Source: a virus (taxonomy: Duplodnaviria > Heunggongvirae > Uroviricota > Caudoviricetes). From it: a stretch of DNA of 64,000 nt. A program made the position numbers and the translations under genes. The notes beneath the pieces were generated by a model. It saw nothing but the letters and a program-made list of their open reading frames with translations. It was not told where the DNA came from and searched no databases. The stretch spans positions 19,092 through 83,091 of the IMG/VR virus record IMGVR_UViG_3300033156_000141. One strand, given 5' to 3'. Each line of letters starts with the position of its first letter. Positions within the stretch are counted from its first letter, which is position 1. Positions 1 through 64,000 of this stretch are shown here, one piece after another.

Positions 1-413
1 ATAAGAAAACTGGTAAGATAATTAGAGACGAATTTAATGAAATCAAACCTAAGAGAAGCTTTCTTGATTGGGTCCTAGGAAGAGAGAGTCATGCAACAGT
101 ATTAGCCAAGGGGTGGGAGAATATAGTTAGATTACTAGGAAATGTAGGAACTGGATATTATATTGATCAGATTTATTGCAACATTGGTAATACTATGTCC
201 ACTTCAAATTCTGTAGTTGTTGGTGACGATTCAGGAGCTACCTTAATAGTCAGTAATTCACAAAGCCCGTGGAGTACAGCTGGTCAGTATTTATGGGTTA
301 AAACTACAAACTCTACTTCTGGTGACGTATTTAATTCAATTAAAGTTGATGTTCAAATTAGCTCTGACCAAGAATGGTGGGTTGAAGAACAATGGATTTT
401 CAGTCAAACATAG
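1..413 (+). CDS. hypothetical protein, 5'-truncated at window edge (possible virion structural protein)
   Basis: Reading frame 0 is open from nt 3 into ORF 195..413, so the gene starts upstream of the window. Confidence 0.4.
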   Translation, partial: KKTGKIIRDEFNEIKPKRSFLDWVLGRESHATVLAKGWENIVRLLGNVGTGYYIDQIYCNIGNTMSTSNSVVVGDDSGATLIVSNSQSPWSTAGQYLWVKTTNSTSGDVFNSIKVDVQISSDQEWWVEEQWIFSQT

Positions 414-1141
414 TTGATGATAGATTAATAGTGAAATATCCAGTAAGTATAGAAGAGTCATTAGAATATAGTATCATTAGCTCGTGTTCTGGTAGGACAG
501 TAGATGCTGGTATTCCTATATTCAAAGATTCATTTACTACTTGGGGAAAGGAACAGGTAGCTAGACTAGTAAGTGCTATAGGATCTCAATATCCAATAGA
601 TGAAGTGCGAGCTAGAGTTGATGGAACTTGGGAGACAGTACCAGCTACTAGTGTAGCTGTAATAAATGGATCTTTAATGGTTCAAAGTGGTACGTTTACT
701 ACAGCTGGAACTTATGACATAGTAGCTGGTGGAAGCTCTTCATATGCTGGAGCTAATCACAATGAAATCTCTACTAGTATACCACTGACTTCTGGTCAAG
801 AACTAGTCTTTACGATTTACTATGGATTCTCTGGTTTGAATTATGGAGGAAACACAATTACAGCTGGTAGACTTGGAGCAGTTTCAGGATATTATCCAAT
901 TGACACTATTGGTGTTCAGTTCAATGGTTTTCTTACTACTAAAGATGCATTTAAAGGCATCTTTTCAAATACACTGAGACTAACTTGCACGGAGTTTACT
1001 AGCTCAGGTACATATGATTCGTTCTCAGCTATAACTTCTAGTCCAGTTGGGGAAGAGTATTATCATATATTCGATGGACATACTATAGTACTGTACGAGA
1101 ATCAAGAACTGGAACCATACTTGTACTTCGTGTATGGATAA
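392..1141 (+). CDS. hypothetical Thr/Ser/Gly-rich beta-rich protein (possible fiber/receptor-binding-like structural protein)
   Basis: 249 aa ORF; composition TTAGTYDIVAGGSSSYAGANHNE typical of fiber-like proteins; no catalytic motifs. Confidence 0.4.
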   Translation: MDFQSNIVDDRLIVKYPVSIEESLEYSIISSCSGRTVDAGIPIFKDSFTTWGKEQVARLVSAIGSQYPIDEVRARVDGTWETVPATSVAVINGSLMVQSGTFTTAGTYDIVAGGSSSYAGANHNEISTSIPLTSGQELVFTIYYGFSGLNYGGNTITAGRLGAVSGYYPIDTIGVQFNGFLTTKDAFKGIFSNTLRLTCTEFTSSGTYDSFSAITSSPVGEEYYHIFDGHTIVLYENQELEPYLYFVYG

Positions 1142-1146
1142 AGGAG

Positions 1147-1683
1147 GTATTTAGAACGGGAAGACAATGCAAAGTATGTGTATCTCCACATAGAGCTGAA
1201 ATAGAAGAGCTTAGACTCAAAAAGAAACTAAGATATATTGATATTAAACAAATTATCAAGAAGAAGTATGGTGAAGACATAGCTATTTCTTCCTTAAGTA
1301 GGCATTTTACTAAGCATGTAGAGGAATATTACAAAGCTTCTCTTCAAGCTGATAGATTCAGACTTAGATACATCAAGGAACAGATTAATGCTATTGTTAG
1401 AGCTGCCAAATCTATTAGAGAGCAAATGGAGATACTGGAACAGCAACTAAGACATGTAGTTGATCGTATGGATGATCCAGATGCTAGGAAGGAAGCTAGA
1501 GAGATAATGAGATCTACAAGAGAATTAGTAGAGCTAATGTTTAGATTTGAGGATAAGTTCAAGACTGACTCTGTTACTCAGTCTGAGATATATGAGAAGA
1601 TAATGCTCTGTATAAGAGACTTTCCTCCAGAGCTAATTAACAAGTTCATAGAAAGATGGGAAGAGGTATTCTCTGAGGGTTAG
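1147..1683 (+). CDS. putative small-terminase-like DNA-binding protein with CxxC zinc motif; start codon unresolved
   Basis: Frame open from the SD AAGGAGGT at 1141; translation ...GRQCKVCVSPHRAEIEELRLKK... Sits immediately upstream of the large terminase. No ATG/GTG/TTG in frame before 1426. Confidence 0.3.
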   Translation, partial: VFRTGRQCKVCVSPHRAEIEELRLKKKLRYIDIKQIIKKKYGEDIAISSLSRHFTKHVEEYYKASLQADRFRLRYIKEQINAIVRAAKSIREQMEILEQQLRHVVDRMDDPDARKEAREIMRSTRELVELMFRFEDKFKTDSVTQSEIYEKIMLCIRDFPPELINKFIERWEEVFSEG

Positions 1684-1688
1684 TAACT

Positions 1689-3050
1689 ATGCCTGTTCCA
1701 ATACAGCTAAAGATAATTCAATGGTACAAAGATCCTTCTTCATTTTTTAGAGACTTGTATCATCAAGAGCCATTTCCATATCAAGCTAGAGTTCTTTCGT
1801 ATCTTCCAGATCTGAATCTTAGAAGAATTCTTATACTCTCAGCTGCAGGAACTGGAAAGTCAAAGCTTTTAGCTTGTATCGCTCTTTGGCTAGCTTTAGT
1901 ATATAGTTACTATCATAGAAAGAAATACGATGTGGTTATAGTTTCTGGTTCAGCTGAGCAGTCTAGATCATTGTATGAGTATTCAGCTGTTCCTCTTAAA
2001 GAGAATGATATATTTGATGAAGTAATAGATGGTGAAGTCCTAAAGACAATTACAAGATTCAAAACAAAGTCCGTAGTAAGAGCTTTGCCATTATCTCTTA
2101 AAGCTATTCAGGGTAAGCATGTACCAGCTGTTATAATAGATGAAGCTGCACTAGTAGATGACTTTACAATAAATGATACTTATCGTATAGTTGGAGGATT
2201 CGAAGACTCTTTAATTATTCTAAGTGGAACTCCAATGGAGTATACATCAAAGTTCGTAGAGATGTGGTTGGATAAGAAGACATACCCAGATTATTTTGAT
2301 CTTTCAGAAGACAAGAGAACTCCTACTACATGGGCTAGATTTACTTGGTCAGCTATGGACTGTCCTAGATTTACAGAGGAAGAGATAGAAGAAGCTAGAA
2401 GAAATCTTACTGAGGAACAATTTAGAATATTCTGGGAAGGGATTCCATATCCAGTTACTAATACTGTGGTACCTATAGACGATATTAGAAAGTGTTCTAT
2501 TGGGATACACAAGTTTAGATATGATCCAAGTAGAAAGAATGGTAAGGTCATATTTGGTATAGACTATGGATATAGAGATTTATCTGTTATTGTAGTTGCT
2601 AACAAGATTGATGACATGTACAGAATTATTGATGTAGCTGAGTGGAATAGAACTAAGTATGAGAATATTCAGGATTGGATAGAAGCTTATGCCATGAGAT
2701 ACAGACCAGACTATGTGTTTGTAGATCTGAATCCTAAAGGGGAGTCTCAGAGAACAGTGGATAGACTACGGATGAAAGGAATAATGATTGAAGCTGTTGA
2801 CCTAGCTAAGGAGCTTGGAACACTACAAGTCAGAATGAAGACTTTGTTTGAGAAGGAGAAGATACTTGTACCAGAGGAATTTCAACCACTATTAAATGAG
2901 CTTAGACTGTATACATGGGATAAGAGAAAGGGAGATGATAGAGTAACTGCATTGATGCTTTCTCTAAGAGACATAGAGGAGAATAGACAGAGTACTGATA
3001 TCTATTACAAAGTAGCTAGAACAAGGAGAAGACCACTTGTCCTATTCTAG
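1689..3050 (+). CDS. terL: terminase large subunit (ATPase + nuclease)
   Basis: Walker A LSAAGTGKSKL, Walker B AVIIDEAALV, ILSGTP coupling motif, C-terminal RNaseH-like nuclease region with FVDLN; 453 aa. Confidence 0.8.
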   Translation: MPVPIQLKIIQWYKDPSSFFRDLYHQEPFPYQARVLSYLPDLNLRRILILSAAGTGKSKLLACIALWLALVYSYYHRKKYDVVIVSGSAEQSRSLYEYSAVPLKENDIFDEVIDGEVLKTITRFKTKSVVRALPLSLKAIQGKHVPAVIIDEAALVDDFTINDTYRIVGGFEDSLIILSGTPMEYTSKFVEMWLDKKTYPDYFDLSEDKRTPTTWARFTWSAMDCPRFTEEEIEEARRNLTEEQFRIFWEGIPYPVTNTVVPIDDIRKCSIGIHKFRYDPSRKNGKVIFGIDYGYRDLSVIVVANKIDDMYRIIDVAEWNRTKYENIQDWIEAYAMRYRPDYVFVDLNPKGESQRTVDRLRMKGIMIEAVDLAKELGTLQVRMKTLFEKEKILVPEEFQPLLNELRLYTWDKRKGDDRVTALMLSLRDIEENRQSTDIYYKVARTRRRPLVLF

Positions 3051-3056
3051 AGATGA

Positions 3057-3069
3057 GATAGTTACTATC
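3057..3069. repeat. GATAGTTACTATC palindrome copy
   Basis: Perfect 13-bp palindrome directly after the terminase stop. Confidence 0.8.
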
Positions 3070-3341
3070 TTAGAGAGGACTCTGAGAATTCTTATGAGAA
3101 AGCTTAGTAAATCAGATTCGTTTATTTTTTATTTCAATAGGTACTGCTCATGATATAGTGTTTCTATTGTCTAAATTAAAGAGACTTCTAGAAGATAGTA
3201 ACTAACTCGGAATATCATTTGTACATATTACTTATACATTTTAAGTCCAGGTATCTATTTCTCTTCTCTTCTCTTCCTTTTCTTATTCGTTTATTTCTCA
3301 ATACGCTTATATAATTCTATTGCATAAAAAAAAGAATTGGT

Positions 3342-4106
3342 TTATAGCTGTTGAGCTTCGGCTAATCGGCATATTTCAGTTATCATTTCTTCCTTATTGA
3401 TTATCTCAATGTGTTCATTACGTTCTATTGTTTCAACATAGATCCTTAAGAGATGTCTTTTAGCTTCATCGTTCATCTTTGAGTATGCAACTGTTTTAAA
3501 TTTCCAAAATTTAGCATAGATGTTTGTCTTGAATCCATGATGCTTTTCAACCATATTTTCAATTGGATGCCATTTTTCAGTATTACAAAATGTTATCTCT
3601 GATCTCTCGGGAAGCTTTGGGTTAAATTGTGTATCAACTAAACAAATCGGATTTGCTGGCATAAATTTTTTTAGATGTATCATAGCTGTTAGGATTGAAG
3701 CTTTTGTTTGATCCTTGATATAATAAAGATATAGTTTTTTGTCTACCTTTAAGCTCACAAAATATCGTTTAACTGATCTCTTATGTTTGCCCCTTTGAGA
3801 TCTAAAGCTTATCTCTGTGATGTCCATATAGCAATTAGCTTTAGTCGCTAAATGTGTATTGATTCTTTCAACTTTTTTCTTGTGTTCTCTACAGAAGTCT
3901 TTATATTGTTTGTGTATGTTCTTATCTCTTAAGCCTAGTCGCTTTGCATGTCTGTATATCGTTGAGGGGTCAAATTTTAATCCATAGAGTTTTTTAATTT
4001 CTCTTGCTATTTCTCTATAGCTCATTCCATTTTCTTCTAACCAAATTCTCATCTGTTCCTTACTTATGTGTATTTCTCTCGGTCTTGCCATTTTACGTTT
4101 CACCAT
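3342..4106 (-). CDS. HTH-domain mobile nuclease-like ORF (homing-endonuclease-like or transposase-like)
   Basis: Only convincing minus-strand gene. N-terminal HTH (MSYREIAREIKKLYGLKFDPSTIYRHAKRLGLRDK) is paralogous to the HTH of ORFs 29187..29870 and 31119..31652. Flanked by 12-bp inverted repeats TCTATTGCATAA (~3317) and TTATGCAATAGA (~4221). Confidence 0.4.
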   Translation of the reverse strand: MVKRKMARPREIHISKEQMRIWLEENGMSYREIAREIKKLYGLKFDPSTIYRHAKRLGLRDKNIHKQYKDFCREHKKKVERINTHLATKANCYMDITEISFRSQRGKHKRSVKRYFVSLKVDKKLYLYYIKDQTKASILTAMIHLKKFMPANPICLVDTQFNPKLPERSEITFCNTEKWHPIENMVEKHHGFKTNIYAKFWKFKTVAYSKMNDEAKRHLLRIYVETIERNEHIEIINKEEMITEICRLAEAQQL

Positions 4107-4240
4107 TTCGTTTTTGCTTATCCATAGATCATAAGGTATATTTAAGACTTTGGGTATTATCGGAATAAAATCTTAAGCTGATTATGTATTTTTCAACATA
4201 ATTATATAAGCATATTGAATTATGCAATAGACTTAATAAA

Positions 4241-4269
4241 GCTGTTGCATAACCCTAAAACTTATAAAG
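4241..4269 (+). promoter_or_regulatory. promoter repeat copy 1 (partial operator + TATA box CTTATAAAG)
   Basis: Matches TGTTGCATAACCC-N-CTTATAAA consensus shared by 9 intergenic copies; ~30 nt upstream of the gene start. Confidence 0.55.
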
Positions 4270-4299
4270 AGACTTGTCTAGTTGAGAATTGTGATTAAA

Positions 4300-4596
4300 A
4301 TGTTGAGTAGAAAATACTATAAGGCTATAGCTGGGATATTAAGGGTTTCATCTAATAAAAAGGAAATAGTAAAGCGACTATGTAGATACTTTGAGCTAGA
4401 TAATCCTAGATTTGATAAAAACAAATTCCTAGAAGAAGTCTATGGATACAAGACTCCTGATTACTGTGCAGAGAATGACTGTAGCTACTATTTTGAATTT
4501 GGAGAATGTAGATGCTTTGCTCCATGTGAAAAATGTGGAAGAACTACTCTTCACATTAATACTAAGTGCTCTATCTGTGGAACTCCATTGAAGTAA
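4300..4596 (+). CDS. small protein with C-terminal zinc ribbon (CEKCGRT...CSICGT)
   Basis: ORF 4282..4596; first ATG at 4300. Confidence 0.5.
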   Translation: MLSRKYYKAIAGILRVSSNKKEIVKRLCRYFELDNPRFDKNKFLEEVYGYKTPDYCAENDCSYYFEFGECRCFAPCEKCGRTTLHINTKCSICGTPLK

Positions 4597-4644
4597 TTGC
4601 AACAACCTTACTAAGTATGTTGCAAAACCCTTAAGCTTATATAG
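4596..4644 (+). promoter_or_regulatory. promoter repeat copy 2: palindromic operator TTGCAACA-N13-TGTTGCAA + BRE/TATA (CTTATATAG)
   Basis: ATTGCAACAACCTTACTAAGTATGTTGCAAAACCCTTAAGCTTATATAG; gene start 4675. Confidence 0.65.
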
Positions 4645-4674
4645 TGATATACTAACCTAGATTTGGTGATTTAG

Positions 4675-4974
4675 ATGATAACAAGTATCAATCTGTTCAA
4701 ACCTATAGCTACTAAAATAATCAATGAGCTTACACAAGATGCCTATTGGAGATTTACCAAGCTGACAGATAATGATATGACAATGAGATACAACTTCTAT
4801 GATGAGTATGGATTCGAATATAATAGAGATGTCTACATAAGAGCTTCTAAAGACAACAGAAAGCTGATTGTCTATGTAAACAAGAAAGACTTTCCAGCTT
4901 TTGCTAGAAACGAGTATTTAGATGAAGACATTATTAATCTATTTGAGAGCTATCTAGTCGGTTACATCGAATAA
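4675..4974 (+). CDS. hypothetical protein (99 aa)
   Basis: ORF preceded by promoter repeat 2. Confidence 0.5.
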   Translation: MITSINLFKPIATKIINELTQDAYWRFTKLTDNDMTMRYNFYDEYGFEYNRDVYIRASKDNRKLIVYVNKKDFPAFARNEYLDEDIINLFESYLVGYIE

Positions 4975-5022
4975 TGCAACATGCTTATTAAGACTGTTGC
5001 AAAACCCCAAATCTTATAAACC
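4975..5022 (+). promoter_or_regulatory. promoter repeat copy 3
   Basis: TGCAACATGCTTATTAAGACTGTTGCAAAACCCCAAATCTTATAAACC. Confidence 0.65.
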
Positions 5023-5053
5023 TAAATAGTAACTATGATTTGGTGACATCGAA

Positions 5054-5329
5054 ATGATAACAAGAGAATGGTATAGAATAGACGAAATATGTTGTAACAG
5101 CTATTGGGTAACTCATCCTTCAGTTTATTACAAAGATGAATACATCAGAGCTAGCATTGGAATTTATGGAGATCAGGATTTAATCAATAAGAAAATGGAT
5201 AAGATAAAGAAGAAGATGAAAAGCTTAGGGTATGAATATTTCAAGTCCACTAAGCTAAAACCAACTGCATTAGGTAATGAAGTCTTTAGAATAACCTTGT
5301 TCTTTAGAAAACCAAGAGGTAACAAGTAG
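5054..5329 (+). CDS. hypothetical protein (91 aa)
   Basis: ORF preceded by promoter repeat 3. Confidence 0.5.
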   Translation: MITREWYRIDEICCNSYWVTHPSVYYKDEYIRASIGIYGDQDLINKKMDKIKKKMKSLGYEYFKSTKLKPTALGNEVFRITLFFRKPRGNK

Positions 5330-5334
5330 TGAAG

Positions 5335-5484
5335 ATGACTTTAGAAGAGATCTATCAAAGAACAAAAGATACGACTGATAAGGAGAAGGTTGAATATTTC
5401 TTTCAATACTTTCCAGAGAACCAAGCTAGAGCTTTAGTTGCTATGCTTATCATTCAACCGACTATTAGACGTAATCGTCAATAA
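5335..5484 (+). CDS. hypothetical small protein (49 aa)
   Basis: ATG ORF MTLEEIYQRTKDTTDKEKVEYFFQYF... not in the supplied track because of its length; fills the gap before promoter repeat 4. Confidence 0.3.
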   Translation: MTLEEIYQRTKDTTDKEKVEYFFQYFPENQARALVAMLIIQPTIRRNRQ

Positions 5485-5531
5485 TCCAACATCCTTATTA
5501 AGATTGTTGCATAACCCTTAAGCTTATATAG
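5485..5531 (+). promoter_or_regulatory. promoter repeat copy 4
   Basis: TCCAACATCCTTATTAAGATTGTTGCATAACCCTTAAGCTTATATAG. Confidence 0.65.
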
Positions 5532-5557
5532 ATGTAGCTTAGTAATTAAAGGTCAAG

Positions 5558-6133
5558 GTGATGTGGATGAGAGTAATAGAGTTAGATGATAATACAATCT
5601 ACATGGACGATGAATCCTTCAAATGCCAAATCGAAGAAGATAAGGACATCTATCTAGGATTGATATGTGAAGCTATTGATTTTAGAGAGATAGACAGTAG
5701 ATTCGATGATGATCCATATCCCGTAGTTGTGGAGACTCAAATCGTAGTAGCTCCAAGATCTCTAGATAGTAACTATCTTGAAAGAGCTAATGAAGGAGTA
5801 GATCTTGAGCTAAACAATGATGAAATTAAAGTCTATGTGTCCTACCGTTATTCTGGAGGAGTTCCTGTAAACATGGAATCTATCAAGGGATCTGTAACTT
5901 GTGATGTAGATTCTGAAGTTAGAACACAAAAGCATAGACTCTATGGAGAGATTAAGGTTAGACACTTCAGAACAGTAGCTGATGCTCTCAAGTATGCTAA
6001 AACAGTCTATAAACACAATGCTCAAGCTGTATTTGGTTTAGTAGGATTCTATCTTGATAGAACATTAAACCTAATAGGGACTACAGGATGGGACATAATA
6101 AATCTACAAGCTAATAATGTCGATTATATGTAG
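5558..6133 (+). CDS. hypothetical protein (191 aa)
   Basis: ORF preceded by promoter repeat 4; followed by a T10 run. Confidence 0.5.
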   Translation: MMWMRVIELDDNTIYMDDESFKCQIEEDKDIYLGLICEAIDFREIDSRFDDDPYPVVVETQIVVAPRSLDSNYLERANEGVDLELNNDEIKVYVSYRYSGGVPVNMESIKGSVTCDVDSEVRTQKHRLYGEIKVRHFRTVADALKYAKTVYKHNAQAVFGLVGFYLDRTLNLIGTTGWDIINLQANNVDYM

Positions 6134-6151
6134 TCTTTTTTTTTTCCTATT

Positions 6152-6198
6152 TTACAACAAGCTTATTAAGTATGTTGCATAACCCCAAGCTTTATAAG
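6152..6198 (+). promoter_or_regulatory. promoter repeat copy 5
   Basis: TTACAACAAGCTTATTAAGTATGTTGCATAACCCCAAGCTTTATAAG directly after an oligo-T terminator. Confidence 0.65.
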
Positions 6199-6230
6199 TC
6201 TAGTTACTAACTATGGTTCGGTGAAATCGG

Positions 6231-6674
6231 ATGTTTGGACTACTTGAAATGTTGGGATTAGCTAGTCAAGTAAAAACAGAGAATATCAAGAAATTCTATT
6301 TTAAGGGACTAGAAGCTACAATAACAGAGTCTAGTGATCCCTCAAAGACCGTTGAGATAGTAATAAGGAAAGAATGGAAATACACAGGATTTGAAAACAT
6401 GGAAGAAGCTCTAGAGTTTGCTGGGGAAAAGACAGCTGAACTTAGCTCTCTTAATGAGCTAAAGCCTATACTAGAGAAAGTCTCTGATCTACTGAGAGAA
6501 TACAACATCAGCTTTGATGAGTTTCTAAAGATAGCTAAGGAAGCTCTTGATGAGAAGATAGAGAGACCTAATCTTCCATTACCACCAAATTTTTTATGGA
6601 CATCAGAACCAGAGAACGAACAAGATATATCGTCTAGTGAAGCTTCTGAACATGAGGATTCAGAAGCTTCCTAG
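6231..6674 (+). CDS. hypothetical protein with acidic/Ser-rich C-terminus (147 aa)
   Basis: ORF preceded by promoter repeat 5. Confidence 0.5.
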   Translation: MFGLLEMLGLASQVKTENIKKFYFKGLEATITESSDPSKTVEIVIRKEWKYTGFENMEEALEFAGEKTAELSSLNELKPILEKVSDLLREYNISFDEFLKIAKEALDEKIERPNLPLPPNFLWTSEPENEQDISSSEASEHEDSEAS

Positions 6675-6691
6675 TTTTTTATGTTTGTATT

Positions 6692-6740
6692 TTACAACAC
6701 TCTTACTAAGCTTGTTGCATAACCACAAGTCTTATAAATA
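6692..6740 (+). promoter_or_regulatory. promoter repeat copy 6
   Basis: TTTACAACACTCTTACTAAGCTTGTTGCATAACCACAAGTCTTATAAATAG. Confidence 0.65.
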
Positions 6741-6753
6741 GATAGTAACTATC
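6741..6753. repeat. GATAGTAACTATC palindrome copy
   Basis: Perfect palindrome between promoter repeat 6 and gene start 6776. Confidence 0.8.
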
Positions 6754-6775
6754 TTTGTTCAACGGTGACTAAAAA

Positions 6776-7126
6776 ATGACTCGTAAGGATCTTCCAAGAA
6801 TCTATTATCGTGATTTTGAGATACATCTATTTCAAGACAAGGAAGAAGATAAAACAACCTATGGAGCTAAGATACACTATTATATATGGACAAGTAGAAA
6901 TGAATCCAAAGGAGAAGTAGTAGCTGAAGCTATCGATACAGTTGATGAGCTAGCTCAAGCAATAGAGAACAAGTATGTTCTAGCAAAGATAGCTAAAGTT
7001 CTTGAAGAACATGACATGGATTTACACGACTTTCTATGGAACATTAAAGCACAAGTAGAATTTGCTGGAGCTATACACATAAATCTGAAGAAAGAATCAG
7101 AGCCTGATAGCTCTGATTCTTCTTGA
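6776..7126 (+). CDS. hypothetical protein with acidic Ser/Asp C-terminal tail (116 aa)
   Basis: ORF preceded by promoter repeat 6. Confidence 0.5.
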   Translation: MTRKDLPRIYYRDFEIHLFQDKEEDKTTYGAKIHYYIWTSRNESKGEVVAEAIDTVDELAQAIENKYVLAKIAKVLEEHDMDLHDFLWNIKAQVEFAGAIHINLKKESEPDSSDSS

Positions 7127-7134
7127 TTTTTTTT

Positions 7135-7182
7135 TACAACAAGCTTATTGAGCTTGTTGCAAAATCCAAAGTCTTAAATACT
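7135..7182 (+). promoter_or_regulatory. promoter repeat copy 7
   Basis: TTACAACAAGCTTATTGAGCTTGTTGCAAAATCCAAAGTCTTAAATAC after a T-run. Confidence 0.6.
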
Positions 7183-7185
7183 AAA

Positions 7186-7198
7186 GATAGTAACTATC
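7186..7198. repeat. GATAGTAACTATC palindrome copy
   Basis: Perfect palindrome between promoter repeat 7 and gene 7215. Confidence 0.8.
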
Positions 7199-7214
7199 TT
7201 TCGGTGAAATCGAA

Positions 7215-7625
7215 ATGGTGAAACTAGTAATAGAGTTAGACGATAGCTATAACGGAGATCCAAGCTTCTTTCAGGGACATGGACATGTCTTTGAGAAGGA
7301 AAACTGTGTAGCTTGCTTAGCTGTTGGTTTCTCAATAGACTATCGGGAAACTGTATCAGATATAATCGAAGGTATCAGGGAAGAGCTACCAAATACGGAT
7401 TATGAACCTATAAACGAAGAGCTGTTCAAGAAATATGAAGATGAGATAAGAAATCTATCTGATGAGGATTTTATCAGAGCTTTTAAAGATGCTCTAGAAC
7501 CAAATACAAAGCTAGAGGATAAATTCTTCAGGGATGACTTTGAGATAGACGAAGATATAGACGATGAAATCTATGATCCACCTATGCTATTACTATACTT
7601 CCACATCTATGTAGAGGAAGAATAG
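7215..7625 (+). CDS. hypothetical highly acidic protein (136 aa)
   Basis: ORF preceded by promoter repeat 7. Confidence 0.5.
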   Translation: MVKLVIELDDSYNGDPSFFQGHGHVFEKENCVACLAVGFSIDYRETVSDIIEGIREELPNTDYEPINEELFKKYEDEIRNLSDEDFIRAFKDALEPNTKLEDKFFRDDFEIDEDIDDEIYDPPMLLLYFHIYVEEE

Positions 7626-7647
7626 CTACTATCTTTTTTTTTATTTT

Positions 7648-7694
7648 TCAACAAGCTTACTAAGATTGTTGCATAACCTTAAAGCTTATAAATA
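7648..7694 (+). promoter_or_regulatory. promoter repeat copy 8
   Basis: TTCAACAAGCTTACTAAGATTGTTGCATAACCTTAAAGCTTATAAATAC after a T-run. Confidence 0.65.
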
Positions 7695-7726
7695 CTTTAG
7701 TTGCTATCTCTTTCAAACATTAGGAG

Positions 7727-7966
7727 ATGATAGAATTGGATAAGAGAAAATTTGTAAGTCCATTAAGGATTTCAGATGGAGACTATCTTATTGAAATAGC
7801 TGACGTTAGTGAAAAAGCTGATGAAAAGAAGTATGCCATAGCTATTTGGGAGTTTAGAGTCTATGGAGATGGATTCAAGAGTATCAATGAAGCTCTTAAC
7901 AATGCCTTAGCTACTGTTGAAAAGTTAAGGTTTCAGGAGGAGCTGAACTTTGGAACAACGGACTAA
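7727..7966 (+). CDS. hypothetical protein (79 aa)
   Basis: ORF preceded by promoter repeat 8. Confidence 0.5.
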   Translation: MIELDKRKFVSPLRISDGDYLIEIADVSEKADEKKYAIAIWEFRVYGDGFKSINEALNNALATVEKLRFQEELNFGTTD

Positions 7967-8105
7967 ACCACTAAAATGGAAAAGATGTAGCAATCCTAAC
8001 TGTAGAGCTAGGAATGAAGCTGAATTGACAAGAGATGACTATTGCTCTCTTTGTGGTTCAGAACTTGTTGAAGTGAAGAGCTATCAATTCATAGACTACA
8101 GATAG
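7950..8105 (+). CDS. small zinc-ribbon protein (TTG start)
   Basis: SD AGGAGG 8 nt upstream of TTG; translation LEQRTKPLKWKRCSNPNCRARNEAELTRDDYCSLCGSELVEV...; overlaps the end of 7727..7966 in the +1 frame. Confidence 0.35.
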   Translation: MEQRTKPLKWKRCSNPNCRARNEAELTRDDYCSLCGSELVEVKSYQFIDYR

Positions 8106-8113
8106 TTACTATC
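8101..8113. repeat. GATAGTTACTATC palindrome copy followed by T9
   Basis: Perfect palindrome + oligo-T, terminator-like. Confidence 0.8.
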
Positions 8114-8127
8114 TTTTTTTTTAAGAT

Positions 8128-8176
8128 ATTGCAACAAGCTTATTAAGGTTGTTTCATAATCCAAAGTTTTATAAAT
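8128..8176 (+). promoter_or_regulatory. promoter repeat copy 9
   Basis: ATTGCAACAAGCTTATTAAGGTTGTTTCATAATCCAAAGTTTTATAAATC. Confidence 0.6.
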
Positions 8177-8217
8177 CCCAAATCCTTAATCATAGAACAC
8201 CAAAGGAGAGAACAGAT

Positions 8218-8448
8218 ATGAGCTTAAGCGTAGACGCCATTAAAGAAGAGATCCATAGAATCTATTTAGACATCCAATATCTCAAGAATAACAGAATAAG
8301 TAAAGAAATGATAAGGAGACACTCAAGACTCAAGACATCTAAAGAGTTTAAAGCTATGGTCAAAGATCAGAAGTCTCTAGAGAATAACGCCTTTAAAATC
8401 TGGAGAGAACGTATAAGAGCTTTGAAATCTCTACTCAAACACTCCTAA
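8218..8448 (+). CDS. hypothetical basic helical protein (76 aa)
   Basis: First ATG with SD AAAGGAGAG. The track start at 8149 is a TTG inside the promoter repeat and is unlikely to be real. Confidence 0.45.
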   Translation: MSLSVDAIKEEIHRIYLDIQYLKNNRISKEMIRRHSRLKTSKEFKAMVKDQKSLENNAFKIWRERIRALKSLLKHS

Positions 8449-8787
8449 TCTTTTTTTTTATAAGAGAACCATAATTATGAAGATCTTGATTTTGAGACAC
8501 ACAAGCTTTTTACTATAATATAATAGCTATTTTCTTTGAGATTAGGAGAATACAATGTATGGATTATGTTGTTGGTATCGTAAAGAAGAGAAAAACCGTA
8601 AAATCCTTAAGCTCGGAGCTTTCCATTTGGGATAAGAAGAGAGAAGAAACGCAAATCAGTTTTCCAAGAAAAAAGATAGTAACTATGTTCTCATCCTAAT
8701 CCAGCTAACCGCAGAAAGAGAAACATTTATATACTCCTCTAGCCTTATGGTTTCTCGCTTTCGGAAAAACGGAGAGATGAAGCAAAA

Positions 8788-9114
8788 ATGCCCATGACCA
8801 TTGGAAACCGAAGGGTTGATGTCGAGAAATCTCCAGAGGAATTTCTGCCCGTTAGGATTCCAGAACCCCAAGTGAAGAAGCTTTGTCGTTTCTTGGACAT
8901 TCAGTATACAGAGAAATTCGTTAGAGACAAAGATGGTAACATAGTATACACAGAGAGGAAAGATGGTAAGAAGATACCAAAGACCAATAACCAATCTCGT
9001 AAGACTATGGCACAGGGAATACGTCAATTCCTAATAGTGTTATGTGATCAGCTAGAAAATGCTGAAGAGGATGAAAACGGAGTTAAGACTATAGCTATCA
9101 CTTATGAACCGTAG
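8788..9114 (+). CDS. hypothetical protein (108 aa), compositionally GC-richer than surroundings
   Basis: ATG ORF with SD-like AAGCAAAAATG; codons ccc/ccg/gcc atypical for this genome. Confidence 0.45.
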   Translation: MPMTIGNRRVDVEKSPEEFLPVRIPEPQVKKLCRFLDIQYTEKFVRDKDGNIVYTERKDGKKIPKTNNQSRKTMAQGIRQFLIVLCDQLENAEEDENGVKTIAITYEP

Positions 9115-9162
9115 ACATACACAATATCCCCTCTTTTTTTTTATGTTTAAGGTGATGGTTAT

Positions 9163-9708
9163 ATGCCTATAATCATAAACAATAAGGAAATGAGTCTTGT
9201 TAAAGGTAAGAATGGCATAAACGCTATTCTGTTAGACAGAACGAATAACACATTTCAAATCTATACAGAATCTAAACGATATAAACCAACACCTATACCA
9301 TTGGATTCAGTATTTTCTGATAGAGGATATAACATTAAGGATTGGAATATCAAAGCAATAGGCAACTCTACTACTATGTATGTTAAGATCACTAATGTGA
9401 AGAGAGACCTAGTTATTTCATATTCTCATAAGGAAATGCTAGAGAAAGCTTATGATGATAACTATAAGATTCCTTTGTATGTAAAAAGAGTATTAGCCTA
9501 TATTTCTAACAAGCTTATTGATAGAGTTGATGAACCAATTAAGTTACTATTAGTAGCAAAACACAGACTTATTGATTCTGTATTGACCTTAGCTATTCCA
9601 TGTCCAAAATATAAAGACTATGTAAGTATTGAGAGATGTAAGTTTTGTAAAGATCATATTAAGATTATCTATGATAAGATACCAAAGGTAGTATGCAGAC
9701 TTGGATAG
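9163..9708 (+). CDS. hypothetical protein (181 aa)
   Basis: ORF with upstream GGTGATGG SD. Confidence 0.5.
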   Translation: MPIIINNKEMSLVKGKNGINAILLDRTNNTFQIYTESKRYKPTPIPLDSVFSDRGYNIKDWNIKAIGNSTTMYVKITNVKRDLVISYSHKEMLEKAYDDNYKIPLYVKRVLAYISNKLIDRVDEPIKLLLVAKHRLIDSVLTLAIPCPKYKDYVSIERCKFCKDHIKIIYDKIPKVVCRLG

Positions 9709-9867
9709 CTCTCTTCCTATTTATTTTAAGAAGGGATTATCATGCCTTGTATTCATGTCTTTAAATTCTACAAACATGATAAGGAAAATAGACAGTATGT
9801 CTTCAGATGCATAAAATGTGGTAAGGAAATTAGAACAGAAGATAAGACATTTATGGAGAGACCATAG

Positions 9868-10167
9868 ATGTCAATGTATGTTATTGATGAGAAAGCTTCA
9901 GTTAATCTCATTATTGGTAATGTGATTTCTGATTCAGTAGCTGAATCTGATAAGCATAATATCTACTTATTCATTCCTGAAAAGAACATGGTAGATGATG
10001 ATACTGTTATTGTAAGATTTAGAGGAGAGCTTATTGAAGAGGACTTATTCTCATTAGTCTTGAGACTATTAGAGCATGAGTCAATTCACATAGCTATTAG
10101 TCGTAATGTTTCAAATCTTGTATCACATGACTATGATAAAGTCTCTCCTTATGTTGATGGAATATAG
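9868..10167 (+). CDS. hypothetical protein (99 aa)
   Basis: ORF; overlapping stop/start context ATAGATG. Confidence 0.45.
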   Translation: MSMYVIDEKASVNLIIGNVISDSVAESDKHNIYLFIPEKNMVDDDTVIVRFRGELIEEDLFSLVLRLLEHESIHIAISRNVSNLVSHDYDKVSPYVDGI

Positions 10168-10180
10168 ATAGTAACTATCT

Positions 10181-10411
10181 ATGGAGATGAAAAGCTTGAA
10201 TGAAAAGGAATATGAACTTCTAGAAAGATGTCTTATAGCTTCAGAGCTTGAACCAACTAGAGTAATAAGAGTATTGAAAATAGTCAAAAGAAGAGTAGGG
10301 ACAGAGAAGCTAAAGGAAATGTTCATTAAATATCCAAAATTCATCGAATTAGCTCACCGTATATCTCCATTTCTATTTGAAAAATCATGGCGAGAATCTG
10401 GATATGAGTAA
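10181..10411 (+). CDS. hypothetical protein (76 aa)
   Basis: ORF with SD GGAGATG. Confidence 0.45.
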   Translation: MEMKSLNEKEYELLERCLIASELEPTRVIRVLKIVKRRVGTEKLKEMFIKYPKFIELAHRISPFLFEKSWRESGYE

Positions 10412-10922
10412 GATAGTAACTATCTTTTAAAGAGCTTATGGAGATGATTGTTTATCTTATCATGGATATATCATTGTTCTCACCTCCTTTACATAAGTTG
10501 GATGAAAGTGAGAGGATGATAGAGACATGAACCATTATGGTGATGAGTGTCTCTCCTATCTGTTTGTCCTAGAAAGGATGAATGATAATGGTTAGAATAG
10601 TAGAAACTTGGAAATGGAGGGATACAAAGAAAAGGATAAACTATACTTGCTTTAAAACTGATGATGGCAAACAATACATGATTTACACAGATGGAATGAG
10701 AGCTTTGATAAAGGAAATTGAGCCTTCTCACAAAGCTTACAGACATAGTTGAGGAGAATTGATATAAATTATGAAAAGATATAGTATCATGGTCATCCCT
10801 AGTATTGTTGGCAATGTGAAGGCATATCTATCTATGAGAAGTGCCTTCAGTTGCACAGGGAGAGAAAAGGGATGACAAACCATTAAACCTTCTTATCTCT
10901 CCCTGATGGAGATGATTAAAAA

Positions 10923-11564
10923 TTGAAAGATCGTATAGCCAACAAGCTTCTGAATGAATTTGGATGGATAAGATGTATTAAGAAGAAAGGAGATGTCTAT
11001 GAGATAGCCTTTGATATGTTCAATGTTACTACTGAGAAATATATTAGATTACTTGAATATCTTGAAAAACACAAGATTTCTCACAGAATAAAGAATGATG
11101 TTGGTAGACTGAAAGGTCAGGAGAAAATCTATGAAGATTCAGAAATAGATGAAGAACTTAAAGACATTATAGCTGAGCAAATACCATCAGAATTCTATTG
11201 GATAAGGAAAAAGGCAGATATCTACGAGATACTTATTGATATGGATCATATTTCTATTTATCAATATATTGATTTGATAAAAGATCTAGATACTTTACCA
11301 ATATCTTACAGAGTCATTGGAATGTATAGAGATCTAGTAGCAAGAGAACGAATCTTTTGTAAAGACAAAGCTACTGTTGAACTTACAGAACAAGAGCTTG
11401 AATTTGTTATCAGATGTCTTGAGCAAATGGCATGTGAAGAAGGAGATTTTTGGACTCAACACGCTCAAGATATTCTTAATAGATTCATAGACAAGTTAGA
11501 AGAATTGGAGAAAAAAGAGGATAGTAGCTATGATAAAGTGTCCAGAGTGTGGACATCTGATTAG
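10923..11564 (+). CDS. hypothetical protein with internal tandem duplication (213 aa)
   Basis: Two ~80-aa repeats (KKKGDVYEIAFDMFNVTTEKYIRLLEYLEKHKISHRIKN / RKKADIYEILIDMDHISIYQYIDLIKDLDTLPISYRVIG); TTG start with SD. Confidence 0.45.
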   Translation: MKDRIANKLLNEFGWIRCIKKKGDVYEIAFDMFNVTTEKYIRLLEYLEKHKISHRIKNDVGRLKGQEKIYEDSEIDEELKDIIAEQIPSEFYWIRKKADIYEILIDMDHISIYQYIDLIKDLDTLPISYRVIGMYRDLVARERIFCKDKATVELTEQELEFVIRCLEQMACEEGDFWTQHAQDILNRFIDKLEELEKKEDSSYDKVSRVWTSD

Positions 11565-11946
11565 GACAAATGCTCTAGCACATAAAATAGTTAAGGACAA
11601 AGATGGAGTTTGGGAGGAGATCATCTACAAGCATAGATGTCCCGAATGTGGATGTGAGTTTAAGGAAGTCATGAGAATTGTGAACGATGTCATAGTTACA
11701 AAGCATGGTGATTCAAAGATGAACTATTATCTAGCTGTCTTTGATGAAAGGAATGGAGAAACCACAACTACTCTATTCAAGATAATAAAAGCTAGCAATA
11801 CCGATAAAGCTGAGGAAATAGCTAGACAAGATGCACTTGAAAATTCTATATGGGATGTAGGGTTTGAATCTATCAGAAAGCTAAAGTATATTCAACAAAT
11901 ACAATCTTTAGACGATATTCCTTCTCCATTCATGTTGAAAGAGTAA
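11530..11946 (+). CDS. zinc-ribbon protein (138 aa; CPECGH...CPECGCEF)
   Basis: Two CxxC pairs. Confidence 0.5.
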   Translation: MIKCPECGHLIRTNALAHKIVKDKDGVWEEIIYKHRCPECGCEFKEVMRIVNDVIVTKHGDSKMNYYLAVFDERNGETTTTLFKIIKASNTDKAEEIARQDALENSIWDVGFESIRKLKYIQQIQSLDDIPSPFMLKE

Positions 11947-11968
11947 TTGAGTATCGGAGATAGATGAT

Positions 11969-12163
11969 ATGGTTCAGATCGAAATTAGAGATCACAATGG
12001 AGATATACTTCCTTTATGGAAGTGTCCCTATTGTAACGGAGATCTAGAAGAAGTTGATAAAGAAGAGTGTTCAGCTCTAGATATCTACAAGCAGTGTCTT
12101 AAGTGTGGTAGGATCTTCAAAGAGACTTATGTTATAGAATCGATAAGTGAGGTAGATAGCTAA
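11969..12163 (+). CDS. small zinc-ribbon protein (CPYCNG...CLKCGR)
   Basis: Two CxxC pairs. Confidence 0.45.
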   Translation: MVQIEIRDHNGDILPLWKCPYCNGDLEEVDKEECSALDIYKQCLKCGRIFKETYVIESISEVDS

Positions 12164-12502
12164 TGGATAGAGACAAGCTAATTAACATCCTTTATGGAAT
12201 ATTAGAATTTATCGATGAAACCGAATCTGAAGATAAAGAGACTATGAAAAGAGCTCTTATAGAGTCCATTAAAATTATATCAGAGGAAATATCAATAAAG
12301 TCAGATAGAAGTTGCTATAAATATAAACACTAATATCTGTAAATACGTGATTCAATAGATTTCAACATATTCCTATCTTTAGATGATTCTACGACTTCAG
12401 TTTATGAGCTACTAGCTAGCCATTGTCAATACCATGAATCAAGTGAAAAGTGATTATCTTTAGGATAACTTGTAACTAAACATATGAGAAGAGGAGATAA
12501 GA

Positions 12503-12757
12503 ATGAGTCTAAAGATTAGAGATGACGAATTACATGTTCCAGACTTAAGTATAAGTAGACAAAATAAGCTAAAGGTTCTTACTATTATCTCACTTGAAAT
12601 AAACTCGTTACTTCATGATATACACAATAAAGAGTATCGAGATGGTAAGACTGAGATGATGCTAAAAGAATTATCTGAAAAAACTGCTAAACGGATAATT
12701 AATCGTATTGATAGATTTGTGATATATCGAAGTGTTCATATTTCTGATACATCTTAA
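12503..12757 (+). CDS. hypothetical protein (84 aa)
   Basis: ORF with SD GAGGAG. Confidence 0.4.
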   Translation: MSLKIRDDELHVPDLSISRQNKLKVLTIISLEINSLLHDIHNKEYRDGKTEMMLKELSEKTAKRIINRIDRFVIYRSVHISDTS

Positions 12758-12794
12758 GAGACTGTTCTGAAGTTACCCATTATCTTGATAAAGT

Positions 12795-13106
12795 ATGGTG
12801 ATCCATTTGCAGAAAAAGTATCTACGAGAGTATCTTGAGAAAAGAGGTATTAAGGTCAAACATCCATTTATAGTAACTAAAATATTCATAGCTTTGAAGG
12901 ATATAGCTAGTAGAGATGAGATGTTCTCTTGTCATGATTTAATAAGTTATTTTGAGAGGGATCAACCATCGATAGTTACTATCGGTAGCTATCTTTCTAG
13001 AATAGAGAAGCTAGGTATCATAGAAAAGGTTGAGAACACAAGATATCCATACTTTTACAGAGTCAAGGATTCATTTCAAGAGTTTATGAAAAATCTAGGT
13101 TTATAG
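12795..13106 (+). CDS. putative winged-helix transcription regulator
   Basis: FIALKDIASRDEMFSCHDLISYFERDQPSIVTIGSYLSRIEKLGIIEKVEN resembles ArsR/MarR-like wHTH recognition helix + wing. Confidence 0.45.
   Translation: MVIHLQKKYLREYLEKRGIKVKHPFIVTKIFIALKDIASRDEMFSCHDLISYFERDQPSIVTIGSYLSRIEKLGIIEKVENTRYPYFYRVKDSFQEFMKNLGL
12971..12983. repeat. GATAGTTACTATC palindrome copy inside a coding sequence
   Basis: Perfect palindrome encoding SIVTIG within ORF 12795..13106. Confidence 0.8.
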
Positions 13107-13111
13107 GTGAA

Positions 13112-13555
13112 ATGATAATGATTACATTAGGCACTGATTTCTACTATAGTGAAAGACATGGTTTTTACGTGAATTGGGGAAATACAGTAGGAGTCATTGA
13201 GAATACAAAAGAAAAATTCAATGTAGTAAGAGAGGACTTTAGGAAAGAAATAAAGAAGATGTATAAAAGATACTTCTTTAGACACATAGACAGGGTGGCA
13301 GTGTCTCGTATAAAACGATTATTAAGACAATACGTTATTGAATACATCAGAATCGATAGGACAGAATTTCATGCTAGTGATATTGTAACTGCACTTGAAG
13401 TATTAGCATCAGCTAACTTTGACGTCTATGTTAATAACAGTTCTGGAAAAGCTATGTTTGTTTCAAATCGTTATATTGTGTTTATGGTATCTAATACCGA
13501 ATCTTATCCTCCAGACCAAAATAATACCAAGAACCTAGAAGAGTTTATATGGTGA
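13112..13555 (+). CDS. hypothetical protein (147 aa)
   Basis: ORF. Confidence 0.45.
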   Translation: MIMITLGTDFYYSERHGFYVNWGNTVGVIENTKEKFNVVREDFRKEIKKMYKRYFFRHIDRVAVSRIKRLLRQYVIEYIRIDRTEFHASDIVTALEVLASANFDVYVNNSSGKAMFVSNRYIVFMVSNTESYPPDQNNTKNLEEFIW

Positions 13556-13561
13556 GTATGT

Positions 13562-13759
13562 GTGCCTAAATGTCCAAAGTGTCATAAAGAAATCAAGTTT
13601 ATAGAAGAGATTACTGTTGCTAGAAAGGTTTCTAGAGTTTATTCAGATAAGACTGAACTCTCATCATACAATGAGAATATCCTTTACAGATGTCCATTGT
13701 GTAAGAGTAGTCTATTTAATGATAGGAGAGATGCTATTAAGTTCTTGAGAGCTGATTAA
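13562..13759 (+). CDS. small zinc-ribbon protein (CPKCHK...CPLCKS)
   Basis: Two CxxC pairs. Confidence 0.45.
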   Translation: MPKCPKCHKEIKFIEEITVARKVSRVYSDKTELSSYNENILYRCPLCKSSLFNDRRDAIKFLRAD

Positions 13760-13765
13760 AGAAAG

Positions 13766-13778
13766 ATAGTAACTATCT
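13766..13778. repeat. GATAGTAACTATC palindrome copy
   Basis: Perfect palindrome; followed by the further palindromes GCTAGCTAGC and GGGCTTAAGCCC upstream of the Ubl gene. Confidence 0.8.
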
Positions 13779-13835
13779 CTAGAGCCGTAGACTAGCTAGA
13801 TATATGCTAGCTAGCTATAAGGGCTTAAGCCCAAA

Positions 13836-14117
13836 GTGATTGACATGCCAAGAGAATGGACTAGCGAAGAAGAGGATGTATGGACTTCAAATGAGCCAGA
13901 AGCTGTCACAGTGATAATCGGTGGTAAGGAAGTCACAGTAGATCCAGAGGAATACTTTGTCGATACCATTAAGTCTCTAGCTAGAGAACATGGTATCGGC
14001 AAATTCGTAGTCAAAGTGGATAGTCGAGAGATATCTCCAGAGGATGCTCCAGAGACATTCGAGGAACTCGATGGTGAGCTAGTGAGAATAGAACCAATTG
14101 ATGAAGCTGGATTATAA
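13836..14117 (+). CDS. ubiquitin-like beta-grasp protein (ThiS/MoaD-like)
   Basis: 93 aa; C-terminal ...LDGELVRIEPIDEAGL resembles ThiS/MoaD tails (L.DGDEV.I.P.VSGG); GC-richer than neighbours; first gene of the Ubl-E2-E1-JAB cluster. Confidence 0.6.
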   Translation: MIDMPREWTSEEEDVWTSNEPEAVTVIIGGKEVTVDPEEYFVDTIKSLAREHGIGKFVVKVDSREISPEDAPETFEELDGELVRIEPIDEAGL

Positions 14118-14183
14118 GCTTCATACTTGGTTCTATTCTACTCTAGTATCCCTCTTTTTTTTTTATGTAAGGAGGATAAGAAA

Positions 14184-15311
14184 TTGAGGTTCATATATGG
14201 TAAGAGAAAGAATGGTGAACCTAGATTTAGATTTAAACTTGATACTGAAGATGAGAAGAATTTAATTGATAAAATAATTACTAACGGATATTACTATTGG
14301 AACAACGAAATAGTCTTATCAACTAATTTAGTAGCTAAAGCTCTGGGTGTAACATGTTATGAGTTTAGACCATTTACTGATGAGATGGATACATCATGGG
14401 AGATTCTTGAAGAAGCTGGATTAGACATAAACAAGAAAGATGATAGGAAAGAACTTGTAAGAGTAGTTAGTAACTATCTTTCTAGAGAGCTTGAAGCTTC
14501 CAAACAGACTGAAGAATATGGTATTTCACTAAATAGTAGAATTCCAGAATTTGATTTAATAGTAGACATAGATCAACCAGTCTATATTTCAATAGGAAAT
14601 AAGATATTTGAAGGTAAGCTGATTAAAGAGAATGCTAATCTTGAGACATATATCAAGAGACGTGTTTCAAACAAAGTCAATAGTCTCAAGAGAGAAGCTA
14701 GAAGTATAATACTAGCTATTCATGAGGAGTATGAACGAAAGCTTGAGGAGATTAGAAGTAAGCTTGATAAGATACTGGAATTTCCAGATTTAACATTTGA
14801 GGAAGCAGCTCAAGGACTAATAATATGGAGAGTTAGATACACGAATAGGGATCATATAGCTGTTGCTAGACACTATAAGTTTAAGATCTCCAAGCTGATC
14901 AACGATGGTAAGATCTACTATTTGAAGGATGATTGGGCTAAAGAAGTGGATGCATTTGTTGTATTCTATCTTGACAAGACAAGAGATGGATATAGGATAG
15001 AAGAAGTATTCTGTGTTAGATCTGATGCATTCTTTAATGCTAGGTTCTATCCAATCCCACATTGCAATGTAGCTACTGGTGGCACTGTGTGTCTAGGGAT
15101 ACGTGATCCAGCTAGAGGTAGAACAGTTAGATCCATGAAAGAATTGATACCGATATTCGATCATGTAGTTGAAATCTTAAGCACAGCTAATAATGATGAT
15201 AGATTTAGAATTAGTGTTCCTTGGATTAATGATATAGTAAGAATGATAAATCAGCATGATTATTCATTTGCAAAAGAATCTCATAGTCTTAAGAAAGCAT
15301 GGAGTGTGTAA
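14184..15311 (+). CDS. E2/UBC-like domain protein with N-terminal extension
   Basis: C-terminal region FYPIPHCNVATGGTVCLGIRD matches the UBC signature HxN[IV]-x-G-x-[IV]-C-L (HPN motif + catalytic Cys); start probably the TTG at 14184 with a GGAGGA SD (track start 14127). Confidence 0.6.
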   Translation: MRFIYGKRKNGEPRFRFKLDTEDEKNLIDKIITNGYYYWNNEIVLSTNLVAKALGVTCYEFRPFTDEMDTSWEILEEAGLDINKKDDRKELVRVVSNYLSRELEASKQTEEYGISLNSRIPEFDLIVDIDQPVYISIGNKIFEGKLIKENANLETYIKRRVSNKVNSLKREARSIILAIHEEYERKLEEIRSKLDKILEFPDLTFEEAAQGLIIWRVRYTNRDHIAVARHYKFKISKLINDGKIYYLKDDWAKEVDAFVVFYLDKTRDGYRIEEVFCVRSDAFFNARFYPIPHCNVATGGTVCLGIRDPARGRTVRSMKELIPIFDHVVEILSTANNDDRFRISVPWINDIVRMINQHDYSFAKESHSLKKAWSV

Positions 15312-15314
15312 AAT

Positions 15315-15980
15315 ATGTATTCAAGACAAGGCGAGTTAAAACTACACATACCACATAAGGTAGGAATAATAGGATGTGGTGGAATAGGCACATGGGTAGC
15401 TATTTACTCAGCTATGTCTGGAGTAGATACTATCTATTTATTCGATGATGACTTCGTGGACATAACCAATCTAAATAGACTACCATATCCCAAAAACGTA
15501 ATAGGAGAGAAGAAAGCTAAGGTTCTGAGAGATTATATTATATCGATTAGACCAGATGCTACAGTATTTGCTATAGAGAGAAGAATTGTTGAAGAAACAG
15601 CTGATCTTCTAGGTCAGTGTGATATAGTCTTTGATACAACTGATAGTTCAAAAGCTCATAAGATAATAGAACGACTTTGGAGAAGAATGCACTTTACTCT
15701 TATCAGAGCTTCTTATGATGGAGAGCATGTTACAGTAGCTAAAAACTATAAGCTATCTGAGATAGCATGGGGTGAAGATCAAGAAGGATACAATATAGTT
15801 CCTAGTTGGGTTATTCCAGCTAGTTTCATAGCTCAGATAGCATGTTGGTTAGCATACTCTGATAAAGCTCCAAGTTCATTTCTGTCAAATAAAGAGATGA
15901 TGGAGATAGTAACTAAGATCATAGGTGATAGAAATGAAAGAGTATGGAAAATTAAAGGAATCGAAGAAGAGTCAGAATAA
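15315..15980 (+). CDS. E1-like ThiF/MoeB-family adenylyltransferase
   Basis: KVGIIGCGGIGTWVAIYSAMSGVDTIYLFDDDFVDITNLNRLPY = Rossmann GxGxxG + the NLNRQ-type E1 motif. Confidence 0.8.
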   Translation: MYSRQGELKLHIPHKVGIIGCGGIGTWVAIYSAMSGVDTIYLFDDDFVDITNLNRLPYPKNVIGEKKAKVLRDYIISIRPDATVFAIERRIVEETADLLGQCDIVFDTTDSSKAHKIIERLWRRMHFTLIRASYDGEHVTVAKNYKLSEIAWGEDQEGYNIVPSWVIPASFIAQIACWLAYSDKAPSSFLSNKEMMEIVTKIIGDRNERVWKIKGIEEESE

Positions 15981-16842
15981 GATAACAAAATACACGAACT
16001 ATAAGAAGAAAAATACAGTATGGTCTGATGACAATAGACACACATACTGTCCATACAAAGACTCTAAAGAAGTAGAGATTCCATGGGATATATTCTCAAG
16101 AATAGTATTGCTAGTAGAAGAGTATTCTACAGAGTGGCTAGCTTATCTAGACTATGAAGAGACAGATAATGGATTCATAGTTAAGGACATAATTATACCA
16201 GAACAAGAAGTTACTAGCTCTTCAGTATCAGTTACAAATCCTGATATAGGAGTAGGCAAGGGTGTAATACACTATCATCCTTTCAAGAATGGAGCATGGC
16301 ACTCTAGCACAGATGAGGAATATGTTGATTGTAATCATCCATTTTCGATAGTAGTAGATGACAATCTTAACTTCAAAGCTAGGGTAGCTATGGAAGTTCC
16401 ATGTGGATGTGTATTGACTGGAGATGGAGAAGTAAGCATTTTACTTACTGATGAAATAGAGAAGTTCCTAGAGAACACAGAAAAGAAGATTAGAGAGAAA
16501 AAGTATTGCAGTGTCTATACTGGTTATGGAGGTTTTCCTTACTATAATTACTCTAAAACTAGTAAACAAAAGGATGAGATAATAATAGACTTTATAGATG
16601 ATGAGAAATCTATTAGTGCCAAGTGTAGAATATTCGATGAACAATGTAAATGGGCTGAAGATAAAGAGGATGCATGGTGTGTTGATATCGGATACTGTAT
16701 CAAGAAGGGTATTGATATTACAGATGAGCTTCTATCAGAGAAGCTTACAAAGGATGAGCTTAAAGAGATAGAGAACGACATTGAAACGTTAAAAGGAGTT
16801 GGAGTATCAAAGATAGCTCCAGAAGAAGTAGAAGGTAGGTGA
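15925..16842 (+). CDS. JAB/MPN (JAMM) metalloprotease domain protein with Cys-rich C-terminal region
   Basis: EEYSTEW... then HYHPFKNGAWHSSTDEE = JAMM-like Glu + HxH-x8-S-x2-D zinc site; overlaps the E1 stop by ~55 nt. Confidence 0.7.
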   Translation: MIEMKEYGKLKESKKSQNKITKYTNYKKKNTVWSDDNRHTYCPYKDSKEVEIPWDIFSRIVLLVEEYSTEWLAYLDYEETDNGFIVKDIIIPEQEVTSSSVSVTNPDIGVGKGVIHYHPFKNGAWHSSTDEEYVDCNHPFSIVVDDNLNFKARVAMEVPCGCVLTGDGEVSILLTDEIEKFLENTEKKIREKKYCSVYTGYGGFPYYNYSKTSKQKDEIIIDFIDDEKSISAKCRIFDEQCKWAEDKEDAWCVDIGYCIKKGIDITDELLSEKLTKDELKEIENDIETLKGVGVSKIAPEEVEGR

Positions 16843-16848
16843 TTAAAG

Positions 16849-17052
16849 ATGAGACTTGACACAAATCCTGATAAATGTCCAAAGTGTGGTAGCACTAAAC
16901 GTAATTATTCCTTGACCATAGGCAAGCTAGTATGTGGTAATTGTGGAGAGATAATACGAGATATGGTCAAAGAAGAGTGGCAAGAGCTATTTCCTGAGAT
17001 AACAGATGAAGATTGGGAGTCTTGGTTTGGTAAAGAGGATCAAAATGTGTAA
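16849..17052 (+). CDS. small zinc-ribbon protein (CPKCGS...CGNCGE)
   Basis: Two CxxC pairs. Confidence 0.45.
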   Translation: MRLDTNPDKCPKCGSTKRNYSLTIGKLVCGNCGEIIRDMVKEEWQELFPEITDEDWESWFGKEDQNV

Positions 17053-17263
17053 CGTAGTTACGATTTGGGAAATAGTGATTTACAAAGACGGATGGAAAAG
17101 AATAGGAATGCTAGCACTTGACTCATATCCTCATTCAGCTTCTCATGCAAATAAAGAAGTAGGATTATTAGCTGATAGATTTGGAATCTTTAAAGAGATA
17201 TACGAATATCCTTATACAACTACTTGGATCAAAACAATAGAAGTGAACAATAGTGATTTATAA
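17006..17263 (+). CDS. hypothetical protein (85 aa)
   Basis: ORF. Confidence 0.35.
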   Translation: MKIGSLGLVKRIKMCNVVTIWEIVIYKDGWKRIGMLALDSYPHSASHANKEVGLLADRFGIFKEIYEYPYTTTWIKTIEVNNSDL

Positions 17264-17472
17264 GGTTACTTTTGAAGATGGAGGTAAAGCTTACATAGAC
17301 AAAGAAACTTTTGAGAGAACCACACAGAGAGGACTATACTATCCATTATTAAATTTTCTAGATAAGAGTCTTTCAAGAAAATGGATTGAAATAAGAAAGA
17401 TAGATTGAAATATTATATGGGAGATCTAGATCAATGAAAATAAGTTTATTAAAGTCTACACATCATGATTAG

Positions 17473-17739
17473 GTGAGAGAATTGAGACAAGTAAAAGTAA
17501 GTGATTCAAGAAAGATAGTTATTCAAAAGACCAAATTTAAAGGTAAAGAAGTGATGGACATTAGGACATTTATTGAGACTCCTTCTTATAGTGGTTATAC
17601 TAGGAAGGGGATTAATATACCAATAGAAGTAGCTCCAAAAATTGCTGAAGCTATATTAGAAGAGCTAACCGATGAACCTTCTTATTGGACTGAAATACAG
17701 TCATCTTTAGCTAAGCTAAAGAACATTAAAGATGAATAG
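17473..17739 (+). CDS. hypothetical protein (88 aa)
   Basis: GTG/TTG-start ORF. Confidence 0.4.
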   Translation: MRELRQVKVSDSRKIVIQKTKFKGKEVMDIRTFIETPSYSGYTRKGINIPIEVAPKIAEAILEELTDEPSYWTEIQSSLAKLKNIKDE

Positions 17740-18007
17740 GTATGCCTATAGATCTAGTTGTTATTTCAATAGTTGTATTTCTTGTGGATGTTATTCGTAA
17801 TCCTAATTCTTATGAACATATGCCAGCTAGTGAACGTTACAGACAGAAGTTTATGAGGGATTGTTAACGATGTTAATCGGAGATAGATATGGATTTGAAA
17901 TTATATTTATCGTTGGTTATCATGGAATTGAAGTGAGTAAATATGGAATCACAATACGATAAAGATAAAGATACTTTGAAAGTACCAGATCCTGAAGATC
18001 CAAAATA

Positions 18008-26942: not shown

Positions 26943-28220
26943 ATGGTAATCGGAGGTAATGATATGTCTGAAGAAATAATACATGACTTAGAGAGACCAA
27001 TATATGTAGTAGACCATAAGCAGCTGATAGACATAATAAAGAAAACATATGAAGTACAGGGATCTCTATTTATTCAAGGAGCTATAGGAATAGGTAAATC
27101 GTATACAGTGAGAGAAGCTGCTAGACAGCTAGCTAATGAATATTCACTTGACTTTCTAGAGACAAAAGCTCCTATACTTCATCCAGATAAGTTCTGTCTA
27201 GTGGATCAGAGATTCTCTCAGAAGGATGCTGGTGAAGTGTTAGGACTACCAGAGGACTATGCTATAGTAAAATACAATGGACATATAGAGCTTGTACCAA
27301 TAAAACACTTTGATATATTCACAGCTAGATGGAATGGTGAGTATGAAATAATAGACTATACAACCAAATGGACAGCTCCAGTATGGTTTCCTAGAGAAGG
27401 TAGAGGCATAATATTTGCAGATGAGCTACCACTAGCACCACCACTAGTCAGAAATGCAATATGGGAGCTTATCAATGATAGAGCTCTAGGAGATTATGAA
27501 TTACCAGATGGTTGGATAGTGGTAGCAGCTGGTAACAGAGGACATATAGATGGATGTCCAGAATTTAGATTTGAAGCTCCATTATGCAATAGATTTGCAT
27601 GGTATGAACTAGAAACACCAACTGTAGAAGAATGGACTCCTTGGGCAGTAGACAATGACATAGATCCTAGAATCATATCGTTTCTAAGAGTCAAGACATC
27701 CAATATCTATACATTTAATCCAAAGAGCAAAGAGAAAGCTTTTGCTACACCTAGAGCTTGGGAGAAAGTAAGTGATATGATTAAAGGAGTAGAAGACTTA
27801 GACAAAGTGTTTATGTATGCTAGTGGCAGAGTTGGATCTTATGTAGCTCAAGAGTTTGTATCGTTTCTAAGAATGAGAGACAGATTAGCTCCTCCAGAAG
27901 AGTTCATTAGAAATCCAGATAAAATAGAGATACCTAAAGAAAACGATCTATTATATGCTCTATGCACTAACCTTACAGAGTATCTTTACTACTACGTAAA
28001 GAACAAGCCTGAAGATAAAGCTAGAGAGGTTCTTAGAAGAATATTCATAATCGGAGATAGAATACCTAGAGAATACTGTGCATTTATGCTAAAGATGATA
28101 AAGAGCATGGTACCTGATTTCTTTGATAGAAACGTACTGAAGCTTAAAGAATGGAGTCTATTTGTTCCAACAATAGGAAAATATATATTAGCTATGGAGA
28201 GAGAAGATGAGGATGAGTAG
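26943..28220 (+). CDS. MoxR-family AAA+ ATPase
   Basis: Walker A GAIGIGKS, Walker B GIIFADELP, sensor VVAAGNRG; immediately upstream of a VWA protein (canonical MoxR-VWA pair). Confidence 0.8.
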   Translation: MVIGGNDMSEEIIHDLERPIYVVDHKQLIDIIKKTYEVQGSLFIQGAIGIGKSYTVREAARQLANEYSLDFLETKAPILHPDKFCLVDQRFSQKDAGEVLGLPEDYAIVKYNGHIELVPIKHFDIFTARWNGEYEIIDYTTKWTAPVWFPREGRGIIFADELPLAPPLVRNAIWELINDRALGDYELPDGWIVVAAGNRGHIDGCPEFRFEAPLCNRFAWYELETPTVEEWTPWAVDNDIDPRIISFLRVKTSNIYTFNPKSKEKAFATPRAWEKVSDMIKGVEDLDKVFMYASGRVGSYVAQEFVSFLRMRDRLAPPEEFIRNPDKIEIPKENDLLYALCTNLTEYLYYYVKNKPEDKAREVLRRIFIIGDRIPREYCAFMLKMIKSMVPDFFDRNVLKLKEWSLFVPTIGKYILAMEREDEDE

Positions 28221-28222
28221 AT

Positions 28223-30508
28223 ATGTCTCCAGAAGAGAAGATTACTAAAGCTAGAGTTCAGATGATATCTAAACAGCCATTCTTTGGAGTGCTATGTATG
28301 TCACTGAGATTCAAACCAGATCCCAATGAAGATACAGCAGCTGTTACTCCTTATGGTGTTGTGTACTATAATCCAGACTATATCAAGAAATTGACTACTG
28401 AACAAGTAAAAGGATTGATATGCCATGAAGTAATGCATGTAGCTCTTAGACATCTAGAAAGAGAAGAAGGAAGAGATCATTTCAAAGCTAATATAGCTCA
28501 AGATCTAGCAATAAACCCACTAATACTACAGACATTTCAACTACCACCAGGAGCTCTATACATGAGAGAATATGAAGGTATGTCATGGGAAGAGATATAT
28601 GATAAATTATCAGATCCTAAGAGATTTGAGTGTAATGGAGACTGTGATAACTGTCCATTTAAACAGAAGAATCCTAATGGATTTGGTGGAGTACCATCAG
28701 TAGTTGTAGTGTGTAGAAAACGTGGTAGCTTAGACAAACATGTAACTAGAAAAGACATAGAAGAAGCTAGAAGAAAAGTAGAGGATGGTGTTATATCAAG
28801 GTCTGACTTAGATAAGCTAGGGATACCAAAAGGTGCTTTAGATGATAAAGAAACTGTGAATTGGAGAAAAGTACTGAAAGATGCATGGCATCATGCTAAA
28901 TGTTTAGATCCAAACACACAAATTCTAATGGCAGACAAATCCTTCAAAAGAATAACAGATGTCAAGAAAGGTGATGAAATACTAGGAATTGATGAGAATG
29001 GCAACATTGCTAAAGGAGTAGTCCTTCAGAAGTTCAGAACCATTGTTAATCAGAAAGTTACTATTGAAGCTAGTAATGGTTCAAAGCTGGTTTGTTCACC
29101 TGAGCACTTCATATATAATGGTAAATTCACTAAAGCTGAGGACTTAGACTTAAATACCACATTACCTATAGTAACTATGATTAGCAATGAGGAAGTGGAC
29201 TCAAGGAGAGATAGAATATCTGAAACAAAACTATGGAGTGAAGTCACTAACTCAGATATCAAAGGAGCTCAAGAGAACAAGAATATCTGTGTACAAGAAA
29301 GCTCACAGACTGGGACTGAAACCAAAACTAAAATCTCTAGAGACAATAAACTATTATCGTCCTCAAATATCAGAGAAGGATATAGCTTACTTAGCAGGAT
29401 TGATAGATGGAGAGGGAACAATAACTATCCAAGTCAGAAGGTCTCCAAGAAAGATAAGAGACAAATATGGAAGAATAATAAAGATTTATCAGAATCATTC
29501 TTATACTCCAATCATTTCAATATTCAATACTTCAGAGACTCTAATGGACTGGATGAGGAAACTGGGATGGAATGTACAAGTAACAAAACCAAAGAATCCA
29601 CGTTATCAGACCAAGTACCATTTCTACATTTGTGGATACGGGATTCTTCCATTTCTAGAACAAATAGAACCTTATCTAAGAATCAAGAAAATACACGCAA
29701 GGATATGCATTTTGTGGATTCTAGAGAGACTGGAACAGAACAGACTGGACAAACCAACAGAGAAGATGAAAGAGTACTTGAACGATCTTCAGATATTAAA
29801 CCAGAGAAAAGATGGGTATCAATTAAGCAAATTAAGAAGGAAGATACTAGAGAAGTATTCTATGATCTAAAGACAAGCTTGGGAAACTACATAGCAAATG
29901 GCTTTATTGTTCATAATAGTATGGGTAAAGCTCCATTAGGTATTGAAAGACTTATAGAAGACCTAGTAGAACCACAGATCAATTGGTTAGAATATCTACC
30001 TCAGCTTATTGTAAGACATATGCCTTATGACTACACATACTCTAGACCTTCTAAGAAATCGATAGCTGCTGGATACTATCTACCAAGTGTACTAAAGTCA
30101 GGAATAAAAGGAGTAGTAGTTATAGATACATCTGGCTCTATGAGTATGGAAGATTTAAGAGATGGATTATCACAGATAATAGGAATATTCAGAGAAGTAC
30201 CTAATGCAGAACTTACTATCTATAGCTGTGATGCAATGCTGTATGAAGCTCAAACTATTACATCAGAATACGACTTAAACACATTACAACTCAAGGGTGG
30301 AGGAGGTACAGACTTTAGACCTATGTTTCAGAAAATCCAAGAAGGTGGAGATGATGTTGATCTACTAATCTATATTACTGATGGATATGGAGAATATCCT
30401 ACACCAGATATGATAAATCCAAATATGACAGTAATATGGGTTATTACTAGAGATGGTGATGAAACTAGAGTACCAGACTACTTTGATCTAGTAGTGAAGA
30501 TAAAATGA
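28223..30508 (+). CDS. VWA-domain protein with N-terminal HExxH metallopeptidase-like domain (DUF2201-like), interrupted by an intein
   Basis: HEVMHVALRH (HExxH); MIDAS VVVIDTSGSMSMEDL; intein blocks CLDPNTQIL... and ...FYDLKTSLGNYIANGFIVHN|S. Confidence 0.75.
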   Translation: MSPEEKITKARVQMISKQPFFGVLCMSLRFKPDPNEDTAAVTPYGVVYYNPDYIKKLTTEQVKGLICHEVMHVALRHLEREEGRDHFKANIAQDLAINPLILQTFQLPPGALYMREYEGMSWEEIYDKLSDPKRFECNGDCDNCPFKQKNPNGFGGVPSVVVVCRKRGSLDKHVTRKDIEEARRKVEDGVISRSDLDKLGIPKGALDDKETVNWRKVLKDAWHHAKCLDPNTQILMADKSFKRITDVKKGDEILGIDENGNIAKGVVLQKFRTIVNQKVTIEASNGSKLVCSPEHFIYNGKFTKAEDLDLNTTLPIVTMISNEEVDSRRDRISETKLWSEVTNSDIKGAQENKNICVQESSQTGTETKTKISRDNKLLSSSNIREGYSLLSRIDRWRGNNNYPSQKVSKKDKRQIWKNNKDLSESFLYSNHFNIQYFRDSNGLDEETGMECTSNKTKESTLSDQVPFLHLWIRDSSISRTNRTLSKNQENTRKDMHFVDSRETGTEQTGQTNREDERVLERSSDIKPEKRWVSIKQIKKEDTREVFYDLKTSLGNYIANGFIVHNSMGKAPLGIERLIEDLVEPQINWLEYLPQLIVRHMPYDYTYSRPSKKSIAAGYYLPSVLKSGIKGVVVIDTSGSMSMEDLRDGLSQIIGIFREVPNAELTIYSCDAMLYEAQTITSEYDLNTLQLKGGGGTDFRPMFQKIQEGGDDVDLLIYITDGYGEYPTPDMINPNMTVIWVITRDGDETRVPDYFDLVVKIK
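28901..29917 (+). other. intein (339 codons) within the VWA gene; Cys1 at 28901, terminal HN at 29912..29917, +1 Ser
   Basis: Block A CLDPNTQILMADKS, block B SKLVCSPEHFIY (TxxH-like), block F/G EVFYDLKT...ANGFIVHNS in the host reading frame. Confidence 0.7.
29187..29870 (+). CDS. LAGLIDADG homing endonuclease with N-terminal HTH, encoded in the +1 frame inside the intein
   Basis: IAYLAGLIDGEGTITIQ; N-terminal HTH GEIEYLKQNYGVKSLTQISKELKRTRISVYKKAHRLGLK; a different frame from the host ORF, which nevertheless stays open. Confidence 0.65.
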   Translation: MRKWTQGEIEYLKQNYGVKSLTQISKELKRTRISVYKKAHRLGLKPKLKSLETINYYRPQISEKDIAYLAGLIDGEGTITIQVRRSPRKIRDKYGRIIKIYQNHSYTPIISIFNTSETLMDWMRKLGWNVQVTKPKNPRYQTKYHFYICGYGILPFLEQIEPYLRIKKIHARICILWILERLEQNRLDKPTEKMKEYLNDLQILNQRKDGYQLSKLRRKILEKYSMI

Positions 30509-30598
30509 AACCATTCTGTTAAAATATCTTATTAGTAGATTACCACCTAAGAAATAGAACCATTAGTTCTCAAATGTCTTTATGAGGAGGATGAACAT

Positions 30599-30814
30599 AT
30601 GGATATAAGACTACCAAATATTAGAATCTATGCTAGAATAGAATATATCTCTATGGATGCAGAGGGCAATATAGTTATAGGACTATCTAAACGTACAAGC
30701 AGAGATACTACTCTAGAGCTTCTAAGAGCATACGAAGGTAAGGAAGTCTACATGTTAGTAGCTGAAGGTAAATGGGCTATAGATAATAAGCACTCAAAGT
30801 CACAGGAGGAATAG
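30599..30814 (+). CDS. hypothetical protein (71 aa)
   Basis: ORF with SD GAGGAGGATG. Confidence 0.4.
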   Translation: MDIRLPNIRIYARIEYISMDAEGNIVIGLSKRTSRDTTLELLRAYEGKEVYMLVAEGKWAIDNKHSKSQEE

Positions 30815-30816
30815 AA

Positions 30817-31086
30817 ATGTGGGAAGAAGATAGCTCAGACAGACTACTAAAGATACTACTAGTGATTGGTATAATAGCTGGTGTGTCTCTAGGTATATTC
30901 TTTGGTACTATGTTTAGATCAGTAGATACAGGATACGGTGTACTATTAGTAGATCCAATGACTGGTACTATTTCTGATCCAATACTTGGACCTACATGGT
31001 TCATAAAGATGCCTTGGTTCAGAACAGTATATATTTATTATGCTACAGAGTCTGTGGGAATGTGGGGAGATAGAGTACTAGCATAA
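30817..31086 (+). CDS. SPFH/band-7 (stomatin/prohibitin-like) protein, N-terminal fragment (TM + start of SPFH domain)
   Basis: TM helix LLVIGIIAGVSLGIFFG then YGVLLVDPMTGTIS...GPTWFIKMPWFRTV, typical of the SPFH N-terminus; ends ...GDRVLA. Confidence 0.6.
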   Translation: MWEEDSSDRLLKILLVIGIIAGVSLGIFFGTMFRSVDTGYGVLLVDPMTGTISDPILGPTWFIKMPWFRTVYIYYATESVGMWGDRVLA

Positions 31087-31742
31087 GATTTATACAAGAC
31101 ACTTTCCAAGTATCTTGTATGAAATTCACAACAGAAGAACTAGAGTTTATCAAATTAAACCATTCTAAGATGACGATTAAAGAGATAGCACAAGCATTAA
31201 ACAAAGATCCTCGTAGAGTATCAGAAGCAGCTATTTCATTAGGTCTAAGGAAATATCCTAAACGTGGTACTAAAGTATCTAAAAGATGTGAACAGTGTGG
31301 TCAGCTCTTCTTCAAAGGATATAGAGAATCCAGATCTCATTTCAGCTCTAGAAGATTTTGTAGTGTTGAGTGTTTTAGAGAATATATGAAAGAACATAGG
31401 AATGAAACATTTCCTAGTAACATTCATGAGATGTGTGCAAATGGAAGAAGAGCTGAACGAGAGGCGTACAAATTACTTAAGAACGAATTTGATTTCTTAG
31501 CTAAGAGTGTCTCGATATGTGACTACATTGGAGTCAAGGACAACAAGATATACTTAATAGAGATTAAGTACAAGAATGCTAAGTTATCAAAGAAACAGAA
31601 GAAAGCATACAAGGTACTTGGAGAGTGTTATAAGGTTGTTAGAATTAGCTAGTACTCCTCCAAGGCACAGATCCATATGCAGAGTACCCCGCTATTAAGT
31701 GCTTTACCTCTGATCAGTTAGAAGCTACTATAGATATTATGG
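31085..31742 (+). mobile_element. putative group I-type intron (or HEG cassette) interrupting the SPFH gene, carrying nuclease ORF 31119..31652
   Basis: Exon sequences are contiguous at the protein level (…DRVLA|(L/M)VRWSLDP matches the SPFH consensus V.VDAVV.YRV.DP). The insert changes the frame (length not a multiple of 3), and begins after a U and ends in G if the boundaries are 31085/31742. Confidence 0.4.
31119..31652 (+). CDS. HTH + zinc-ribbon + PD-(D/E)xK-like nuclease (homing-endonuclease-like)
   Basis: N-terminal HTH EELEFIKLNHSKMTIKEIAQALNKDPRRVSEAAISLGLRKY is paralogous to the LAGLIDADG ORF HTH; CEQCGQ...CSVEC; C-terminal ICDYIGVKDNKIYLIEIKYK (D...E.K). Confidence 0.5.
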   Translation: MKFTTEELEFIKLNHSKMTIKEIAQALNKDPRRVSEAAISLGLRKYPKRGTKVSKRCEQCGQLFFKGYRESRSHFSSRRFCSVECFREYMKEHRNETFPSNIHEMCANGRRAEREAYKLLKNEFDFLAKSVSICDYIGVKDNKIYLIEIKYKNAKLSKKQKKAYKVLGECYKVVRIS

Positions 31743-32356
31743 TACGATGGAGTCTAGATCCGACTAAGCTCAAAGAACTTTACTTGTCATATCCAAACTT
31801 AGATTGGGAAGACAGAGCTATAGCTTCTACTGTGAGAGAGACTATTAGATTTGTTACTAAGAACTTTACAGCTACACAGATGATAACTAGAAGAGAAGAA
31901 GTGGCATATGCTATTCAAGAAGCTGTATTCGATGCTCTACATAGTACGGAATCTCTTAAAGGAGCTTTAGTGCATCTAGAGTTCGACCTCAGAAACATAG
32001 CATTACCAGAGAAATACATGCAAGCTATCGAAGATAAGATGGTAGCTGAGCAACAGAAGATACAAGCGGAATTTGAGAGAGAACGTATATTGGTTCTAGC
32101 TGATGCAGAGGCACAACAGAAGATACGAATAGCTGAAGCTGAGGCTGAGACTAGACTGATAGTTGCTAATGCTACTAGAGAATCTATAGAGATGATAGCT
32201 AGAGCAGCTGGTATCGATGATGCAGAGGACTTAGCAGAGCTGTATCTATATCTAGAAGCACTTAAGGAAATAGCACCAAATGTAGATGTTCTAATAGTAT
32301 CTACAGATGAACAGGGAAATCCAATAATATACTCTCTACCAAAGTCTGGTAAGTAG
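31739..32356 (+). CDS. SPFH/band-7 protein, C-terminal fragment
   Basis: VRWSLDPTKLKELYLSY..., IQAEFERERILVLADAEAQQKIRIAEAEAETRLIVANA = SPFH domain + characteristic AEAEA coiled coil. Confidence 0.6.
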   Translation: MVRWSLDPTKLKELYLSYPNLDWEDRAIASTVRETIRFVTKNFTATQMITRREEVAYAIQEAVFDALHSTESLKGALVHLEFDLRNIALPEKYMQAIEDKMVAEQQKIQAEFERERILVLADAEAQQKIRIAEAEAETRLIVANATRESIEMIARAAGIDDAEDLAELYLYLEALKEIAPNVDVLIVSTDEQGNPIIYSLPKSGK

Positions 32357-32394
32357 GGGTAGATGTACTAAGTACTACTACCCCTACATTTTTT

Positions 32395-32880
32395 ATGGTG
32401 AGTCTGATGTATCTATTATATGGCACTGAGAAAGTATTCAAAGTTACAGATATAAGCTTGACATTATTTGTAACTGGATTAACTACAGCAGTAAGTTCGT
32501 TATTATTCATGATAATGTACTGGTGTTCAAATATCTCAATTTATGAAGTCTGTATCTGTGTTCTAATTACTTCATTGGTATCTCTTCTTTTCTTTCTTAT
32601 ATCAACACCAAGAATAGAACGTTATGCTATTCCTTTATCTAAAGATAGGTATCTTGTGAAAACTTACTTGACTTTATCTGAAATACCATCTACTATTCGT
32701 AATTGTTTTGAGAAAGCTGAAATGCTAGGACTAAGACCTGAAATCTATGCTGTAGTTACATTTAAAGAGCTAATGAACTTCCGATATAAGCGAAGGAATC
32801 TCGTAGTTATATCAAGACTAAATGGTTTCAATAGTTGCTATCTTATATTCTCAAATGATCTAGAGGAGAAGATTAAATGA
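32395..32880 (+). CDS. integral membrane protein (161 aa)
   Basis: Multiple hydrophobic helices. Confidence 0.45.
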   Translation: MVSLMYLLYGTEKVFKVTDISLTLFVTGLTTAVSSLLFMIMYWCSNISIYEVCICVLITSLVSLLFFLISTPRIERYAIPLSKDRYLVKTYLTLSEIPSTIRNCFEKAEMLGLRPEIYAVVTFKELMNFRYKRRNLVVISRLNGFNSCYLIFSNDLEEKIK

Positions 32881-33179
32881 ATCGATATGGAGCTGAATTT
32901 TATATCGATGGATTGATTGGATATGTTCTATACGTTTTATCAATTAGGAATTTCAACAAGCGTTTAATACGACTTGAGGCAATTGATGAGATATTGTTAG
33001 AAAATCTTCTTTATCTCAAGAGAGTTATTAGAGAGATGATAGATGACAAGAAAATGACAGATAGTAAAGCTCTTAGTATACTATCAGAGTCATTACCTTA
33101 TAATGTTCAGAATTTTCTTTTTGAATTAAAGTCATTAAATGAGAAGGTTGGAAGACTTCTATTGATGTTTGAGCTCTAA
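32877..33179 (+). CDS. hypothetical protein (100 aa)
   Basis: ORF overlapping the previous stop (ATGA). Confidence 0.45.
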   Translation: MNRYGAEFYIDGLIGYVLYVLSIRNFNKRLIRLEAIDEILLENLLYLKRVIREMIDDKKMTDSKALSILSESLPYNVQNFLFELKSLNEKVGRLLLMFEL

Positions 33180-33190
33180 GAGGTGAGTGT

Positions 33191-33919
33191 ATGTCAAGTC
33201 TAAGAGTTGAGTTTAATGTGATTGAGACTATTGAAAGACCATATGGCTATCAAGAGAAAATAATTCAGTACAGAGACAATCCGTCTAAATATAAAGCTAT
33301 AATCAAAGATGGAGACTTAGTTGCTATCCTTGGTAGAAGATACAAGCTAGTACCAAATGAGCAAGTGATTGACATTACAAGAGACATAAGTGAAGCTCTG
33401 AATCTTGACTTTTTCTACTATACTTATAGATGGAGAGTATATTGTATTCTAAGAGACAACGAAGTAGGAGTAATGGTAATTAACAGTGTTGATGGTACAG
33501 AGTCTCTGAAATGTGATGCTCTGTTCTACTCAAATGACATAGGTATTATACCTCCAAGATCTATTACAAATGTGTATAGAAGACATAGTGAATCTCTAGA
33601 GGTTAATGAGCTATACGATATCATACCAGAAGTTCTCAATAATTCAAGAGATTACAAGAACTGGTTTGAAGATCTTAGTAACTATAAAGTTAGTGACTAT
33701 CTAAGCTCTCTTAAAGAGATGGTTACTGTTCTTCCTAAGAAATACAGAAATGGATGTCTTGAATATGTCTATTTCAATCCAGAGTATTCGATTAAGGACA
33801 TGTATGAGCTAATAGCTAGACGTATCTGGAGTAACGATATTGACATGAGAACTAAGATAAATTTATATAAAAGCCTAAATCAGATAGTAGCTGCTCTAGG
33901 TCTAGCTGTTATGTTATGA
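33191..33919 (+). CDS. hypothetical protein (242 aa)
   Basis: ORF with SD GAGGTGAG. Confidence 0.5.
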   Translation: MSSLRVEFNVIETIERPYGYQEKIIQYRDNPSKYKAIIKDGDLVAILGRRYKLVPNEQVIDITRDISEALNLDFFYYTYRWRVYCILRDNEVGVMVINSVDGTESLKCDALFYSNDIGIIPPRSITNVYRRHSESLEVNELYDIIPEVLNNSRDYKNWFEDLSNYKVSDYLSSLKEMVTVLPKKYRNGCLEYVYFNPEYSIKDMYELIARRIWSNDIDMRTKINLYKSLNQIVAALGLAVML

Positions 33920-33928
33920 GGTGTCTGG

Positions 33929-34666
33929 ATGTTTAATCTGGATATTGACAATGACTATTTCTTTTCTTATATATTTCCAAAGCTTGAATCATTACCTACT
34001 CCTATAGATGAAAATGACAATCCAATAGTACATAAGAAAATAATAGTATTTGGAGATCAAGGTTCTGGTAAGTCGATTCTCTTTAGATCTTTAGTAGCTA
34101 AAGCTGTTGAGCTTTATGGAGAAGAGAATGTTAATGCAGTTATATCACATAGAGGAGACTCACTTCTTAATCTACTAAGCTGGGGATATGACGATAAACC
34201 AGTTCAGATTCAGATAGCTGATGACTTCACACTGGACAACACTCCTGAATGGGTTCTCAAGCAATACTTTAGATCAAGACATATATGGAGAGCTCAATAC
34301 AAAGTTACTCATGGTTATATTCTAAGTATATTTTCTGTACATAGATTCATGTCAATGAGTAAGGAGATACGTAGTGGAGCTAATGCTGTATTAGTTAAGA
34401 GTATGTCACTAAATCCTTATGACAACAACATCATTAAACGTTATATTGGAGATGTTGGAGTGGAGGATTTGAGAGTGATAGAGGAGTTATCTGATAATAA
34501 TCCACAGCTAAAGAGCTTTACTCCATACTATGTAAGAACAGGTAGAAGAGCTATTCTATGCTTACCACCTTCTAAAGAAAACTTTATTACAAATATAATA
34601 GATAAAAGAAAGAGACTTTCTAATGATATGGCATTAAAGCTAAAAAAGATAGCTGTCTATGCATAG
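33929..34666 (+). CDS. P-loop NTPase
   Basis: Walker A IIVFGDQGSGKSILF; Walker B-like IQIADDF. Confidence 0.6.
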   Translation: MFNLDIDNDYFFSYIFPKLESLPTPIDENDNPIVHKKIIVFGDQGSGKSILFRSLVAKAVELYGEENVNAVISHRGDSLLNLLSWGYDDKPVQIQIADDFTLDNTPEWVLKQYFRSRHIWRAQYKVTHGYILSIFSVHRFMSMSKEIRSGANAVLVKSMSLNPYDNNIIKRYIGDVGVEDLRVIEELSDNNPQLKSFTPYYVRTGRRAILCLPPSKENFITNIIDKRKRLSNDMALKLKKIAVYA

Positions 34667-34669
34667 GAG

Positions 34670-34903
34670 ATGATTTCTATGATCAAGAGAAAATGTAAGA
34701 TGTGTGGTAGAGAATGGAAGTGTGAACCAATCAGAACAAGACAAGGAGTTTTATGTAGCACAAAATGTGAACCACTGTGCTTTAAGTGTTTTATAGAGAA
34801 AGAGGGCTTAAACAATCTATCAGACTTTGATATCAAAAAACTATTAGAAGCTAATTGTTGGAAATACGAATCTGATGAGTATAAGATGATGGTGCTGATA
34901 TGA
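34670..34903 (+). CDS. small zinc-ribbon protein (CKMCGR...CSTKC..CFKC)
   Basis: Cys-rich. Confidence 0.45.
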   Translation: MISMIKRKCKMCGREWKCEPIRTRQGVLCSTKCEPLCFKCFIEKEGLNNLSDFDIKKLLEANCWKYESDEYKMMVLI

Positions 34904-35208
34904 GTGGGAAATATATGTTCAAAAGAATCGAAATACCAAACAACTACGATGAGAAGGCACTTCGAGAAGAGTTAAAGAAGATACTAAAAGTCACAGACTA
35001 TATAGCTATATGTGCAGTATTAATTTATCAGTACTCAGAAACCCCATGTAAAGATGGTAAAGAATACAGACTTAGACTATTTCAAGTGGATATTGATAAG
35101 ATAGAGATTCATAATGGACGAGCTATGATTCGTAGTAGCAATATACCAGATCTTGATCTAGAGATGGATCAATATTTAGAAGTAATGCTGATGAGGAGAT
35201 TTGAATGA
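34900..35208 (+). CDS. hypothetical protein, related to the N-terminal half of the 35205/35755 paralogs
   Basis: YIAICAVLIYQYSETPCKDGKEYRLRLFQVDIDKIEIHNG vs LAIVEYIYTYSKVPLAEDYDKERVYYEIDPDDIEIKDVNG. Confidence 0.45.
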   Translation: MSGKYMFKRIEIPNNYDEKALREELKKILKVTDYIAICAVLIYQYSETPCKDGKEYRLRLFQVDIDKIEIHNGRAMIRSSNIPDLDLEMDQYLEVMLMRRFE

Positions 35209-35768
35209 TACATCCAAACTGTTCTGAGCTTGTTGTAAAGGTTGGATTTGAAAATATAGATGATTTAAAGAGTTTAATAAAGTGGATACTAGAGGAGACA
35301 GCTTCTGTTCTAGCTATAGTTGAATATATCTATACCTATTCTAAAGTTCCTTTAGCTGAAGACTATGACAAAGAAAGAGTATACTATGAGATCGATCCAG
35401 ATGATATTGAAATAAAAGATGTAAATGGAGAGAGATATCTTGGAATAGACATAAACAAACTACCACAAAGCTTATCAAAGAAACTACCATCATGGCTAAC
35501 ATACGGAAACATGGTATCTGTATATATTTCAAAAGGTAGGGGTTCAGTACTTCTAGATCTGGATGATGATTTTGTGGAGTTCTCTATAAGTGATGGAGAT
35601 GAAAAATCTTACAAAATATTTGCAGATATTTCTAGAGTACTTATAGCTTCACCATTTCCTAACGATGGAGGATCTATCTCATACTTTCTGGAATGGTGTA
35701 AGAAGAACGGATATGAAGACATAGTAAAGGATTGTGCATATTGGGGTTATGTAGATGATACATCCTAA
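35205..35768 (+). CDS. hypothetical protein, paralog A (starts MIHPNCSELVV)
   Basis: Shares an identical N-terminal 11-mer and a C-terminal EWCKKNGY region with 35755..36294. Confidence 0.5.
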   Translation: MIHPNCSELVVKVGFENIDDLKSLIKWILEETASVLAIVEYIYTYSKVPLAEDYDKERVYYEIDPDDIEIKDVNGERYLGIDINKLPQSLSKKLPSWLTYGNMVSVYISKGRGSVLLDLDDDFVEFSISDGDEKSYKIFADISRVLIASPFPNDGGSISYFLEWCKKNGYEDIVKDCAYWGYVDDTS

Positions 35769-36294
35769 TTGTTCAGAGCTGGTTGTTCATCTTACGGATA
35801 GCTATGAGAATTTAGAAACTATTTTACAAGAGATAATGAACATTACCAAGACTAAACTATGTGGATTTTATCAATGTATATTCTATTCAGATATTCCTCT
35901 AGCTGAGAAACAGAGTCGTAAGACCATAGTATTCCCAATATCTCTTGACGATATAAAGTTCTTTAGTGTCTTTGGTAAACCGAGATATCCTTATGTGAGT
36001 GCTGACTCTGTACCAGAAGAAGTTAGAATAAAATACCCACCATCAGAGATATTTATTGAGCTAGGTTTGACACCTGATTTCAGATCAATTATAAAACTTG
36101 AGTATGATTTTACGGCAGGCTTTCATCTGGAGATTTGGGATTGTGAGACAGAGTTATACGACCTAATAATGAAAATAGCACTACATCTAAATCGAAAGAT
36201 AGTAGATTGGAGTAGTACAGGAGACTTTACGGAATGGTGTGAGAAACATGGATATAAGTCGTTAATAGAGATAGGATGGGATGATAATGATTGA
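35755..36294 (+). CDS. hypothetical protein, paralog B (starts MIHPNCSELVV)
   Basis: Synonymous DNA differences beneath the identical N-terminal peptide; C-terminal TEWCEKHGY. Confidence 0.5.
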   Translation: MIHPNCSELVVHLTDSYENLETILQEIMNITKTKLCGFYQCIFYSDIPLAEKQSRKTIVFPISLDDIKFFSVFGKPRYPYVSADSVPEEVRIKYPPSEIFIELGLTPDFRSIIKLEYDFTAGFHLEIWDCETELYDLIMKIALHLNRKIVDWSSTGDFTEWCEKHGYKSLIEIGWDDND

Positions 36295-37087
36295 AGTGTT
36301 ATCGATACATTTTACTACTAAATGCAATTTCAATTGTCCATTCTGCTATGTTCATAAGTCTACTATAGAGAAAGATGTAGATTGGTTCTGTGATCTAATA
36401 AAGGCAGCTAGTGAATATAATATTCCACAGATAGCTATAGGTGGTGGAGAACCACTATTATTTCCAAAGATAGTAACTAAACTAGCTAAAACAGCTAAGC
36501 ACTGTGATATGAATGTATCTCTTACTACAAATGGTTCAGTAATAAATTCAGAAGTAATTGAATCATTAGAATACGTAGATTTGGTATCAGTATCGGTGGA
36601 TCATCATAAGGTTAAGTCTAATGGTTCAATACGAAACATAGCTAATACAATAAATATCTTATCTAATTTATCTAAGTTGGAAGTAGGAGTAAACTATCTT
36701 ATTCTAGATAAGATAGCTCTTGGAATCATGCCTTTAGTCTTTAATTATCTAAAGAAAGAAGGACTAAAATTCTATGCCTTGCAACCTAAATTCTACGAGC
36801 TGAATTATGAAGTTAGTGAACTAAAGAGAACCATTGAAATTTCAAGTGTATTATTTGACTTGTATGTGGATGAAAGTACAGCTCTTGAAATTGGGAAGAT
36901 AAAGCAATGTTGTCATGGTAGCAAGATAATATCAGTATTTCCAGATGGTTCAGTATCTCCATGTTCATTTAGTCCATCTATAGCTAAGATTAAAAAACCA
37001 CATGAAATACTAAATATAATAGATAGTTACTATCCTATGAAGGGCTATTCCAAATGTCCCTACATCATTAGGAGTCTTGAAACATGA
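36281..37087 (+). CDS. radical SAM enzyme with C-terminal SPASM/twitch-like Cys cluster
   Basis: CNFNCPFC (CxxxCxxC), IGGGEPLL, C-terminal CCHGSKIISVFPDGSVSPCSF...CPY. Confidence 0.7.
   Translation: MIMIEVLSIHFTTKCNFNCPFCYVHKSTIEKDVDWFCDLIKAASEYNIPQIAIGGGEPLLFPKIVTKLAKTAKHCDMNVSLTTNGSVINSEVIESLEYVDLVSVSVDHHKVKSNGSIRNIANTINILSNLSKLEVGVNYLILDKIALGIMPLVFNYLKKEGLKFYALQPKFYELNYEVSELKRTIEISSVLFDLYVDESTALEIGKIKQCCHGSKIISVFPDGSVSPCSFSPSIAKIKKPHEILNIIDSYYPMKGYSKCPYIIRSLET
37022..37034. repeat. GATAGTTACTATC palindrome copy inside the radical SAM CDS
   Basis: Perfect palindrome encoding DSYYP. Confidence 0.8.
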
Positions 37088-37220
37088 AAGCTAGAGCATG
37101 TCTAACCTGTAAACATTCAATTTTAATAACTAGTCGTAAGACTGGACAATCCTTCTATTATTGTAGACTCCATGAAAAGATAATAGATCCATCAGATCTG
37201 TGTAGTAGCTGGGAGAGCTA

Positions 37221-37523
37221 GTGGATTATCTTGAGGAATATGCTTATCAGCTCTTTAAGCGTATAAAGGACAAGTATGATATTTACGATTATTATGAGTC
37301 AGATGATTACTATGAGTATGTAATGAGCAACGATAATTTGACTATTTCAGTTGTGTCTGATCTGTCTCATAGTGTTGGAGTTAGACTCATATTTCCTTGG
37401 AGAGAAGAAGATAATTCATTGATATCATTTGAAGTATATGGACAAAGTATTGATTATGTTGTAGAGTGGATAGATAAGGTATCCAAGATAATAAAACCTT
37501 TACTACTTGCTTCAAGATTATAA
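37221..37523 (+). CDS. member of C-terminal-tail paralog family (ends ...KPLLLASRL)
   Basis: Paralog of 37535..37834 (VVEWIDKVSKIIKPLLLASRL vs VVRWIDKVYEIAKPLLLSAKL). Confidence 0.5.
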   Translation: MDYLEEYAYQLFKRIKDKYDIYDYYESDDYYEYVMSNDNLTISVVSDLSHSVGVRLIFPWREEDNSLISFEVYGQSIDYVVEWIDKVSKIIKPLLLASRL

Positions 37524-37534
37524 ACAGATCTAAA

Positions 37535-37834
37535 ATGAATTACAGAAAATATGCTATAGAACTTTGGGTTCGTCTTAAGGATAAGTATAAGCTCTGGTTA
37601 ATGCGTGAGCTAGATAGACGTTCCATAATTGATTGTGTAGACATGTTGATCATAGTTGAAGGAGACAAAGAACATACAAAGAATATCAGAGTTTCATTCC
37701 CACTAAATGAAGAGGATCGGACTTGGATAATGTTTGAAATGCATGGAGAAGATAGAGATCTCGATCATGTTGTAAGATGGATAGATAAAGTGTACGAGAT
37801 AGCTAAACCACTATTATTATCAGCTAAACTGTAA
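37535..37834 (+). CDS. member of C-terminal-tail paralog family (ends ...KPLLLSAKL)
   Basis: Paralog of 37221..37523. Confidence 0.5.
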   Translation: MNYRKYAIELWVRLKDKYKLWLMRELDRRSIIDCVDMLIIVEGDKEHTKNIRVSFPLNEEDRTWIMFEMHGEDRDLDHVVRWIDKVYEIAKPLLLSAKL

Positions 37835-37855
37835 TCTAAGTATTGGTGACTGAAC

Positions 37856-38224
37856 ATGTACCAAGGTTATAAAATATACTTGTATTTTATTTGGTATTTG
37901 TTAAATAAGTACTATACTTCAATAAACAGAAAATTCAAACACATAGATTTGTCTGAAGTTAAGGAACGATTCAAGAATATAGATTGGTACGAAGTTAAAG
38001 AGAACCTGATTGCTTGTCTGATACTTCTAGCTATTCTTGGACAACTTTTTCTTGGACTTATTGGAATGATATCATATATAGAACCGATAGAGGATCTATC
38101 AGACACTTTTATTAAATTCTGTAGAATAGTTCAATATACATGGGTTATTTGGGTATTTATCTATATTTATATTGAATGGCAGGATTATAAAGATCATCTT
38201 AGAAGAATAGCTGAGAATTTGTAG
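37856..38224 (+). CDS. small membrane protein (122 aa)
   Basis: Hydrophobic helices LIACLILLAILGQLFLGLIGMI and WVIWVFIYIYI. Confidence 0.4.
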   Translation: MYQGYKIYLYFIWYLLNKYYTSINRKFKHIDLSEVKERFKNIDWYEVKENLIACLILLAILGQLFLGLIGMISYIEPIEDLSDTFIKFCRIVQYTWVIWVFIYIYIEWQDYKDHLRRIAENL

Positions 38225-38563
38225 GTGATATTTGTGACTAATCTTACTTTAGATGACTTATTAAATGATGAGAGAGTAATTGCTATTAAAGAATATTTAG
38301 ATGGAAAATTTGGCATAGATGAAGAGAAAATAGACAAAGATACTTTATTTATTAAGCTTCACAACTTGTACTTTGTTACTATATCGTACAATCCTATGGG
38401 TTTGATAAATGTAGGATTAGTGACACATTATTATGAAGCATCTTATTTAGGAGCTACATTTGTGTCTTTCTACACGATTCATTTTGATGTGAACTATTTC
38501 AAGAAATGGATAGACAAACACTTGAAAGTATTGGATTCGGTTCTAGTAGCTCAGAAGTTATAG
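38225..38563 (+). CDS. member of C-terminal-tail paralog family (ends ...SVLVAQKL)
   Basis: 112 aa, tail motif. Confidence 0.45.
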   Translation: MIFVTNLTLDDLLNDERVIAIKEYLDGKFGIDEEKIDKDTLFIKLHNLYFVTISYNPMGLINVGLVTHYYEASYLGATFVSFYTIHFDVNYFKKWIDKHLKVLDSVLVAQKL

Positions 38564-38574
38564 AGGGAGTACGT

Positions 38575-38946
38575 TTGACAGCTAAATACAAGATTGATTT
38601 AAACTTGGAAGATGATGAAAGCTATACAGCATTCGAACAAATAGTAAGACTATCATTCTACAATTCTATCAAGCAAATTCTACTATCTAAGTATCGAATC
38701 CAAGAAGAGATTCGTAGTAAAGACTTTAGTACTATTGAATTCTTCTTAGAGAATGGATGTTATGTATCAGTAATATTTTCTGGATTTACACCAAATAGAG
38801 TTTCAGTTATATCAGATATCAAACTTAGCAACAGAGATACATATATCACTATATCTACAAGTACAATAAACCTAACAGACTTGGACAAGTGGTTAGACGA
38901 ATCTATCAACATGTTGTCTTCAATAAAGTTATCTAGGGAGTTGTAA
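38575..38946 (+). CDS. member of C-terminal-tail paralog family (ends ...SSIKLSREL)
   Basis: Start likely TTG 38575 after SD GAGGGAG (the track start 38506 overlaps the previous gene). Confidence 0.4.
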   Translation: MTAKYKIDLNLEDDESYTAFEQIVRLSFYNSIKQILLSKYRIQEEIRSKDFSTIEFFLENGCYVSVIFSGFTPNRVSVISDIKLSNRDTYITISTSTINLTDLDKWLDESINMLSSIKLSREL

Positions 38947-38950
38947 GCTA

Positions 38951-39250
38951 ATGAGCATAAATATGCTAGCTAAGCTCGTAAATAAGCTTGTTAAAGAGAT
39001 AGATGAGTTCTATATTACAAGTTTTAGTGGTGAATGTATTATCAAGCTCATTAATAATGAGCATATAGTAATAAGAATCCACAATTGGAGAAATGCTTTT
39101 AATATCAGGATAGATGCTAAAGGAAATGTGTATATGGAAGATTCTTCACTTTCTGTATCATCTTTAATTAATGATGAAGAAAGAGCTAAACGGTGGATTC
39201 TATCTGTAATTGATCACATAAACAAAGTACTTTTAGCTGGTGAGATCTAG
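38951..39250 (+). CDS. member of C-terminal-tail paralog family (ends ...NKVLLAGEI)
   Basis: 99 aa, tail motif. Confidence 0.5.
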   Translation: MSINMLAKLVNKLVKEIDEFYITSFSGECIIKLINNEHIVIRIHNWRNAFNIRIDAKGNVYMEDSSLSVSSLINDEERAKRWILSVIDHINKVLLAGEI

Positions 39251-39448
39251 ATGAATAGTATTAGCTTTCCATGTAAATACCAATATAAGAAGAAGGGAAA
39301 TCCATTTACATTGTGTGGTCTATTTCCAGATGAAGAAGTGATATGTGGAGCTGAAGGATACGAGATTTTATGTGAGAAAGCTGAGCCCATAGGTGAAGAT
39401 AATGCTAGGATTCCTGATACTAGGGTTTCTAATAGGAGTTCTGATTAG
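39251..39448 (+). CDS. small Cys-containing protein (65 aa)
   Basis: ORF. Confidence 0.35.
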   Translation: MNSISFPCKYQYKKKGNPFTLCGLFPDEEVICGAEGYEILCEKAEPIGEDNARIPDTRVSNRSSD

Positions 39449-39734
39449 CTCTATATGGGATTACTATTTTGATGGATACTTCTGTAAATTACACAGACTT
39501 AGTAACTATCTTAAGATATTAGAGCATTATCATCATGGTCTTATCCTTTTAATACTATCATTTATATTTACATATCCAGTTAATTACATTCTAACTGGAA
39601 TTGGAATCCAACTTATATGTGATGAGCGTGTACAGAAGAATCCATTTGCTCTTGGTAAGGAATATTTTAAATATTCTTCTATTATTGGGACAACTTTAGT
39701 TACTATCTTGATGGTGATGTACTATGGAATATAG
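39393..39734 (+). CDS. small membrane protein (113 aa)
   Basis: Hydrophobic helices. Confidence 0.4.
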   Translation: MKIMLGFLILGFLIGVLISSIWDYYFDGYFCKLHRLSNYLKILEHYHHGLILLILSFIFTYPVNYILTGIGIQLICDERVQKNPFALGKEYFKYSSIIGTTLVTILMVMYYGI

Positions 39735-39984
39735 AGAGATAATAAGAGAGAACATAAGAAAGTTAGTACTTCGAAAAGATAAAGCTAGTACACAGAAAGA
39801 GAAAGATAGATGTGATTTCTTCATTGGTCAACTATTGGCTGATCTAAGAGACTGGGAAGGAAGAGGAACTTGGCTTATAGAACCAATGGATAAAGCTTGG
39901 GAAAGGTATAGAGGGTATGTAAGAGGTCTCGATATTTGGGATATAATAAAGAGAATGCTAGATGATGACTGGGATTTTCCTTAA
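39724..39984 (+). CDS. hypothetical protein (86 aa)
   Basis: ORF. Confidence 0.4.
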   Translation: MEYREIIRENIRKLVLRKDKASTQKEKDRCDFFIGQLLADLRDWEGRGTWLIEPMDKAWERYRGYVRGLDIWDIIKRMLDDDWDFP

Positions 39985-40015
39985 ACACTTATAACTGTCT
40001 GTTTCCAATATTCTA

Positions 40016-40357
40016 TTGGTGTTCCCAATGAACAATGAAAATAAAAGAAATGATTGGAGACTTGATGTGGTTCAGAGACTTACACGAGTTGAAACAAGAC
40101 TTGATAATCTTTCAGAAGATATGAAAGATCTAACCAAGAGCTATAAAGACTTTAAGAAGGATTACTATGAACAAAATGACAAAATCATATCAAAGCTCGA
40201 TGCTTTGGGATTAGCTGTACAAAGACTTGAGAACATGCCTCATTGTAATGGAAATAGCATGAGTAGAAAGGAGAAAATAGCTCTGTACACAGCTCTCATA
40301 ACTGGAGTGAGTGGAATTATTATTGAAATAATTAGAGTTTTACCAGCTCTTTTATAG
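40016..40357 (+). CDS. hypothetical coiled-coil protein with C-terminal TM helix
   Basis: ORF; C-terminal IALYTALITGVSGIIIEIIRVLPALL. Confidence 0.4.
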   Translation: MVFPMNNENKRNDWRLDVVQRLTRVETRLDNLSEDMKDLTKSYKDFKKDYYEQNDKIISKLDALGLAVQRLENMPHCNGNSMSRKEKIALYTALITGVSGIIIEIIRVLPALL

Positions 40358-40424
40358 ATTCGTTATTTACTGATACTATCATCAAATACCGATAATCTTT
40401 TATACGATGAATTAAGTTAGAGAG

Positions 40425-40817
40425 GTGATTAGAATGAACGTATCAGATAAGGAAAAGATAGAAATACTTGAGAGATTTCTAAGAGCAGCTGTTGGATGTT
40501 GGAATCCAGATGCTCGAATAAAATATAGAAAAATATCCAATATGTATGAAATAAATCTACAGTGTTGTCCAGAAGTCATTACCAGATATCTAGATCAGCT
40601 TGAATCAAATGACATAAGAGTAGACTTCTATCCTTCGTTAACTGAAGATGATGGTGAGACAACACCTATTGTTGAAGTTGATCTAATGTTTGAACATCAA
40701 TACTGGAGAGATGTCTTGAGATTAGAAAATGAGAATAAAGAACTTAAGAAAGAGATAAGGAGCTTGAGAAAACAGCTAAGAGAGAAAGAAAATGCAAGTA
40801 GGAAAAATAGATCCTAA
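40425..40817 (+). CDS. hypothetical protein (130 aa)
   Basis: ORF with SD GAGAGGTGA. Confidence 0.45.
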   Translation: MIRMNVSDKEKIEILERFLRAAVGCWNPDARIKYRKISNMYEINLQCCPEVITRYLDQLESNDIRVDFYPSLTEDDGETTPIVEVDLMFEHQYWRDVLRLENENKELKKEIRSLRKQLREKENASRKNRS

Positions 40818-41085
40818 TATAGTGTTTGAAGCTGTCCGTATATATAGACAAGCATGTTCATTGCTCGAAGCTATAGAGACATTCCTTAGTCCTTTGCTAG
40901 ATTACCATAACATAGAGTTTTTGTTTAGAGAAGATTTCTTTGAACCTATACTGGATGCACAAAATGATGAGCTAATGAGATTTACTGTTCATAGAAAATA
41001 TCAGAAGGATGACTGGTTTGGGTATCTAATAATAAAAATAGATGGTAGTATTGTATTAGAGAAAGAGAAGGTTGAGGAGGGGTAA
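40792..41085 (+). CDS. hypothetical protein (97 aa)
   Basis: ORF. Confidence 0.4.
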   Translation: MQVGKIDPNIVFEAVRIYRQACSLLEAIETFLSPLLDYHNIEFLFREDFFEPILDAQNDELMRFTVHRKYQKDDWFGYLIIKIDGSIVLEKEKVEEG

Positions 41086-41230
41086 ATATGAAAAAAGAGA
41101 AGAACTGTATTCATGAATGGATAGATTCTGATGAAATAATAGATGGATTAAGAGCTAAGAAATGTAAAAAATGTGGAATGGTGATTCATAGAGTTAACTG
41201 GTTTATATTCTATTCATAGGAGGTGAAAAC

Positions 41231-41545
41231 ATGGATAAGAATGAGTTTACTAATGAACTTGAGGATCTATTGAAACGTATACACAAACACATAGAGAAAA
41301 ATCATAAAATTTCATTTGCAGCTGATCACAATGGAGAGATGAAATATTACACATTTGAGTTCTCCGATGAAAAAGGATATAGTCCAGAGCTAGCTGATAT
41401 GTTCATTAATCGGCTTAGAGAACTAACACTTCAAGCATATGAGATTCTAACAAAGGAGAAGATAGATGAGAATCCTGATCCTATGACTGTGATAGTTACT
41501 ATCTTACAGCTTGTAGCTCACAAATTGGGTGAGACCAAAGAATGA
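41231..41545 (+). CDS. hypothetical protein (104 aa)
   Basis: ORF with SD GGAGGTGA. Confidence 0.45.
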   Translation: MDKNEFTNELEDLLKRIHKHIEKNHKISFAADHNGEMKYYTFEFSDEKGYSPELADMFINRLRELTLQAYEILTKEKIDENPDPMTVIVTILQLVAHKLGETKE

Positions 41546-42048
41546 TACGCTTGATATTTTCTGGAGTACAATGTAGTGGTAAGACTACTAGATCAAGATT
41601 TGCTTATCTTCTATTGAAGTCTCTTGGATTTAATGTCGAATATAGAGAGGAAGGCATACGGGAATGTCCATATCCTATCAATGAAATCGGTAGCTACAGA
41701 TCTCAGAAATGGATAGTGGATTTCTATGCTAAGAGGGATTTAGTAGACTCAGATGCTGATTATATCGTTATGGATAGATGTAGCATTGATACTATTCCAT
41801 ATACTCTTTACTTACATGATAAAGGCAGAATGACTAAAGAGGAATGTGATAAGCTAATATCTAGATCTAAAGAAATATTTTATCAGATGTCTGGTAAGAA
41901 GATAGTGTTTTATTGTGAACCACTACCACTTGTAGATGATGGATTTAGAAGTATAAATCAAGAATATAGAGATTATTTAATTGCTAAGTTTGAATATGCT
42001 CTAAGCTTTGTGCCTGATAAGATAGTAAGGATAGGAGCGGATACATAG
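41542..42048 (+). CDS. P-loop nucleotide/nucleoside kinase-like protein
   Basis: Walker A FSGVQCSGKTT; DRC Walker B-like motif; 168 aa, the size of dNMP/thymidylate kinase-like enzymes. Confidence 0.5.
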   Translation: MIRLIFSGVQCSGKTTRSRFAYLLLKSLGFNVEYREEGIRECPYPINEIGSYRSQKWIVDFYAKRDLVDSDADYIVMDRCSIDTIPYTLYLHDKGRMTKEECDKLISRSKEIFYQMSGKKIVFYCEPLPLVDDGFRSINQEYRDYLIAKFEYALSFVPDKIVRIGADT

Positions 42049-42248
42049 ATTGGACGATGATAAGAGTAAAGTAGCTACTATAATAGAGGTAGAGGGCAAA
42101 CCAGGTGGATTCATTAGACTGTATGTTCAGACACCAAATCCAGATCCAAGAGTTGTTCTAGAAATATTTGATGAAGTAAGAAAGAGACTTGGTGACGATA
42201 GGAGATAAATGGAGAGTATAATAACAACATGTATTGAGGCTCTAGAAA

Positions 42249-42542
42249 ATGAATAAAGAATTACTAGCTATTTGGATGTTTTGCTTTCTGGTGGTCGGTG
42301 TATCTATAGTCTATATCATGACAGAATTGTCTGCTGAATGGGTAACTATACGTGCTAGGATCGTTAAGAAATATGAAAGAACAAACCTGGTGCTAGTTTC
42401 AACTGGAAAAGTAGTTATTCCTATCTATACTGAACATTACTATTTTGTAATGAATAATGGAGATACTGTGGAAGTATCATCTAGTGACTATCTGAAGTAT
42501 GATGTAGGAGATATTTATGAATACCAGAAGAGAAAGGGATGA
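42249..42542 (+). CDS. small protein with N-terminal TM helix (97 aa)
   Basis: LLAIWMFCFLVVGVSIVYIM. Confidence 0.4.
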   Translation: MNKELLAIWMFCFLVVGVSIVYIMTELSAEWVTIRARIVKKYERTNLVLVSTGKVVIPIYTEHYYFVMNNGDTVEVSSSDYLKYDVGDIYEYQKRKG

Positions 42543-42548
42543 AAAGAT

Positions 42549-43298
42549 ATGGATCTGTTTAATGAAGAAGATGTAAAGGAGTTTATGAAGAGACTACCAG
42601 ATCTAACATTGAATCCACCTACTGTTCATTTATTGATGCTAGCTATTAGAAGTAGAAAAGCTAAGGAAATACTCGGTATAAAGATAAAAGACTTGGTAGT
42701 AGAACGTAGAATAGTCAGACCATCTAACTGGAGAGAGAAATACTTTAAGACAGTGTATAATCTAGCTCTACTTCAGCATCATGGTTTATACTACTATAAA
42801 GACCTAACAATACCACTCGAAGCTAAGGCTATATACTGTACATTAACACCTAGAAGTGTTAAACATGCAGTGTCTGATCTTATGAAAGAAACCATAAACT
42901 ATATCATGCAAGGAGATGACTCTGCCAAATATCAGCTTACCAAGTTAGATGTAAGATACTTTGGATGTCTTCATAGACACAAATCCAAAGTTAGTAACTA
43001 TGTTACTCTTGATATCGACAATTCAGATAAACGTATTCTAAATGAGATACTTGATATGGTATCCTCAATACCGATCTTTATGGTCACTGAGACATCTAGA
43101 GGATATCATGTGGTTCTTGATCTTACAAAGACAGAAGATGCAGTTCAATTCTATGGACAAGAGAAGCTAATGCAGAAGCTAGGTCTTAAATATGCGAAAC
43201 ATGGACTAGAGATTCAACGTGATGCACAAGAACCAGTACCAGGCACTCTGTATTTTAAAGAAAATGGAGTTAAACATTATGTTAGAATATTGATATGA
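42549..43298 (+). CDS. archaeo-eukaryotic primase (AEP)/PrimPol-like protein
   Basis: YVTLDIDNSD (DxD) and VTETSRGYHVVLDL (sGxGxH) motifs. Confidence 0.5.
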   Translation: MDLFNEEDVKEFMKRLPDLTLNPPTVHLLMLAIRSRKAKEILGIKIKDLVVERRIVRPSNWREKYFKTVYNLALLQHHGLYYYKDLTIPLEAKAIYCTLTPRSVKHAVSDLMKETINYIMQGDDSAKYQLTKLDVRYFGCLHRHKSKVSNYVTLDIDNSDKRILNEILDMVSSIPIFMVTETSRGYHVVLDLTKTEDAVQFYGQEKLMQKLGLKYAKHGLEIQRDAQEPVPGTLYFKENGVKHYVRILI

Positions 43299-43310
43299 GG
43301 TGAATTAGGT

Positions 43311-43601
43311 TTGGGAATAAATAGCAAGATAAGACGTTTTATGTGTAAGTCTCTTGATCTACATAAGTGGCATTATGAAACACCAAATTATAGAATATGT
43401 GTTAGATGTGGTCAATGTGAAATAAGACAAAGAGCTCTATCTCCAGAAGATGAGTACTGGTGGATTACCACATTTGAGAGATGGTATAAGGATTCTCAGG
43501 AAGAGAAGAAAAGAATAGAAGAAGTACGTATGAAAGAAGCTTCAGGAAGAAAAAAGGCTATTGAATTTCTTAAGAGTAAAGGGCTGTGGAAAGGATGGTA
43601 G
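43311..43601 (+). CDS. zinc-ribbon protein (96 aa)
   Basis: CKS...CVRCGQC. Confidence 0.4.
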   Translation: MGINSKIRRFMCKSLDLHKWHYETPNYRICVRCGQCEIRQRALSPEDEYWWITTFERWYKDSQEEKKRIEEVRMKEASGRKKAIEFLKSKGLWKGW

Positions 43602-43987
43602 AGACAGATGGAGATTTCAAGTATATACCTACCTCTTCTTTAAGAAAATTTATTGAAGATTATTTCAAGAAGTATGGTATTGAAGTCGATGTAGTTGTTT
43701 CTTACATACCACATTACTCAAATACCTTAGTTGTTGTACGTCCACAGTGGGCATATTCTCTCTCTATAGCTGATGAACTATTGTCACTCGATAATCCAGA
43801 AAACATAGTAAGAACTGTGGTAAAGAATCTGTTTAATGAGATGGTCTCTTCTATGTGTCAAGTATTTAATAAGTATAATCGTAAGATAGTTCCATCTAAT
43901 TATATAGATGATTGGGTTCTGATTTATAATCCAAAGAAGCATAACCTTGATAAATTTATCAAAGTTTTATTACCATTAGATCTTTAA
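43586..43987 (+). CDS. hypothetical protein (133 aa)
   Basis: ORF. Confidence 0.4.
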   Translation: MERMVETDGDFKYIPTSSLRKFIEDYFKKYGIEVDVVVSYIPHYSNTLVVVRPQWAYSLSIADELLSLDNPENIVRTVVKNLFNEMVSSMCQVFNKYNRKIVPSNYIDDWVLIYNPKKHNLDKFIKVLLPLDL

Positions 43988-43990
43988 GAA

Positions 43991-44464
43991 GTGATAGAAA
44001 TGAGAAGTGAAGAAATACGTAAACAGATTAAGAAACTTCATGAAAGACTAGACACTATTGATAAGACAGAATACAAATTACGATCTGAGTATCTTGATAT
44101 TAAGTCCAGAATAGCTGAGCTAGAGGAGTCACTAAAAGAAGCTCTCTACGAAGAGAATCCAGATAAATATTGGAAATGTCAGGACTGTGGTAAGATATTT
44201 GAAGGAAGATGTCTATGGAAAGAGCCCATATGTTCTGTATGTCGTAACAAGAGAAAAATGAAAGTTACAGAAGAGAGACTGAAGAAGAAATTGCTAGGAG
44301 CTACTGTTATTGACTTGAGTGTTCATGATGAATTCTACATTGATGATGGATTACACTCAATTACACTAAGACTTAAGAATGGAAAGATAGTTACTATCAG
44401 TGCTTATATTGATGGTGATTATGAGTATACAGCTGTTATGTATGCAGAAGACGATAGTAACTAA
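43991..44464 (+). CDS. coiled-coil + zinc-ribbon protein (157 aa)
   Basis: CQDCGK...CSVCRNK. Confidence 0.45.
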   Translation: MIEMRSEEIRKQIKKLHERLDTIDKTEYKLRSEYLDIKSRIAELEESLKEALYEENPDKYWKCQDCGKIFEGRCLWKEPICSVCRNKRKMKVTEERLKKKLLGATVIDLSVHDEFYIDDGLHSITLRLKNGKIVTISAYIDGDYEYTAVMYAEDDSN

Positions 44465-44493
44465 AGTAAAGAAAGAAAGTGAGGAAGATAATA

Positions 44494-45318
44494 ATGAAGA
44501 ATTTCTATTGGCTGATTCAGGGTGATTGTTTAGAAGTTTTACCTACACTTCCAAATGATTTTGTCGATTTAATAGTCATTGATCCACCTTATGGACAAAC
44601 AGATTTCAAATGGGATAAATTTGAGGAATGGGAAATCTTATTCACAGAATTTAAAAGAATACTTAAAGATAATGGTCAGATGTTTGTTTTTGGAAAACTT
44701 CCTATGTTATATGAAGTTTATAGATATGCTATAGATTCCGATTTCATCTTTAGATACGAAATCATATGGGTTAAAAATCATCCAGCTCCTTATGCTACAA
44801 GTAAGAAACCATTGCAAGCACATGAAAATATCTTATGCTTTGCAAAAAAGAAATGTAAGATTTCTTCTTTGACTTTTAATCTGAAAGATATCATGATCAA
44901 TACTAAACCATCTCCTAGATGGGGATCACAAAAGAAGAATCTAAATCGACTACGGACTGGGTGGAGAAAAGATATTGATGTAAAAGAACAAAGAAAGAGA
45001 ATTAAAAGTTTTCCAAGAACTGTTATTAATGCTTCAATTGTTCATCCATTTCATTTACCTGATGAGTATAGGGGTCATCCTACTCAGAAACCAGAAAGAA
45101 TTATCAGATGGATAGTTCAATCATCTTCTAATATTGGAGAAATTGTACTAGATTCTTTCCTTGGTAGCGGTACTACTATGAAAGTTTGTCAAGATTTAAG
45201 TAGATCGTGTATTGGGATTGAGATTGTCCCAGAGTATTGTGAAATTACCAAAAAGAGATGCTTTGGCAGAACATTCTTAGATCGTGAAGTGGAGTATAAG
45301 TTTGAAGTATTTAAATAA
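44494..45318 (+). CDS. DNA methyltransferase (N6-adenine/N4-cytosine, beta-class, ParB-MTase-like)
   Basis: Motif IV LIVIDPPYG near the N-terminus and motif I VLDSFLGSGTT near the C-terminus. Confidence 0.8.
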   Translation: MKNFYWLIQGDCLEVLPTLPNDFVDLIVIDPPYGQTDFKWDKFEEWEILFTEFKRILKDNGQMFVFGKLPMLYEVYRYAIDSDFIFRYEIIWVKNHPAPYATSKKPLQAHENILCFAKKKCKISSLTFNLKDIMINTKPSPRWGSQKKNLNRLRTGWRKDIDVKEQRKRIKSFPRTVINASIVHPFHLPDEYRGHPTQKPERIIRWIVQSSSNIGEIVLDSFLGSGTTMKVCQDLSRSCIGIEIVPEYCEITKKRCFGRTFLDREVEYKFEVFK

Positions 45319-45341
45319 TTTGATATAGAAGATGAGACAAG

Positions 45342-45788
45342 TTGAAGATTTGTATGATATCTCCCAAACGATATAATAATGTCTATAGTGTTCTAAGATT
45401 AGCTGATGGTCTAGGAATAGAAGAACTTATCATTGTTTCTCCTAGAGATCTTATAAAAGAGAGATTAGAACGTAAGATTCGTTCTAATAGAGAACCATGG
45501 AACATTATTACTATCTTGGATTCTATTGATGAGCTTTTAGACTATATTAGTAACGAATACTTGGTGTCTATGGAGCTACATCCTAGAGCATGTGATATTA
45601 CAACATTTCAATGGAAGACTGAACCAATTATAATAGTAGGTCCAGAAGATAGCAGTGTACCAGATAAGATTATATCTATTTCAGATGATATAGTAAAGCT
45701 ACCTATGAAAGGCAAAGTTAGATGTCTTAATGTAGCTTGTGCAGCTACACTAGCTGCATGGGATTATATTTTGAAGTCAGGAGGATGA
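45342..45788 (+). CDS. SPOUT-class (SpoU/TrmH/TrmL-like) RNA 2'-O-methyltransferase, minimal form
   Basis: IIVGPEDSSVPDKI...VKLPMKGKVRCLNVACAATLAAWDY matches the SPOUT C-terminal knot motifs; 148 aa, like TrmL. Confidence 0.55.
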   Translation: MKICMISPKRYNNVYSVLRLADGLGIEELIIVSPRDLIKERLERKIRSNREPWNIITILDSIDELLDYISNEYLVSMELHPRACDITTFQWKTEPIIIVGPEDSSVPDKIISISDDIVKLPMKGKVRCLNVACAATLAAWDYILKSGG

Positions 45789-45791
45789 GAC

Positions 45792-46025
45792 ATGAAGTAT
45801 GGAAATGGTAAAGGTAAGGTTCTAAAGATTACGCCAATTGGAAAAATGGAATTTGACTTACCATCAGATGATAATGAACCACTAGTGATTTTGATATGCA
45901 TGGACTATAGAGATTTAGAGCTTTTGAGCAAAGAGTTAAATATCCAGATAGAATCAACCTATTACGGTGGGTTCTACATTAAAATTAAAAAAGGAGATCT
46001 GAAGATTATGTTTCTTGGCGTATAA
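45792..46025 (+). CDS. hypothetical protein (77 aa)
   Basis: ORF with SD GGAGGATGAGACATG. Confidence 0.4.
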   Translation: MKYGNGKGKVLKITPIGKMEFDLPSDDNEPLVILICMDYRDLELLSKELNIQIESTYYGGFYIKIKKGDLKIMFLGV

Positions 46026-46040
46026 GATTATGAGGAGATC

Positions 46041-46268
46041 ATGTTGAGAGTCGTCCAAAAGATAAGACACAAGCTTAGATGGTTATACGCTGAAATTAAA
46101 TACTTAGTTACCAGAGAAAAATATCAGATAGTGTTAGCTCCTCAAGCTAAGAAAGAGCTTGAAATGATAAAACAAAGTGATCCAGAAGGTTATGAGGAAA
46201 TAATGAGAGCTCTTGATAGGCTTTCTAGAAACCCTTATATTGGGGAACCAGTCGAAGATGAAGAATAG
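46041..46268 (+). CDS. hypothetical protein (75 aa)
   Basis: ORF. Confidence 0.4.
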   Translation: MLRVVQKIRHKLRWLYAEIKYLVTREKYQIVLAPQAKKELEMIKQSDPEGYEEIMRALDRLSRNPYIGEPVEDEE

Positions 46269-46417
46269 GTCGTGATAAAATATGGTTCACAGTTGGAGAG
46301 CATATAATATAGCACAAACAATTACAGATAGTCTTCTCAATGCAAAATGTATAGATATCAAGAATCGTGATAAAGCTAGAGGGATAATCCAGATAATATT
46401 AGAGGAGGAATTTACGT

Positions 46418-46675
46418 TTGAACAATGAGGAGAGTAGATCAGAACAGCTAGTTTGTTCCAAATGTAACAATAAAATAGAGGATCTATCTAAAGTAGTATG
46501 CTCAGAATGTTATGACAATCTTGAGTACGATTTGTATTATTCTGAGGAAGAGATAAGTAGCTTACGTAGAGAAATAGATGAGCTTAGGAAGAAACTAGAG
46601 GAACTTCAGTACGATGCTGATTATTGGTATTCTGAAGCTGAAAGACTTAAGAGAATAATATATTTGAGGAGATGA
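46418..46675 (+). CDS. zinc-ribbon + coiled-coil protein (85 aa)
   Basis: CSKCNN...CSECYD. Confidence 0.4.
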   Translation: MNNEESRSEQLVCSKCNNKIEDLSKVVCSECYDNLEYDLYYSEEEISSLRREIDELRKKLEELQYDADYWYSEAERLKRIIYLRR

Positions 46676-46917
46676 GTATGAAAGACACATCTTTTAGAGC
46701 ATTTCTAAAAATGGTATATAGAGTTACAAAGACTATTCCAAGAAGAATAAAGAATGGAGAAGTAGATCCAGCTATAATGGGAGTATCAGAAGCAATCCTA
46801 TGGCTATCAATAGGGACTGTTCTTTCATCTATTCATGAAATATTTTTCTTTATATTCCTACTATGGACTATTTTAAGAGTGGCGTACTGGATCTGGAGAG
46901 ATGTCAATGATAGATGA
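46672..46917 (+). CDS. small membrane protein (81 aa)
   Basis: ILWLSIGTVLSSIHEIFFFIFLLWTIL. Confidence 0.4.
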   Translation: MSMKDTSFRAFLKMVYRVTKTIPRRIKNGEVDPAIMGVSEAILWLSIGTVLSSIHEIFFFIFLLWTILRVAYWIWRDVNDR

Positions 46918-47055
46918 GATTGTTCTATACACTATACTCTTTCTATATGACGATATAGAAAAAGAATTTGTTAAGGAAAGAAATACTAATGAAGATAATA
47001 TAGATGATTTATTTGATACTGTCAAAGATGATAGTTACTAGAGGAGGTATGATAT

Positions 47056-47325
47056 ATGACAGACGAAGGACTCGCTGTAATAATAGTTGGAGTATTAGTA
47101 GTAGCTGCATTCTTTCTAGTAGCTATAGCTTCAACACTAATTGGAGCTTTCATTGGATGGGTAGTGAGTCTAACACCATTAGGACCAGGTGTTATGAAAA
47201 TATGGACTAAGCTTACTGGTATAGACTGTGAGCTATGGGAGCTTGGAGCTTTTCTAGGATTTGTAAGTGGATTCTTTAAGAGTATCATAAACTCTTTGGT
47301 CAAAAGCCTGAAAGATAGTGACTAA
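47056..47325 (+). CDS. small membrane protein (89 aa)
   Basis: Two hydrophobic helices; SD GAGGAGGTATG. Confidence 0.45.
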   Translation: MTDEGLAVIIVGVLVVAAFFLVAIASTLIGAFIGWVVSLTPLGPGVMKIWTKLTGIDCELWELGAFLGFVSGFFKSIINSLVKSLKDSD

Positions 47326-47331
47326 AATTAT

Positions 47332-47676
47332 TTGGTGATCTATATGAAGAAAATCTGGAAAGAGATAGTAAAGTTCAATAATATTTATTATCCATACTGG
47401 AGATTTAGAAAAGGACCAATGTTCTTTGCTGTAGCTCTAGCTGGTGAAACAGGAGAACTCTGTAATAGACTAAAGAAGCTATATGGTGGTGGTACTAATA
47501 TAGAGATAGTTACTATCGAAGACATAGGAGAAGAGGCATTTGACATTATAGTGTATCTTGTACTACTTCTGGAATCAATAGGAATCTCAGTAGATAAATT
47601 TCAGGAAATAGCTGATAAAAAGCTCAAAGTTCTCTATGATAGAATGAGATCTATCAGAGGTGATACTAGTGACTAA
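47332..47676 (+). CDS. MazG-like nucleoside triphosphate pyrophosphohydrolase
   Basis: ALAGETGELCNRLKK...EEAFDIIVYLVLL...K.KVLYDR = all-alpha NTP-PPase EExxE/D motifs. Confidence 0.65.
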   Translation: MVIYMKKIWKEIVKFNNIYYPYWRFRKGPMFFAVALAGETGELCNRLKKLYGGGTNIEIVTIEDIGEEAFDIIVYLVLLLESIGISVDKFQEIADKKLKVLYDRMRSIRGDTSD

Positions 47677-47872
47677 ACGAATAGTACTTGGAGAGGTTCG
47701 TGGATATTATAACGATAGGTTCTTCAAGATAGAGATAGGGAGAGACTGGATGTCATCTAAAGTATTAGTTAGAAACAACGTTTATTATGAAGAGCTAAAG
47801 AATGTAAAGAAAGTCACTCTTATAGTTGAAGCTGGATATCCGACTAAATTAGTTTTGGAGGTAGAGAATTAG
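47660..47872 (+). CDS. hypothetical protein (70 aa)
   Basis: ORF. Confidence 0.35.
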   Translation: MILVTKRIVLGEVRGYYNDRFFKIEIGRDWMSSKVLVRNNVYYEELKNVKKVTLIVEAGYPTKLVLEVEN

Positions 47873-48226
47873 ATGAGAATCTATATAGCTGGTCCATACA
47901 ATCCAGTCAATGCAAAGAACAAACATGAAGCTATTCAGCTAGCTGCTAAGAATGTGTATAGAGCTATAGAAGCTGCAATAGCACTAATAGAGAAAGGACA
48001 CTATCCATTTGTACCTCACTTGACACATTATATTCATACTCATCCAACATGTCCTAGAGACTATGGAAAATGGTGGTATGAATACGATATGACATTTCTA
48101 GAAAACTGGGCAGAAGCTCTGTTGTTTCTAGCTCCAAGCAAAGGTGCCAATAAGGAACTTGAGAGAGCTAAGAAACTTGGTCTTCAAATTTTCTATTCTA
48201 TAGATGAAGTACCAGAGAATGAGTAA
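47873..48226 (+). CDS. DUF4406/nucleoside 2-deoxyribosyltransferase-like protein
   Basis: N-terminal MRIYIAGPY motif typical of the Rossmann-like deoxyribosyltransferase-like family. Confidence 0.4.
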   Translation: MRIYIAGPYNPVNAKNKHEAIQLAAKNVYRAIEAAIALIEKGHYPFVPHLTHYIHTHPTCPRDYGKWWYEYDMTFLENWAEALLFLAPSKGANKELERAKKLGLQIFYSIDEVPENE

Positions 48227-48510
48227 TTGATTGGTGATGAGGAAGGTGATTGATATGATCCTATTTTTCCATTGGGTTGGATTTAAAGAATCACTTGAAA
48301 AGATTCTATCTAAGAGCTACAAACAAGATTGGAGGTGAAATAGTATGAAGAAAAATTGGGAATATATTAGAAGAGATATCAAGGAAATAGTAAAGATAGC
48401 TGCTGAGGTCTCATCAACATTAAAAGATCCAGAATTAAGTCTAAGAACTTTTGATATAGTCCTGAGATCTTTGTTGGATTCATATACTACGGAGCTCATG
48501 GAGATGTAAA

Positions 48511-49128
48511 GTGATGTTATCTATTTTGATAGGAGAACAGCCAGACATACTTAAACAAATACTTAATTTCTATCTATCTAGTGGTTCCAAGATACTAGAT
48601 ATTACATATGGTCATGGGAAACTGTATAAAGCTTCAGGGTATGTAAACTTTGATGAATATACTATAGTAAGTAATGATAGAGATCCAGAGTCACCAGCTC
48701 AGTATCATCTGCCTTTCTTTAAGCTAGAGGAAATAGCTAGAGAATGGGGATCGTTTGATGCTGTTATCTATGATCCACCTTACAAATATGATCAACCAAG
48801 TTACGTGTTTGAAATATCTAGAGAAAGAGATAGTGACTGGAAACCTATAAAGACCAAATGGACTGTAGAGCTTCAGATAGAAGCAGCTAAGACACTAAAT
48901 GCTATTCTACCCAAAATATTGAGAGACAATGGATATCTTATTTGTAAAATAATGGACACTAGACACAAAGGACATCTAGTACTTAATCATGTAATTCTAA
49001 TTCAAGAATTTACTAACTTTGAGCTTATAGATGTCATAGTATATGTTAGGACTATGATGGGATTGTTCAGAAACAATAGACACTCTCAAACTGCACATGG
49101 ATATTATTTGATATTTAGAAAGAAATAG
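48511..49128 (+). CDS. putative small DNA (adenine/cytosine-N) methyltransferase
   Basis: ILDITYGHGK (motif I-like) followed by AVIYDPPYKY (motif IV DPPY). Confidence 0.5.
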   Translation: MMLSILIGEQPDILKQILNFYLSSGSKILDITYGHGKLYKASGYVNFDEYTIVSNDRDPESPAQYHLPFFKLEEIAREWGSFDAVIYDPPYKYDQPSYVFEISRERDSDWKPIKTKWTVELQIEAAKTLNAILPKILRDNGYLICKIMDTRHKGHLVLNHVILIQEFTNFELIDVIVYVRTMMGLFRNNRHSQTAHGYYLIFRKK

Positions 49129-49437
49129 CTATATTCTGACTGAGTTTAATGAATTTATTAAGGTTATATGATGAGATATGTTCTGATCGGATTTTGTTTT
49201 GATGAGTTGAAATCTGTTGAGGTTAGATACAATGAAATTTATCTTCAAGAATAGGTTATGCTAAGGTCCGATAGGCTCTACTGGGAGTAAGATGGGATAT
49301 TTTGAGATGTGTCAAGCTGGCTTAGAACATTATTAGATTGTAAATACTCGTTATACTGAAATATTTTTGATTAGTTTTGTGTTTGTTCGGTTTGGCTCAG
49401 ATATGTTGAGTTTGTTTAATAGAGGTGAGGTGAATAT

Positions 49438-49956
49438 ATGAAAAAGAAATCTCTATCTAATATGAATGAAACGGAGCTAAGAGAATACAAAGTACCATTT
49501 CCAAAGACTGAAGATGAATTGCTTGATATTATCAGGCAGCTTGTAGATAGACCACATACCTATGGTACTTGTGTCTATGCCATGTCCATAGCTGGATTAG
49601 CTGCTTTTCGATATGTTGCTAGCAAATTAGGAACTACAGGATTTCAGTCTAGCTGTGCTGATCTAGATTTCTTAAGACGAAATAGAAGTATGAATCATGG
49701 ATTTAGAATCATTAATTACAACGATCTTATTTATCCTCAGTATTGTGATAGTGAATATTTCCCATGTTATCTTGAACTAATCAGAGATAATCTATCAGGA
49801 CTTCAAGAGCTAGTTAAAGAAAGAATGAAAGAATCTTCTGATGTTCATCCAGAAGTGTTAAATCATTGGAAATGGATACTTTCTCTCAATAAGGACAGGA
49901 TTGAAGAGCTAATAAAGAAACATGGGACTGGTCGTATCTATGAGGAACAACACTGA
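49438..49956 (+). CDS. hypothetical protein (172 aa)
   Basis: ORF with SD GAGGTGAGGTGA. Confidence 0.5.
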   Translation: MKKKSLSNMNETELREYKVPFPKTEDELLDIIRQLVDRPHTYGTCVYAMSIAGLAAFRYVASKLGTTGFQSSCADLDFLRRNRSMNHGFRIINYNDLIYPQYCDSEYFPCYLELIRDNLSGLQELVKERMKESSDVHPEVLNHWKWILSLNKDRIEELIKKHGTGRIYEEQH

Positions 49957-50107
49957 ACGTTGTTCCAATCCTTTTTCTTCTGTAAAGAAATGTAAAAACA
50001 CTGACATAGCTGTCTATATTTATTATAATGGTTCTATTCATCCTATATGCTACAAATGTTGGAAAGAAATAGCTAAATCTAATTTGGAATGGAAATACGA
50101 AAAGTGA
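49922..50107 (+). CDS. small Cys-rich protein (61 aa)
   Basis: CSNP...CKN...CYKC. Confidence 0.3.
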   Translation: MGLVVSMRNNTERCSNPFSSVKKCKNTDIAVYIYYNGSIHPICYKCWKEIAKSNLEWKYEK

Positions 50108-50113
50108 TGCAAA

Positions 50114-50737
50114 TTGAAATGTTCGATATGTAATAATGAGTTCTCTGATGAAGCTAAGCTAAAACACAAAACTATCTATCTCTGTGAGAGAGATGGATTA
50201 TTTGAACTAGTAGATAACAAACTTAGACCAATGATGTATCCATGTCCAAAATGTGGAATGTACTATCCTCCATTTAAACATGAGAATGGATATGCTTATA
50301 TGAACTGTATGGAACATGGAATATTCAAGACCAGTATCAAAGTTAGCTTTAACTTTAGAAAGTTCTGTTCTGAAGTAGCTTCCAAACCAAATAGAGATCC
50401 TAACTACTACACTCCAGGTGAAGACAAGATACGGAAAATGTTAGTTACTAAAGGTCTAGAAGAAGGAAAGGATTTTCATCATAACTATAGAATAATGATA
50501 AAGATAGGAAATCGTAAGAGATATTACTGGGTAGATTTCTATCTTCAAGACTATGGAGTAGTATTAGAGTACTCTCCAAGTATTTGGCATTGCATGTGGA
50601 ACAGAGAACTTAGTGATAGCATTAAATATAAGATTTTATCAGATATGGGAATCACTGTCTATGAGCTTACAGATAAGAACAAGAATGAATGGGAAAGAAT
50701 AATAAATGAGGTGATAGATAGTGTTAAAAAGATATAA
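50114..50737 (+). CDS. zinc-ribbon + Vsr-like/DUF559 PD-(D/E)xK endonuclease (free-standing homing-endonuclease-like)
   Basis: CSICNN...CPKCGMY; C-terminal YWVDFYLQDYGVVLEYSPSIWH...ILSDMGITVYELTD is homologous to the endonuclease block inside the RadA intein (AIFSDGEYWH...LIEAGWTVYRITD). Confidence 0.55.
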   Translation: MKCSICNNEFSDEAKLKHKTIYLCERDGLFELVDNKLRPMMYPCPKCGMYYPPFKHENGYAYMNCMEHGIFKTSIKVSFNFRKFCSEVASKPNRDPNYYTPGEDKIRKMLVTKGLEEGKDFHHNYRIMIKIGNRKRYYWVDFYLQDYGVVLEYSPSIWHCMWNRELSDSIKYKILSDMGITVYELTDKNKNEWERIINEVIDSVKKI

Positions 50738-50869
50738 AGTAGAAGTGACTATCCAGATGGATATAGATTCTGAATCAGCTCCAGAAGCTGTAAAAACCCT
50801 GTCATGGACAATTTATCATAAGCTACCATTAGCAAAGATAGTTGCTATCAAAGCTTCTGAGGTGTAGAT

Positions 50870-51235
50870 ATGAAACTTAGATTTAAACTATGGAAAAGCA
50901 AGATGGATAAGATAACTGATGCTGTCAAGGAAGTAGCTAACGAAATGGTAGAAAAATATGAGTTCTTAAATGATGCATATGTTGTCTATTCAGACAAAGA
51001 TAAAAATGAATATCTTATTGATTCGTTCTATCAGCTAAGATCTGAGATTATACCTAACAAGACTCTAAGGATATTCTTCTCAGTTACCAAGAAATCGGTG
51101 AAGGAGTCTGTTATGACACCAGAAAAAGCTTCTTCATTTTACAGAAAATTAGCTGAACAGATACTTGGTAATCTAAAGGAAGATATAGAGAGATATCAGA
51201 AAATTATAAATAGGACTCCAGCTGGATTAGTATAA
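50870..51235 (+). CDS. hypothetical protein (121 aa)
   Basis: ORF with SD GAGGTGTAGATATG. Confidence 0.45.
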   Translation: MKLRFKLWKSKMDKITDAVKEVANEMVEKYEFLNDAYVVYSDKDKNEYLIDSFYQLRSEIIPNKTLRIFFSVTKKSVKESVMTPEKASSFYRKLAEQILGNLKEDIERYQKIINRTPAGLV

Positions 51236-51255
51236 ACATTAGGAGGCATGAATAG

Positions 51256-51573
51256 ATGAGTGAGGAAATACCATTCTCAGAAATCAAGAAAAGAGTCGAT
51301 AATTTCTGGAATTATATTCTTGAAAAATATGAGATTCTTACTGACAAAATGACAGGTTACGAGGACGCTAATGATAGGTACTCCTTTGTATGTTATTTTG
51401 TTTATGGAAACAACAATGACAAGAGAACTTTAGGAGTTTCACTTCAATTCATGAAGTCTACTCTGAAAAGAGAATATGAAAACGTTATTGATGGACAATT
51501 TAGAGAGTGTGAACTGAGAATTGAGGAAGTGATCCAAGAGATTATGGATGAAATCATGGAGAGTGTAAAATGA
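51256..51573 (+). CDS. hypothetical protein (105 aa)
   Basis: ORF with SD AGGAGGCATG. Confidence 0.45.
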   Translation: MSEEIPFSEIKKRVDNFWNYILEKYEILTDKMTGYEDANDRYSFVCYFVYGNNNDKRTLGVSLQFMKSTLKREYENVIDGQFRECELRIEEVIQEIMDEIMESVK

Positions 51574-52562
51574 GAGATATTAGATTTTACAACTTGACTA
51601 GAGAAAGTCTGATAGAAGAAATTCGATCTAAAGAACCACTAAGATTAGCATTTCATGGAGATGCAGATGGACTAGCTTCAGCTTGTATCATAGCTAGTAT
51701 TTTCAAAGTCAGAGAGGATAGTGACTATCCATATAGTCCAGAGATATTTGGTGATTACGTTGATTCAGACTTAGCTGTAGACTTGGGTTCTCCATTAAAA
51801 GCTTATGACGGAATAATCATTGATCATCATCCAGATCATCCAGACTATCCAGACTATAAGCTAGTCTTGGGTATGGAACCTACTGGTGTAATTCTTTACA
51901 AGCTATTTGGAGACTTAATACCAGATGACAAAGTATGGCTAGTATGTTTATCAGCATGTGGAGATGGACAACCAGAAGTTATTCCAAATGAAGTATGGTT
52001 GAGAAGTCCATTTCTATGGGAAATGCAAGGAAAGATATACAGAGATCAGTATAGAAGAATAAAGACATATCCATATCCATTGTTCTCTATAATGTCTGGA
52101 CCAATAAACAGTATGTGTAGAATGGGAGATGTGATGGGAGCTTACAAGCTTCTTAGATCAGCTAAGAGTGTAAGAGAGATAATAAATAACCCAGTAGCTA
52201 AACGAGCTAGTGAAAAGCTTAGTGAAGAAATTAAAAGAATCTTCAATTCTAATCCGATTATTGAACAGGTAAAGCATGTCTCAATTGTTGTTATAGAGTC
52301 TGACTATTCAGTTTCAGGAAGAGTAGCTACGGAGCTTGCTAATTCAGAACCATACATGACATTTGTAGTTGTCAACAAGAAAACAAGATCTGTCTCTGTT
52401 AGAGGTATCTTGACAAAGTACATAACTGATGCTCTTTCTGAAAAGGGATACATAGCTGGTGGTCATGCTGGATTTGGTGGAGTATCTCTACTGAGTGAAG
52501 ATGAACAACCATTGGAAACATTTATAAAGGATCTAAGAGAAATAGCTAGAACACCGTTTTAG
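51570..52562 (+). CDS. DHH-DHHA1 phosphoesterase (NrnA/RecJ-like nuclease)
   Basis: LAFHGDADGLASA (motif I/II), IIIDHHPDHP (DHH), C-terminal DHHA1 AGGHAGFGG. Confidence 0.8.
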   Translation: MRDIRFYNLTRESLIEEIRSKEPLRLAFHGDADGLASACIIASIFKVREDSDYPYSPEIFGDYVDSDLAVDLGSPLKAYDGIIIDHHPDHPDYPDYKLVLGMEPTGVILYKLFGDLIPDDKVWLVCLSACGDGQPEVIPNEVWLRSPFLWEMQGKIYRDQYRRIKTYPYPLFSIMSGPINSMCRMGDVMGAYKLLRSAKSVREIINNPVAKRASEKLSEEIKRIFNSNPIIEQVKHVSIVVIESDYSVSGRVATELANSEPYMTFVVVNKKTRSVSVRGILTKYITDALSEKGYIAGGHAGFGGVSLLSEDEQPLETFIKDLREIARTPF

Positions 52563-52573
52563 GGTGAGAAGCT

Positions 52574-52789
52574 TTGAGAAGCTTGGCAGAGGATAAAGAG
52601 TACTGTCTCTTTGTGTCTACTCATTATGAATTTAAAGAAGAAGTATCTCTAGTTCCAGAATGGAGTGGAGATAGACCTATATTTCCTACCAGAACTGTTA
52701 TAGTGAAGAAACAGCTCTCTCTTTTTCAGAAGCTAAAATATTACTTTAATGATTTCAAGCTTTGGATAAGAGAAAGGTGGTTCTCTTGA
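52574..52789 (+). CDS. hypothetical protein (71 aa)
   Basis: ORF. Confidence 0.35.
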   Translation: MRSLAEDKEYCLFVSTHYEFKEEVSLVPEWSGDRPIFPTRTVIVKKQLSLFQKLKYYFNDFKLWIRERWFS

Positions 52790-53127
52790 TAAAAGTATAT
52801 GTAGATGGGAGTAGTAAATACAGTATCTCTGGAATAGTAGGAGACAAAGTATTTTATGAAAAGGTAAAAGCTAAGTCCAATGTTCATACAGAGTACCTAG
52901 CTATTGAAAAAGCTATATCAATGCTTGAAGACAATAGCTCTGCTATTATCTATTCTGACTCACAGGTCGTAATCAACCAGCTTAAACATGAGTATGGAAT
53001 AAACAAGGAATATTTGAGAGAATCAGCTGTAAGAATATGGAACATGATAAGTGAAAAGAACCTTGATGTGAAGTTTGAATGGATTCCTAGAAAGCTGAAT
53101 AAGGCAGGTAAGATTCTTGGTAGCTGA
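52762..53127 (+). CDS. RNase H (type 1)-like protein
   Basis: VYVDGSS, TEYLAIEKAI, IIYSDSQVV, FEWIPRKLNKAGKIL match the RNase H catalytic D-E-D-(D) blocks; TTG start. Confidence 0.6.
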   Translation: MDKRKVVLLIKVYVDGSSKYSISGIVGDKVFYEKVKAKSNVHTEYLAIEKAISMLEDNSSAIIYSDSQVVINQLKHEYGINKEYLRESAVRIWNMISEKNLDVKFEWIPRKLNKAGKILGS

Positions 53128-53329
53128 GATAGTTACTAAGTCTGGATACAAGATAATACAGGAAACATATAGAGTATGGAAGATCATATCTCCTAAAGGA
53201 AAGTTATACTATGTATGGTTGTGTAACAATAAGCTTGTATGTTCATGTCCTGCTTATTCGAAATATAGAGGACATTGTAAACACATAATGATGATGAATT
53301 TGTATGTATTTAAGGAGGGAATGAAATGA
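53117..53329 (+). CDS. SWIM zinc-finger protein
   Basis: CSCPAYSKYRGHCKHIMMM = CxCxnCxH SWIM signature. Confidence 0.55.
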   Translation: MVAEIVTKSGYKIIQETYRVWKIISPKGKLYYVWLCNNKLVCSCPAYSKYRGHCKHIMMMNLYVFKEGMK

Positions 53330-55209
53330 CAGAGTTAGAAGAAATTAAAGGAGTGGGAGCAAGTATAGCTGAACAGCTAAAACAAGCTGGGATTACATCA
53401 GCTGAAGATCTATCAGTAAGAGATCCAGAAGAGATCAAAGCTTTGCTTAATTGTTCACTAGCTAAAGCTAAGAAGCTTATTACAGCTGCCAAAGATGTAA
53501 CAGTCAATGCAGTACACATCTATACTGGTGAGGAACTTAATGAAGAGAGAAAAAGCAAGATTCAGAGAATCTCTACCAATAGCTCAGAGCTTGACAAGAT
53601 ATTTGGTGGTGGAGTACCTACTGATGCATTAACAGCTTTTACTGGACAGTTTGCTTGTATACCATACAATACTTGGATAGCTATTCCAACTAAAACTCTT
53701 AAGAATGGAAAGAAGAAATCATTCATAGAGCTTAGATATCTAAAGGAAGGAGACTCTATATTAGCTATTGATGAGAATGGTAATTTAGTAGAGGACAGAG
53801 TGATATACAAGAAACGAAGAAGACTATTCTATGATGAGCCATTTCTGACAATAGTAACTAATGAAGGTCATGAGCTAACAGTCACTGGAAATCATCCAGT
53901 ACTTACAGAGCATGGATTTGTCAGAGCTATGGACTTGAAAGTAGGAGATCACATAATCTGTCTAGATAATGTCCCAGAGAAATACAAGAGACATTCCAAG
54001 TTTTTGATTGGAGGAGTAACATCTGGTTCGTGGAAGAAAGGACATAAATTTACTGAGGAAGAAAAAAGGAAAATGAGTGAAGCTAGGAAAAGATTCTTTA
54101 GAGAGCATCCAGAGAGAGCTAGAGAAATCTCAAGAAAAGGAGCTATATCGCTTAGAAAGAAATTACTAAGAAGTATCCCAAAGAGTCAAATAGAGACTCT
54201 AAAGAAAGTATTTGGAATTGAACTAGAACATCCGATTAAGCTACCAGATAGATTAGTAATATCTGACATAGCGATTCCATCAAAGAAAATAGCTATTTTT
54301 AGTGACGGAGAATATTGGCACAAAGATAGAGAAAAAGATATAGAAGATACAAACAAACTAATAGAAGCTGGTTGGACTGTATATAGAATCACTGATTCTT
54401 CAATGAATTCGAATATACCTAAAGTATCAATAGAGTTCAAAGATCCAGTAATAGTTGAGATCAGAGAGGCTCAAAGAATAAATTATGTATGGGACATAGG
54501 GACAGAGAACCATCATACATTTATAGCTAATGGGATTGTTACTCACAATACTGGAAAGACACAGCTCTGTAAACAGCTGGTAGTTAATATGAAAAAACAA
54601 TACAACAGAAAATCAGTCTGGATAGAGACAGAACCACAGACATGTATACTTGATCGAATCAAGCAAATAGCTATAGCTAATGGAATAAATTTCGATCTAA
54701 AGAATGATATATACGTTATACCAGCTAAGTTCATAAAGACACCAGTACATCTGTTCAAAGCTTACGAAATGGTAGAGAGACTAATAACAGACAAGAAAGA
54801 GGATATCGGACTAATAGTAATAGATAGCTTCAATGCTCCTTTCAGAGCTGCATATGCTGGTAGAGAGACTCTGGGAAAGAGATCAGCTGAGTCTGGAAGA
54901 CACATTGGATTTCTTCAACAGCTAGCTTCACAATATAATATAGCTATAGTTATGACACTTCAAGTAATGGGAGTCCCAGACTCTGGACAACAGCTAGCTA
55001 GTATCAAGAGATATGGAATAAGAGATGCACCAGTAGCTGCACATGTAGTGAAGCATGGAGTAAACTTTCTAGTGTCTCTAGAACAAGTATCAGCTAACGA
55101 CAAGACATGGAGAGCTATTATAGCTGATGGTCCAGTACCTAGAAATGAATGTACGTTTATAATAGATGAGACTGGTATTAGAGACTTTACCAAGAGACGT
55201 GGAGTATAG
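53326..55209 (+). CDS. radA: RadA/Rad51-family recombinase with N-terminal HhH domain, interrupted by an intein in the P-loop
   Basis: EEIKGVGASIAEQLKQAGITSAEDL (HhH); Walker A split GQFA|intein|TGKTQLCKQL; Walker B GLIVIDS; 627 aa with intein, ~329 aa without. Confidence 0.85.
   Translation: MTELEEIKGVGASIAEQLKQAGITSAEDLSVRDPEEIKALLNCSLAKAKKLITAAKDVTVNAVHIYTGEELNEERKSKIQRISTNSSELDKIFGGGVPTDALTAFTGQFACIPYNTWIAIPTKTLKNGKKKSFIELRYLKEGDSILAIDENGNLVEDRVIYKKRRRLFYDEPFLTIVTNEGHELTVTGNHPVLTEHGFVRAMDLKVGDHIICLDNVPEKYKRHSKFLIGGVTSGSWKKGHKFTEEEKRKMSEARKRFFREHPERAREISRKGAISLRKKLLRSIPKSQIETLKKVFGIELEHPIKLPDRLVISDIAIPSKKIAIFSDGEYWHKDREKDIEDTNKLIEAGWTVYRITDSSMNSNIPKVSIEFKDPVIVEIREAQRINYVWDIGTENHHTFIANGIVTHNTGKTQLCKQLVVNMKKQYNRKSVWIETEPQTCILDRIKQIAIANGINFDLKNDIYVIPAKFIKTPVHLFKAYEMVERLITDKKEDIGLIVIDSFNAPFRAAYAGRETLGKRSAESGRHIGFLQQLASQYNIAIVMTLQVMGVPDSGQQLASIKRYGIRDAPVAAHVVKHGVNFLVSLEQVSANDKTWRAIIADGPVPRNECTFIIDETGIRDFTKRRGV
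53656..54549 (+). other. intein (298 codons) in the RadA Walker A loop; carries a Vsr-like PD-(D/E)xK endonuclease domain
   Basis: Begins CIPYNTWIAI..., ends ...IANGIVTHN followed by Thr; internal IAIFSDGEYWHKDREKDIEDTNKLIEAGWTVYRITD. Confidence 0.7.
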
Positions 55210-55452
55210 ATGGGTACTAGATGTCCTAACTGTGGTTCAATGGCAGTGTCTTCCAGAATAGTAACTAAAGAAGAAGTGGATCTAGTAGATCCACTAGACT
55301 TTGCTAAAGAAAAAGTAAAACAGAAAAGCTCTCTTTATACTTTTCTTTATCCATACTATGCAACTACTGATGAGATACTTCAAATAGTGGTCTATTGTGA
55401 AGGATGTGGATATACAGAGGTCTATTCTAGAAGTGAGCTTGAAGATGAATAA
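55210..55452 (+). CDS. small zinc-ribbon protein (CPNCGS...CEGCGY)
   Basis: Two CxxC pairs. Confidence 0.45.
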   Translation: MGTRCPNCGSMAVSSRIVTKEEVDLVDPLDFAKEKVKQKSSLYTFLYPYYATTDEILQIVVYCEGCGYTEVYSRSELEDE

Positions 55453-55819
55453 GATACCTATATGTCCAAACTGTAAACATACTGACTTTAAGGTTCAATG
55501 GGTAAAGAGATATCGTAACGTAAAGAATATTTCATTCAGAGAATATGCTAGAAAGGTATTTGAAGAGAGAATCAACACTAGTACGTATGAAGGTACGATT
55601 GAAATTGGATTACCTGGAACACTATGGAGTAGTACCTATTATGCAACAGATAATACTACAGTAGTAGGTACTGTTGGTTCTAGTAAATTCTTAACGACTG
55701 TTGAATCTACTGTTGAAGATCTGTTAAACGGTGTCATACAACTTGTAATGATATGCAAGAACTGTGGATACACTGTGGTAATTAATATTGATGAATGGAG
55801 ACTAGCTAATGAGCTCTAA
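55397..55819 (+). CDS. zinc-ribbon protein (140 aa; CPNCKH...CKNCGY)
   Basis: Two CxxC pairs. Confidence 0.45.
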   Translation: MKDVDIQRSILEVSLKMNKIPICPNCKHTDFKVQWVKRYRNVKNISFREYARKVFEERINTSTYEGTIEIGLPGTLWSSTYYATDNTTVVGTVGSSKFLTTVESTVEDLLNGVIQLVMICKNCGYTVVINIDEWRLANEL

Positions 55820-56021
55820 GAGGAAGTCACCATGGATTCCTGTCTTTATAAGAGATTGTACAAAACCAACTAGGTGTGACAGGTGCAATGAGTTCATACC
55901 CGAACAACATCTTATATTCTTTCTTCCTACCATACCAGGTAGGAGACCTAAAGGAAGTGTGTACTGTAGAAACTGTTTTATAGAATGGATAGACGGATTG
56001 GAGCTAGCTAAGGTGTTGTAA
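55809..56021 (+). CDS. small Cys-rich protein (70 aa)
   Basis: CDRCNE...CRNC. Confidence 0.4.
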   Translation: MSSKRKSPWIPVFIRDCTKPTRCDRCNEFIPEQHLIFFLPTIPGRRPKGSVYCRNCFIEWIDGLELAKVL

Positions 56022-56672
56022 ATGATATATGTTGATGATAGAGAACCTGAAATAATGATGGAAAAGCTACGTAACTATGGAGTGGAAGTTAAGAAAGTCA
56101 GACTACCTATAGGAGACTATGTGCTAGGAGACGAGCTTGTAATAGAGAGAAAGACAATTGATGACTTCTTCAACAGTATAGCTGAAAGACGGTACTATCC
56201 TCAGCTTTATAGAATGAAAGATTTGAAAAGACCAATAGTATACATTACTGGTGTATATCCAAAAAGACCACCTCAAAAAAGAGTAGGAAACAAGCTCATT
56301 CCAATTGATATTGAGAAAGAGCTAAGACTACACAGAATTATTAGTTACTATTCCTTTAGAATACCAGTTATTCATGTAGCTTCAGACGATGACTTTATAA
56401 AGGACTTGTTAGAATATCATAAGAAAAGCTTGAAGACAGAGCCTAGTCTTAAACCATTGAGACCTAAACGTGGAGTTACGAATGAGGAGATAAGAATAGA
56501 CATGCTTGGATGTATACCTGGTCTTGGTAGAAAAACGGCTAACTATCTTGGACGTACATATACAATAGCTGATCTCTGTGACATGGATGAGGATGAGCTC
56601 TCGTCTATAGTAATAAATAATAGAAGACTTGGTAAGAAAGGGAAAAGAATATATGAGGTACTGAGAGAATGA
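56022..56672 (+). CDS. Hef/XPF/Mus81-like ERCC4 structure-specific endonuclease with C-terminal HhH2
   Basis: IYVDDREPE and GDYVLGDELVIERKTIDDF (ERCC4 GDxnERKx3D); C-terminal LGCIPGLGRKTANYLGRTYTIADL (HhH). Confidence 0.8.
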   Translation: MIYVDDREPEIMMEKLRNYGVEVKKVRLPIGDYVLGDELVIERKTIDDFFNSIAERRYYPQLYRMKDLKRPIVYITGVYPKRPPQKRVGNKLIPIDIEKELRLHRIISYYSFRIPVIHVASDDDFIKDLLEYHKKSLKTEPSLKPLRPKRGVTNEEIRIDMLGCIPGLGRKTANYLGRTYTIADLCDMDEDELSSIVINNRRLGKKGKRIYEVLRE

Positions 56673-56830
56673 GTAGTACTTCAGTAACTAAAGAGAAAGA
56701 GCTTAGATGTCAGTACTGTGGTAGAAGAATAATGAAAAATCCAATTATACAGACTGTGTGGAAAGATGGTAAGATCTCAATTGGATATGTTTATTGCTCA
56801 AGGGAGTGTGCTCTAGCTGCAAGTCTATAA
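56669..56830 (+). CDS. mini zinc-finger protein (53 aa; CQYCGR...CSRECALAASL)
   Basis: ATG overlapping the upstream stop; not in the supplied track because of its length. Confidence 0.35.
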   Translation: MSSTSVTKEKELRCQYCGRRIMKNPIIQTVWKDGKISIGYVYCSRECALAASL

Positions 56831-57074
56831 TTTAGATTATGGATATGTTTGTGACTATTGTAGGAAAGAGTTCAAGCATGAACCAGTAATTGTTGAAGGT
56901 GTAATTGAAAGAGAACTAACACTTGGCTTGAATCTTATTAAGAAAGCTCCGTTTTATGTACCTATACCTATATTTAAGATATACTGTTGTAAGGAGTGTG
57001 CATTAGCTGATAATCTGTAAGTTTGAATTGGATTATGGTCCTTACGGACATATAAAAATGTAAAAATAGGAGGG

Positions 57075-58103
57075 ATGTGTATGGAGATACCATCTAAGAT
57101 ACAGGAAAGATTGAATCAGTTCTCTGAGATGTATGGAATACCAGTTGAAACACTAGAGAATGAAATGTTGGAATATCTGCCTAGAGTACGAGAAGAACAT
57201 CCAAGAATGAGTCAAGAAAAACGACTAGTATTATGTCTGAGACTACTCAAGCTACAGCTACAGAGAGAGGAAGGTGGAGCTAACTCTAGAGCTATAATGC
57301 ACACAGGATTCTTCTTTGGATGTACACCAATAGAAAACACTGCTGATCGTATGATAGCTAAGATCAAGAGAATGCCACCAGAGCTACAGTCTAAGTTTCA
57401 TCCAGAACCAGAAGTATGGCTTGATTATAGAGAAGGATCTGACAACTATCTGAAACCGATTAAAGGAACAGATCACAGAACATACTATTTCATTGGTTCT
57501 ACTGGTAGAGAGCTAGCTGAGGAACGTGTAAAGTTTGGTATGCTCGAAGTATGGGGAGACTTGGTTACTGAAATAATGCCAAAGAACCTTCATATACTCT
57601 ATAATTTCAGAGCTTTACCTAGACAGTCTGACAAACAGCTACCATATTATCATTTGAATGCTAGCTCAGTAACTAGATTTAGACCTTCAATTGATCAGAT
57701 AAACTATCTAGAACAAGAGAGACTAGTAAGAAAGCTCTTTGACATCTATAATATCAGTGAAGTAGAGAACATATACGAAATAAAGTTTGTGCCACCTAAT
57801 GATCCAGAAGAGAGAAAGTACTGGAGAAGAGAACCAATATTTCTTGAAGGTGATGTAGTGAACATCATATTTACAGGAGAGACCAAGCAGAACATAGTTA
57901 GACTAACAGATTTTGAGACATATTCTGAGATTAGATGCTTTGTACCAAAGTATCTGACTATTAACTTTGCAGAAAACAGCAGAATACTAGCTTTTGGTAC
58001 TCTATCAAAGCTTAAAAGACAGGGATCTGATGAAGAAGAGATAGTGATGAACATGAGAGGATACATTAATGTTCCACTAGAGTCAGAGTTTATCAACTTA
58101 TGA
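57075..58103 (+). CDS. hypothetical protein (342 aa), possibly a DNA-binding/replication accessory protein
   Basis: Long ORF in the replication module with SD AGGAGGGATG; no catalytic motif recognised. Confidence 0.5.
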   Translation: MCMEIPSKIQERLNQFSEMYGIPVETLENEMLEYLPRVREEHPRMSQEKRLVLCLRLLKLQLQREEGGANSRAIMHTGFFFGCTPIENTADRMIAKIKRMPPELQSKFHPEPEVWLDYREGSDNYLKPIKGTDHRTYYFIGSTGRELAEERVKFGMLEVWGDLVTEIMPKNLHILYNFRALPRQSDKQLPYYHLNASSVTRFRPSIDQINYLEQERLVRKLFDIYNISEVENIYEIKFVPPNDPEERKYWRREPIFLEGDVVNIIFTGETKQNIVRLTDFETYSEIRCFVPKYLTINFAENSRILAFGTLSKLKRQGSDEEEIVMNMRGYINVPLESEFINL

Positions 58104-58113
58104 GGTGAACTAA

Positions 58114-59022
58114 ATGTCAGAGAACACTACACCTGAGAAGCTTCTAGATTTTCTAGATGAAGAATGGGAGATACTCTATATTGATCCTAAAGAGCTAAAA
58201 GGAGTATCTCCCTTCAATGCTCGTAAACAAGAACCAGAAGTAGATCTGGATTCTCTAGTAATATCAATGAGAGAGACTGGAATAAACACTGAACCTATTA
58301 TAGTCGATGAAGATCTATATGTAGTAGCTGGTGGTAGACGATATAGAGCTGCACTACTAGCTGAGCTTTCTAGAGTATGGTGTCTAAAGAAACGTATGTC
58401 AGAGAATGAAAAGATAGTACGTTCATTCCTAGAGAATGAGCTAAAGTACGATATGACTATGGAAGACAGATATCAATTTGCAAAGATACTTAGAGACAAG
58501 GGACTATCTGTAGAACAAATATCACTTATCACTGGTAGATCTCCAAGTACTATAAGAGAGTGGTTGGGACTACACAAGGTACCAGATGTACTAAAACAAG
58601 CTGAGAAAGAAGAGGAGTACAAGAAGCTTCCAGTTAAGAAGAAACAGCTACTAAGAAAAAGTCTCCAAACACTAGATGTGTTCAAGGAGAATCCTGAAGT
58701 AGCTGTAAAGACACTTGAGATAGCTAATGAAGCTCCATTGAGACTTGTGGAAGAGCTAGTACAAGATGCAAAGATGGGACATCTGGATGTGAATCCAGAG
58801 ATTAAGCTAGAGAAATACAAGCAGATAAGTGAAGAGCTTAGAAAGCCAAAGAATGAACGTAAATATCTAATGAGACCAGTGAGACTTCCATCAGATCTAA
58901 TAAGCAAGCTAATAACCATAGCTAAGTTCGACTTTCCTAATGATACACTGGATGACATAGTAGCTCAGATACTATGGGAGTATGTAAACAAAAGAGCTAA
59001 AGAGCTAGGACTGATGTTCTAA
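58114..59022 (+). CDS. ParB-like nuclease domain (ParB/Srx) protein
   Basis: VSPFNARKQ...LYVVAGGRRYRAALLA = ParB N-terminal GxRR box. Confidence 0.65.
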   Translation: MSENTTPEKLLDFLDEEWEILYIDPKELKGVSPFNARKQEPEVDLDSLVISMRETGINTEPIIVDEDLYVVAGGRRYRAALLAELSRVWCLKKRMSENEKIVRSFLENELKYDMTMEDRYQFAKILRDKGLSVEQISLITGRSPSTIREWLGLHKVPDVLKQAEKEEEYKKLPVKKKQLLRKSLQTLDVFKENPEVAVKTLEIANEAPLRLVEELVQDAKMGHLDVNPEIKLEKYKQISEELRKPKNERKYLMRPVRLPSDLISKLITIAKFDFPNDTLDDIVAQILWEYVNKRAKELGLMF

Positions 59023-59058
59023 ACCTAAGCTCCCTCTTTTTTTTGGGTGAATTGAAAC

Positions 59059-61632
59059 TTGTTATTGTCTCTTGTAACAGCTACATATAGAGTAGAGAAA
59101 GGAACTCCAGTTGTGTATCTGTTTACAAGAGACGAAGATGGAAATAAATTCATATTCAGGGACTCAAGCTTTGAACCATACTTCTTTATTCAGAGACAAG
59201 ATCTGTCGTATATTCAGTTTCCTGAAGACTACAAGTCCATGATTAAAAGAATAGAAACTGTTAGAATGCCTATGATGGGTGGTGGAGACCTAGCTGCTAA
59301 GATAGTAACTAAGATTCCAAATGATGTAGCTAAGCTTAGAAAATGGTTACATAGTAGGAAGACTAAGTATAGACCTAGAGGATTTGATACTTACGAAGCT
59401 GATGTACTGTTTGTTTATAGATATCTAATAAACAAAGGGATTCGTAATGGGATAGAAGTAGATGATCTATACTTTAGTCTTCATAAGCTTGACAGATATA
59501 TTCCATGGAATGACGATTACTGTAAACCAGCTGAGTGTCCATACTCAGTCAAAAGAGTACTGTTTATTGATATTGAGACAGTATCAGAAGCATCTAAACA
59601 GATTTCTGTTATAGGTATGTGGGATTCTTTCTCTAGACATTATGTACAGCTTTATTGGAAAGAGACTAGAGGTATTGATCATGAATATATTAGATACTTC
59701 AGAGACGAAGTATCTATGTTAAATGCTTTTATTGATTATGTAAGAGAGACAAGACCTGATATCATAGTATCGTTTACTAAGTTCGATATGTTGGTTCTTA
59801 TACGTAGAATGAGAGATCTTAAGCTACCATATAGAAAACTCTCTGATATATCAAAAGTATACGTCAGCTCAGAAAAAGAAGAGGAAAGCTCTGAATCTGA
59901 TAATAAGAAAAAGTCTAGAAGATCCGACTATCTAAGTATAGGTGGCATTGAATACATAGACTTACAAGAGGTATATGAAAAAGTAGAGGGAGGACAGAGA
60001 TTTCAGACTCTGGATTATATTTCTAAAGTAGTACTTGGGTATGGAAAGATACCTCTGAAATATAGCAGTATAGGAGAGACATGGAAGCATGACTATAAGA
60101 ATGTACTTTACTATAACCTTAGAGATGTCCATCTTATCAAGGAAATAGACAATAAGCTAAAGCTAATTGATGAGTATCTTGATCCTATTAGACGTAAGGT
60201 TGGATGCTCCTTCAACGATGCTATGTATGCAGCTAGAGTAGCTGATATTTCTTATCTTAGATTGTTACATGGCAAGATAATACTGAGAACAAGACCAGTA
60301 GAAAAAGTTAGAAGAAGATATACTGGAGCTATAGTGCTAAGAGCTATACCTGGAATACATGATTGGGTTGTATGTGTGGACTTTAAGTCTCTATATCCAT
60401 CGATTATTAGAACATTCAATATTGGATGGGATACTTATGATGCCTCTGGTGACATTCCACTAGAGGGAGCTAGATATGTGTCGGATACCAAGAGCTGGAC
60501 TGTTCAGCTACTAGAGGAAATGGCTCCTATACTAGAGGAGAACAAGAGACAACAAAAGATAGCTAAAGAAAAAGGTGATTGGGAGCTATTAAATGCTCTC
60601 AAACGAAGAAGACTTGCTTACAAAGCTATAGTAAATGGAATCTATGGATTCTTTGGTTTTCCAGGTGATCCAGAACGACATCTACCAGCATCTAGATTCT
60701 ATTCAATAGCTATAGCTGAGAGTATTACTACAGCTGCTAGAAACATACTAAAGAAGTCGATTGAGATATGTAAAGAAATAGGATATGAAGCTATAATGGG
60801 TGATACTGACTCACTATTTGTAAAGATGAAAACTGGTTCTGAAGAGGAAGCTGAACAGATAAGAGATGAGATACAGTCAAGACTTCATGAATATATTAGA
60901 AATCACTACAATGTAGATCCAAGCTTGATAGTTCTAGAAATAGATGAGATCTATAAAAGACTGATTGTACTAGCTAAGAAAAGATATGCTGGTAAGACAA
61001 TAGATGGAAGAAAGGTATTCAAGGGACTAGAGATTGTAAGAAAAGATCAGTCTGAGCTAACGATTGAAACTCAGGAAGGACTTATTGATCTAATGTTAAA
61101 TGGAGCTAATAAACAGAGAATAAAAGACTTTATAGAGAAACAGATTAGGAAGCTTGACAAATATCCTCTAGAGAAGGTAGGTATAGCTGTAACACTGACC
61201 AAACCTAGAACAGAATATACAAGCATGGTTATACAGCTCAAAGCACTGGAATTTGCTAATCAAATACTTGATCTAGACATTCAGGAAGGAGAGAGATTCT
61301 TCTATGTACCAATTAAAGAATATCGAAATAAGCCAATAACAGTAACAGTGAAGCTTAAAGAGCCAATAGAGATAGATGAGAAAGATCCAAAGACTGGTAA
61401 GAATAAGATCATTAAAAATATAACAAAGACTGTCTATTCTGATGTAGCTGGGTTCAGAGAAGCTTCTGATCTAGAAAAGGCTCCTGGTATTGTTATAGAC
61501 AGAGATAGACTTCTTGAACGTACTATTAAGAAAAAGACAGAAGACTTATTAGCTTTAATAGGGTTATCATGGGATGAGGTAATGAGAGGTGCTAGGGGTC
61601 AGACTTCTTTATCTTCATTCTTTAAGAGGTGA
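59059..61632 (+). CDS. family B DNA polymerase
   Basis: Exo I VLFIDIETV, motif A VVCVDFKSLYPSII, motif B KRRRLAYKAIVNGIYG, motif C IMGDTDSLFV; 857 aa. Confidence 0.85.
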   Translation: MLLSLVTATYRVEKGTPVVYLFTRDEDGNKFIFRDSSFEPYFFIQRQDLSYIQFPEDYKSMIKRIETVRMPMMGGGDLAAKIVTKIPNDVAKLRKWLHSRKTKYRPRGFDTYEADVLFVYRYLINKGIRNGIEVDDLYFSLHKLDRYIPWNDDYCKPAECPYSVKRVLFIDIETVSEASKQISVIGMWDSFSRHYVQLYWKETRGIDHEYIRYFRDEVSMLNAFIDYVRETRPDIIVSFTKFDMLVLIRRMRDLKLPYRKLSDISKVYVSSEKEEESSESDNKKKSRRSDYLSIGGIEYIDLQEVYEKVEGGQRFQTLDYISKVVLGYGKIPLKYSSIGETWKHDYKNVLYYNLRDVHLIKEIDNKLKLIDEYLDPIRRKVGCSFNDAMYAARVADISYLRLLHGKIILRTRPVEKVRRRYTGAIVLRAIPGIHDWVVCVDFKSLYPSIIRTFNIGWDTYDASGDIPLEGARYVSDTKSWTVQLLEEMAPILEENKRQQKIAKEKGDWELLNALKRRRLAYKAIVNGIYGFFGFPGDPERHLPASRFYSIAIAESITTAARNILKKSIEICKEIGYEAIMGDTDSLFVKMKTGSEEEAEQIRDEIQSRLHEYIRNHYNVDPSLIVLEIDEIYKRLIVLAKKRYAGKTIDGRKVFKGLEIVRKDQSELTIETQEGLIDLMLNGANKQRIKDFIEKQIRKLDKYPLEKVGIAVTLTKPRTEYTSMVIQLKALEFANQILDLDIQEGERFFYVPIKEYRNKPITVTVKLKEPIEIDEKDPKTGKNKIIKNITKTVYSDVAGFREASDLEKAPGIVIDRDRLLERTIKKKTEDLLALIGLSWDEVMRGARGQTSLSSFFKR

Positions 61633-61820
61633 TTTATATGCCTGGACCAGTTGAGAAGAATGGAAAGCTGTACTGTCCAATATGTGGAGCTGAAGTAGTG
61701 GAGAATGTGGTTAGATACTACAAGATAACAGATGGAGTCTTTAAAAGTGAAAAGATAGTTACTGAAATAACATATGAATGTAAGAAATGTGGATGGAGCT
61801 ACTGGATCAAAGATGAGTAG
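61629..61820 (+). CDS. small zinc-ribbon protein (CPICGA...CKKCGW)
   Basis: Two CxxC pairs. Confidence 0.45.
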   Translation: MIYMPGPVEKNGKLYCPICGAEVVENVVRYYKITDGVFKSEKIVTEITYECKKCGWSYWIKDE

Positions 61821-62172
61821 CTACGATAGTATGATAGGTGGAATAAATGTCAATATAACTCTTCCTAGAGATATGTTTATCAAGAGAGTGGTTAAGTGTC
61901 CATACTGTGAACAGATGACAGCTAGGCTTAGACAGACAGGTCAATTTATTGAACAGTACTATTGTAGCAACTGTAAGTTCAAGTTCTATCCTAATACTCC
62001 TACTCATCTATTGACTGATTATGCCATAGAATATTATGAAGAGATAGAACGTGAATACAACAAAGTACGTAATGAAATAGAGAAGCTGAATGAGTATCTT
62101 TTGCAATACAAGGATATACTTGACAAAGCTGGTACAAATGTGAAGTCTATATTGCTCAAGGAGAGACTATAG
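61774..62172 (+). CDS. zinc-ribbon protein with C-terminal-tail motif (ends ...KSILLKERL)
   Basis: CPYCEQ...CSNCKF; paralog of 62174..62506; the tail matches the LLAKEI family. Confidence 0.5.
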   Translation: MNVRNVDGATGSKMSSYDSMIGGINVNITLPRDMFIKRVVKCPYCEQMTARLRQTGQFIEQYYCSNCKFKFYPNTPTHLLTDYAIEYYEEIEREYNKVRNEIEKLNEYLLQYKDILDKAGTNVKSILLKERL

Positions 62173-62173
62173 T

Positions 62174-62506
62174 TTGAACAATGATGCTTTGAACTTTATA
62201 GAAAAAACTAAGAAGCTTCTTGAGAAATATCCAAAGACTAGGAAGTGTCCATTCTGTGGAAGTACGTCTTATCTAGAAACTATAGGCTTTATTGTCAGTG
62301 ATGTTGGAAGATACTTCTGTCCTGAATGTAAGTTTTCATTTCAAGCTGACTTGGATGATGATGAGATAATCAAGAAAGCTATTGAGTACTATAATAGACT
62401 TGAGAAGAACTATGAGAACTATGTTCAAATGGCTAAATACAACAAGCATTTAATGAACAAAGCTAGTGATGAGCTGAAATCCTATTTATTGGCAAAGAGA
62501 TTATGA
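62174..62506 (+). CDS. zinc-ribbon protein with C-terminal-tail motif (ends ...KSYLLAKRL)
   Basis: CPFCGS...CPECKF; paralog of 61774..62172. Confidence 0.5.
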   Translation: MNNDALNFIEKTKKLLEKYPKTRKCPFCGSTSYLETIGFIVSDVGRYFCPECKFSFQADLDDDEIIKKAIEYYNRLEKNYENYVQMAKYNKHLMNKASDELKSYLLAKRL

Positions 62507-62507
62507 C

Positions 62508-63209
62508 ATGAAAGGTGATACAAGTTTGAAGATAGGAGCTTTTCAGGGATTGAGTCTGATTGAATATCCTGAACATCTATCATGTATTGTCTTTACTATT
62601 GGATGTCAGTTTAGATGTGGTTATTGTCAGAATCCAGATCTAGCTCTATCTCGTATTAGTCCAATAGACTCTAAAATAGTTCTTGAGAAGATACATAATA
62701 AACGTAAGTATCTTGATGGATGTGTGATTACTGGAGGTGAACCTTTACTACAACAAGATATTGAGGATTTCTGTAGAATACTCAAGAACTATGGATATGA
62801 TGTTATGATTGAGACCAATGGCTATTTTTATGAAAAGCTTAGAAATCTTATAGAAAACAATCTAGTCGATTATGTTGCAATGGACTATAAAGCTCCAATC
62901 AACAAATATCAAAGAATTGTGAATGTTCCTATAGATATCTCTAGGATCGCAGCTGCTAGGGATCTGATTATGAAGTCTAATATTAAATATGAGTTCAGAA
63001 CCACAGTAGCTAGAGAGATCCTATCTCTAGAGGATCTAGTTCAGATTACAAGAGAAATCAAAAGAGCTGATCTGTATATTATTCAGAATTTTAGAAACCA
63101 ATCTGTTCTAGATCCAGAGTTCAAATATTATAAACCTTATACCACTAAAGAGCTTGAAAAGATAAAGCCATATTTATTAGAGAACGTTAAGAATGTGGTT
63201 ATAAGATAG
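62508..63209 (+). CDS. radical SAM activase-family protein (NrdG/PflA-like; anaerobic RNR-activating-protein-like)
   Basis: GLSLIEYPEHLSCIVFTIGCQFRCGYCQNPDL (Cx3CxYCxN), VITGGEPLLQ. Confidence 0.6.
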   Translation: MKGDTSLKIGAFQGLSLIEYPEHLSCIVFTIGCQFRCGYCQNPDLALSRISPIDSKIVLEKIHNKRKYLDGCVITGGEPLLQQDIEDFCRILKNYGYDVMIETNGYFYEKLRNLIENNLVDYVAMDYKAPINKYQRIVNVPIDISRIAAARDLIMKSNIKYEFRTTVAREILSLEDLVQITREIKRADLYIIQNFRNQSVLDPEFKYYKPYTTKELEKIKPYLLENVKNVVIR

Positions 63210-63217
63210 TTACTATC
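63205..63217. repeat. GATAGTTACTATC palindrome copy
   Basis: Perfect palindrome overlapping the stop of 62508..63209. Confidence 0.8.
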
Positions 63218-63274
63218 TAAAAGTTTATAGGAGTAGGAATATATTATAATCAATGTCTGAGGTGAAATAGAGAT

Positions 63275-63511
63275 ATGAGAGATTATACTAACAACAATGA
63301 GACTACAGCTAGAGAATCTAGAATGGTAATAACAATACCATATTCACCTTATGCTAGTATGAAATGTCCTAGATGTAACTATCCTGTTATACCAGAGTGG
63401 AACTACTGTCCTAGATGTGGAGAGAGACTACGACACATAGAAATAGACTATCCGTATATAGATATTGAACCTGTATGGGAGAGCATATTAGGAAGAGTAT
63501 GGGTTAGATAG
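63275..63511 (+). CDS. small zinc-ribbon protein (CPRCNY...CPRCGE)
   Basis: Two CxxC pairs. Confidence 0.45.
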   Translation: MRDYTNNNETTARESRMVITIPYSPYASMKCPRCNYPVIPEWNYCPRCGERLRHIEIDYPYIDIEPVWESILGRVWVR

Positions 63512-63524
63512 GAGGTTATTAGAT

Positions 63525-64000
63525 ATGGATAAAGTAATTGAAGAGTTCAAGAAAAGATACTGGAAATCTATATCTAAGAAAAAGAATGTACATGGATTCA
63601 GTGGTGTTCTTAGACCTAGAATAAGGAATGGGAAAGAGATACCTGATACTAGCTGTGTGAGAATCTATGTTGAGAAGAAAGAACCATTTGAGTCTCTAGC
63701 AGCTAAAGACATCATACCAAGACATCTGGATATTGGAAATGATGTGGTAGAAACAGATGTGGTAGAACTAGAGAGAATGTATTATGTGGAAGAAATACCA
63801 TGTAGATGTGTAGCAGTAAAGACTGATTCTCCAAATGATCATCAGAAACGTTACAGACCTATAGTAGCTGGAATTTCATGTATTCACAAGGATGGTACAG
63901 CTTGTACTTTAAACTGGTTCTATGAAAGAAATGGAGAAATCTATGTAGGACTCAATAATCATTGCGGATCTCTTGAGAACAAAGCTAAGATAGGTGATGA
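63525..64000 (+). CDS. hypothetical protein, 3'-truncated at window edge
   Basis: ATG with SD AGGAGGTTATTAGATATG; ORF open to the end of the window (…CRCVAVKTDSPNDHQKRYRPIVAGISCIHKDGTACTLNWF…). Confidence 0.4.
   Translation, partial: MDKVIEEFKKRYWKSISKKKNVHGFSGVLRPRIRNGKEIPDTSCVRIYVEKKEPFESLAAKDIIPRHLDIGNDVVETDVVELERMYYVEEIPCRCVAVKTDSPNDHQKRYRPIVAGISCIHKDGTACTLNWFYERNGEIYVGLNNHCGSLENKAKIGD

What the first reader, a model, noticed from the sequence alone, without database searches (positions are those of the whole stretch)
3057..63217. 13-bp palindrome GATAGT(A/T)ACTATC massively over-represented (>=15 perfect and ~20 near-perfect copies), in both intergenic and coding sequence
Perfect copies are at about 3057, 6741, 7186, 8101, 10167, 10412, 12971, 13766, 21787, 22754, 37022, 41491, 44386, 47505 and 63205. 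A random 13-mer is expected well under once in 64 kb. Many copies sit just after stop codons, some followed by T-runs. Several are embedded in ORFs, where they encode DSNYL, IVTI or SYYP. A DNA- or RNA-level function is therefore maintained against coding constraints. Candidate roles are a binding site for a dimeric viral or host protein, a methyltransferase target, a short terminator hairpin (GATAG-TAA-CTATC), or a recombination or packaging signal. Viruses normally deplete palindromes, so this enrichment stands out.
Basis: seen in the sequence. Interest (0 to 1): 0.55.

Follow-up and report, generated by a model that had tools for sequence, protein, structure and literature searches.

The report
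Lineage-specific palindrome punctuating viral gene cassettes
A 13-base palindrome is kept by selection at dozens of places in this uncultured (probably archaeal) virus genome. It sits just after early promoters and at gene ends, exactly where gene cassettes differ between related viruses, and sister lineages carry their own palindrome of the same design. It is therefore most likely a protein-recognition "punctuation mark" on the DNA.

Summary
GATAGTWACTATC occurs 16 times (0 expected), and there are 44 copies with up to 2 mismatches (4.5 expected). The core TAGTWACTA occurs 46 times (1.5-3 expected).

The window is part of a novel virus of about 108 kb with archaeal-type replication genes. A 75-90% identical relative keeps the motif better than its flanks (95% against 81%), including at synonymous sites.

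The copies behave as a duplex-DNA element:
- the central base is A or T equally often;
- half-sites alone are not enriched;
- variants show no compensatory pattern;
- the RNA hairpin is weak.

Nine of the 16 perfect copies lie at gene junctions. Two of these start 0 and 3 nt after the TATA-like box of early promoter cassettes; most of the rest lie at or within 7 nt of stop codons. Eight of the nine junctions coincide with homology breakpoints against the relative (p = 3e-4). One gene is flanked by two copies where the relative has one.

Three sister lineages each have a different over-represented palindrome (5-6 bp arms, 3-nt centre) in the same kinds of places.

Best reading: it is the recognition site of a co-evolving virus-encoded DNA-binding protein that marks and regulates cassette boundaries. 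The reader protein is not identified. The candidates are a family-specific HTH protein with an integrase-like fold and a ParB-like protein.

The parts
3057..3069 (.). Perfect copy, 6 nt after the TerL stop codon, between convergent TerL and the minus-strand gene.
   Evidence: It is 13/13 conserved in the relative and in the Woesearchaeota-binned contig L131. Sister lineages have their own palindrome 0-2 nt after the TerL stop.
5765..5777 (.). Perfect copy inside ORF 5558-6133 (DSNYL).
   Evidence: The relative has two substitutions here.
6741..6753 (.). Perfect copy starting directly after the TATA-like box (CTTATAAATA) of an early promoter cassette, upstream of the GGTGA ribosome-binding site.
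   Evidence: A homology block ends 8 nt away.
7186..7198 (.). Perfect copy 3 nt after the TATA-like box of the next early cassette.
8101..8113 (.). Perfect copy that contains the TAG stop of ORF 7950-8105, followed by T9 and the next promoter cassette.
   Evidence: A block ends 6 nt away.
10167..10179 (.). Perfect copy; left boundary of the single-gene cassette 10181-10411.
   Evidence: A block ends 1 nt away.
10181..10411 (+). 76-aa ORF present in the window and absent from the relative, flanked by two motif copies; the relative has one copy at the joint.
10412..10424 (.). Perfect copy directly after the stop codon; right boundary of the cassette.
12971..12983 (.). Perfect copy inside ORF 12795-13106 (IVTI).
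   Evidence: 13/13 conserved.
13765..13777 (.). Perfect copy 5 nt after a stop codon; the relative has a 550-bp insertion at this joint.
21788..21800 (.). Perfect copy inside the 631-aa ORF.
   Evidence: 13/13 conserved, flanks 82%.
22753..22765 (.). Perfect copy whose first base ends the TAG stop of the 631-aa ORF; the relative has a 587-bp insertion just after it.
37022..37034 (.). Perfect copy near the 3' end of a radical-SAM ORF (DSYYP), 50 nt before the next start codon.
41491..41503 (.). Perfect copy inside ORF 41231-41545, 39 nt before the next start codon.
44386..44398 (.). Perfect copy inside ORF 43991-44464.
47505..47517 (.). Perfect copy inside ORF 47332-47676.
63205..63217 (.). Perfect copy that contains the TAG stop of radical-SAM ORF 62508-63209; homology to the relative resumes at the motif, and the gene before it is absent there.
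1679..1691 (.). 2-mismatch copy GTTAGTAACTATG at the junction before TerL. It holds the upstream TAG stop and the TerL ATG.
   Evidence: The same variant is in L173. L170 has its own palindrome at this junction.
1902..1914 (.). 1-mismatch copy inside TerL (YSYYH), with frozen synonymous sites.
7621..7633 (.). 2-mismatch copy at a stop codon followed by T8; the relative has a perfect copy here.
5025..5037 (.). 2-mismatch copy 2 nt after the TATA-like box of an early cassette. Further degenerate copies sit at the same cassette position near 6201 and 7697.
4207..8177 (+). Nine early promoter cassettes: T-run, then TGCAACA-N13-TGTTGCA, then a TATA-like box, then in 5 of 9 the palindrome or a degenerate form of it, then GGTGA, then ATG.
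3342..4106 (-). The only minus-strand gene. It encodes a family-specific protein with an N-terminal transposase-type HTH and a predicted RNase-H-like (integrase/transposase-like) core. Candidate reader of the motif.
58114..59022 (+). ParB-like protein (ParB N-terminal domain with recognisable box I-III motifs, plus an HTH) next to PolB. Alternative candidate reader.

Best explanation
The palindrome is a cis-acting site on duplex DNA, read as a whole by a symmetric (dimeric), sequence-specific DNA-binding protein encoded by the virus.

Its copies punctuate the genome in two ways. Some sit between the TATA-like box and the ribosome-binding site of early promoters, which is an operator position. 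Others sit at or a few bases after stop codons, which is a boundary or roadblock position. A minority are written into coding sequence.

Binding there most likely switches early transcription units off and insulates them from one another (inferred). The same short conserved sites flank many small genes, so they also act as the joints at which gene cassettes are gained, lost and swapped between related viruses (shown by comparison).

The reader protein co-evolves with the site, which is why each sister lineage has its own palindrome of the same design. My first candidate is the family-specific protein of the single minus-strand gene (3342-4106), which has an HTH and a predicted integrase-like fold. 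The second is the ParB-like protein (58114-59022).
For: Enrichment and selection (shown):
- 16 perfect copies against 0-0.04 expected.
- Motif columns are 94.9% conserved against 80.7% for the flanks in a 75-90% identical relative. The excess also holds for 1-mismatch and 2-mismatch copies.
- Synonymous positions of the TerL copy are frozen only in the motif lineage.

Duplex, whole-site recognition (shown or inferred):
- Half-sites outside the palindrome occur at expectation.
- Mismatches fall at positions 1, 2, 12 and 13, and the inner 9 bp are nearly invariant, including the would-be loop bases T6 and A8.
- The centre is A in 8 copies and T in 8 (5 and 6 in the relative).
- The flanks are symmetric, A-rich on the left and T-rich on the right.
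- Variants show no compensatory pattern.

Position (shown):
- 9 of 16 perfect copies lie in about 8% non-coding DNA.
- In 5 of 9 early cassettes the copy (2 perfect, 3 degenerate) starts 0-5 nt after the TATA-like box.
- The stop codon lies inside or next to the motif at 13 junctions.

Lineage-specific equivalents (shown):
- L170 has TCCAG-YWG-CTGGA 5 times in 11.9 kb (0.03 expected).
- L174 has TCCTA-CTA/TAG-TAGGA 6 times in 12.3 kb (0.04 expected).
- L172 has ATATCY-CTC/GAG-RGATAT 5 times (0.07 expected), plus 4 more in L040 from the same virus lineage.
- L170 and L174 have a copy directly after the TerL stop. In L172 copies follow early cassettes. Asymmetric centres occur in both orientations.

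Cassette joints (shown):
- 8 of 9 junctions with a perfect copy coincide with a homology breakpoint, against 25 of 99 without (p = 2.8e-4).
- The association holds within the early region: 6 of 6 against 5 of 22 (p = 0.0012).
- A block ends within 8 nt of the motif at 7 of these junctions.
- Gene 10181-10411 is flanked by two copies where the relative has one.

Candidate readers exist. In three genomes that carry GATAG-type copies, the minus-strand protein keeps an 'STxYRxA' recognition helix even at 34-37% overall identity. The ATATC genome has 'ELVYYYA' plus a 6-aa deletion.
Against: - No binding or expression data exist, so the regulatory consequence is inferred from position alone.
- Neither candidate reader co-occurs cleanly with a palindrome. 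The L171/L049 lineage has an intact ParB-like protein but no comparable palindrome in the 44 kb sampled.
- The gene in the minus-strand slot of L171 is unrelated to the HTH family. So is the C-terminal 133 aa that can be seen of the slot gene in L170, although L170 has a palindrome.
- Seven perfect copies lie inside ORFs far from any recognisable promoter.
- In L174 the orientation of the asymmetric centre follows the direction of the nearby genes (n = 6). That would fit a transcript-level or direction-dependent element.
- A host protein as reader is not excluded.
Confidence: 0.42

Rival explanations
1. Dedicated cassette-shuffling system. The palindromes are recombination sites: two abutted short inverted repeats with a 3-bp spacer, like the IRL-IRR junctions of IS circles. 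They would be cut and joined by the virus's own DDE-type enzyme, the product of the minus-strand gene, which moves single-gene cassettes in and out.
For: - Breakpoints sit within 1-8 nt of the motif at 7 junctions, and the association is strong.
- One gene is flanked by two direct copies of the palindrome, and the relative has one copy at the empty joint.
- The minus-strand protein has a transposase-type HTH.
- Three acidic residues are invariant in the five full-length homologues: D95 on the predicted first strand, D158 after the fourth strand, and E187.
- The protein family is confined to this virus group and is syntenic next to TerL.
- The sites are lineage-specific.
Against: - Copies inside essential ORFs (TerL, the 631-aa protein) are conserved, which a cut site would not favour.
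- Differences between the two genomes at the motif itself are point substitutions, not clean insertions or excisions, and there are no target-site duplications.
- Homologous recombination at any conserved repeat gives the same breakpoint pattern, as shown for PeSLs (PMC2839356). The virus has ample general recombination genes: RadA, XPF and VRR-NUC matches and weak RecJ/DHH-like matches.
Confidence: 0.2
2. The sites are parS/OB-like loading sites for the ParB-like CTPase. A KorB-type clamp would load at the dispersed palindromes and silence or organise the genome.
For: - The window encodes a protein that aligns over its ParB N-terminal domain and HTH with chromosomal ParB. It has 'NARK', 'GGRRYRAA' and 'ENELKYDM' at the box I-III positions, followed by the HTH.
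- Its best solved relatives are Spo0J, Noc and ParB.
- By my recollection, KorB of plasmid RK2 reads a 13-bp odd palindrome with a degenerate centre, present in about 12 copies on a 60-kb replicon. Some copies are at promoters and some are far from them. The OB oligonucleotide and the clamp mechanism are described in PMC11790492.
Against: - The ParB-like gene is intact in the L171/L049 lineage, which shows no comparable palindrome in 44 kb.
- No ParA or KorA-like partner was recognised among the roughly 60 ORFs scanned.
- Site density is highest 45-55 kb from the gene.
- Box II has G in place of the usual E, and box III has K in place of R.
Confidence: 0.13
3. The element works in the transcript. 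A short hairpin at cistron ends would serve for termination, 3'-end protection or endonucleolytic processing.
For: - Many copies lie right at stop codons, and a few are followed by T8-T9.
- Sister lineages keep the 5+3+5 stem-loop design while changing the sequence.
- In L174 the centre orientation follows gene direction.
- In the L172 lineage the stem extends to 10 bp, at -9.3 kcal/mol.
Against: - The hairpin is weak here, at -1.5 to -5.5 kcal/mol, and z-scores are modest.
- The would-be loop bases are as conserved as the stem, and variants break pairs without compensation.
- Centres X and rc(X) are used about equally in same-direction genes (8 and 8 here; CTC six times and GAG three times in L172/L040).
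- Only 3 of 16 copies have T4 or longer after them, and the A-rich and T-rich flanks are symmetric.
- Promoter-proximal copies lie 0-5 nt after the TATA-like box, where they would be wholly or partly untranscribed (inferred).
- There is no Rfam match.
Confidence: 0.1
4. The site is read by a host protein, such as a host regulator, nucleoid protein or nuclease. The lineage-specific palindromes would then reflect different hosts.
For: Closely related viruses (TerL 79% identical) differ in palindrome. No viral reader is established.
Against: A scan of 185,579 species genomes for AGATAGTWACTATCT returned only isolated single hits in unrelated taxa in its first 120 rows. The one exception was a viral contig binned in a Woesearchaeota MAG.
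Confidence: 0.08
5. The enrichment is a by-product of composition, codon usage, one dispersed long repeat, or a methyltransferase/restriction target.
For: The genome is AT-rich. Some 2-mismatch copies are coding coincidences. Two DNA methyltransferase genes are present.
Against: - Shuffles and Markov models give at most 0.04 copies.
- The flanks are unrelated beyond about 3 bp.
- Only 2 perfect copies lie in the promoter cassettes.
- The motif is conserved above its flanks.
- A 13-bp enriched site is not how restriction or modification targets behave (general knowledge).
Confidence: 0.02

Closest known systems
PeSLs (promoter-early stem-loops) of T4-type phages (PMC2839356, PMC4122927)
   Same: Both are short conserved regulatory elements that flank small ORFan genes in hyperplastic early regions. 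Insertions, deletions and replacements between close relatives end at the elements. One case is a gene flanked by two elements in one phage and deleted in the other, leaving one element, exactly as at 10167/10412 here.
   Different: PeSLs are composites of about 50 bp, made of a sigma-70 promoter plus a GC-rich terminator stem-loop, and they are confined to intergenic DNA. Here the unit is a free-standing 13-15 bp AT-rich palindrome. Most copies are not joined to a promoter cassette, 7 of 16 lie in ORFs, and each sister lineage has a different sequence.
Conserved TATA-box-plus-inverted-repeat motif before the early ORFs of haloarchaeal virus HGTV-1 (as described in PMC3950731)
   Same: It is an archaeal tailed virus, and among reference phages its PolB gave the fullest match to the PolB of this window. 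About 20 early cassettes carry a TATA-like box and a genome-specific palindrome, CTCCTCGTGCCACGAGGAG, which I verified in NC_021328. A role in regulation and shuffling has been proposed.
   Different: In the 90 kb of HGTV-1 that I read, the palindrome occurs only inside the promoter cassettes, in one orientation and one context. Here it is dispersed over at least 64 kb, at gene ends and inside ORFs, and in either orientation.
Stoperators of Cluster A mycobacteriophages (PMC9283540, PMC6550527)
   Same: Both are dozens of 12-14 bp sites dispersed over the whole genome, many in very short intergenic gaps or at stop codons. Stoperators are bound by one phage protein that both represses the early promoter and blocks elongation. 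Site and protein co-vary between subclusters.
   Different: Stoperators are asymmetric, are read by a monomer, and have an orientation tied to the direction of transcription. The site here is palindromic and orientation-free. No homologue of the gp71-type repressor and no integrase was recognised in the window.
Conserved inverted repeats (CIRs) of Streptomyces phage phiC31 (from memory: Ingham et al. 1994, Nucleic Acids Res 22:821; not checked here)
   Same: These are highly conserved copies of a perfect inverted repeat scattered through intergenic regions of a phage genome. They are bound by the phage repressor.
   Different: The CIRs are 17 bp long, in a temperate actinophage, with a known repressor. 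As far as I recall they are not found inside ORFs and are not linked to cassette boundaries.
KorB-OB of plasmid RK2, and ParB-parS / Noc-NBS generally (PMC11790492)
   Same: By my recollection OB is a 13-bp odd palindrome with a degenerate centre base (TTTAGCSGCTAAA), present in about a dozen dispersed copies on a replicon of about 60 kb. It is read by a ParB-family HTH protein. A ParB-family protein is encoded here.
   Different: No binding has been shown. A sister lineage with the ParB-like gene lacks a palindrome. No ParA or KorA partner was seen.

Membership tests
PeSL-type mobile regulatory cassette | Composite of an early promoter and an adjacent stem-loop that is an effective terminator. 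| tested here: not met
   Only 2 perfect and about 3 degenerate copies are joined to the promoter cassettes. The stem is AT-rich, at -1.5 to -5.5 kcal/mol, and only 3 of 16 copies are followed by T4 or longer.
PeSL-type mobile regulatory cassette | Elements flank ORFans in hyperplastic regions, and indels between close relatives end at them. | tested here: met
   8 of 9 motif junctions are breakpoints against 25 of 99 others. Within the early region the figures are 6 of 6 against 5 of 22. Gene 10181-10411 is flanked by two copies.
Stoperator (Cluster A mycobacteriophage) | Many dispersed copies of a 12-14 bp site, including sites in short intergenic gaps. | tested here: met
Stoperator (Cluster A mycobacteriophage) | Asymmetric site whose orientation follows the direction of transcription. 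| tested here: not met
   The site is palindromic, and the centre is A in 8 copies and T in 8 although all the ORFs that carry or flank copies are on the + strand.
Stoperator (Cluster A mycobacteriophage) | Bound by the phage immunity repressor. | not testable with these tools
   No binding data exist, and no repressor family was recognised.
ParB-parS / KorB-OB | A ParB-family protein with the CTP-binding boxes and an HTH is encoded by the replicon. | tested here: met
   ParB_N plus HTH. Alignment with chromosomal ParB shows boxes I-III with two substitutions. The best PDB hits are Spo0J, Noc and ParB.
ParB-parS / KorB-OB | Protein and palindromic site occur together across relatives. | tested here: inconclusive
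   The L049/L171 genome has the protein but no comparable palindrome in the 44 kb sampled. Full genomes were not available.
ParB-parS / KorB-OB | Specific binding and CTP-dependent loading at the site. | not testable with these tools
   Needs biochemistry.
Intrinsic (hairpin plus U-tract) terminator | Stable GC-rich stem followed by a U-run. | tested here: not met
REP / MITE-like mobile palindromic element | Extragenic location, and presence/absence polymorphism of the element itself. | tested here: not met
   7 of 16 copies lie in ORFs. Differences from the relative are substitutions, not clean insertions of the element.
N4-type hairpin promoter (5-7 bp stem, 3-nt loop) | Orientation of the hairpin fixes the direction of transcription. 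| tested here: not met
   The architecture fits, but both centre orientations are used equally in a window transcribed almost entirely in one direction. A virion RNA polymerase gene was not specifically searched for, and none was seen among the ORFs scanned.
DDE transposase/integrase (for the 3342-4106 protein) | RNase-H-like catalytic core with a conserved D, D, E triad behind an N-terminal HTH. | tested here: inconclusive
   [not shown]

The most novel reading that the evidence does not exclude
A group of large tailed viruses, probably of DPANN (Woesearchaeota-like) archaea, carries a built-in gene-cassette exchange system. A domesticated DDE-type recombinase with an HTH, encoded next to the terminase, would recognise a lineage-specific 13-bp palindrome that marks the end of each cassette, and would use it to excise, insert and swap single genes. 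This would be functionally like an integron, but with a different enzyme and minimal sites.
Probability: 0.18. Interest if true: 0.85.

Novelty: new variant of a known kind. Interest (0 to 1): 0.62.

Why it matters
How the mosaic genomes of viruses exchange single genes so neatly is an old question. Short conserved "linker" sequences at module boundaries were postulated decades ago, and PeSLs are one documented case.

Here a minimal 13-bp element has three properties at once:
- it is maintained by selection, even inside genes;
- it sits at cassette boundaries with base-pair precision;
- sister lineages replace it with a different sequence of the same architecture.

That combination points to a co-evolving protein-site pair, not to passive homology alone. 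It gives a concrete pair of proteins and an oligonucleotide to test. The virus group is otherwise unstudied and may infect DPANN archaea, for which almost no regulatory or recombination biology is known.

Tried and rejected
- Near-identical phage in INPHARED: none. tRNA genes: none. Rfam families: none.
- Sigma-70 promoter and terminator scan: promoter-like sites fall below the shuffle expectation, and only one motif copy (12971, inside an ORF) is picked up as terminator-like.
- Half-site or monomer model: rejected, because half-sites occur at expectation.
- Host-wide repeat: the genome-contig scan gave isolated hits only, and the ParB-based scan of genomes found nothing.
- Same motif in distant relatives: absent from L040, L049, L171, L172, L174 and L175. 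This led to the finding of lineage-specific palindromes.
- L171/L049 lineage: only a modest excess of TCAGCTGA, mostly inside ORFs, which is not comparable.
- L041 as a test of ParB specificity: its single TCCAGNNNCTGGA is a coding coincidence also present in the relative.
- Short contigs carrying homologues of the HTH protein (L178, L179) and L180 gave too little sequence, or no clear palindrome, for a covariation test.
- Pfam and PHROG scans of about 60 ORFs found mostly ORFans and no classical repressor, integrase or ParA.
- Integron attC analogy: rejected, because no integrase is present and the sites are far shorter.
- Sencilo et al. 2013 (PMC3737338) could not be read, so I checked the HGTV-1 motif directly in the sequence instead.
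- The ParB-like structure model (pLDDT 64) was not taken further.

Full report
**1. The observation**

An exact search finds 16 copies of GATAGTWACTATC.

- Dinucleotide shuffles give none.
- Markov models of order 1-4 predict 0.008-0.04.
- With up to two mismatches there are 44 sites against 4.5 expected.
- The 9-bp core TAGTWACTA occurs 46 times against 1.5-2.9 expected, and its sub-words head every k-mer table from k = 8 to 13.
- The consensus extends weakly and symmetrically to aaaGATAGTWACTATCttt.
- Half-sites outside the full palindrome occur at expectation, so the unit is the whole palindrome.

I used a simple longest-ORF gene model, which gives about 92% coding with nearly all ORFs on the + strand. 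Under it, 9 of the 16 perfect copies are intergenic or touch a stop codon. The other 7 lie in ORFs, only in the two frames that avoid the internal TAG. Only two perfect copies belong to the promoter cassettes.

**2. What the window is**

There is no near match among 50,697 phage records. The window encodes:

- TerL;
- a family-B DNA polymerase whose fullest matches among reference phages are haloarchaeal tailed viruses, and whose nearest cellular relatives are Woesearchaeota and Nanoarchaeota;
- RadA with an N-terminal HhH domain and an intein, and an XPF/ERCC4-HhH nuclease;
- an RNA ligase, two DNA methyltransferases and two radical-SAM proteins;
- a ParB-like protein;
- many ORFans.

Distant relatives carry Alba. 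A 3.1-kb contig of the same lineage is binned in a Candidatus Woesearchaeota MAG. The virus is therefore probably archaeal, and possibly infects DPANN archaea. This is an inference, and binning of a short contig is weak evidence.

The TerL of the window is identical to one on a 109.7-kb contig. A circularly permuted relative of 107.9 kb, IMGVR_UViG_3300033149_001657, is 75-90% identical in nucleotides. I pieced together 75 kb of it.

**3. Selection on the motif**

The relative has 11 perfect copies and 38 copies with up to 2 mismatches in 75 kb. Most are orthologous to copies in the window.

| Copy class | Motif columns identical | Flanks identical | p |
|---|---|---|---|
| Perfect | 94.9% | 80.7% | 6e-4 |
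| 1 mismatch | 90% | 78% | 0.003 |
| 2 mismatches | 89% | 82% | 0.012 |

(All.)

Sites also turn over by point substitution. Copies 5765, 6741 and 7186 have decayed in the relative, while the 1-mismatch copy at 51717 and the 2-mismatch copy at 7621 are perfect there.

Inside TerL, the 1-mismatch copy TAT AGT TAC TAT C encodes YSYYH. It has identical codons in three genomes of the lineage, although the codons around it vary. Sister lineages encode the same YSYY with different codons and have no motif.

Not every near-copy is meaningful. The PolB copy at 59301 uses the same codons in a lineage without the motif.

**4. DNA or RNA?**

Five points favour recognition of the duplex:

- The centre is A in 8 copies and T in 8 (5 and 6 in the relative), although all the ORFs that carry or flank copies are on one strand.
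- Mismatches in near-copies fall at positions 1, 2, 12 and 13. The inner nine bases, including the would-be loop bases T6 and A8, hardly vary.
- Variants break pairs without compensation.
- The A-rich left flank and T-rich right flank mirror each other, and only 3 of 16 copies are followed by T4 or longer.
- The RNA hairpin is worth only -1.5 kcal/mol for the 13-mer, and -2.2 to -5.5 with flanks.

In the early cassettes the copy begins 0-5 nt after the TATA-like box. There it would be partly or wholly untranscribed under either a bacterial or an archaeal promoter geometry (inference). Rfam finds nothing.

**5. Where the copies sit**

- *After early promoters.* In five of nine early cassettes the palindrome follows the TATA-like box directly and precedes GGTGA and the ATG. 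These are two perfect copies (6741, 7186) and degenerate forms at 5025 and near 6201 and 7697. The cassette structure is a T-run, then TGCAACA-N13-TGTTGCA, then CTTATAAATA.
- *At gene ends.* At 13 junctions the stop codon is inside or next to the motif.
  - The TAG at motif positions 3-5 is the stop at 1679, 7621, 8101, 26928 and 63205.
  - A TAG ends on motif base 1 at 10167 and 22753.
  - Variant ends CTAA or CTAG supply the stop at 44453 and 47030.
  - The motif starts directly to 6 nt after the stop at 3057, 10412, 13765 and 53128.
  - The variant ending CTATG supplies the start codon of TerL (1679) and of ORF 11530.
- *Inside ORFs.* There are seven perfect copies, and four of them lie 39-143 nt before the next start codon.

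**6. Cassette boundaries**

I compared 108 gene junctions with the relative.

- Eight of the nine junctions that hold a perfect copy coincide with a break in homology or synteny, against 25 of 99 others (Fisher p = 2.8e-4).
- Within the early region the figures are 6 of 6 against 5 of 22 (p = 0.0012). Elsewhere they are 2 of 2 against 20 of 74.
- At seven junctions the homology block ends 1-8 nt from the motif edge.
- Gene 10181-10411 is flanked by two copies in the window, and the relative has a single copy at the empty joint.
- At 13765 and 22753 the relative has insertions of 550 and 587 bp beside the site. At 63205 a radical-SAM gene present only in the window ends in the motif, and homology resumes there.

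This is the pattern described for PeSL elements of T4-type phages (PMC2839356).

**7. Sister lineages**

Relatives share the arrangement TerL, then a single minus-strand gene, then a run of small early genes. Three of four sampled sister lineages have their own over-represented palindrome of the same build.

| Lineage | TerL identity to window | Palindrome | Copies | Expected |
|---|---|---|---|---|
| L170 | 79% | TCCAG-YWG-CTGGA | 5 in 11.9 kb | 0.03 |
| L174 | 53% | TCCTA-CTA/TAG-TAGGA | 6 in 12.3 kb | 0.04 |
| L172 (with L040, same lineage) | 56% | ATATCY-CTC/GAG-RGATAT | 5 in L172, 4 in L040 | 0.07 (L172) |
| L171/L049 | 59% | none comparable in 44 kb | n/a | n/a |

- L170 and L174 have a copy directly after the TerL stop. 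L172 has only a degenerate version there.
- L170 has one at the junction before TerL, with its TAG centre serving as the stop codon.
- L172 has copies about 14 nt after its early-cassette motif GGCTGTTAAAAAA.
- Asymmetric centres appear as X and as rc(X).

Caveat: in L174 the three CTA/ACT-centred copies lie among + strand genes, and the three TAG-centred copies lie beyond TerL, where minus-strand genes begin. Orientation could therefore follow transcription there (n = 6).

**8. Who reads it?**

There are two candidates.

*(a) The ParB-like protein (58114-59022).*
- It aligns with chromosomal ParB through the CTP-binding boxes and the HTH.
- Its best solved relatives are Spo0J, Noc and ParB.
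- It is intact in the lineage that lacks a palindrome.

*(b) The product of the only minus-strand gene (3342-4106).*
- The family has about six relatives among 1.8 billion representative proteins.
- It keeps its place next to TerL at 41% identity.
- Its N-terminal HTH matches transposase- and resolvase-type families below threshold.
- D95, D158 and E187 are invariant in five homologues.
- In three genomes that carry GATAG-type copies the recognition helix reads (P/R)STxYRxA, even at 34-37% overall identity. In the ATATC genome it reads RELVYYYAK after a 6-residue deletion.
- Against this candidate, the slot gene of L171 is unrelated to the family. So is the visible C-terminal part of the slot gene in L170, which has a palindrome.

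**9. Interpretation**

*Shown:*
- a strongly enriched palindrome of 13-15 bp that is under purifying selection;
- behaviour as a duplex element;
- locations after early promoters, at gene ends and in some ORFs;
- coincidence with cassette boundaries;
- lineage-specific equivalents.

*Inferred:*
- a co-evolving virus-encoded dimeric DNA-binding protein reads it;
- binding regulates or insulates early transcription units;
- the sites serve as recombination joints.

Whether recombination at the sites is passive (homology-driven, as for PeSLs) or catalysed by the integrase-like protein is open. The catalysed alternative is the most novel reading, and I give it about 0.2.

**10. Comparison with known systems**

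- The element works most like PeSLs and like the HGTV-1 TATA-plus-inverted-repeat motif (PMC3950731; verified in the HGTV-1 sequence) in marking cassette boundaries.
- It works most like stoperators (PMC9283540), phiC31 CIRs (from memory) or KorB OB sites (PMC11790492) as a dispersed protein site.
- It fails defining features of each family. It is not a promoter-terminator composite. It is not confined to cassettes. It is not asymmetric or orientation-bound. It is not shown to bind a ParB protein.
- I therefore rate it a new variant of a known kind, in an unstudied virus group.

Noticed in passing
window 4207-8177 (and a weaker copy at 9503): There are nine to ten early promoter cassettes. Each has a preceding T-run, the 7-bp inverted repeat TGCAACA-N13-TGTTGCA, 'ATAACC', a TATA-like CTTATAAATA about 12 nt after TTGCAT (too close for a standard sigma-70 -35/-10 pair), then GGTGA and the ATG. 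This resembles the cassettes of haloarchaeal virus HGTV-1.
   Followed up: partly
window 28223-30508 (intein about 28896-29921) and 53326-55209 (intein about 53655-54549): The DUF2201/VWA-like protein and RadA each carry an intein (Hint/Intein_splicing hits). Both intein-sized segments are missing from the 75-90% identical relative, so intein presence is polymorphic.
   Followed up: partly
[not shown]
   Followed up: yes
L131 (CAYTYH010000073.1, 3.1 kb); window 59059-61632: A contig of this virus lineage is binned in a Candidatus Woesearchaeota MAG, and the nearest cellular PolB homologues are Woesearchaeota and Nanoarchaeota. The host may be a DPANN archaeon.
   Followed up: partly
window 58114-59022: A ParB-like protein with recognisable CTP-binding boxes (GGRRYRAA in place of GERRxRA) and an HTH is encoded directly upstream of PolB. 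No ParA was seen among the ORFs scanned.
   Followed up: partly
window 19485-20306: There is a local rearrangement against the relative. Window 19485-19939 maps about 5 kb away from window 19954-20306 in the relative.
   Followed up: no
window 35205-36294 and 37221-37834: There are two pairs of adjacent paralogous small genes: repeats at 35192/35742 (78% identical) and at 37452/37763 (74% identical).
   Followed up: no
window 26943-30508 and 20858-22753: A MoxR/CobS-like AAA ATPase sits next to a metallopeptidase/VWA-like (DUF2201) protein. The 631-aa protein has as its only phage homologues proteins of Synechococcus phages S-CBWM1 and S-CRM01 and of gut phage Phass-1.
   Followed up: no
L172 12400-13730 and L040: The 128-kb relative has its own early cassette motif (TAAGGCTGTTAAAAAA, at least 3 copies), followed about 14 nt later by its own palindrome. 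In some copies the palindrome extends to a 10-bp stem, AACTATATCT-CTC-AGATATAGTT.
   Followed up: partly
L173 8106-8507 and L178 836-1036: In the lineage with 88% TerL identity, the space after TerL lacks the 13-mer. It carries instead a 9-bp-arm inverted repeat, TTCAACATG-N10-CATGTTGAA, related to the cassette repeat.
   Followed up: no

Follow-up and report, generated by a model that had tools for sequence, protein, structure and literature searches.

Introduction

The hyperplastic regions of T4-type phages contain short composite terminator-promoter modules between small, mostly orphan and non-essential genes, and these PeSL (promoter-early stem-loop) modules bound the insertions, deletions and replacements found between close relatives (Arbiol et al. 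2010, PMC2839356; Comeau et al. 2014, PMC4122927). In the archaeal tailed virus HGTV-1, one genome arm carries many small ORFs, each after a motif with TATA-like boxes and an inverted repeat, according to 2013 work as cited in PMC3950731, where this motif was already read as PeSL-like. At least 21 copies of it are present in NC_021328 at 128-143.8 kb, the repeat being a contiguous GC-rich stem (CTCCTCGTG-GC-ACGAGGAG) between two TATA-like elements. Many small early genes, all or nearly all with a strong promoter and a terminator of their own, are also found in the host-takeover module of Bacillus phage SPO1 and the pre-early region of phage T5, which are associated with host shut-off, while in acr-aca loci the HTH repressor Aca binds inverted repeats in anti-CRISPR promoters.

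Here we analysed a 64,000-nt stretch of a tailed-virus genome (the window), in which we favour the existence of a hypervariable accessory-gene island built on a composite regulatory module that is present nine times, in a virus that probably infects archaea. As with PeSLs, short composite modules lie between small orphan genes and coincide with exchange boundaries, but the promoter has archaeal BRE/TATA elements instead of sigma-70 ones, the terminator is mostly bare oligo-T instead of a stem-loop, and the inverted repeat, rather than being a transcribed hairpin, precedes the TATA box and has the form of a protein-type palindrome in two parts; a DDE gene with the same palindromes also adjoins the array. 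The likeness to HGTV-1 lies in many small ORFs each behind the same TATA and inverted-repeat motif in an archaeal tailed virus, whereas the palindrome described here is AT-rich, interrupted by unconstrained spacers, fixed 12 bp upstream of the TATA box and found on the flanks of the DDE gene as well; the two motifs share no sequence similarity and the host lineages differ. SPO1 and T5 likewise cluster small genes with their own promoters, which are however bacterial and devoid of a shared palindromic operator. The combination of an inverted repeat, a candidate HTH protein and strong promoters ahead of accessory proteins that are small, fast-evolving and often acidic recalls acr-aca loci, although the Aca site overlaps the promoter and the palindrome here stands upstream of the BRE.

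Results

Architecture of the array

Nine in-register copies of a palindrome-TATA module lie within 4223-8175, and a repeat search of the window found none elsewhere in the 64 kb (Table 1; labels beginning with L denote related viral sequences). Copies of the repeat family, D1, begin at 4207, 4582, 4959, 5469, 6137, 6677, 7119, 7631 and 8114. Every module opens with a 27-bp two-part palindrome, TGCAACA-NN-CTTA-N-TAAG-NN-TGTTGCA, and CAACANNCTTAYTRAGNNTGTTGCA (up to three mismatches) matches the nine array sites alone, on both strands since it is palindromic, with 0 matches expected from 100 shuffles. This substantiates the repeated promoter module with a dyad-symmetric site described in the first-pass annotation, including its outer arms; the simple N13 drawn between them gives way to an inner CTTA-N-TAAG, and the first copy, placed at 4241, actually starts at 4223.

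Table 1. Coordinates of the modules, cassettes, terminators and adjacent gene in the window
Feature	Position	Strand	Remarks
P0L, degenerate 28-bp-type palindrome	3298..3327	.	left flank of DDE gene
T8 run, likely oligo-T terminator of DDE gene	3326..3333	-	A-run on plus strand; 9 nt past stop
HTH-DDE gene	3342..4106	-	254 aa, divergent from array; N-terminal transposase-type HTH and DDE (RNase H-fold, integrase-like) domain
P0R, 28-bp palindrome TTCAACATAATTATATAAGCATATTGAA	4192..4219	.	right flank of DDE gene; 3 bp from module 1
Module 1	4223..4268	+	palindrome 4223-4249 with degenerate left arm; TTATAAA at 4262 after 12 bp
c1	4300..4596	+	98 aa, basic, 9 Cys, zinc-ribbon-like C-terminal part
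Module 2	4598..4643	+	adjoins c1 stop codon, no preceding T-run
c2	4675..4974	+	99 aa; unrelated gene in its place in L003, promoter and leader kept
Module 3	4975..5020	+	L003 counterpart keeps right arm and TATA only
Cassette 3, two ORFs	5054..5484	+	c3a 5054-5329; c3b 5329-5484
Module 4	5485..5530	+	
c4	5567..6133	+	188 aa, acidic
T10 terminator after c4	6136..6145	+	no hairpin
Module 5	6153..6198	+	
c5	6231..6674	+	147 aa, acidic; end is a 12-bp hairpin and T6 (6639-6680)
Module 6	6693..6738	+	
Second palindrome GATAGTAACTATC	6741..6753	.	between TATA and SD of cassette 6
c6	6776..7126	+	116 aa, acidic; unrelated 121-aa gene instead in L003; found in L018-L020
T9 terminator after c6	7127..7135	+	
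Module 7	7135..7180	+	TATA variant TTAAATA
c7	7215..7625	+	136 aa, very acidic (39 D/E)
T9 terminator after c7	7634..7642	+	
Module 8	7647..7692	+	
Cassette 8, two ORFs	7727..8105	+	c8a to 7966; c8b 7950-8105
GATAGTTACTATC palindrome and T9, terminator after c8b	8101..8122	+	
Module 9	8130..8175	+	right arm TGTTTCA
c9	8218..8448	+	76 aa, basic, helical
T9 terminator closing array, after c9	8451..8459	+	

In 9/9 modules, the TTATAAA box lies exactly 12 bp from the right arm and exactly 26 bp from the palindrome centre, the 12-bp interval (WAACCCnAAGC) being BRE-like. This invariant spacing could partly stem from shared descent of the copies rather than from selection. The box reported earlier at ~45 nt before the start codon is present, at distances of 38-49 nt, extending to 50 nt for c8a if TTG 7736 starts it, the likely start when judged against L003. 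A second, 13-bp palindrome stands between the TATA box and the Shine-Dalgarno sequence (SD, GGTGA) in at least five modules, and copies similar to that of cassette 6 occur at 5026-5036 and 7186-7198. A point against the promoter reading is that, at the canonical archaeal distance from TATA to start site, leaders would be only ~8-20 nt long, and several units would have their SD at the very 5' end.

Adjacent copies are spaced 375-668 bp apart, each at a fixed distance from its TATA box and start codon, which argues against structural or replicative repeats such as origin iterons, packaging signals or RNA/DNA hairpins. Clustering near the terminase gene and palindromic symmetry would suit such elements, but the spacers are non-complementary, and neither a GC-skew inflection nor an Rfam match was found, making this explanation exceedingly improbable.

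T-runs of at least six occur at 6136, 6675, 7127, 7634, 8114 and 8451, that is, after c9 and upstream of modules 5-9 only, while modules 2-4 directly adjoin the preceding stop codon; the proposal that a T-run precedes every module thus holds for only five of them. Runs of at least eight are confined to gene ends and most lack a hairpin.

According to the ORF list, the nine promoters, initially taken to head single-gene cassettes, stand before 11 ORFs, units 3 and 8 being bicistronic. The encoded proteins are orphans among which no convincing paralogy was found, in line with their first description as unrelated small proteins, and comparison with Pfam and PHROGs was negative, with no known Acr or Aca family matched. 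Among the cassettes, c7 is the most widely conserved (L003, L004, L016 and L018-22), the N-terminal domain of c1 is conserved in L003, L004 and L012, and c8b encodes a zinc ribbon.

Constraint on the palindrome

Within the palindrome, symmetry reaches 80-89% for the outer arms and 94-100% for the inner arms, as against 20-28%, the chance level, for the NN spacers. In 15 comparisons of orthologous copies, differences affect 16/330 arm positions and 41/75 positions of the spacers plus centre (Fisher p ~1e-22), corresponding to divergences of 5% and 55%, respectively, with 38% for the upstream flank. Conserved arms, variable spacers and spacer symmetry at chance level point to a protein-binding site rather than a hairpin, and the palindrome is probably bound by a protein. 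Conservation is lower in the left arm than in the right one, so the putative site may act asymmetrically. In the relative L004 (terminase 56% identical), five modules have the same architecture and 12-bp spacing, with both outer arms altered symmetrically to TTTAACA...TGTTAAA. Across IMG/VR, multi-copy occurrence of the motif is restricted to this lineage.

The A/T-rich centre of the palindrome (CTTAYTAAG; ATTATATAAG in the DDE-flanking copies) might instead be the TATA box of a core promoter with inverted BRE-like arms, transcription starting near the downstream TTATAAA and yielding 35-45-nt leaders that hold the second palindrome and the SD. This would give leaders of a more usual length, the centre is similar to the element 26 bp downstream of it (AAGCTTATTAAG vs AAGCTTATAAA), the P0 copies have near-perfect TATA centres, and the HGTV-1 module likewise has two TATA-like elements. 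However, the central base varies freely, including to C or G: it differs in 10/15 orthologous comparisons and is C or G in all L004 copies, which is unlike a TATA box. Moreover, the downstream element matches the canonical BRE/TATA found before genes outside the array, and L005, which lacks the palindrome, still has it, its sole promoter retaining AACCCTAAATCTTTTATATA. We regard the palindrome as improbable in the role of core promoter and retain the downstream box.

Promoter type and host

The modules resemble the canonical BRE/TATA promoters found elsewhere in these genomes (AAACATTTATATA at 8721, AAACCTTTATATATA before 20858 and GAAAGCTTTATATA in L004); non-array promoters in the window, L004 and L005 read AAASNTTTATATA. 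This agrees with the archaeal promoter type suggested in the first-pass annotation, and the modules are very probably active as promoters, judging from their sequence. An array of bacterial phage early promoters (sigma-70-like, or served by a phage polymerase or sigma factor) with intrinsic terminators would accommodate the tailed-virus gene content, a terminase most similar to those of T5-like phages, and the 12-bp hairpin with T-run at two unit ends. Against it, sigma-70-like matches in 3000-9500 number 16 where 28 are expected by chance and 0/16 coincide with a module, the TTGCAT-like hexamer and the TATA box being only 12 bp apart, a misfit that had been noted from the start. The majority of T-runs lack a hairpin, the SD is of the GGTGA type, and the annotated proteins include no RNA polymerase. 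Also encoded in the window are PolB, a DUF2201 protein that contains an intein, and an archaeal/eukaryotic-type RadA that has an HhH domain at its N-terminus and likewise contains an intein. We therefore hold a bacterial array to be very improbable.

RadA, PolB, the inteins, the hairpin-less oligo-T terminators and the canonical AAANNTTTATATA promoters together support an archaeal host, as first proposed, and the virus probably infects archaea. A terminase 96% identical is encoded on a Woesearchaeota MAG contig, a weak host hint based on a single 3-kb binned contig; the host is possibly a member of the DPANN.

The adjacent HTH-DDE gene

The gene divergent from the array encodes a protein with an intact D-D-E triad, conserved in all full-length members of a family nearly confined to this virus group. 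Its HTH matches fall below Pfam cut-offs, and it has no significant match to Pfam catalytic domains. P0L pairs with 4189-4218 as an inverted repeat of 30 nt (83% complementary). Palindromes flank the gene in the window, L003, L012 and L017; P0L is better preserved in its orthologues (TTCAACATGCTTATATAATTCTGTTGCA in L003, TTCAACATGCTCATATAATCATGTTGAA in L017), and P0R reads TTCAACATGATTATATAAGCATGTTGAA in L003. The gene occurs together with the array in the window, L003, L004 and L012, while L005 has neither, and its position is fixed in four related viruses.

With its own gene flanked by palindromes of the array family, the HTH-DDE protein is, tentatively, the best candidate for binding the palindromes. 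The idea that one protein binds both types of site is weakened by L004, where the palindrome beside the DDE gene has TTGAA-type arms, unlike those of the L004 array. The wHTH protein at 12795-13106, put forward earlier as a regulator, has no Pfam match and shows no link to the array.

Cassette exchange between relatives

Comparison of homology blocks with L003 revealed that c2 and c6 are replaced there and that c8b is absent. Homology stops at the start codons (4673 and 6761, the block 4598-4673 preceding c2) and resumes at the next modules (4995, 7120 and 8095). Even the DDE gene has been exchanged between the window and L012, the breakpoints being 3333 and 4189. L016 has the array in inverted orientation and, between GC-rich flanks, an AT-rich island of DDE gene plus cassettes.

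These exchanges could reflect an integron-like or IS-like platform, in which the palindromes are TIR-like recombination sites, the HTH-DDE enzyme excises, inserts or inverts promoter-bearing cassettes, and regulation is secondary. Integrons combine the recombinase IntI and attI/attC sites with gene cassettes, and here too imperfect palindromes separate exchangeable cassettes, from which a recombinase gene is transcribed divergently; the fold of its product is however DDE and not that of a tyrosine recombinase, the cassettes have their own promoters, and the breakpoints fit homologous exchange. DDE transposases of the IS30, IS21 and IS3 types have an N-terminal HTH, and IS30-type enzymes prefer palindromic hot spots, which counts in favour of the platform. 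The same order of HTH and RNase H-fold DDE domain is found here, with ~30-bp inverted repeats flanking the gene, but the missing Pfam catalytic-domain match, the fixed position and the narrow distribution of the family set it apart from these elements. The intact triad, the architecture that the flanking repeats share with the array sites, the co-occurrence of gene and array, the exchange of the DDE unit at palindromes and the L016 arrangement all speak for the platform. Conversely, only the ORFs of c2 and c6 are exchanged while the orthologous promoter and leader remain with the recipient, which homologous recombination between modules explains better than cutting at palindromes. Target-site duplications were not identified, the flanks of the gene show no duplication, a second copy of the DDE unit is absent from the 64 kb, and L016 may be a chimeric assembly, its DDE gene being truncated. 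We thus judge a transposase-driven platform unlikely, and exchange was reasonably likely homologous rather than DDE-catalysed.

Discussion

In the arrangement that we favour, a module would consist, in order, of an often present oligo-T terminator of the prior unit, the palindrome, 12 bp, the TATA box, in some cases the second palindrome, and the SD preceding one or two ORFs. The host RNA polymerase, with TBP and TFB, would initiate at every one of the slightly sub-consensus TATA boxes (TTATAAA), while a symmetric sequence-specific DNA-binding protein, dimer or tetramer and most likely the HTH-DDE protein, would recognise the palindrome by contacting, in each half-site, an outer block of 7 bp and an inner one of 4 bp, so that all nine units would be controlled together. 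The right arm ends ~5 bp upstream of the BRE, a position from which the archaeal activators Ptr2 and TFB-RF1, among others, also act. We therefore favour a role in which the bound protein would recruit TFB/TBP to a weak TATA or stabilise them there, although the sign of control is uncertain.

Two elements go beyond the first-pass annotation, namely the HTH-DDE gene with flanking palindromes of the same family and the modules as breakpoints of cassette exchange. The modules may double as portable homology, recombination between them replacing, deleting or inverting cassettes, like PeSLs in T4-type phages, and the cassettes so exchanged could plausibly serve an early or anti-host function, in the sense of the early/host-takeover regulon put forward in the first-pass annotation.

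Repeated module and its position

Reading of 3900-8800 together with a repeat search gave nine in-register copies of ~64 nt, in agreement with the nine-copy repeat claimed in the first-pass annotation. In each module (9/9) a spacer of exactly 12 bp (WAACCCnAAGC) separates the palindrome from a box reading TTATAAA, TTATATA or TTAAATA, so that the distance from palindrome centre to box is always 26 bp. The operator had been correctly described as palindromic, but the real element is larger, a 27-bp two-part dyad, TGCAACA-NN-CTTA-N-TAAG-NN-TGTTGCA; likewise, the first copy exists but begins at 4223, with a degenerate left arm. When CAACANNCTTAYTRAGNNTGTTGCA was searched for in the 64 kb with up to three mismatches, it matched the nine module sites only, in each case on both strands, as a palindromic element must; 100 shuffles gave 0 matches. 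Across the array units, the TATA box lies 38-50 nt upstream of the start codon, with a Shine-Dalgarno sequence (GGTGA or AGGAG) 5-10 nt ahead of the start codons.

Two further parts of the initial description held in part. The T-run expected before each module is present (T >=6) for modules 5-9, but modules 2-4 abut the preceding stop codon; T >=6 is also found 3' of c9, and a terminator was found at 6/9 unit ends, with a long hairpin at only two. Not all cassettes are single-gene, since units 3 and 8 are bicistronic (c3a/c3b and c8a/c8b), and the array therefore holds 11 ORFs. The composite of promoter and terminator recurs between small accessory genes, as is typical of PeSL-type elements.

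Coordinates of the array features and records of the related contigs
Feature	Position or record	Sequence, strand or identity
Palindrome, module 1	4223	
Palindrome, module 2	4598	
Palindrome, module 3	4975	
Palindrome, module 4	5485	
Palindrome, module 5	6153	
Palindrome, module 6	6693	
Palindrome, module 7	7135	
Palindrome, module 8	7647	
Palindrome, module 9	8130	
Gene of the HTH-DDE protein	3342-4106	minus strand
Non-array promoter	8721	AAACATTTATATA
Non-array promoter	before 20858	AAACCTTTATATATA
Non-array promoter	in L004	GAAAGCTTTATATA
13-bp palindrome, example sites	3058, 5026, 6742, 7187, 8102, 10168, 10413, 13766, 22754, 63206	
Relative L001-L003	IMGVR_UViG_3300033149_001657	terminase 92% identical
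Relative L004/L007	IMGVR_UViG_3300028891_000081 = Ga0180300_10000004	terminase 56% identical
Relative L005	IMGVR_UViG_3300033149_003115	terminase 59% identical
Relative L012	3.1-kb contig binned into Candidatus Woesearchaeota MAG	terminase 96% identical
Relatives L018-L022	several short metagenome contigs	89-94% identical to array

Promoter type

An A/T-rich TATA box of ~8 bp (TTTAWATA-like) is present in 9/9 modules and is close to the canonical TTTATATA box that non-array genes of these genomes carry. The sequence immediately ahead of it, where a purine-rich BRE would be expected, is moderately variable among orthologues and reads nAAGC, AAAGC or AAATC in the modules and AAACA, AAACC or AAAGC in the canonical promoters. 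Judged by their sequence, conserved non-array genes appear to have classical archaeal BRE/TATA promoters, of which the array boxes look like a slightly weaker version. The transcript start is predicted at or just ahead of the GGTGA Shine-Dalgarno, and the usual TATA-to-start distance (~22-27 bp) would leave leaders of only ~8-20 nt.

The alternative of bacterial sigma-70 promoters, already doubted from the spacing, failed its defining test at the modules. Sigma-70-like matches do occur in 3000-9500 (16 observed, 28 expected by chance), but 0/16 coincide with a module, and the TTGCAT-like hexamer stands 12 bp from the TATA box, outside the 16-18 bp of a -35/-10 pair. A sigma-54 reading of TTGCA was ruled out by eye, there being no GG 10-11 bp upstream. 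T-runs of >=8 in the window all lie at gene ends, mostly with no preceding hairpin, a pattern that fits archaeal oligo-T termination. In c5 and c6, perfect 12-bp hairpins abutting T-runs (6639-6680; 7092-7135) encode the acidic, serine-rich tails at the C-terminus and resemble bacterial intrinsic terminators inside coding sequence; the other T-runs are hairpin-less.

Two non-array promoters have neighbourhoods of their own. Between the array and the conserved gene at 8788, the interval 8449-8787 holds a small ORF (8559-8699) followed by the canonical AAACATTTATATA promoter. The 631-aa gene behind the canonical AAACCTTTATATATA box has a long 5' untranslated region (20597-20857) with two direct repeats of GGAGTTCCTA...TACTCCTCG; this region, which has no Rfam match, may form a structured leader or encode a small RNA.

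Constraint on the palindrome

Within single copies, symmetry is 80-89% for the outer and 94-100% for the inner arms, and the NN spacers are complementary in 20-28%, which is chance level. Eight window copies were compared with their orthologues in the relatives L003, L012, L018 and L022 (n=15 comparisons). Differences fell at 16/330 arm positions versus 41/75 positions of the spacers and centre (Fisher p ~1e-22, a value that overstates independence as the compared sequences are mutually related, though the contrast remains very large). In the same comparison, divergence was 38% in the immediate upstream flank and 16% in the BRE/TATA stretch, and the TATA-proximal (right) arm was more conserved than the left. 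Its interruption by free spacers marks the palindrome as a protein-type site, and the pattern of substitutions argues for a constrained site of that kind, not a hairpin.

Relatives were recovered by a pattern scan and terminase-based searches. In L003 eight modules are complete and one is reduced to a half. Five modules occur in L004, with the architecture and 12-bp spacing of the window, and in these both outer arms are changed symmetrically (TTTAACA-NN-CTTA-N-TAAG-NN-TGTTAAA). L005, used as a negative comparison only, has no array: its terminase and the conserved downstream gene are separated by just one gene, preceded by AACCCTAAATCTTTTATATA but not by a palindrome. The same contig also bears a long tract of 9-nt TGT-NNN-NNN (Cys-X-X) repeats at 6260-6900, which would encode a repeat protein of extreme cysteine content. 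A relaxed scan for the palindrome over all IMG/VR found multi-copy contigs in this lineage only, and singletons elsewhere.

A second, 13-bp palindrome, (G)ATAGTWACTAT(C) (GATAGTWACTATC), occurs in 22 copies in the window versus 0.2 expected. Half of them (11/22) are intergenic: seven are <=8 nt from a stop codon, some of these (e.g. 8102) running directly into a long T-run, and three lie between a cassette TATA box and its Shine-Dalgarno. L004 has another palindrome, ACTATATCTCTCAGATATAGT, at equivalent places. The element is probably either a further protein site used across the genome or a weak hairpin at 3' ends, and could contribute additional repression or have a role at 3' ends.

Cassette proteins and cassette exchange

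Pfam and PHROGs searches with 10/11 cassette proteins (all but c8b) returned noise only. Paralogy among the cassettes was not established either: an all-against-all BLAST gave c5-c6 only (E=1e-4), and hhalign between cassette proteins gave probabilities of 22%, 12% and 0.2%. Repetition in the array is therefore of the regulatory module rather than of the genes.

Blastn homology between the window and L003 is confined to blocks (1144-4540, 4598-4673, 4995-6761, 7120-7929 and 8095-10180). In L003, c2 (4675-4974) and c6 (6776-7126) are swapped for unrelated genes and c8b is missing. The left breakpoints coincide with start codons, so that the orthologous promoter and leader are retained, and the right breakpoints fall in or just ahead of the next module. 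Relative to L012, the DDE gene itself is swapped for an allele whose protein is 37% identical, with breaks at 3333 and 4189, at palindromes. Modules and breakpoints thus coincide for c2, c6, c8b and the DDE gene, as well as for an inversion in L016 (ENA ERZ2433807 NODE_87415, 3373 bp), where cassette orientation with respect to the DDE gene is reversed.

The L016 contig has a 2.1-kb AT-rich island (~330-2460, GC ~32%), bordered on either side by DNA of ~52% GC. Within the island are a truncated copy of the HTH-DDE gene together with that gene's palindrome, module 1, and another two modules whose cassettes, among them a c7 homologue, are inverted. Either the island has truly inserted into a cellular genome or the contig is chimeric. 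The GC-rich flank includes an ORF read by eye as an Ldh_2-like dehydrogenase, and both island boundaries carry TATTC...GAATA inverted repeats.

The HTH-DDE gene beside the array

Divergent from the array, the gene of the HTH-DDE protein (254 aa) is the sole minus-strand gene in the region and is present in one copy in the window. Its product has a transposase-type HTH at the N-terminus, with HTH matches below threshold (HTH_38 at 22 bits, below cut-off) and E=2e-4 against the IstA/IS5376 HTH; no significant match to a curated transposase family was found, and no Pfam catalytic domain matched this protein or five relatives. The family is tiny, with 14 matches at E <=1e-3 among 1.84 billion cluster representatives. 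AlphaFold, run on a 7-sequence alignment (pLDDT 71.7), gave a beta1-beta2-beta3-alpha-beta4-alpha-beta5 core, and D95, D158 and E187 are invariant in the family; a DDE/RNase H-like fold is thus predicted, and its D, D, E triad is conserved.

Terminal inverted repeats of 30 nt, 83% complementary (3298-3327 and 4189-4218), flank the gene and are kept in L003, L012 and a further relative, L017. Each is itself a palindrome of the array-site family with a 2-nt centre (e.g. TTCAACATGATTATATAAGCATGTTGAA in L003), and 3 bp separate the right-hand one from module 1. No clear target-site duplication was found in the AT-rich flanks. The DDE gene and the array co-occur in the window, L003, L012 and L004, and both are missing in L005. 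Its palindromic flanks and its co-occurrence with the array make the HTH-DDE protein the best candidate for binding the array palindromes, with the caveat that the L004 palindrome near the DDE gene has TTGAA-type arms, unlike the L004 array type.

The divergent control region from the DDE gene to module 1 spans ~115 bp in the window (4107-4222) versus ~420 bp in L012 (2468-2889), where CATATTAGCTT occurs in it three times. The promoter of the DDE gene itself reads AAGTCTTAAATATA (minus strand, near 4150) and resembles the TATA variant of module 7.

Host and genome content

Besides the terminase, the window encodes an RNA ligase, ThiF, a radical SAM protein, a methylase, a family B DNA polymerase (PolB), a RadA that has an HhH domain at its N-terminus and a P-loop interrupted by an intein, and an intein-bearing DUF2201 protein. 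The inteins lie within 53326-55209 (RadA P-loop, with a homing-endonuclease-like insert) and 28223-30508 (the DUF2201 metallopeptidase/VWA-like protein), and an HNH endonuclease gene at 18795-19451. An archaeal host is supported by the archaeal-type RadA with HhH, PolB, the inteins, the hairpin-less oligo-T ends and one MAG contig; that binned contig, L012, also hints at a DPANN/Woesearchaeota host. No host link by CRISPR or provirus was found. The RadA extein fell in a virus-specific clade and therefore names no host. Positions 1-12000 had no megablast match among GenBank phages, the exact window terminase protein was not found on record, and the whole window had no Rfam match and no tRNAs.

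Relation to known systems

The nearest analogues are the T4-type PeSL cassettes and the TATA-plus-inverted-repeat motif of the haloarchaeal virus HGTV-1. For HGTV-1, a conserved TATA and inverted repeat ahead of most ORFs in one genome arm is cited in PMC3950731, where the motif is likened to PeSLs. Re-derived from the genome record (NC_021328), it has at least 21 copies, each with a TATA, a contiguous GC-rich stem (CTCCTCGTG-GC-ACGAGGAG) and a second TATA. T4-type PeSLs combine a sigma-70 early promoter with a stem-loop terminator, whereas the array has no sigma-70 geometry; a further trait of PeSLs is mini-circles that arise when neighbouring modules recombine. The array differs from both in that its palindrome is interrupted by free spacers and sits at a fixed position 5' of the TATA box, its terminators are mostly bare oligo-T and it adjoins a DDE gene bearing the same palindromes.

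Taken together, we propose that the array is a hypervariable accessory-gene island built of portable terminator-operator-promoter modules, which would supply homology for the shuffling of cassettes. Host TBP, TFB and RNA polymerase would use the module TATA, and a symmetric DNA-binding protein, most likely HTH-DDE, would sit on the palindrome just 5' of the BRE and coordinate all units. Archaeal activators such as Ptr2 and TFB-RF1 form the basis for suggesting positive control, which we favour because the palindrome is upstream of the BRE and the TATA is sub-consensus, the sign being uncertain. Analogy to other viruses makes an early or anti-host function of the small acidic and zinc-ribbon cassette proteins plausible.

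A bolder reading, which we consider unlikely, holds that the HTH-DDE protein and the palindromes together serve an archaeal virus in cassette capture, as a functional counterpart of the integron built on a DDE enzyme. A transposase-family enzyme would recognise 27/28-bp palindromes carrying an outward-facing archaeal promoter and, acting on them, would excise, invert and insert gene cassettes equipped with promoters; transfer of the complete island into cellular genomes might be a further activity of the enzyme, as L016 hints. An integron proper was rejected: in place of an IntI tyrosine recombinase, the neighbouring recombinase-like gene has a predicted DDE/RNase H fold, and every unit has its own TATA module, not the promoterless attC cassettes under a single Pc.

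To our knowledge, almost nothing is known of transcription control in archaeal viruses, above all those of uncultured DPANN-type archaea. This locus provides a sharply defined cis-element, with two half-sites, free spacers, a fixed TATA distance and a natural specificity variant in a relative, together with an obvious candidate binder and nine orphan genes that are plausibly deployed together against the host. Genome shuffling by mobile regulatory cassettes, which is known in T4-type phages and has been suggested for HGTV-1, thereby reaches a further lineage of archaeal viruses, where it is physically linked to a transposase-family gene, so that homologous versus enzyme-catalysed cassette exchange becomes directly testable.

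Follow-up and report, generated by a model that had tools for sequence, protein, structure and literature searches.

Can a virus of prokaryotes carry a complete pathway for conjugating a ubiquitin-like protein (Ubl), and how would such a pathway relate to those already known? The question is raised by four genes in a 64,000-nucleotide stretch of viral DNA (the window), which the original prediction, made from sequence alone, had read as a Ubl, an E2-like protein, a ThiF-type E1, and a JAB (JAMM) deubiquitinase. We confirmed this four-gene observation, and all four assignments are supported: the 93-aa protein passed the test of its proposed beta-grasp Ubl fold, the second gene has the proposed UBC-type C terminus, the third, proposed as a ThiF/MoeB E1, holds as a ThiF-type domain, and the fourth holds as a JAMM/MPN metalloprotease by its invariant catalytic pentad and a profile match to AMSH. 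The cassette, whose carrier is an uncultivated tailed virus, probably of archaea, is likely to be a self-contained pathway for Ubl conjugation that works with a cysteine-less mini-E1, although experimental evidence for this is lacking.

The four ORFs are co-oriented on the plus strand and tightly packed. The Ubl runs from an ATG at 13845 (90 aa) or a GTG at 13836 (93 aa) to 14117; the ATG is the likelier start and is conserved in homologues. The E2-like gene occupies 14184 to 15311 (375 aa), as originally predicted, with a TTG start preceded by AGGAGG. The E1 follows at 15315 to 15980 (221 aa), and JAB extends from an ATG at 15934 (302 aa), the start used by homologues P0004 to P0006, or a GTG at 15925 (305 aa) to 16842. 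The predicted module start, 13766, instead falls within the upstream noncoding region. The motifs FYPIPHCNVATGGTVCLG, GCGGIGT...NLNRL, and HYHPFKNGAWHSSTDEE were all confirmed in window ORFs, and each of the four families is present once in the window. Since successive genes are separated by only 66 nt and 3 nt and the last two overlap by 47 to 56 nt, the four form one operon. The arrangement is far beyond chance, because the order small ORF, E2-like, ThiF, JAB recurs in loci L001 to L012 with E2-like identities of 24 to 79%. All told, the four families occur together in about 40 loci, across which no fifth conserved partner gene was found and the neighborhood varies by locus.

These loci lie on IMG/VR viral contigs, on short contigs in archaeal metagenome-assembled genome (MAG) bins, and on some bacterial elements. 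The large terminase and PolB of the window give full-length matches (80 to 98% of the query) to haloarchaeal tailed viruses; the window also encodes an intein-containing RadA and no tRNAs. With the relatives on viral contigs and in archaeal MAG bins, this supports the proposal of an archaeal viral genome; the carrier is a tailed virus, its archaeal host being probable. The family is unannotated: when the Ubl, E2, and JAB were scanned as single sequences, nothing significant came back from Pfam, PHROGs, PADLOC, or NCBIfam, PDB profile searches with shallow alignments (A1 and A2) gave no matches, and no description of this cassette was found in the literature searched.

The cassette is flanked, as predicted, by two zinc-ribbon-like ORFs with CxxC...CxxC motifs (13562 to 13759 and 16849 to 17052). 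This setting bears on an assembly or maturation role, in which the Ubl would be covalently attached to the virus's own structural proteins, or chaperone them, and JAB would release it, by analogy with lambda, which has a tail-assembly Ubl (gpI) and a JAB/NlpC protein (gpK). In phage tail assembly, the pairing of a JAB peptidase with a Ubl that has a C-terminal Gly is well established (the lambda K and I genes), and the carrier is a tailed virus. Against this, the cassette lies outside any structural gene block, among zinc-ribbon and small ORFs without known function, an HNH endonuclease, and an RNA ligase; its surroundings change from locus to locus; and lambda-type systems require neither E1 nor E2. 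We consider this role unlikely, and return to the conjugation pathway through its components.

The Ubl is a single domain, with no poly-Ubl, in which a disordered acidic N-terminal tail bearing two conserved Trp residues precedes the beta-grasp core. Its structure model matches BilA, with MoaD2/ThiS also among the fold matches. The C terminus reads ...EPIDEAG-L, and the candidate reactive residue, inferred as such, is Gly92 (codon at 14109 to 14111). The C-terminal Ala-Gly is invariant among homologues and is trailed by zero to two residues; some relatives already end at the Gly, and the JAMM protease is kept there too. The protein thus fits the definition of a Ubl modifier, which asks for a beta-grasp fold and a flexible C-terminal tail that either ends in Gly or is processed to it, the processing being inferred.

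The E2-like protein comprises an N-terminal alpha/beta domain (residues ∼1 to 110), a low-confidence linker, a long helix (153 to 196), and a C-terminal UBC fold (∼200 to 375). Its active site, H293-C-N295...C303-L-G, aligns with H75-P-N77 and C85 of UBE2D2. Cys303 (codon at 15090 to 15092) is the only residue invariant in 21 homologues, and the Cys was also invariant in a 13-sequence set (13/13); several distant members have His or some other residue in place of N295, and there is no conserved His downstream of Cys303. Both tests applied to this protein, a UBC alpha/beta fold and a catalytic Cys preceded by an HPN motif, are met. The proposed UBC assignment would have fallen had the fold or the conserved Cys been missing, and it stands. 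The proposed N-terminal extension of ∼280 aa has to be corrected, as the region ahead of the UBC fold is ∼200 aa; it is fairly conserved within the family and showed no relation to the Ubl in a profile comparison. A tblastn search with the E2-like protein against 50,697 phage records found no match. Four tandem genes of 371 to 381 aa upstream of the L002 cassette were considered as E2-like paralogues and rejected, with 12 to 14% identity and no active-site match.

The E1 consists of a single ThiF-type adenylation domain (Pfam ThiF, 2.6e-26; PF00899 score 92.7 bits against a cutoff of 28.1), and family members are single-domain proteins of 202 to 223 aa. Its key residues are the GCGGIG loop, D44/D46, N52-L-N-R55, K67, and D110. 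G20-x-G22-G23-x-G25, D46, N52, K67, and D110 are conserved in all 37 aligned sequences, D44 and R55 in 36 of the 37. By Pfam gathering score, glycine-rich loop, and ATP/Mg residues, it belongs to the E1/ThiF-MoeB superfamily. It has no IAD, CYS, or UFD domain and no CxxC zinc site; alignments of 9 and 37 sequences contain no conserved Cys outside the glycine-rich loop, and no thioester site could be identified. Tyr159, in the stretch after the adenylation core, is nearly invariant. PDB profile matches (ThiF, MccB, SAE2, MoeB, UBA3, Cap2, and BubCD) cover only the Rossmann half and do not single out BubCD, Cap2, or any other E1 family. The protein also scores under the cutoff of every NCBIfam E1 family, including PRTRC_ThiF (21.8 versus 144.75), UbaA (49.7 versus 450), ThiF (78.9 versus 159), and MoeB (58 versus 266), and so fails membership in the PRTRC cassette, ThiF, and MoeB equivalogs.

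An E1 of this kind raises the possibility of a sulfur carrier of the ThiS/MoaD/TtuB/CysO type, in which the adenylated small protein would become a thiocarboxylate donor for nucleoside or cofactor modification and JAB would only unmask its C terminus, as in CysO/Mec+ or QbsE/QbsD. In favor are the best sequence matches of the E1 (ThiF, TcdA, and MoeB), its lack of a catalytic cysteine, the MoaD2/ThiS matches of the Ubl, a radical-SAM enzyme encoded elsewhere in the window, and a class-V aminotransferase (cysteine-desulfurase family) adjoining one bacterial relative on the opposite strand. However, the cassette is strictly accompanied by a UBC-fold protein that has its active-site Cys as sole invariant residue and would be useless to such a pathway. 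No conserved rhodanese, ThiG, MoaE, or ThiI/TtuA/NcsA was found near the cassette across the ∼40 loci, so membership is not met; the direct scan covered only some of the window's own ORFs. The E1 is also below all ThiF, MoeB, and UbaA equivalog cutoffs. We regard this alternative as very unlikely and continue with conjugation.

In JAB, only the catalytic residues E70, H116-x-H118, S127, and D130, encoded between 16132 and 16314, are invariant across 24 diverse homologues. Between the HxH and the S there are 8 residues in the window's subfamily, against 7 in many relatives. On sequence and profile evidence, without a structure model, the protein meets the test of an E...HxH-x7-S-xx-D signature on an MPN domain. 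Profile matches include the AMSH-like sst2 (1.6e-9), STAMBP (3e-6), Rpn11 (∼1e-4), CSN5, BilC (0.007), and AfJAMM (0.027), and one family member matches Pfam Prok-JAB at 0.013. Significance in the PDB profile search needed the 24 diverse sequences; a 10-sequence profile gave only sub-threshold JAMM matches. The basic N terminus carries an invariant CP motif. The C-terminal tail is Cys-rich, as predicted, but this feature is shared only with the closest relatives (P0004 to P0007) and absent from more distant homologues.

For the favored pathway, the folds, catalytic residues, gene linkage, and conservation have been shown, and each chemical step and the targets are inferred. The JAMM protease would first trim Leu93, the single residue past the conserved Ala-Gly, and expose Gly92; an Ala-Gly with zero to two trailing residues follows the same precursor logic as shown for BilA and BilC. 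The 221-aa E1, which presumably forms a homodimer as ThiF and MoeB do, would then adenylate Gly92 with ATP. Because no Cys of the E1 is conserved beyond the glycine-rich loop, the tag, once activated, is predicted to reach Cys303 of the E2 either straight from the adenylate or through an E1 oxyester, for which Tyr159 is a candidate by analogy with Bub; this hand-off is speculative. The E2~Ubl thioester would move the tag onto lysines of target proteins, and since the cassette encodes no E3, the conserved N-terminal ∼200 aa of the E2 may choose the target or dock the E1. The JAMM protease would also reverse conjugation. In support of the pathway, conservation falls exactly on the catalytic residues of the E2, JAB, and E1. 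Against it, the Ubl ends in Ala-Gly and not Gly-Gly, and no target, E3, or effector could be identified for the cassette.

Which known system, then, is closest? The original prediction had assigned the architecture to Bil or "6E" operons, and this holds only in part. The parts list matches BilABCD (Iyer/Aravind types 6D and 6C/CEHH): a beta-grasp Ubl, a UBC E2 with a catalytic Cys, a ThiF-family E1, and a JAMM deubiquitinase. Both systems have Ubl precursors with residues past a conserved Gly, and neither encodes an E3. BilC has been shown experimentally to remove the BilA residues after this Gly; the cassette has the sequence features of such preprocessing (a conserved Gly with zero to two extra residues and a linked JAMM protease), and cleavage is inferred. 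The defining features of the Bil E1 and E2 are not met, however. BilD is a large E1 with inactive and active adenylation domains, a CYS domain with a catalytic Cys, and a four-Cys zinc site, whereas the cassette has a bare 221-aa adenylation domain in which no Cys beyond the glycine-rich loop is conserved. In BilB, the catalytic Cys is conserved and so is a His that follows it, and the 6D-type E2, which we take to be Type I Bil, lacks the classical upstream His, whereas the cassette E2 has a classical H-x-N eight residues before its Cys, no conserved downstream His, and a ∼200-aa N-terminal extension. Gene order differs as well, and the cassette is virus borne while Bil sits in bacterial defense islands. 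The 6E label fails. That type is Bub, with a serine E2, poly-Ubl proteins, JAB-E1 or E2-E1 fusions, and a DUF6527 serine protease, unlike the invariant Cys nucleophile, separate proteins, single Ubl, and absent fifth gene seen here.

The E2 active site instead resembles eukaryotic or Caldiarchaeum-type E2s (UBC, Pfam UQ_con), with the UBC fold, the string H-P/C-N-[IV]-x3-G-x-[IV]-C-L, and an Asn-to-Cys spacing identical to that of UBE2D2. It differs from canonical E2s in its low identity (only ∼7 to 15%), a score below the Pfam threshold, and its large N-terminal addition, and the system differs in an E1 without UFD and Cys and in lacking a RING or other E3. PADLOC models of Cap2, the E2-E1 fusion of type II CBASS, detect the E1 down to 1.7e-16, through their E1 part only, and CBASS also has a JAMM partner, Cap3; but Cap2 conjugates a CD-NTase and not a Ubl, and with no CD-NTase or effector among the cassette neighbors the CBASS test is not met. 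Archaeal SAMP/UbaA/HvJAMM and Urm1 share the archaeal setting, a beta-grasp tag, a ThiF-type E1, and a JAMM protease. SAMP tags end in Gly-Gly, and SAMP systems are not known to include an E2; the E1 falls far short of UbaA membership (49.7 bits versus 450). E1-like genes are on record in viruses of Asgard archaea: a report on the Nidhogg (Helarchaeota) virus described E1 homologues only, presumed to exploit host Ubl and E2, and no complete virus-encoded cassette.

The likeness to Bil leaves room for a Bil-like conflict between viruses, which would use the same biochemistry: a resident virus would tag structural (tail or tail-fiber) proteins of a superinfecting virus and exclude it, or a host-type defense would hitchhike on viruses and integrated elements. 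This remains possible. In its favor, BilABCD has the same components and attaches its Ubl to a structural protein of the phage virion; BilC is among the matches of the JAB profile, and BilA among those of the Ubl model. Related cassettes on bacterial chromosomal contigs adjoin a DUF2958 gene, and this family is typical of integrative/conjugative elements and plasmids. On the other side, the PADLOC defense models leave the Ubl, E2, and JAB unmatched, the features that define Bil are missing from the E1 and E2, and the cassette occurs on long lytic-type viral contigs (∼53 to 108 kb) amid replication-type genes. The N-terminal part of the E2 is also fairly conserved within the family, where hypervariability would be expected if it tracked rival viruses.

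The role that we infer for the conjugation pathway is proviral: during infection, the virus would tag host proteins or its own, a proposal that could on present evidence go either way. The roles first suggested (counterdefense, superinfection exclusion, and virion modification) remain guesses without test data. A bolder reading, against which we lean slightly, is a complete viral "ubiquitination" pathway of an unrecognized family that would tag host proteins such as defense or proteostasis factors, with the mini-E1 passing the tag directly or via a tyrosine oxyester and the E2 N-terminal domain replacing an E3. If true, it would be a viral counterpart of the bacterial conjugation systems Bil, Bub, and CBASS, and it might carry E2 and Ubl modules between archaea, bacteria, and their viruses.

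Prokaryotic Ubl-conjugation systems (CBASS Cap2, Bil, and Bub) have so far been characterized as host antiviral immunity, and in the literature searched archaeal viruses had only isolated E1 homologues. The present cassette is complete, compact, strictly linked, and recurrent on many uncultivated viral contigs. If active, it would mean that viruses of prokaryotes themselves use ubiquitin-like tagging and that a minimal E1 works without a conserved catalytic Cys outside the glycine-rich loop, which bears on the evolution of E1-to-E2 transfer; a four-gene system of ∼3 kb would also be directly testable in vitro. A classical HPN-Cys site on a virus-borne module is relevant to debates on the origin of eukaryotic-type E2s.

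Two noncoding elements accompany the genes. Upstream, at 13783 to 13835 (plus strand), lie GCCGTAGA, a CTAGCTAG...CTAGCTAG palindrome (13792 to 13817), and a GGGC-loop-GCCC palindrome. The element is conserved in L001, L003, and L004, though the E2-like proteins of the latter two (P0002 and P0003) are only 45 to 47% identical, and substitutions in the arms preserve the palindromes. It is possibly a promoter/operator or 5' leader of the cassette, a function that is inferred; a scan for sigma-70 promoters gave no signal above background. The second element is a long hairpin across the Ubl stop codon (14083 to 14165, plus strand), with a 13-bp outer stem and an 8-bp inner stem followed by a T10 run (14155 to 14165). 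Its RNA minimum free energy is −35.2 kcal/mol (z = −7.7), and none of 200 shuffles folded as well. The hairpin, formed by inverted repeats, is kept in L001, L003, and L004, with two compensatory pairs. It may be an attenuator, terminator, or mRNA stabilizer setting the ratio of Ubl to enzymes, again an inferred and tentative function. A scan for terminator-like sites returned three against 1.3 expected, one of which is the inner stem of this hairpin.

The four genes of the cassette are co-oriented on the + strand, with the ubiquitin-like tag (Ubl) ORF at 13836-14117 (93 aa, or 90 aa from the conserved start at ATG 13845), the E2-like ORF at 14184-15311 (375 aa, with a TTG start behind AGGAGG), the ThiF-type E1 ORF at 15315-15980 (221 aa), and the JAB ORF, encoding a JAMM protease, at 15934/15925-16842 (302/305 aa). 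Gaps of 66 nt and 3 nt are followed by an overlap of ∼50 nt, and the cassette therefore forms an operon. Every motif quoted in the original prediction, which had proposed a Ubl/E2-like/E1/JAB module, was found in these ORFs. The folds, catalytic residues, and gene linkage are shown by the results below, and the cassette is real and well supported, representing a previously unannotated virus-borne variant of the prokaryotic Ubl-conjugation systems.

The assignment of the second gene would have been refuted if its C-terminus were not a UBC fold or lacked a conserved Cys, and the outcome favors an E2. The family is tiny: when 1.84 billion representative proteins were searched with a profile, only 12 were recovered. 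Cys303 is retained by all 13 sequences (13/13), and across 21 broader homologues it alone is fully invariant. An AF2 model built from 13 sequences had an overall pLDDT of 79.5, with residues 200 to 370 mostly at 77 to 94 per 10-residue block. When this model was compared to the PDB with Foldseek, E2 enzymes took seven of the top eight places, none of them significantly (best E-value, 0.054). Alignment with hhalign paired YPIPHCNVATGGTVCLG of the E2-like protein with TRIYHPNINSNGSICLD of human UBE2D2, placing Cys303 on the catalytic Cys85 with equal Asn-to-Cys spacing. Individual family members also gave weak Pfam matches to Prok-E2_D (0.0014) and UQ_con (0.006).

Ahead of the UBC fold, the model presents an alpha/beta domain (∼residues 1 to 110), a low-confidence linker, and a 44-residue helix. 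Residues 1 to 60 (14184-14370) assume a beta-beta-alpha-beta-beta order in the model. This predicted arrangement leaves open the possibility that the N-terminal domain is itself beta-grasp-like, for instance an integral docking domain that stands in for the UFD that the E1 lacks; when its profile was compared with that of the Ubl, no similarity emerged.

A word-based search with the Ubl returned a single homologue. The small ORFs ahead of every E2 homologue align with one another, with Pro87, Asp89, Ala91, and Gly92 invariant. The C-terminus is exactly ...DEAG in two clusters, while the remaining clusters carry one (L/Y/H) or two (YC) further residues. The AF2 model of the Ubl (21 sequences; core pLDDT of ∼80) shows a beta-beta-alpha-beta-beta-short helix-beta order followed by a floppy tail. 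Residues 1 to 22 (13845-13910) form an acidic disordered N-terminal tail with two tryptophans, Trp8 and Trp16, the latter conserved in ≥90% of 21 aligned homologues and the former in closer relatives. These could belong to a short linear binding motif for an unknown partner.

Single JAB sequences had no match in Pfam, PHROGs, PADLOC, or NCBIfam, and shallow profiles gave only subthreshold JAMM matches. When 24 diverse homologues were aligned, the sole invariant residues were Glu70, His116, His118, Ser127, and Asp130, which are the JAMM catalytic set. The profile of these 24 sequences matched AMSH-like sst2 (1.6e-9), STAMBP (3e-6), and Rpn11 (∼1e-4), as well as CSN5, BilC (0.007), and AfJAMM (0.027). 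The exact HxH-x7-S-xx-D spacing is present in many relatives, with one residue more in the subfamily of the window.

The E1 matches Pfam ThiF at 2.6e-26 and lies below the curated cutoff of every NCBIfam E1 family (ThiF, MoeB, UbaA, PRTRC, and 6A-MBL). Its profile matches ThiF, MccB, TcdA, SAE2, MoeB, UBA3, UBA1, Cap2, and BubCD without preference and over the Rossmann half only. Conservation was judged in two sets, of 9 close and 37 broad homologues. Asp46, Asn52, Lys67, and Asp110 are conserved in 37/37 of the broad set, and the Gly-rich loop, Asp44, and Arg55 are conserved in 35 to 36 of the 37. The sole conserved cysteine in both sets is the one within the GCGG loop, and the protein lacks a CYS domain, a UFD, and a CxxC zinc site. 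Downstream of the core, Tyr134-Asp-Gly is conserved, as is Gly158-Tyr159 (35/37).

The gene order of small ORF, E2-like, ThiF, and JAB is kept in the related loci L001 to L012, whose E2-like proteins share 24 to 79% identity with that of the window. Scanning with the E1 alignment, we recovered at least 131 relatives from IMG/VR viral contigs plus 77 from genome/MAG contigs. HMM searches of the relatives' ORFs placed E1 and JAB together in ∼40 loci, in most cases accompanied by Ubl and E2-like genes; the latter bear HPN...C or HYH...C motifs, and the small upstream ORFs mostly have a small residue (Gly/Ala) at, or no more than 2 to 3 residues from, the C-terminus. All-against-all clustering of the loci recovered only the four cassette families as recurring and revealed neither a fifth conserved gene nor an E3 or effector. 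Carriers include ∼53- to 108-kb viral contigs, short contigs binned with Thermoplasmata, Archaeoglobales, Desulfurococcales, and Bathyarchaeota, and bacterial contigs from Ignavibacteria, Bacteroidota, Acholeplasmataceae, and Zixibacteria.

Several neighbors were seen at individual loci. In an Ignavibacteria chromosomal contig (L018), a class-V aminotransferase of the cysteine-desulfurase family, on the strand opposite to the cassette, and a DUF2958 gene adjoin it (3216-4346 and 7471-7794 of that contig); DUF2958 is a mobile-element-associated family. Viral contig L096 has, next to a related cassette, a vWA domain-containing TROVE/Ro60-like gene (5538-7196). The 12-kb contig L002 carries four tandem paralogous genes of 371 to 381 aa directly upstream of its cassette (2061-6571), which we rejected as E2-like relatives at 12 to 14% identity to the E2-like protein. 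In the window, a 65-aa zinc-ribbon ORF (13562-13759) directly precedes the cassette and has homologues in four other cassette loci (L001, L004, L007, and L103), though not in a constant position, and its association with the cassette is weak.

The cassette shares its parts list and its Ubl precursor logic with BilABCD. However, Bil is defined by an E1 with IAD, AAD, and CYS domains and a zinc site and by an E2 with a conserved His after the Cys (6D type, without the classical His), and the cassette E1 and E2 fail these respective definitions. Nor is it Bub (6E), a system characterized by a serine E2, protein fusions, DUF6527, and poly-Ubl. CBASS, PRTRC, and SAMP/UbaA were likewise rejected, given that the PADLOC Cap2 models match across the E1 portion only and that the E1 falls short of the PRTRC and UbaA cutoffs. 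In the full-text literature searched, which excluded subscription literature, we found no description of a prokaryotic virus carrying a complete Ubl-E2-E1-JAB cassette; the only related reports were of E1 homologues in Helarchaeota "Nidhogg" viruses and of multicopy JAMM proteases in Borgs.

The chemistry and targets of the cassette are inferred only. In the proposed mechanism, the JAMM protease would uncover Gly92 of the Ubl, which the mini-E1 would adenylate. The tag would then pass to Cys303 of the E2, either directly or through an E1 oxyester, for which Tyr159 is the proposed site because Bub has an analogous Tyr oxyester. Lysines would receive the tag from the E2, whose N-terminal region would select the target or dock the E1, and the JAMM protease would likewise carry out deconjugation; relatives in which the Ubl has Gly as its last residue from the outset retain the protease as well. 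The role may be pro-viral tagging, rival-virus exclusion, or assembly.

Two noncoding features accompany the Ubl gene. A conserved element ahead of it (13783-13835) consists of GCCGTAGA and two palindromes, CTAGCTAG..CTAGCTAG and GGGC-loop-GCCC. Loci whose E2-like proteins are only 45 to 47% identical retain this element, and changes in the arms preserve the palindromes. Its function can only be inferred and might be that of an operator, promoter, or leader. The second, a very stable 13+8-bp hairpin (14083-14165), spans the last Ubl codons and the stop, with an RNA MFE of -35.2 kcal/mol (z = -7.7). Three related loci retain it, and two of the base-pair changes are compensatory. Past the hairpin, by ∼14 nt, lies a T10 run, before the ribosome-binding site and start of the E2 gene. 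The hairpin could attenuate read-through, leaving the Ubl in excess over the enzymes, although this too is inferred.

The window is viral DNA. Among its products are a large terminase, a family-B DNA polymerase, an RNA ligase, a ParB-like protein, a MoxR-type ATPase (26943-28220) followed by an intein-containing DUF2201 metallopeptidase/VWA protein (28223-30508), and a RadA/Rad51 recombinase that is interrupted by an intein and carries an endonuclease-like insert (53326-55209). In a phage collection, the polymerase matches covering 80 to 98% of the query were haloarchaeal tailed viruses at ∼21 to 22% identity. Almost every gene is on a single strand, and the GC content is 32 to 36%. Because of this setting, the host is likely archaeal, which remains unproven. 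The window also encodes an HNH/NUMOD3 homing-type endonuclease (18795-19451) and an SPFH/Band-7 protein (31739-32356). A radical-SAM enzyme (36281-37087) is preceded by two overlapping ORFs (35205-36294), and the three may constitute a nucleoside or DNA-modification cluster.

Follow-up and report, generated by a model that had tools for sequence, protein, structure and literature searches.

The window analysed here, a stretch of 64,000 nucleotides that probably comes from a tailed virus of archaea, carries a host gene that the ORF listing of this 64-kb window gives as a single unbroken reading frame of 761 codons (28223-30508). The first-pass annotation had called it a VWA gene. This was correct as far as it went, as a VWA-like DUF2201 domain is present, but incomplete, as the protein also contains a DUF2201_N putative metallopeptidase domain (Pfam matches PF13203, E = 1.4e-33, and PF09967, E = 6e-17). 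An exact look-up of the host protein found no record, and blastn of positions 26900-31000 against the INPHARED phages returned 0 matches. The gene is interrupted by an intein, and a homing endonuclease gene (HEG) lies inside the intein in the +1 frame. The features are as follows.

28223-30508, + strand: host gene, 761-aa precursor with a DUF2201_N putative metallopeptidase domain (HEVMH motif) and a DUF2201 VWA-like domain, interrupted by the intein
28901-29917, + strand: intein, 339 codons in the host frame, a 1017-nt insertion relative to the related virus L004
28901-29185, + strand: N-terminal splicing region (intein aa 1-95), which contains block A (CLDPNT) and, at 29096-29107, block B (SPEH)
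29149-29177, + strand: candidate internal expression signal of the HEG, TATA-like CTTAAATA (29149-29156) and palindrome TAGTAACTA (29169-29177)
29186-29815, + strand: host-frame read-through linker, intein aa 96-305, hydrophilic, unconserved and stop-free
29187-29870, + strand: nested HEG, 227 aa in the +1 frame, with an HTH at the N-terminus (aa about 3-45) followed by a LAGLIDADG core of the single-motif type
29391-29417, + strand: LAGLIDADG motif LAGLIDGEG, HEG aa 69-77, invariant columns in alignments A1 and A2
29816-29917, + strand: C-terminal splicing region (intein aa 306-339), which contains block F (EVFYDL) and, at its end, block G (NGFIVHN)

An intein in the host frame and an endonuclease gene in the +1 frame

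The splicing residues of a class 1 intein are all present: Cys1 (28901-28903), SPEH (aa 66-69), the ...IVHN end with its terminal Asn (29915-29917) and a +1 Ser (29918-29920). The Pfam Intein_splicing profile (PF14890) matches the intein with 52.0 bits (cut-off 35.8) over profile positions 2-155 of 155, in two parts that flank a long insert, and matches to Intein_splicing, Hint and Hom_end_hint fall in the N-terminal splicing region (28901-29185). Searching the PDB by sequence with the intein gave marginal matches only (E values of 0.04 to 0.9), namely the Prp8 intein to the N-terminal region and the C-fragment of the Neq Pol split intein to the C-terminal region, and an AlphaFold2 model from the single sequence (pLDDT 30) is uninformative on the Hint fold. 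A Hint fold with a disordered loop is nevertheless what the sequence profiles and the composition predict: 75% of the linker residues are disorder-promoting, and no Pfam domain was found in it. A homologue search with the 339-aa host-frame intein returned 1323 candidates, 0 of them at E<=1e-3. An Rfam E-value scan of 28000-33000 gave no matches and so lends no support to a group I intron, a group II intron or a frameshift element.

The boundaries of the intein are independently fixed because a related virus, L004 (IMGVR_UViG_3300033149_001657; about 85-90% DNA identity to the window), carries an intein-less allele. Its orthologue is the same gene without the 1017 nt and encodes an intact protein of 422 aa, which reads ...AWHHAS/SMGKAP... 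across the insertion point. The homology between the window and L004 stops at window positions 28896/29921, with a length difference of exactly 1017 nt. The presence of an intein with splicing blocks in the host frame, as claimed in the first-pass annotation, is thus confirmed by the profile match as well as by the precise absence of the element in L004. The junction in L004, ...GCATGGCATCATGCCAGC followed by TCGATGGGTAAAGC..., is a candidate target of the nuclease. As a separate and speculative observation, a candidate palindromic target, GGCATCATGCC, can be read by eye from the junction directly upstream of the L004 insertion site.

The HEG (29187-29870) contains IAYLAGLIDGEGT. It is flanked by +1-frame stops at 29178 and 29868, with three stops within the eight codons 5' of its ATG, and its own TAA (29868-29870) lies inside intein block F (DLK in the host frame), so that the initial ~55 nt of the C-terminal splicing region are shared with the 3' end of the HEG. 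Upstream of the overlap (28901-29185) the coding potential is +0.39 bits per codon in the host frame and -0.98 in the +1 frame; it is highest in the +1 frame inside the overlap only, a switch that answers the suggestion of codon statistics on both frames. The linker is simply the -1 reading of the HEG (the GLIDGEG of the endonuclease reads SRIDRWRG in the host frame, for example).

The window HEG does not reach the Pfam cut-offs for LAGLIDADG domains (20.5 versus 23.1 bits for LAGLIDADG_1, PF00961; 13.7 versus 22.5 for LAGLIDADG_3, PF14528). With the single-sequence match to LAGLIDADG_1 under the cut-off, it is the homologues and the fold that assign the HEG to this family. LAGLIDADG_1 or LAGLIDADG_3 domains are precomputed on the homologues P0003, P0004, P0005, P0008 and P0010. 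The window HEG keeps the family-invariant columns Y68, L69, G71-G77, K167, L204 and N205, and Glu76, the acidic residue at the catalytic position of the motif, is invariant in alignments A1 and A2. The best protein homologues, P0001 (E = 3e-26) and P0002 (E = 3e-19), are stand-alone genes amid small phage-like genes and have in common with the HEG the layout of an HTH followed by a single LAGLIDADG motif. The homology to free-standing genes begins at the HEG's own Met; the closest relative found shows 37-41% identity.

The AlphaFold2 model of the HEG (pLDDT 85.8, pTM 0.75) was compared with the PDB using Foldseek, and the top 45 matches were I-MsoI, I-CreI, I-CvuI and E-DreI (E values of 5e-8 to 6e-6). 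With I-CreI and I-MsoI the HEG shares the single LAGLIDADG motif and the alpha-beta-beta-alpha-beta-beta-alpha core (E values of 5e-8 to 1e-7, target-normalised TM of 0.62-0.66). These two enzymes, however, sit in group I introns, lack an N-terminal HTH and are only 16-23% identical to the HEG. The product would be an HTH-LAGLIDADG endonuclease, probably acting as an I-CreI-like homodimer. The ORF listing, the homologues and the fold thus agree with the first reading of this stretch as a LAGLIDADG ORF at +1 with its own ATG and an N-terminal HTH.

Stop-codon avoidance in the host frame

Across the HEG overlap the host frame contains 0 stops, compared with ~20 expected. When the HEG protein was resampled synonymously with the codon usage of the window (20,000 trials), the host frame acquired a mean of 20 stops and never fewer than 7. 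Alternative-frame stops occur in the ORFs of the window at 0.10 to 0.13 per codon, and among the other 44 ORFs of 150 codons or more no alternative frame stays open for longer than 57 codons, compared with 229 here. A canonical in-frame RadA intein elsewhere in the window serves as a control: its two alternative frames contain 36 and 31 stops.

The depletion can be traced to single codons. A T-ending HEG codon precedes an AA, AG or GA codon in 0 of 75 cases and occurs elsewhere in 48 of ~151 (Fisher p ~3e-10), which bears out the earlier impression that the host frame is open beyond chance. Pooled over all of the loci described below the count is 0/1101, a figure that is partly circular as the loci were chosen for an open host frame; the statistics to rely on are those of each single locus, judged against a screen of roughly 230 loci, and the p-value of the window itself. 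Selection would remove a T-ending HEG codon before AA, AG or GA because the loop must hold no stop codon. Dynamic programming showed that synonymous changes of the HEG can lower the number of host-frame stops to 0 in the observed frame relation, whereas at least 2 remain in the other.

What is kept open does not seem to be conserved as a protein. Compared with the relative L165, the window is 41% identical in the HEG frame and 41% in the C-terminal splicing region, but 21% in the host-frame linker, which amounts to no real similarity. The avoidance of stops in an unconserved sequence indicates that selection keeps the host frame of the window element open, and it supports the proposal that the splicing halves are held fused through a linker.

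Recurrence of the arrangement and alternative explanations

In scans at the DNA level, at least 17 further non-redundant loci from independent environmental assemblies proved to have this architecture; their host genes encode glycosyltransferase, DUF2201, RadA-like and radical-SAM-like proteins. The HEG is always in the +1 frame, over a GC range of 34-64%, and one locus (L150) has two such inteins within one gene. The comparison with related viruses that had been called for gave an intein-less gene in L004, and the scans gave DUF2201 genes with the same architecture. The nested HEG ORFs of the window and its relatives are missing from protein databases. In a nearest-neighbour identity table nested and free-standing HEGs are intermixed, the table being too shallow to tell single from multiple origins.

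Three of these loci, L006, L088 and L093, align without gaps at 58-74% nucleotide identity with both frames open. In the splicing domain, host codon positions 1, 2 and 3 carry 12, 15 and 27 substitutions, and in the overlap they carry 89, 45 and 37, so that the peak moves from host position 3 in the splicing domain to HEG position 3 in the overlap. This pattern shows, at the level of nucleotide substitutions, purifying selection in the HEG frame of these relatives. No close relative of the window intein was found; for the window's own copy, support comes from the higher coding potential of the HEG frame.

An SD-like motif lies upstream of the nested ATG, inside the host frame, in L006, L088, L092, L093, L094, L098 and L101, and several of these motifs are strong. 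No Shine-Dalgarno sequence was found before the ATG of the window (29187). The candidate signal here consists of the TATA-like motif and the palindrome, which ends 10 nt 5' of the ATG. A CTTAAATA-type motif paired with TAGTAACTA is also found upstream of the genes at 5054, 6776 and 7215, and the palindrome is strongly over-represented across the window. These short AT-rich motifs are suggestive only of an internal promoter. Together with the stand-alone homologues, the at least 17 loci and the substitutions at HEG position 3, the SD motifs of the relatives favour the earlier proposal of a mini-intein with a nested HEG of free-standing type.

Could the frame offset be a sequencing or assembly artefact, with two compensating 1-base errors near 29181-29187 and 29870 that displace an in-frame LAGLIDADG domain? 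The window stems from a single assembly and the frame changes fall near the ends of the ORF, and compensating indels were one of the alternatives raised in the first-pass annotation. An untranslated host-frame middle should, however, hold the ~20 stops of which there are 0, and the first error would have to lie in the 6-nt interval that separates the ATG from the last stop of the +1 frame (29178-80). The identical offset is moreover found in at least 17 independent assemblies of 34-64% GC, diverged relatives align gaplessly with both frames open, and the HEG homology starts from its own Met, so that we regard an artefact as next to impossible. A programmed +1 frameshift near 29181-29189, perhaps with a return near 29868, would fuse the endonuclease to the intein; it would suit two frames on one mRNA and an ATG at 29187 that lacks an SD sequence. 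Yet the sequence around 29175-29190 shows no obvious slippery or stalling motif, and the +1-frame stops reach 29180, which leaves a window of two codons. The ATG is placed exactly at the start point of the free-standing homologues, where relatives have strong SD sites, and frameshifting alone would not demand a fully open host frame. We consider it highly improbable.

The other alternative of the first-pass annotation, a dead or decaying HEG, supposes that the intein persists as a functional mini-intein and that the +1 ORF is a recently inactivated relic. The homing-cycle model expects HEG decay after fixation (as cited in Gosselin, Arsenault & Gogarten, bioRxiv 10.1101/2025.01.02.630785), and the window copy, with no close relatives found, no SD sequence and a LAGLIDADG_1 match under the cut-off, would fit such a stage. 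Against this, the 227-codon ORF is intact in DNA of 35% GC, retains the family-invariant residues and is predicted with confidence to adopt the LAGLIDADG fold, and the HEG frame is under purifying selection in relatives of the family. Targets to invade exist, because the intein-less allele occurs in a closely related virus. Decay is in our opinion unlikely. Finally, the linker could itself be a functional polypeptide, for example a regulatory or conditional-splicing domain, as it is always kept at ~200 aa, is hydrophilic, and insertions in inteins can modulate splicing. But whatever conservation the host frame has is accounted for by the HEG frame, the substitutions in the overlap follow the HEG periodicity, and neither a database match to the host-frame intein query nor a Pfam domain was found, which makes a function of this kind very unlikely.

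A proposed bipartite element and its known counterparts

We therefore favour, with a probability of roughly 0.85, a selfish element in two parts, whose overlapping frames code for a splicing intein and an independently made endonuclease. In frame 0, ribosomes would read straight through the intein to give the 761-aa precursor, in which the N-terminal (~95 aa) and C-terminal (~34 aa) Hint pieces would fold across an unstructured loop of ~210 aa and excise themselves. Splicing would restore the 422-aa metallopeptidase/VWA protein found in L004; the loop would have no role of its own, its sole demand being freedom from stop codons. In frame +1, a complete HTH-LAGLIDADG gene of free-standing type would be translated separately from the ATG at 29187. 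Initiation would use an internal Shine-Dalgarno site in the bacterial relatives and, in the window virus, possibly a short-leader or leaderless transcript from the internal TATA-like signal. The endonuclease would then cut the intein-less host gene of relatives that infect the same cell, and recombinational repair would copy the intein and the HEG jointly (homing).

In textbook inteins the homing endonuclease is an in-frame domain, and how the two parts came to be joined is an old question. Composites with overlapping frames show directly that an endonuclease gene of the free-standing kind can take up residence in a splicing element, and that it can persist there under two regimes on the same DNA, purifying selection in one frame and a bare selection for 'no stop' in the other. 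Elements of this kind are already known, and the window adds a case from a tailed virus, probably an archaeal one. An intein of this type in cyanobacterial DnaX, with its LAGLIDADG homing endonuclease out of frame, was reportedly described by Gorbalenya (1998, Nucleic Acids Res 26:1741). The dnaX intein has an out-of-frame LAGLIDADG endonuclease, an in-frame reading that is open and of low confidence or disordered, Shine-Dalgarno motifs before the nested ORF and coexisting intein-free alleles, with purifying selection in the endonuclease frame and relaxed constraint in the host frame (Phillips, DeSimone & Gogarten, bioRxiv 10.64898/2026.09.14.751524). The origin proposed there is an endonuclease that secondarily invaded a mini-intein, the source endonuclease not being identified in that work (bioRxiv 10.64898/2026.09.14.751524). 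Compared by description, the window element shares with it the out-of-frame sense LAGLIDADG gene, the open disordered linker and the intein-free allele. It differs in its host, here a DUF2201/VWA gene in a tailed virus that probably infects archaea and there a bacterial chromosomal dnaX, in the N-terminal HTH and the free-standing homologues of its HEG, and in the occurrence of the composite in several unrelated host genes.

The non-canonical inteins of actinobacteriophages have HENs related to free-standing phage HENs; their origin by invasion of an intein has been proposed, with evidence for continued movement of the composites (Gosselin, Arsenault & Gogarten, bioRxiv 10.1101/2025.01.02.630785). 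On the sense strand, however, their out-of-frame HEN is endonuclease VII-like and lies in frame 3, in phages of high GC content, their LAGLIDADG and VSR-like cases are antisense, and a +1-frame HTH-LAGLIDADG gene is absent among them (10.1101/2025.01.02.630785). In fractured genes, found in phage and environmental contexts, a free-standing HEG lies between the halves of a split intein (Dassa et al., 2009, PMC2677866). The position of the HEG between the intein N and C parts is the same here, and the 3' end of the fractured-gene HEG overlaps the C part by 6-69 bp (PMC2677866). Fractured genes consist of two host ORFs joined by trans-splicing; in the window the host gene is a single 761-codon ORF rather than separate ORFs that end and start in the intein, and splicing would be in cis. 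A nested out-of-frame HEG with a host frame that is stop-free across the insertion has also been described in 2025 (PMC11855218), but that insertion has no splicing domain, is thought to be retained as a protein loop and encodes an HNH nuclease.

We also put forward, at less than even odds, a broader reading in which all of these loci belong to one widespread and previously unrecognised composite lineage, a mini-intein plus a +1-frame HTH-LAGLIDADG gene, that would be mobile as a unit among unrelated genes and would cross the divide that separates bacterial or phage genomes from archaeal viruses or Bathyarchaeota. On this tentative reading the universal +1 offset has a simple rationale in the genetic code, because only there can all host-frame stops be removed by NNT-to-NNC changes, a type of change that never alters the HEG protein. 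If it is true, the composites would bridge canonical inteins and fractured genes, as living intermediates of an origin of bifunctional inteins in which splicing came first and the endonuclease invaded later.

The at least 17 further loci indicate that the arrangement is less rare than two recent preprints suggest, and the window offers a low-GC case that has an intein-less allele as natural target and whose genome also contains a canonical in-frame intein as control. For annotation, gene callers overlook nested HEGs and report a 'disordered' intein insert. Further along the window, two genes on from the intein host gene, there is a candidate bulge-helix-bulge intron with a nuclease ORF; it would measure about 592 nt within 31040-31700, with predicted cleavage at AU/A and AA/G and a predicted spliced junction GAT/GGC. 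A scan of viral contigs found no relatives of the ORF at 31119-31652.

An endonuclease gene nested in the overlapping frame of an intein

The host gene forms one continuous frame in which Pfam detects a DUF2201_N putative metallopeptidase domain (E = 1.4e-33) and a DUF2201 VWA-like domain (E = 6e-17). The same protein matches all 155 positions of the Intein_splicing profile, interrupted by a long insert, with 52 bits against a cut-off of 35.8. The features concerned are the following (arrows mark junctions throughout).

28223..30508, + strand: host gene, one 761-codon frame, read directly
28901, + strand: intein 5′ end, Cys1 (CLDPNT...)
29096-29107, + strand: intein block B, SPEH
29149-56, + strand: candidate TATA-like box, CTTAAATA, upstream of the nested homing-endonuclease gene (HEG)
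29169-77, + strand: copy of a 9-mer palindrome, TAGTAACTA, 10 nt upstream of the HEG ATG
29187..29870, + strand: nested HEG, 227 codons in the +1 frame, including IAYLAGLIDGEGT
29917, + strand: intein 3′ end, ...EVFYDLKTSLGNYIANGFIVHN, then Ser
53326..55209, strand not given: archaeal-type RadA gene, with an intein in its P-loop (GQFA↓C...THN↓TGKTQ)
53656..54549, strand not given: canonical RadA intein with an in-frame PD-(D/E)XK nuclease (REase_MTES_1575-like, E = 9e-5)

Direct reading of the region showed that the first-pass annotation had placed the intein (28901-29917) and the ORF (29187..29870) accurately. As it had proposed, the splicing blocks (CLDPNT, SPEH and EVFYDLKTSLGNYIANGFIVHN then Ser) lie in the host frame, in line with the Pfam score, and the LAGLIDADG ORF lies at +1 and has its own ATG, with three +1-frame stops in the eight codons right upstream. 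The host frame, also described there as open, has no stop over the entire overlap; its reading across the HEG, the linker, consists of 75% disorder-promoting residues.

Ten relatives of the nested ORF were found among 5.8 billion proteins searched. The top two, P0001 (263 aa, E = 3e-26) and P0002 (238 aa, E = 3e-19), cover 96-99% of the query and have the same layout, namely one or two ‘WT.eE...L’-type HTH repeats followed by a single LAGLIDADG core. Both are encoded by ordinary stand-alone genes among small phage-like genes, which bears out the suggestion of a HEG of free-standing type. Homology to the relatives starts at the HEG's own Met, and the acidic motif residue Glu76 and other invariant columns (e.g. 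Lys167) are kept. The AlphaFold2 model built from the relatives' alignment is confident (pLDDT 85.8, pTM 0.75), and its top PDB matches are I-MsoI and I-CreI, homodimeric single-motif enzymes (E = 5e-8, probability 1.0). The single HEG sequence scores slightly under the Pfam LAGLIDADG_1 cut-off and failed this formal test, a score that the homologues and the predicted fold outweigh.

In the other 44 window ORFs of at least 150 codons, the alternative-frame stop frequency is 0.10 and 0.13 per codon and the longest open run is 57 codons, compared with 229 for the intein overlap. The RadA intein is the window's own control for out-of-frame openness: 36 and 31 stops interrupt its two alternative frames. 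With the HEG protein fixed and codons drawn from window usage (20,000 trials), the mean number of host-frame stops was 20 and the minimum 7, against an actual value of 0. A T before a HEG codon starting with AA, AG or GA creates TAA, TAG or TGA in the host frame; T-ending codons precede none of the 75 such codons (0/75), against 48 of about 151 at other positions (Fisher p of about 3e-10). The run length and this p value bear out the earlier view that such openness is unlikely by accident. Scoring both frames by codon usage gave, in the flanks, a likelihood of +0.4 to +0.5 bits per codon for the host frame versus about -1 for the +1 frame, and in the overlap +0.23 for the +1 frame versus +0.07 for the host frame, which shows that the coding signal switches from the host to the +1 frame only within the overlap.

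An empty allele and further loci

The same gene is a 422-aa ORF (...AWHHAS↓SMGKAP...) in an intein-less viral relative, IMGVR_UViG_3300033149_001657 (L004). This 107.9 kb contig and the window are collinear, with nucleotide identity of about 85-90% across most of the compared region and 75% in the leftmost block. Homology is lost at window position 28896 and returns at 29921, the difference being exactly 1017 nt; the comparison fixes the intein ends. Intein-plus and intein-minus alleles are both present among related viruses. L004 has an additional 133-aa ORF (5266..5667) between the VWA gene and the following gene, absent at window 30509..30598.

Since gene callers omit ORFs nested in longer ORFs, DNA collections were scanned with the HEG alignment, and about 230 loci were tested for a longer other-frame ORF covering the HEG. 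At least 17 further nonredundant loci, in four kinds of host gene, have the overlapping-frame architecture.

Environmental DNA loci with an overlapping-frame HEG, by host gene
Glycosyltransferase: L005, L006, L087, L088, L093, L094, L098, L099, L100, L111, L124
DUF2201 metallopeptidase/VWA: L091, L092, L101; insertion site differs from that in the window
RadA/KaiC-like ATPase, P-loop: L150/L151
Radical-SAM-like: L165, 2457..4157, Bathyarchaeota MAG contig

All of these loci show intein ends (Cys1 ... HN, then C, S or T) and at every one the HEG offset relative to the host is +1, with GC contents from 34% to 64%. The nested HEG closest to that of the window is in L165 (37-41% identity). The two share an identical ending, ...KILE(K/R)YSMI and stop, and in both the stop TAA lies within the block F codons for DLK. 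The closest free-standing relative of the L165 HEG is that of locus L002 (50% core identity), located at 5001..5717, directly upstream of a radical-SAM gene (5719..6480); this shared association may be a trace of movement between free-standing and nested states.

The DUF2201_N composites are inserted at WN(I/V/Q)AC(D)↓C..., corresponding to the uninterrupted ANIAQD↓LAINP of the window protein, so that overlapping-frame inteins occupy at least two different sites in this protein family. The P-loop site in L150/L151, occupied by a +1-frame LAGLIDADG intein, is equivalent to that of the window's RadA intein. A second intein in the same L150 ORF (approximately 1282..1971, CVGLDSD...FLVHN↓T) contains a +1-frame LAGLIDADG ORF of about 140 aa without HTH (MQTKEERYL...AAYIAGILDGEGS...), read in the host frame as ...SRNSRWRG...; one gene thus bears two overlapping-frame composites.

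Selection, initiation and the frame offset

Neither a host-protein look-up nor a protein homologue search with the host-frame intein found a close relative of the window intein copy. An ungapped alignment of three glycosyltransferase inteins (L006, L088 and L093) shows 58-74% nucleotide identity. Their N-terminal splicing region has 12, 15 and 27 substitutions at host codon positions 1, 2 and 3, the third-position excess being the usual coding pattern. In the overlap the counts are 89, 45 and 37, the excess having moved to host position 1, equivalent to HEG position 3. This shift indicates purifying selection on the HEG frame, with the host frame merely held open. Identities between the window and L165 agree with this pattern: 41% for the HEG frame, 21% (no real similarity) for the host-frame linker, and 29% and 41% for the N- and C-splicing regions, respectively.

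Stop avoidance, this periodicity and the disorder-promoting, unconserved linker support the proposal that selection keeps the splicing halves fused. An assembly artefact or a decaying HEG had been the rival explanations, and both are rejected or unlikely: the stand-alone relatives, the recurrence at 17 or more loci and the frame-specific selection in the three glycosyltransferase inteins support a mini-intein with a nested, overlapping HEG. The first-pass observation is confirmed and its interpretation supported.

In seven of the nested HEGs an SD-like motif, in several cases a strong one, lies inside the host frame upstream of the ATG (e.g. ctaGGAGGTGgttATG in L006); these putative sites argue for independent initiation. 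No SD precedes the window ATG at 29187. The CTTAAATA/TAGTAACTA pair found there also precedes several window genes, e.g. those starting at 5054, 6776 and 7215. The palindrome, TAGTWACTA, has 153 matches in the window (at most one mismatch) versus 43 expected, and none of 100 shuffles had as many. Examples lie at 1681, 5027, 6743, 7188, 15907, 24356, 26930, 29169, 44455 and 47032, often 10-30 nt upstream of starts, between an upstream CTTAWAWA box and a downstream GGTGA SD. The palindrome probably serves the virus as a promoter, an operator or a binding site for a regulator. The window HEG could plausibly be expressed from a short-leader or leaderless transcript, in view of the genome's archaeal flavour.

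The host frame runs one base behind the HEG, and all host stops take the form T↓AA, T↓AG or T↓GA (arrow, HEG codon boundary), so that each can be removed by an always silent NNT-to-NNC change in the HEG. A dynamic programme over synonymous codons reached 0 host-frame stops in the observed frame relation; in the other relation at least two were unavoidable, at Met codons that precede a codon starting with A. We infer that silent removability is the cause of the uniform +1 offset. Common ancestry of the composites would also explain it and is compatible with the code-based cause; nested and free-standing HEGs intermingle by nearest-neighbour identity, in data too shallow to count origins. The first HEG insertion would have had to survive about 20 host-frame stops; one may speculate that the composite arose in GC-rich DNA, whose alternative frames contain almost no stops, consistent with the GC-rich family members.

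Known systems and a neighbouring intron candidate

Overlapping-frame inteins are already in the literature, and the window provides a fresh example of a kind that is still rare and was described only recently. According to later citations, Gorbalenya (1998) suggested endonucleases encoded in alternative ORFs of the Synechocystis DnaX intein. In the actinophage inteins described by Gosselin et al. (bioRxiv 10.1101/2025.01.02.630785), LAGLIDADG or VSR-like HENs are antisense and an endonuclease VII-like HEN is in frame 3; the authors argued for invasion by free-standing HENs. In the cyanobacterial dnaX intein of Phillips et al. (bioRxiv 10.64898/2026.09.14.751524), a LAGLIDADG HE occupies an overlapping sense ORF, with a disordered in-frame linker, SD motifs and frame-specific purifying selection; the window element has the defining features of this arrangement, a complete HEG ORF in a second sense frame and a host frame free of stops across it. 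Related arrangements are the ShiLan out-of-frame HNH insertion and fractured genes (Dassa et al. 2009), from which the window element differs because its host is one continuous ORF. New here are the host lineage and host gene, a HEG that joins an HTH to a single-motif core and has identified free-standing relatives, the range of genes in which the family occurs and a genetic-code rationale for the +1 offset.

By its predicted gene content, the window belongs to a tailed virus whose replication and recombination genes are of archaeal type: it encodes a terminase large subunit, family B DNA polymerase, RNA ligase, radical-SAM protein and ParB, and its RadA has an N-terminal HhH domain. An SPFH/band-7-like gene (exons 30817..31071 and 31664..32356) is split by a 592-nt insertion at 31072..31663, a length that is not a multiple of 3; the L004 counterpart is a single 315-aa ORF (junction ...GMWGD↓GTDPYAEYP...). 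The ends of the insertion pair as a near-canonical bulge-helix-bulge (BHB) motif.

Outer helix: UGUG/CACA
Central helix, 4 bp: GGAG (31066-69) with CUCC (31657-60)
5′ junction: in the 3-nt bulge AU↓A
3′ junction: in the bulge AA↓G(G)
Inner helix, 10 bp: GAGUACUAGC/GCUAGUACUC

Rfam gave no group I or II intron at the insert. Its ORF (31119..31652, 177 aa) combines a zinc finger with an HTH resembling the one in the intein-nested HEG and matches VRR-NUC weakly; no relatives of it were found in IMG/VR. The insert is a candidate intron of the archaeal tRNA-endonuclease type, residing in a protein-coding gene of a virus and bearing a homing-nuclease-like gene. The paper matched by the literature search (PMC2738675) describes BHB introns within a protein-coding gene for archaeal cbf5; for viruses of archaea it gives no more than putative insertions of 12 bp. 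This candidate may exceed the overlapping-frame intein in unusualness.
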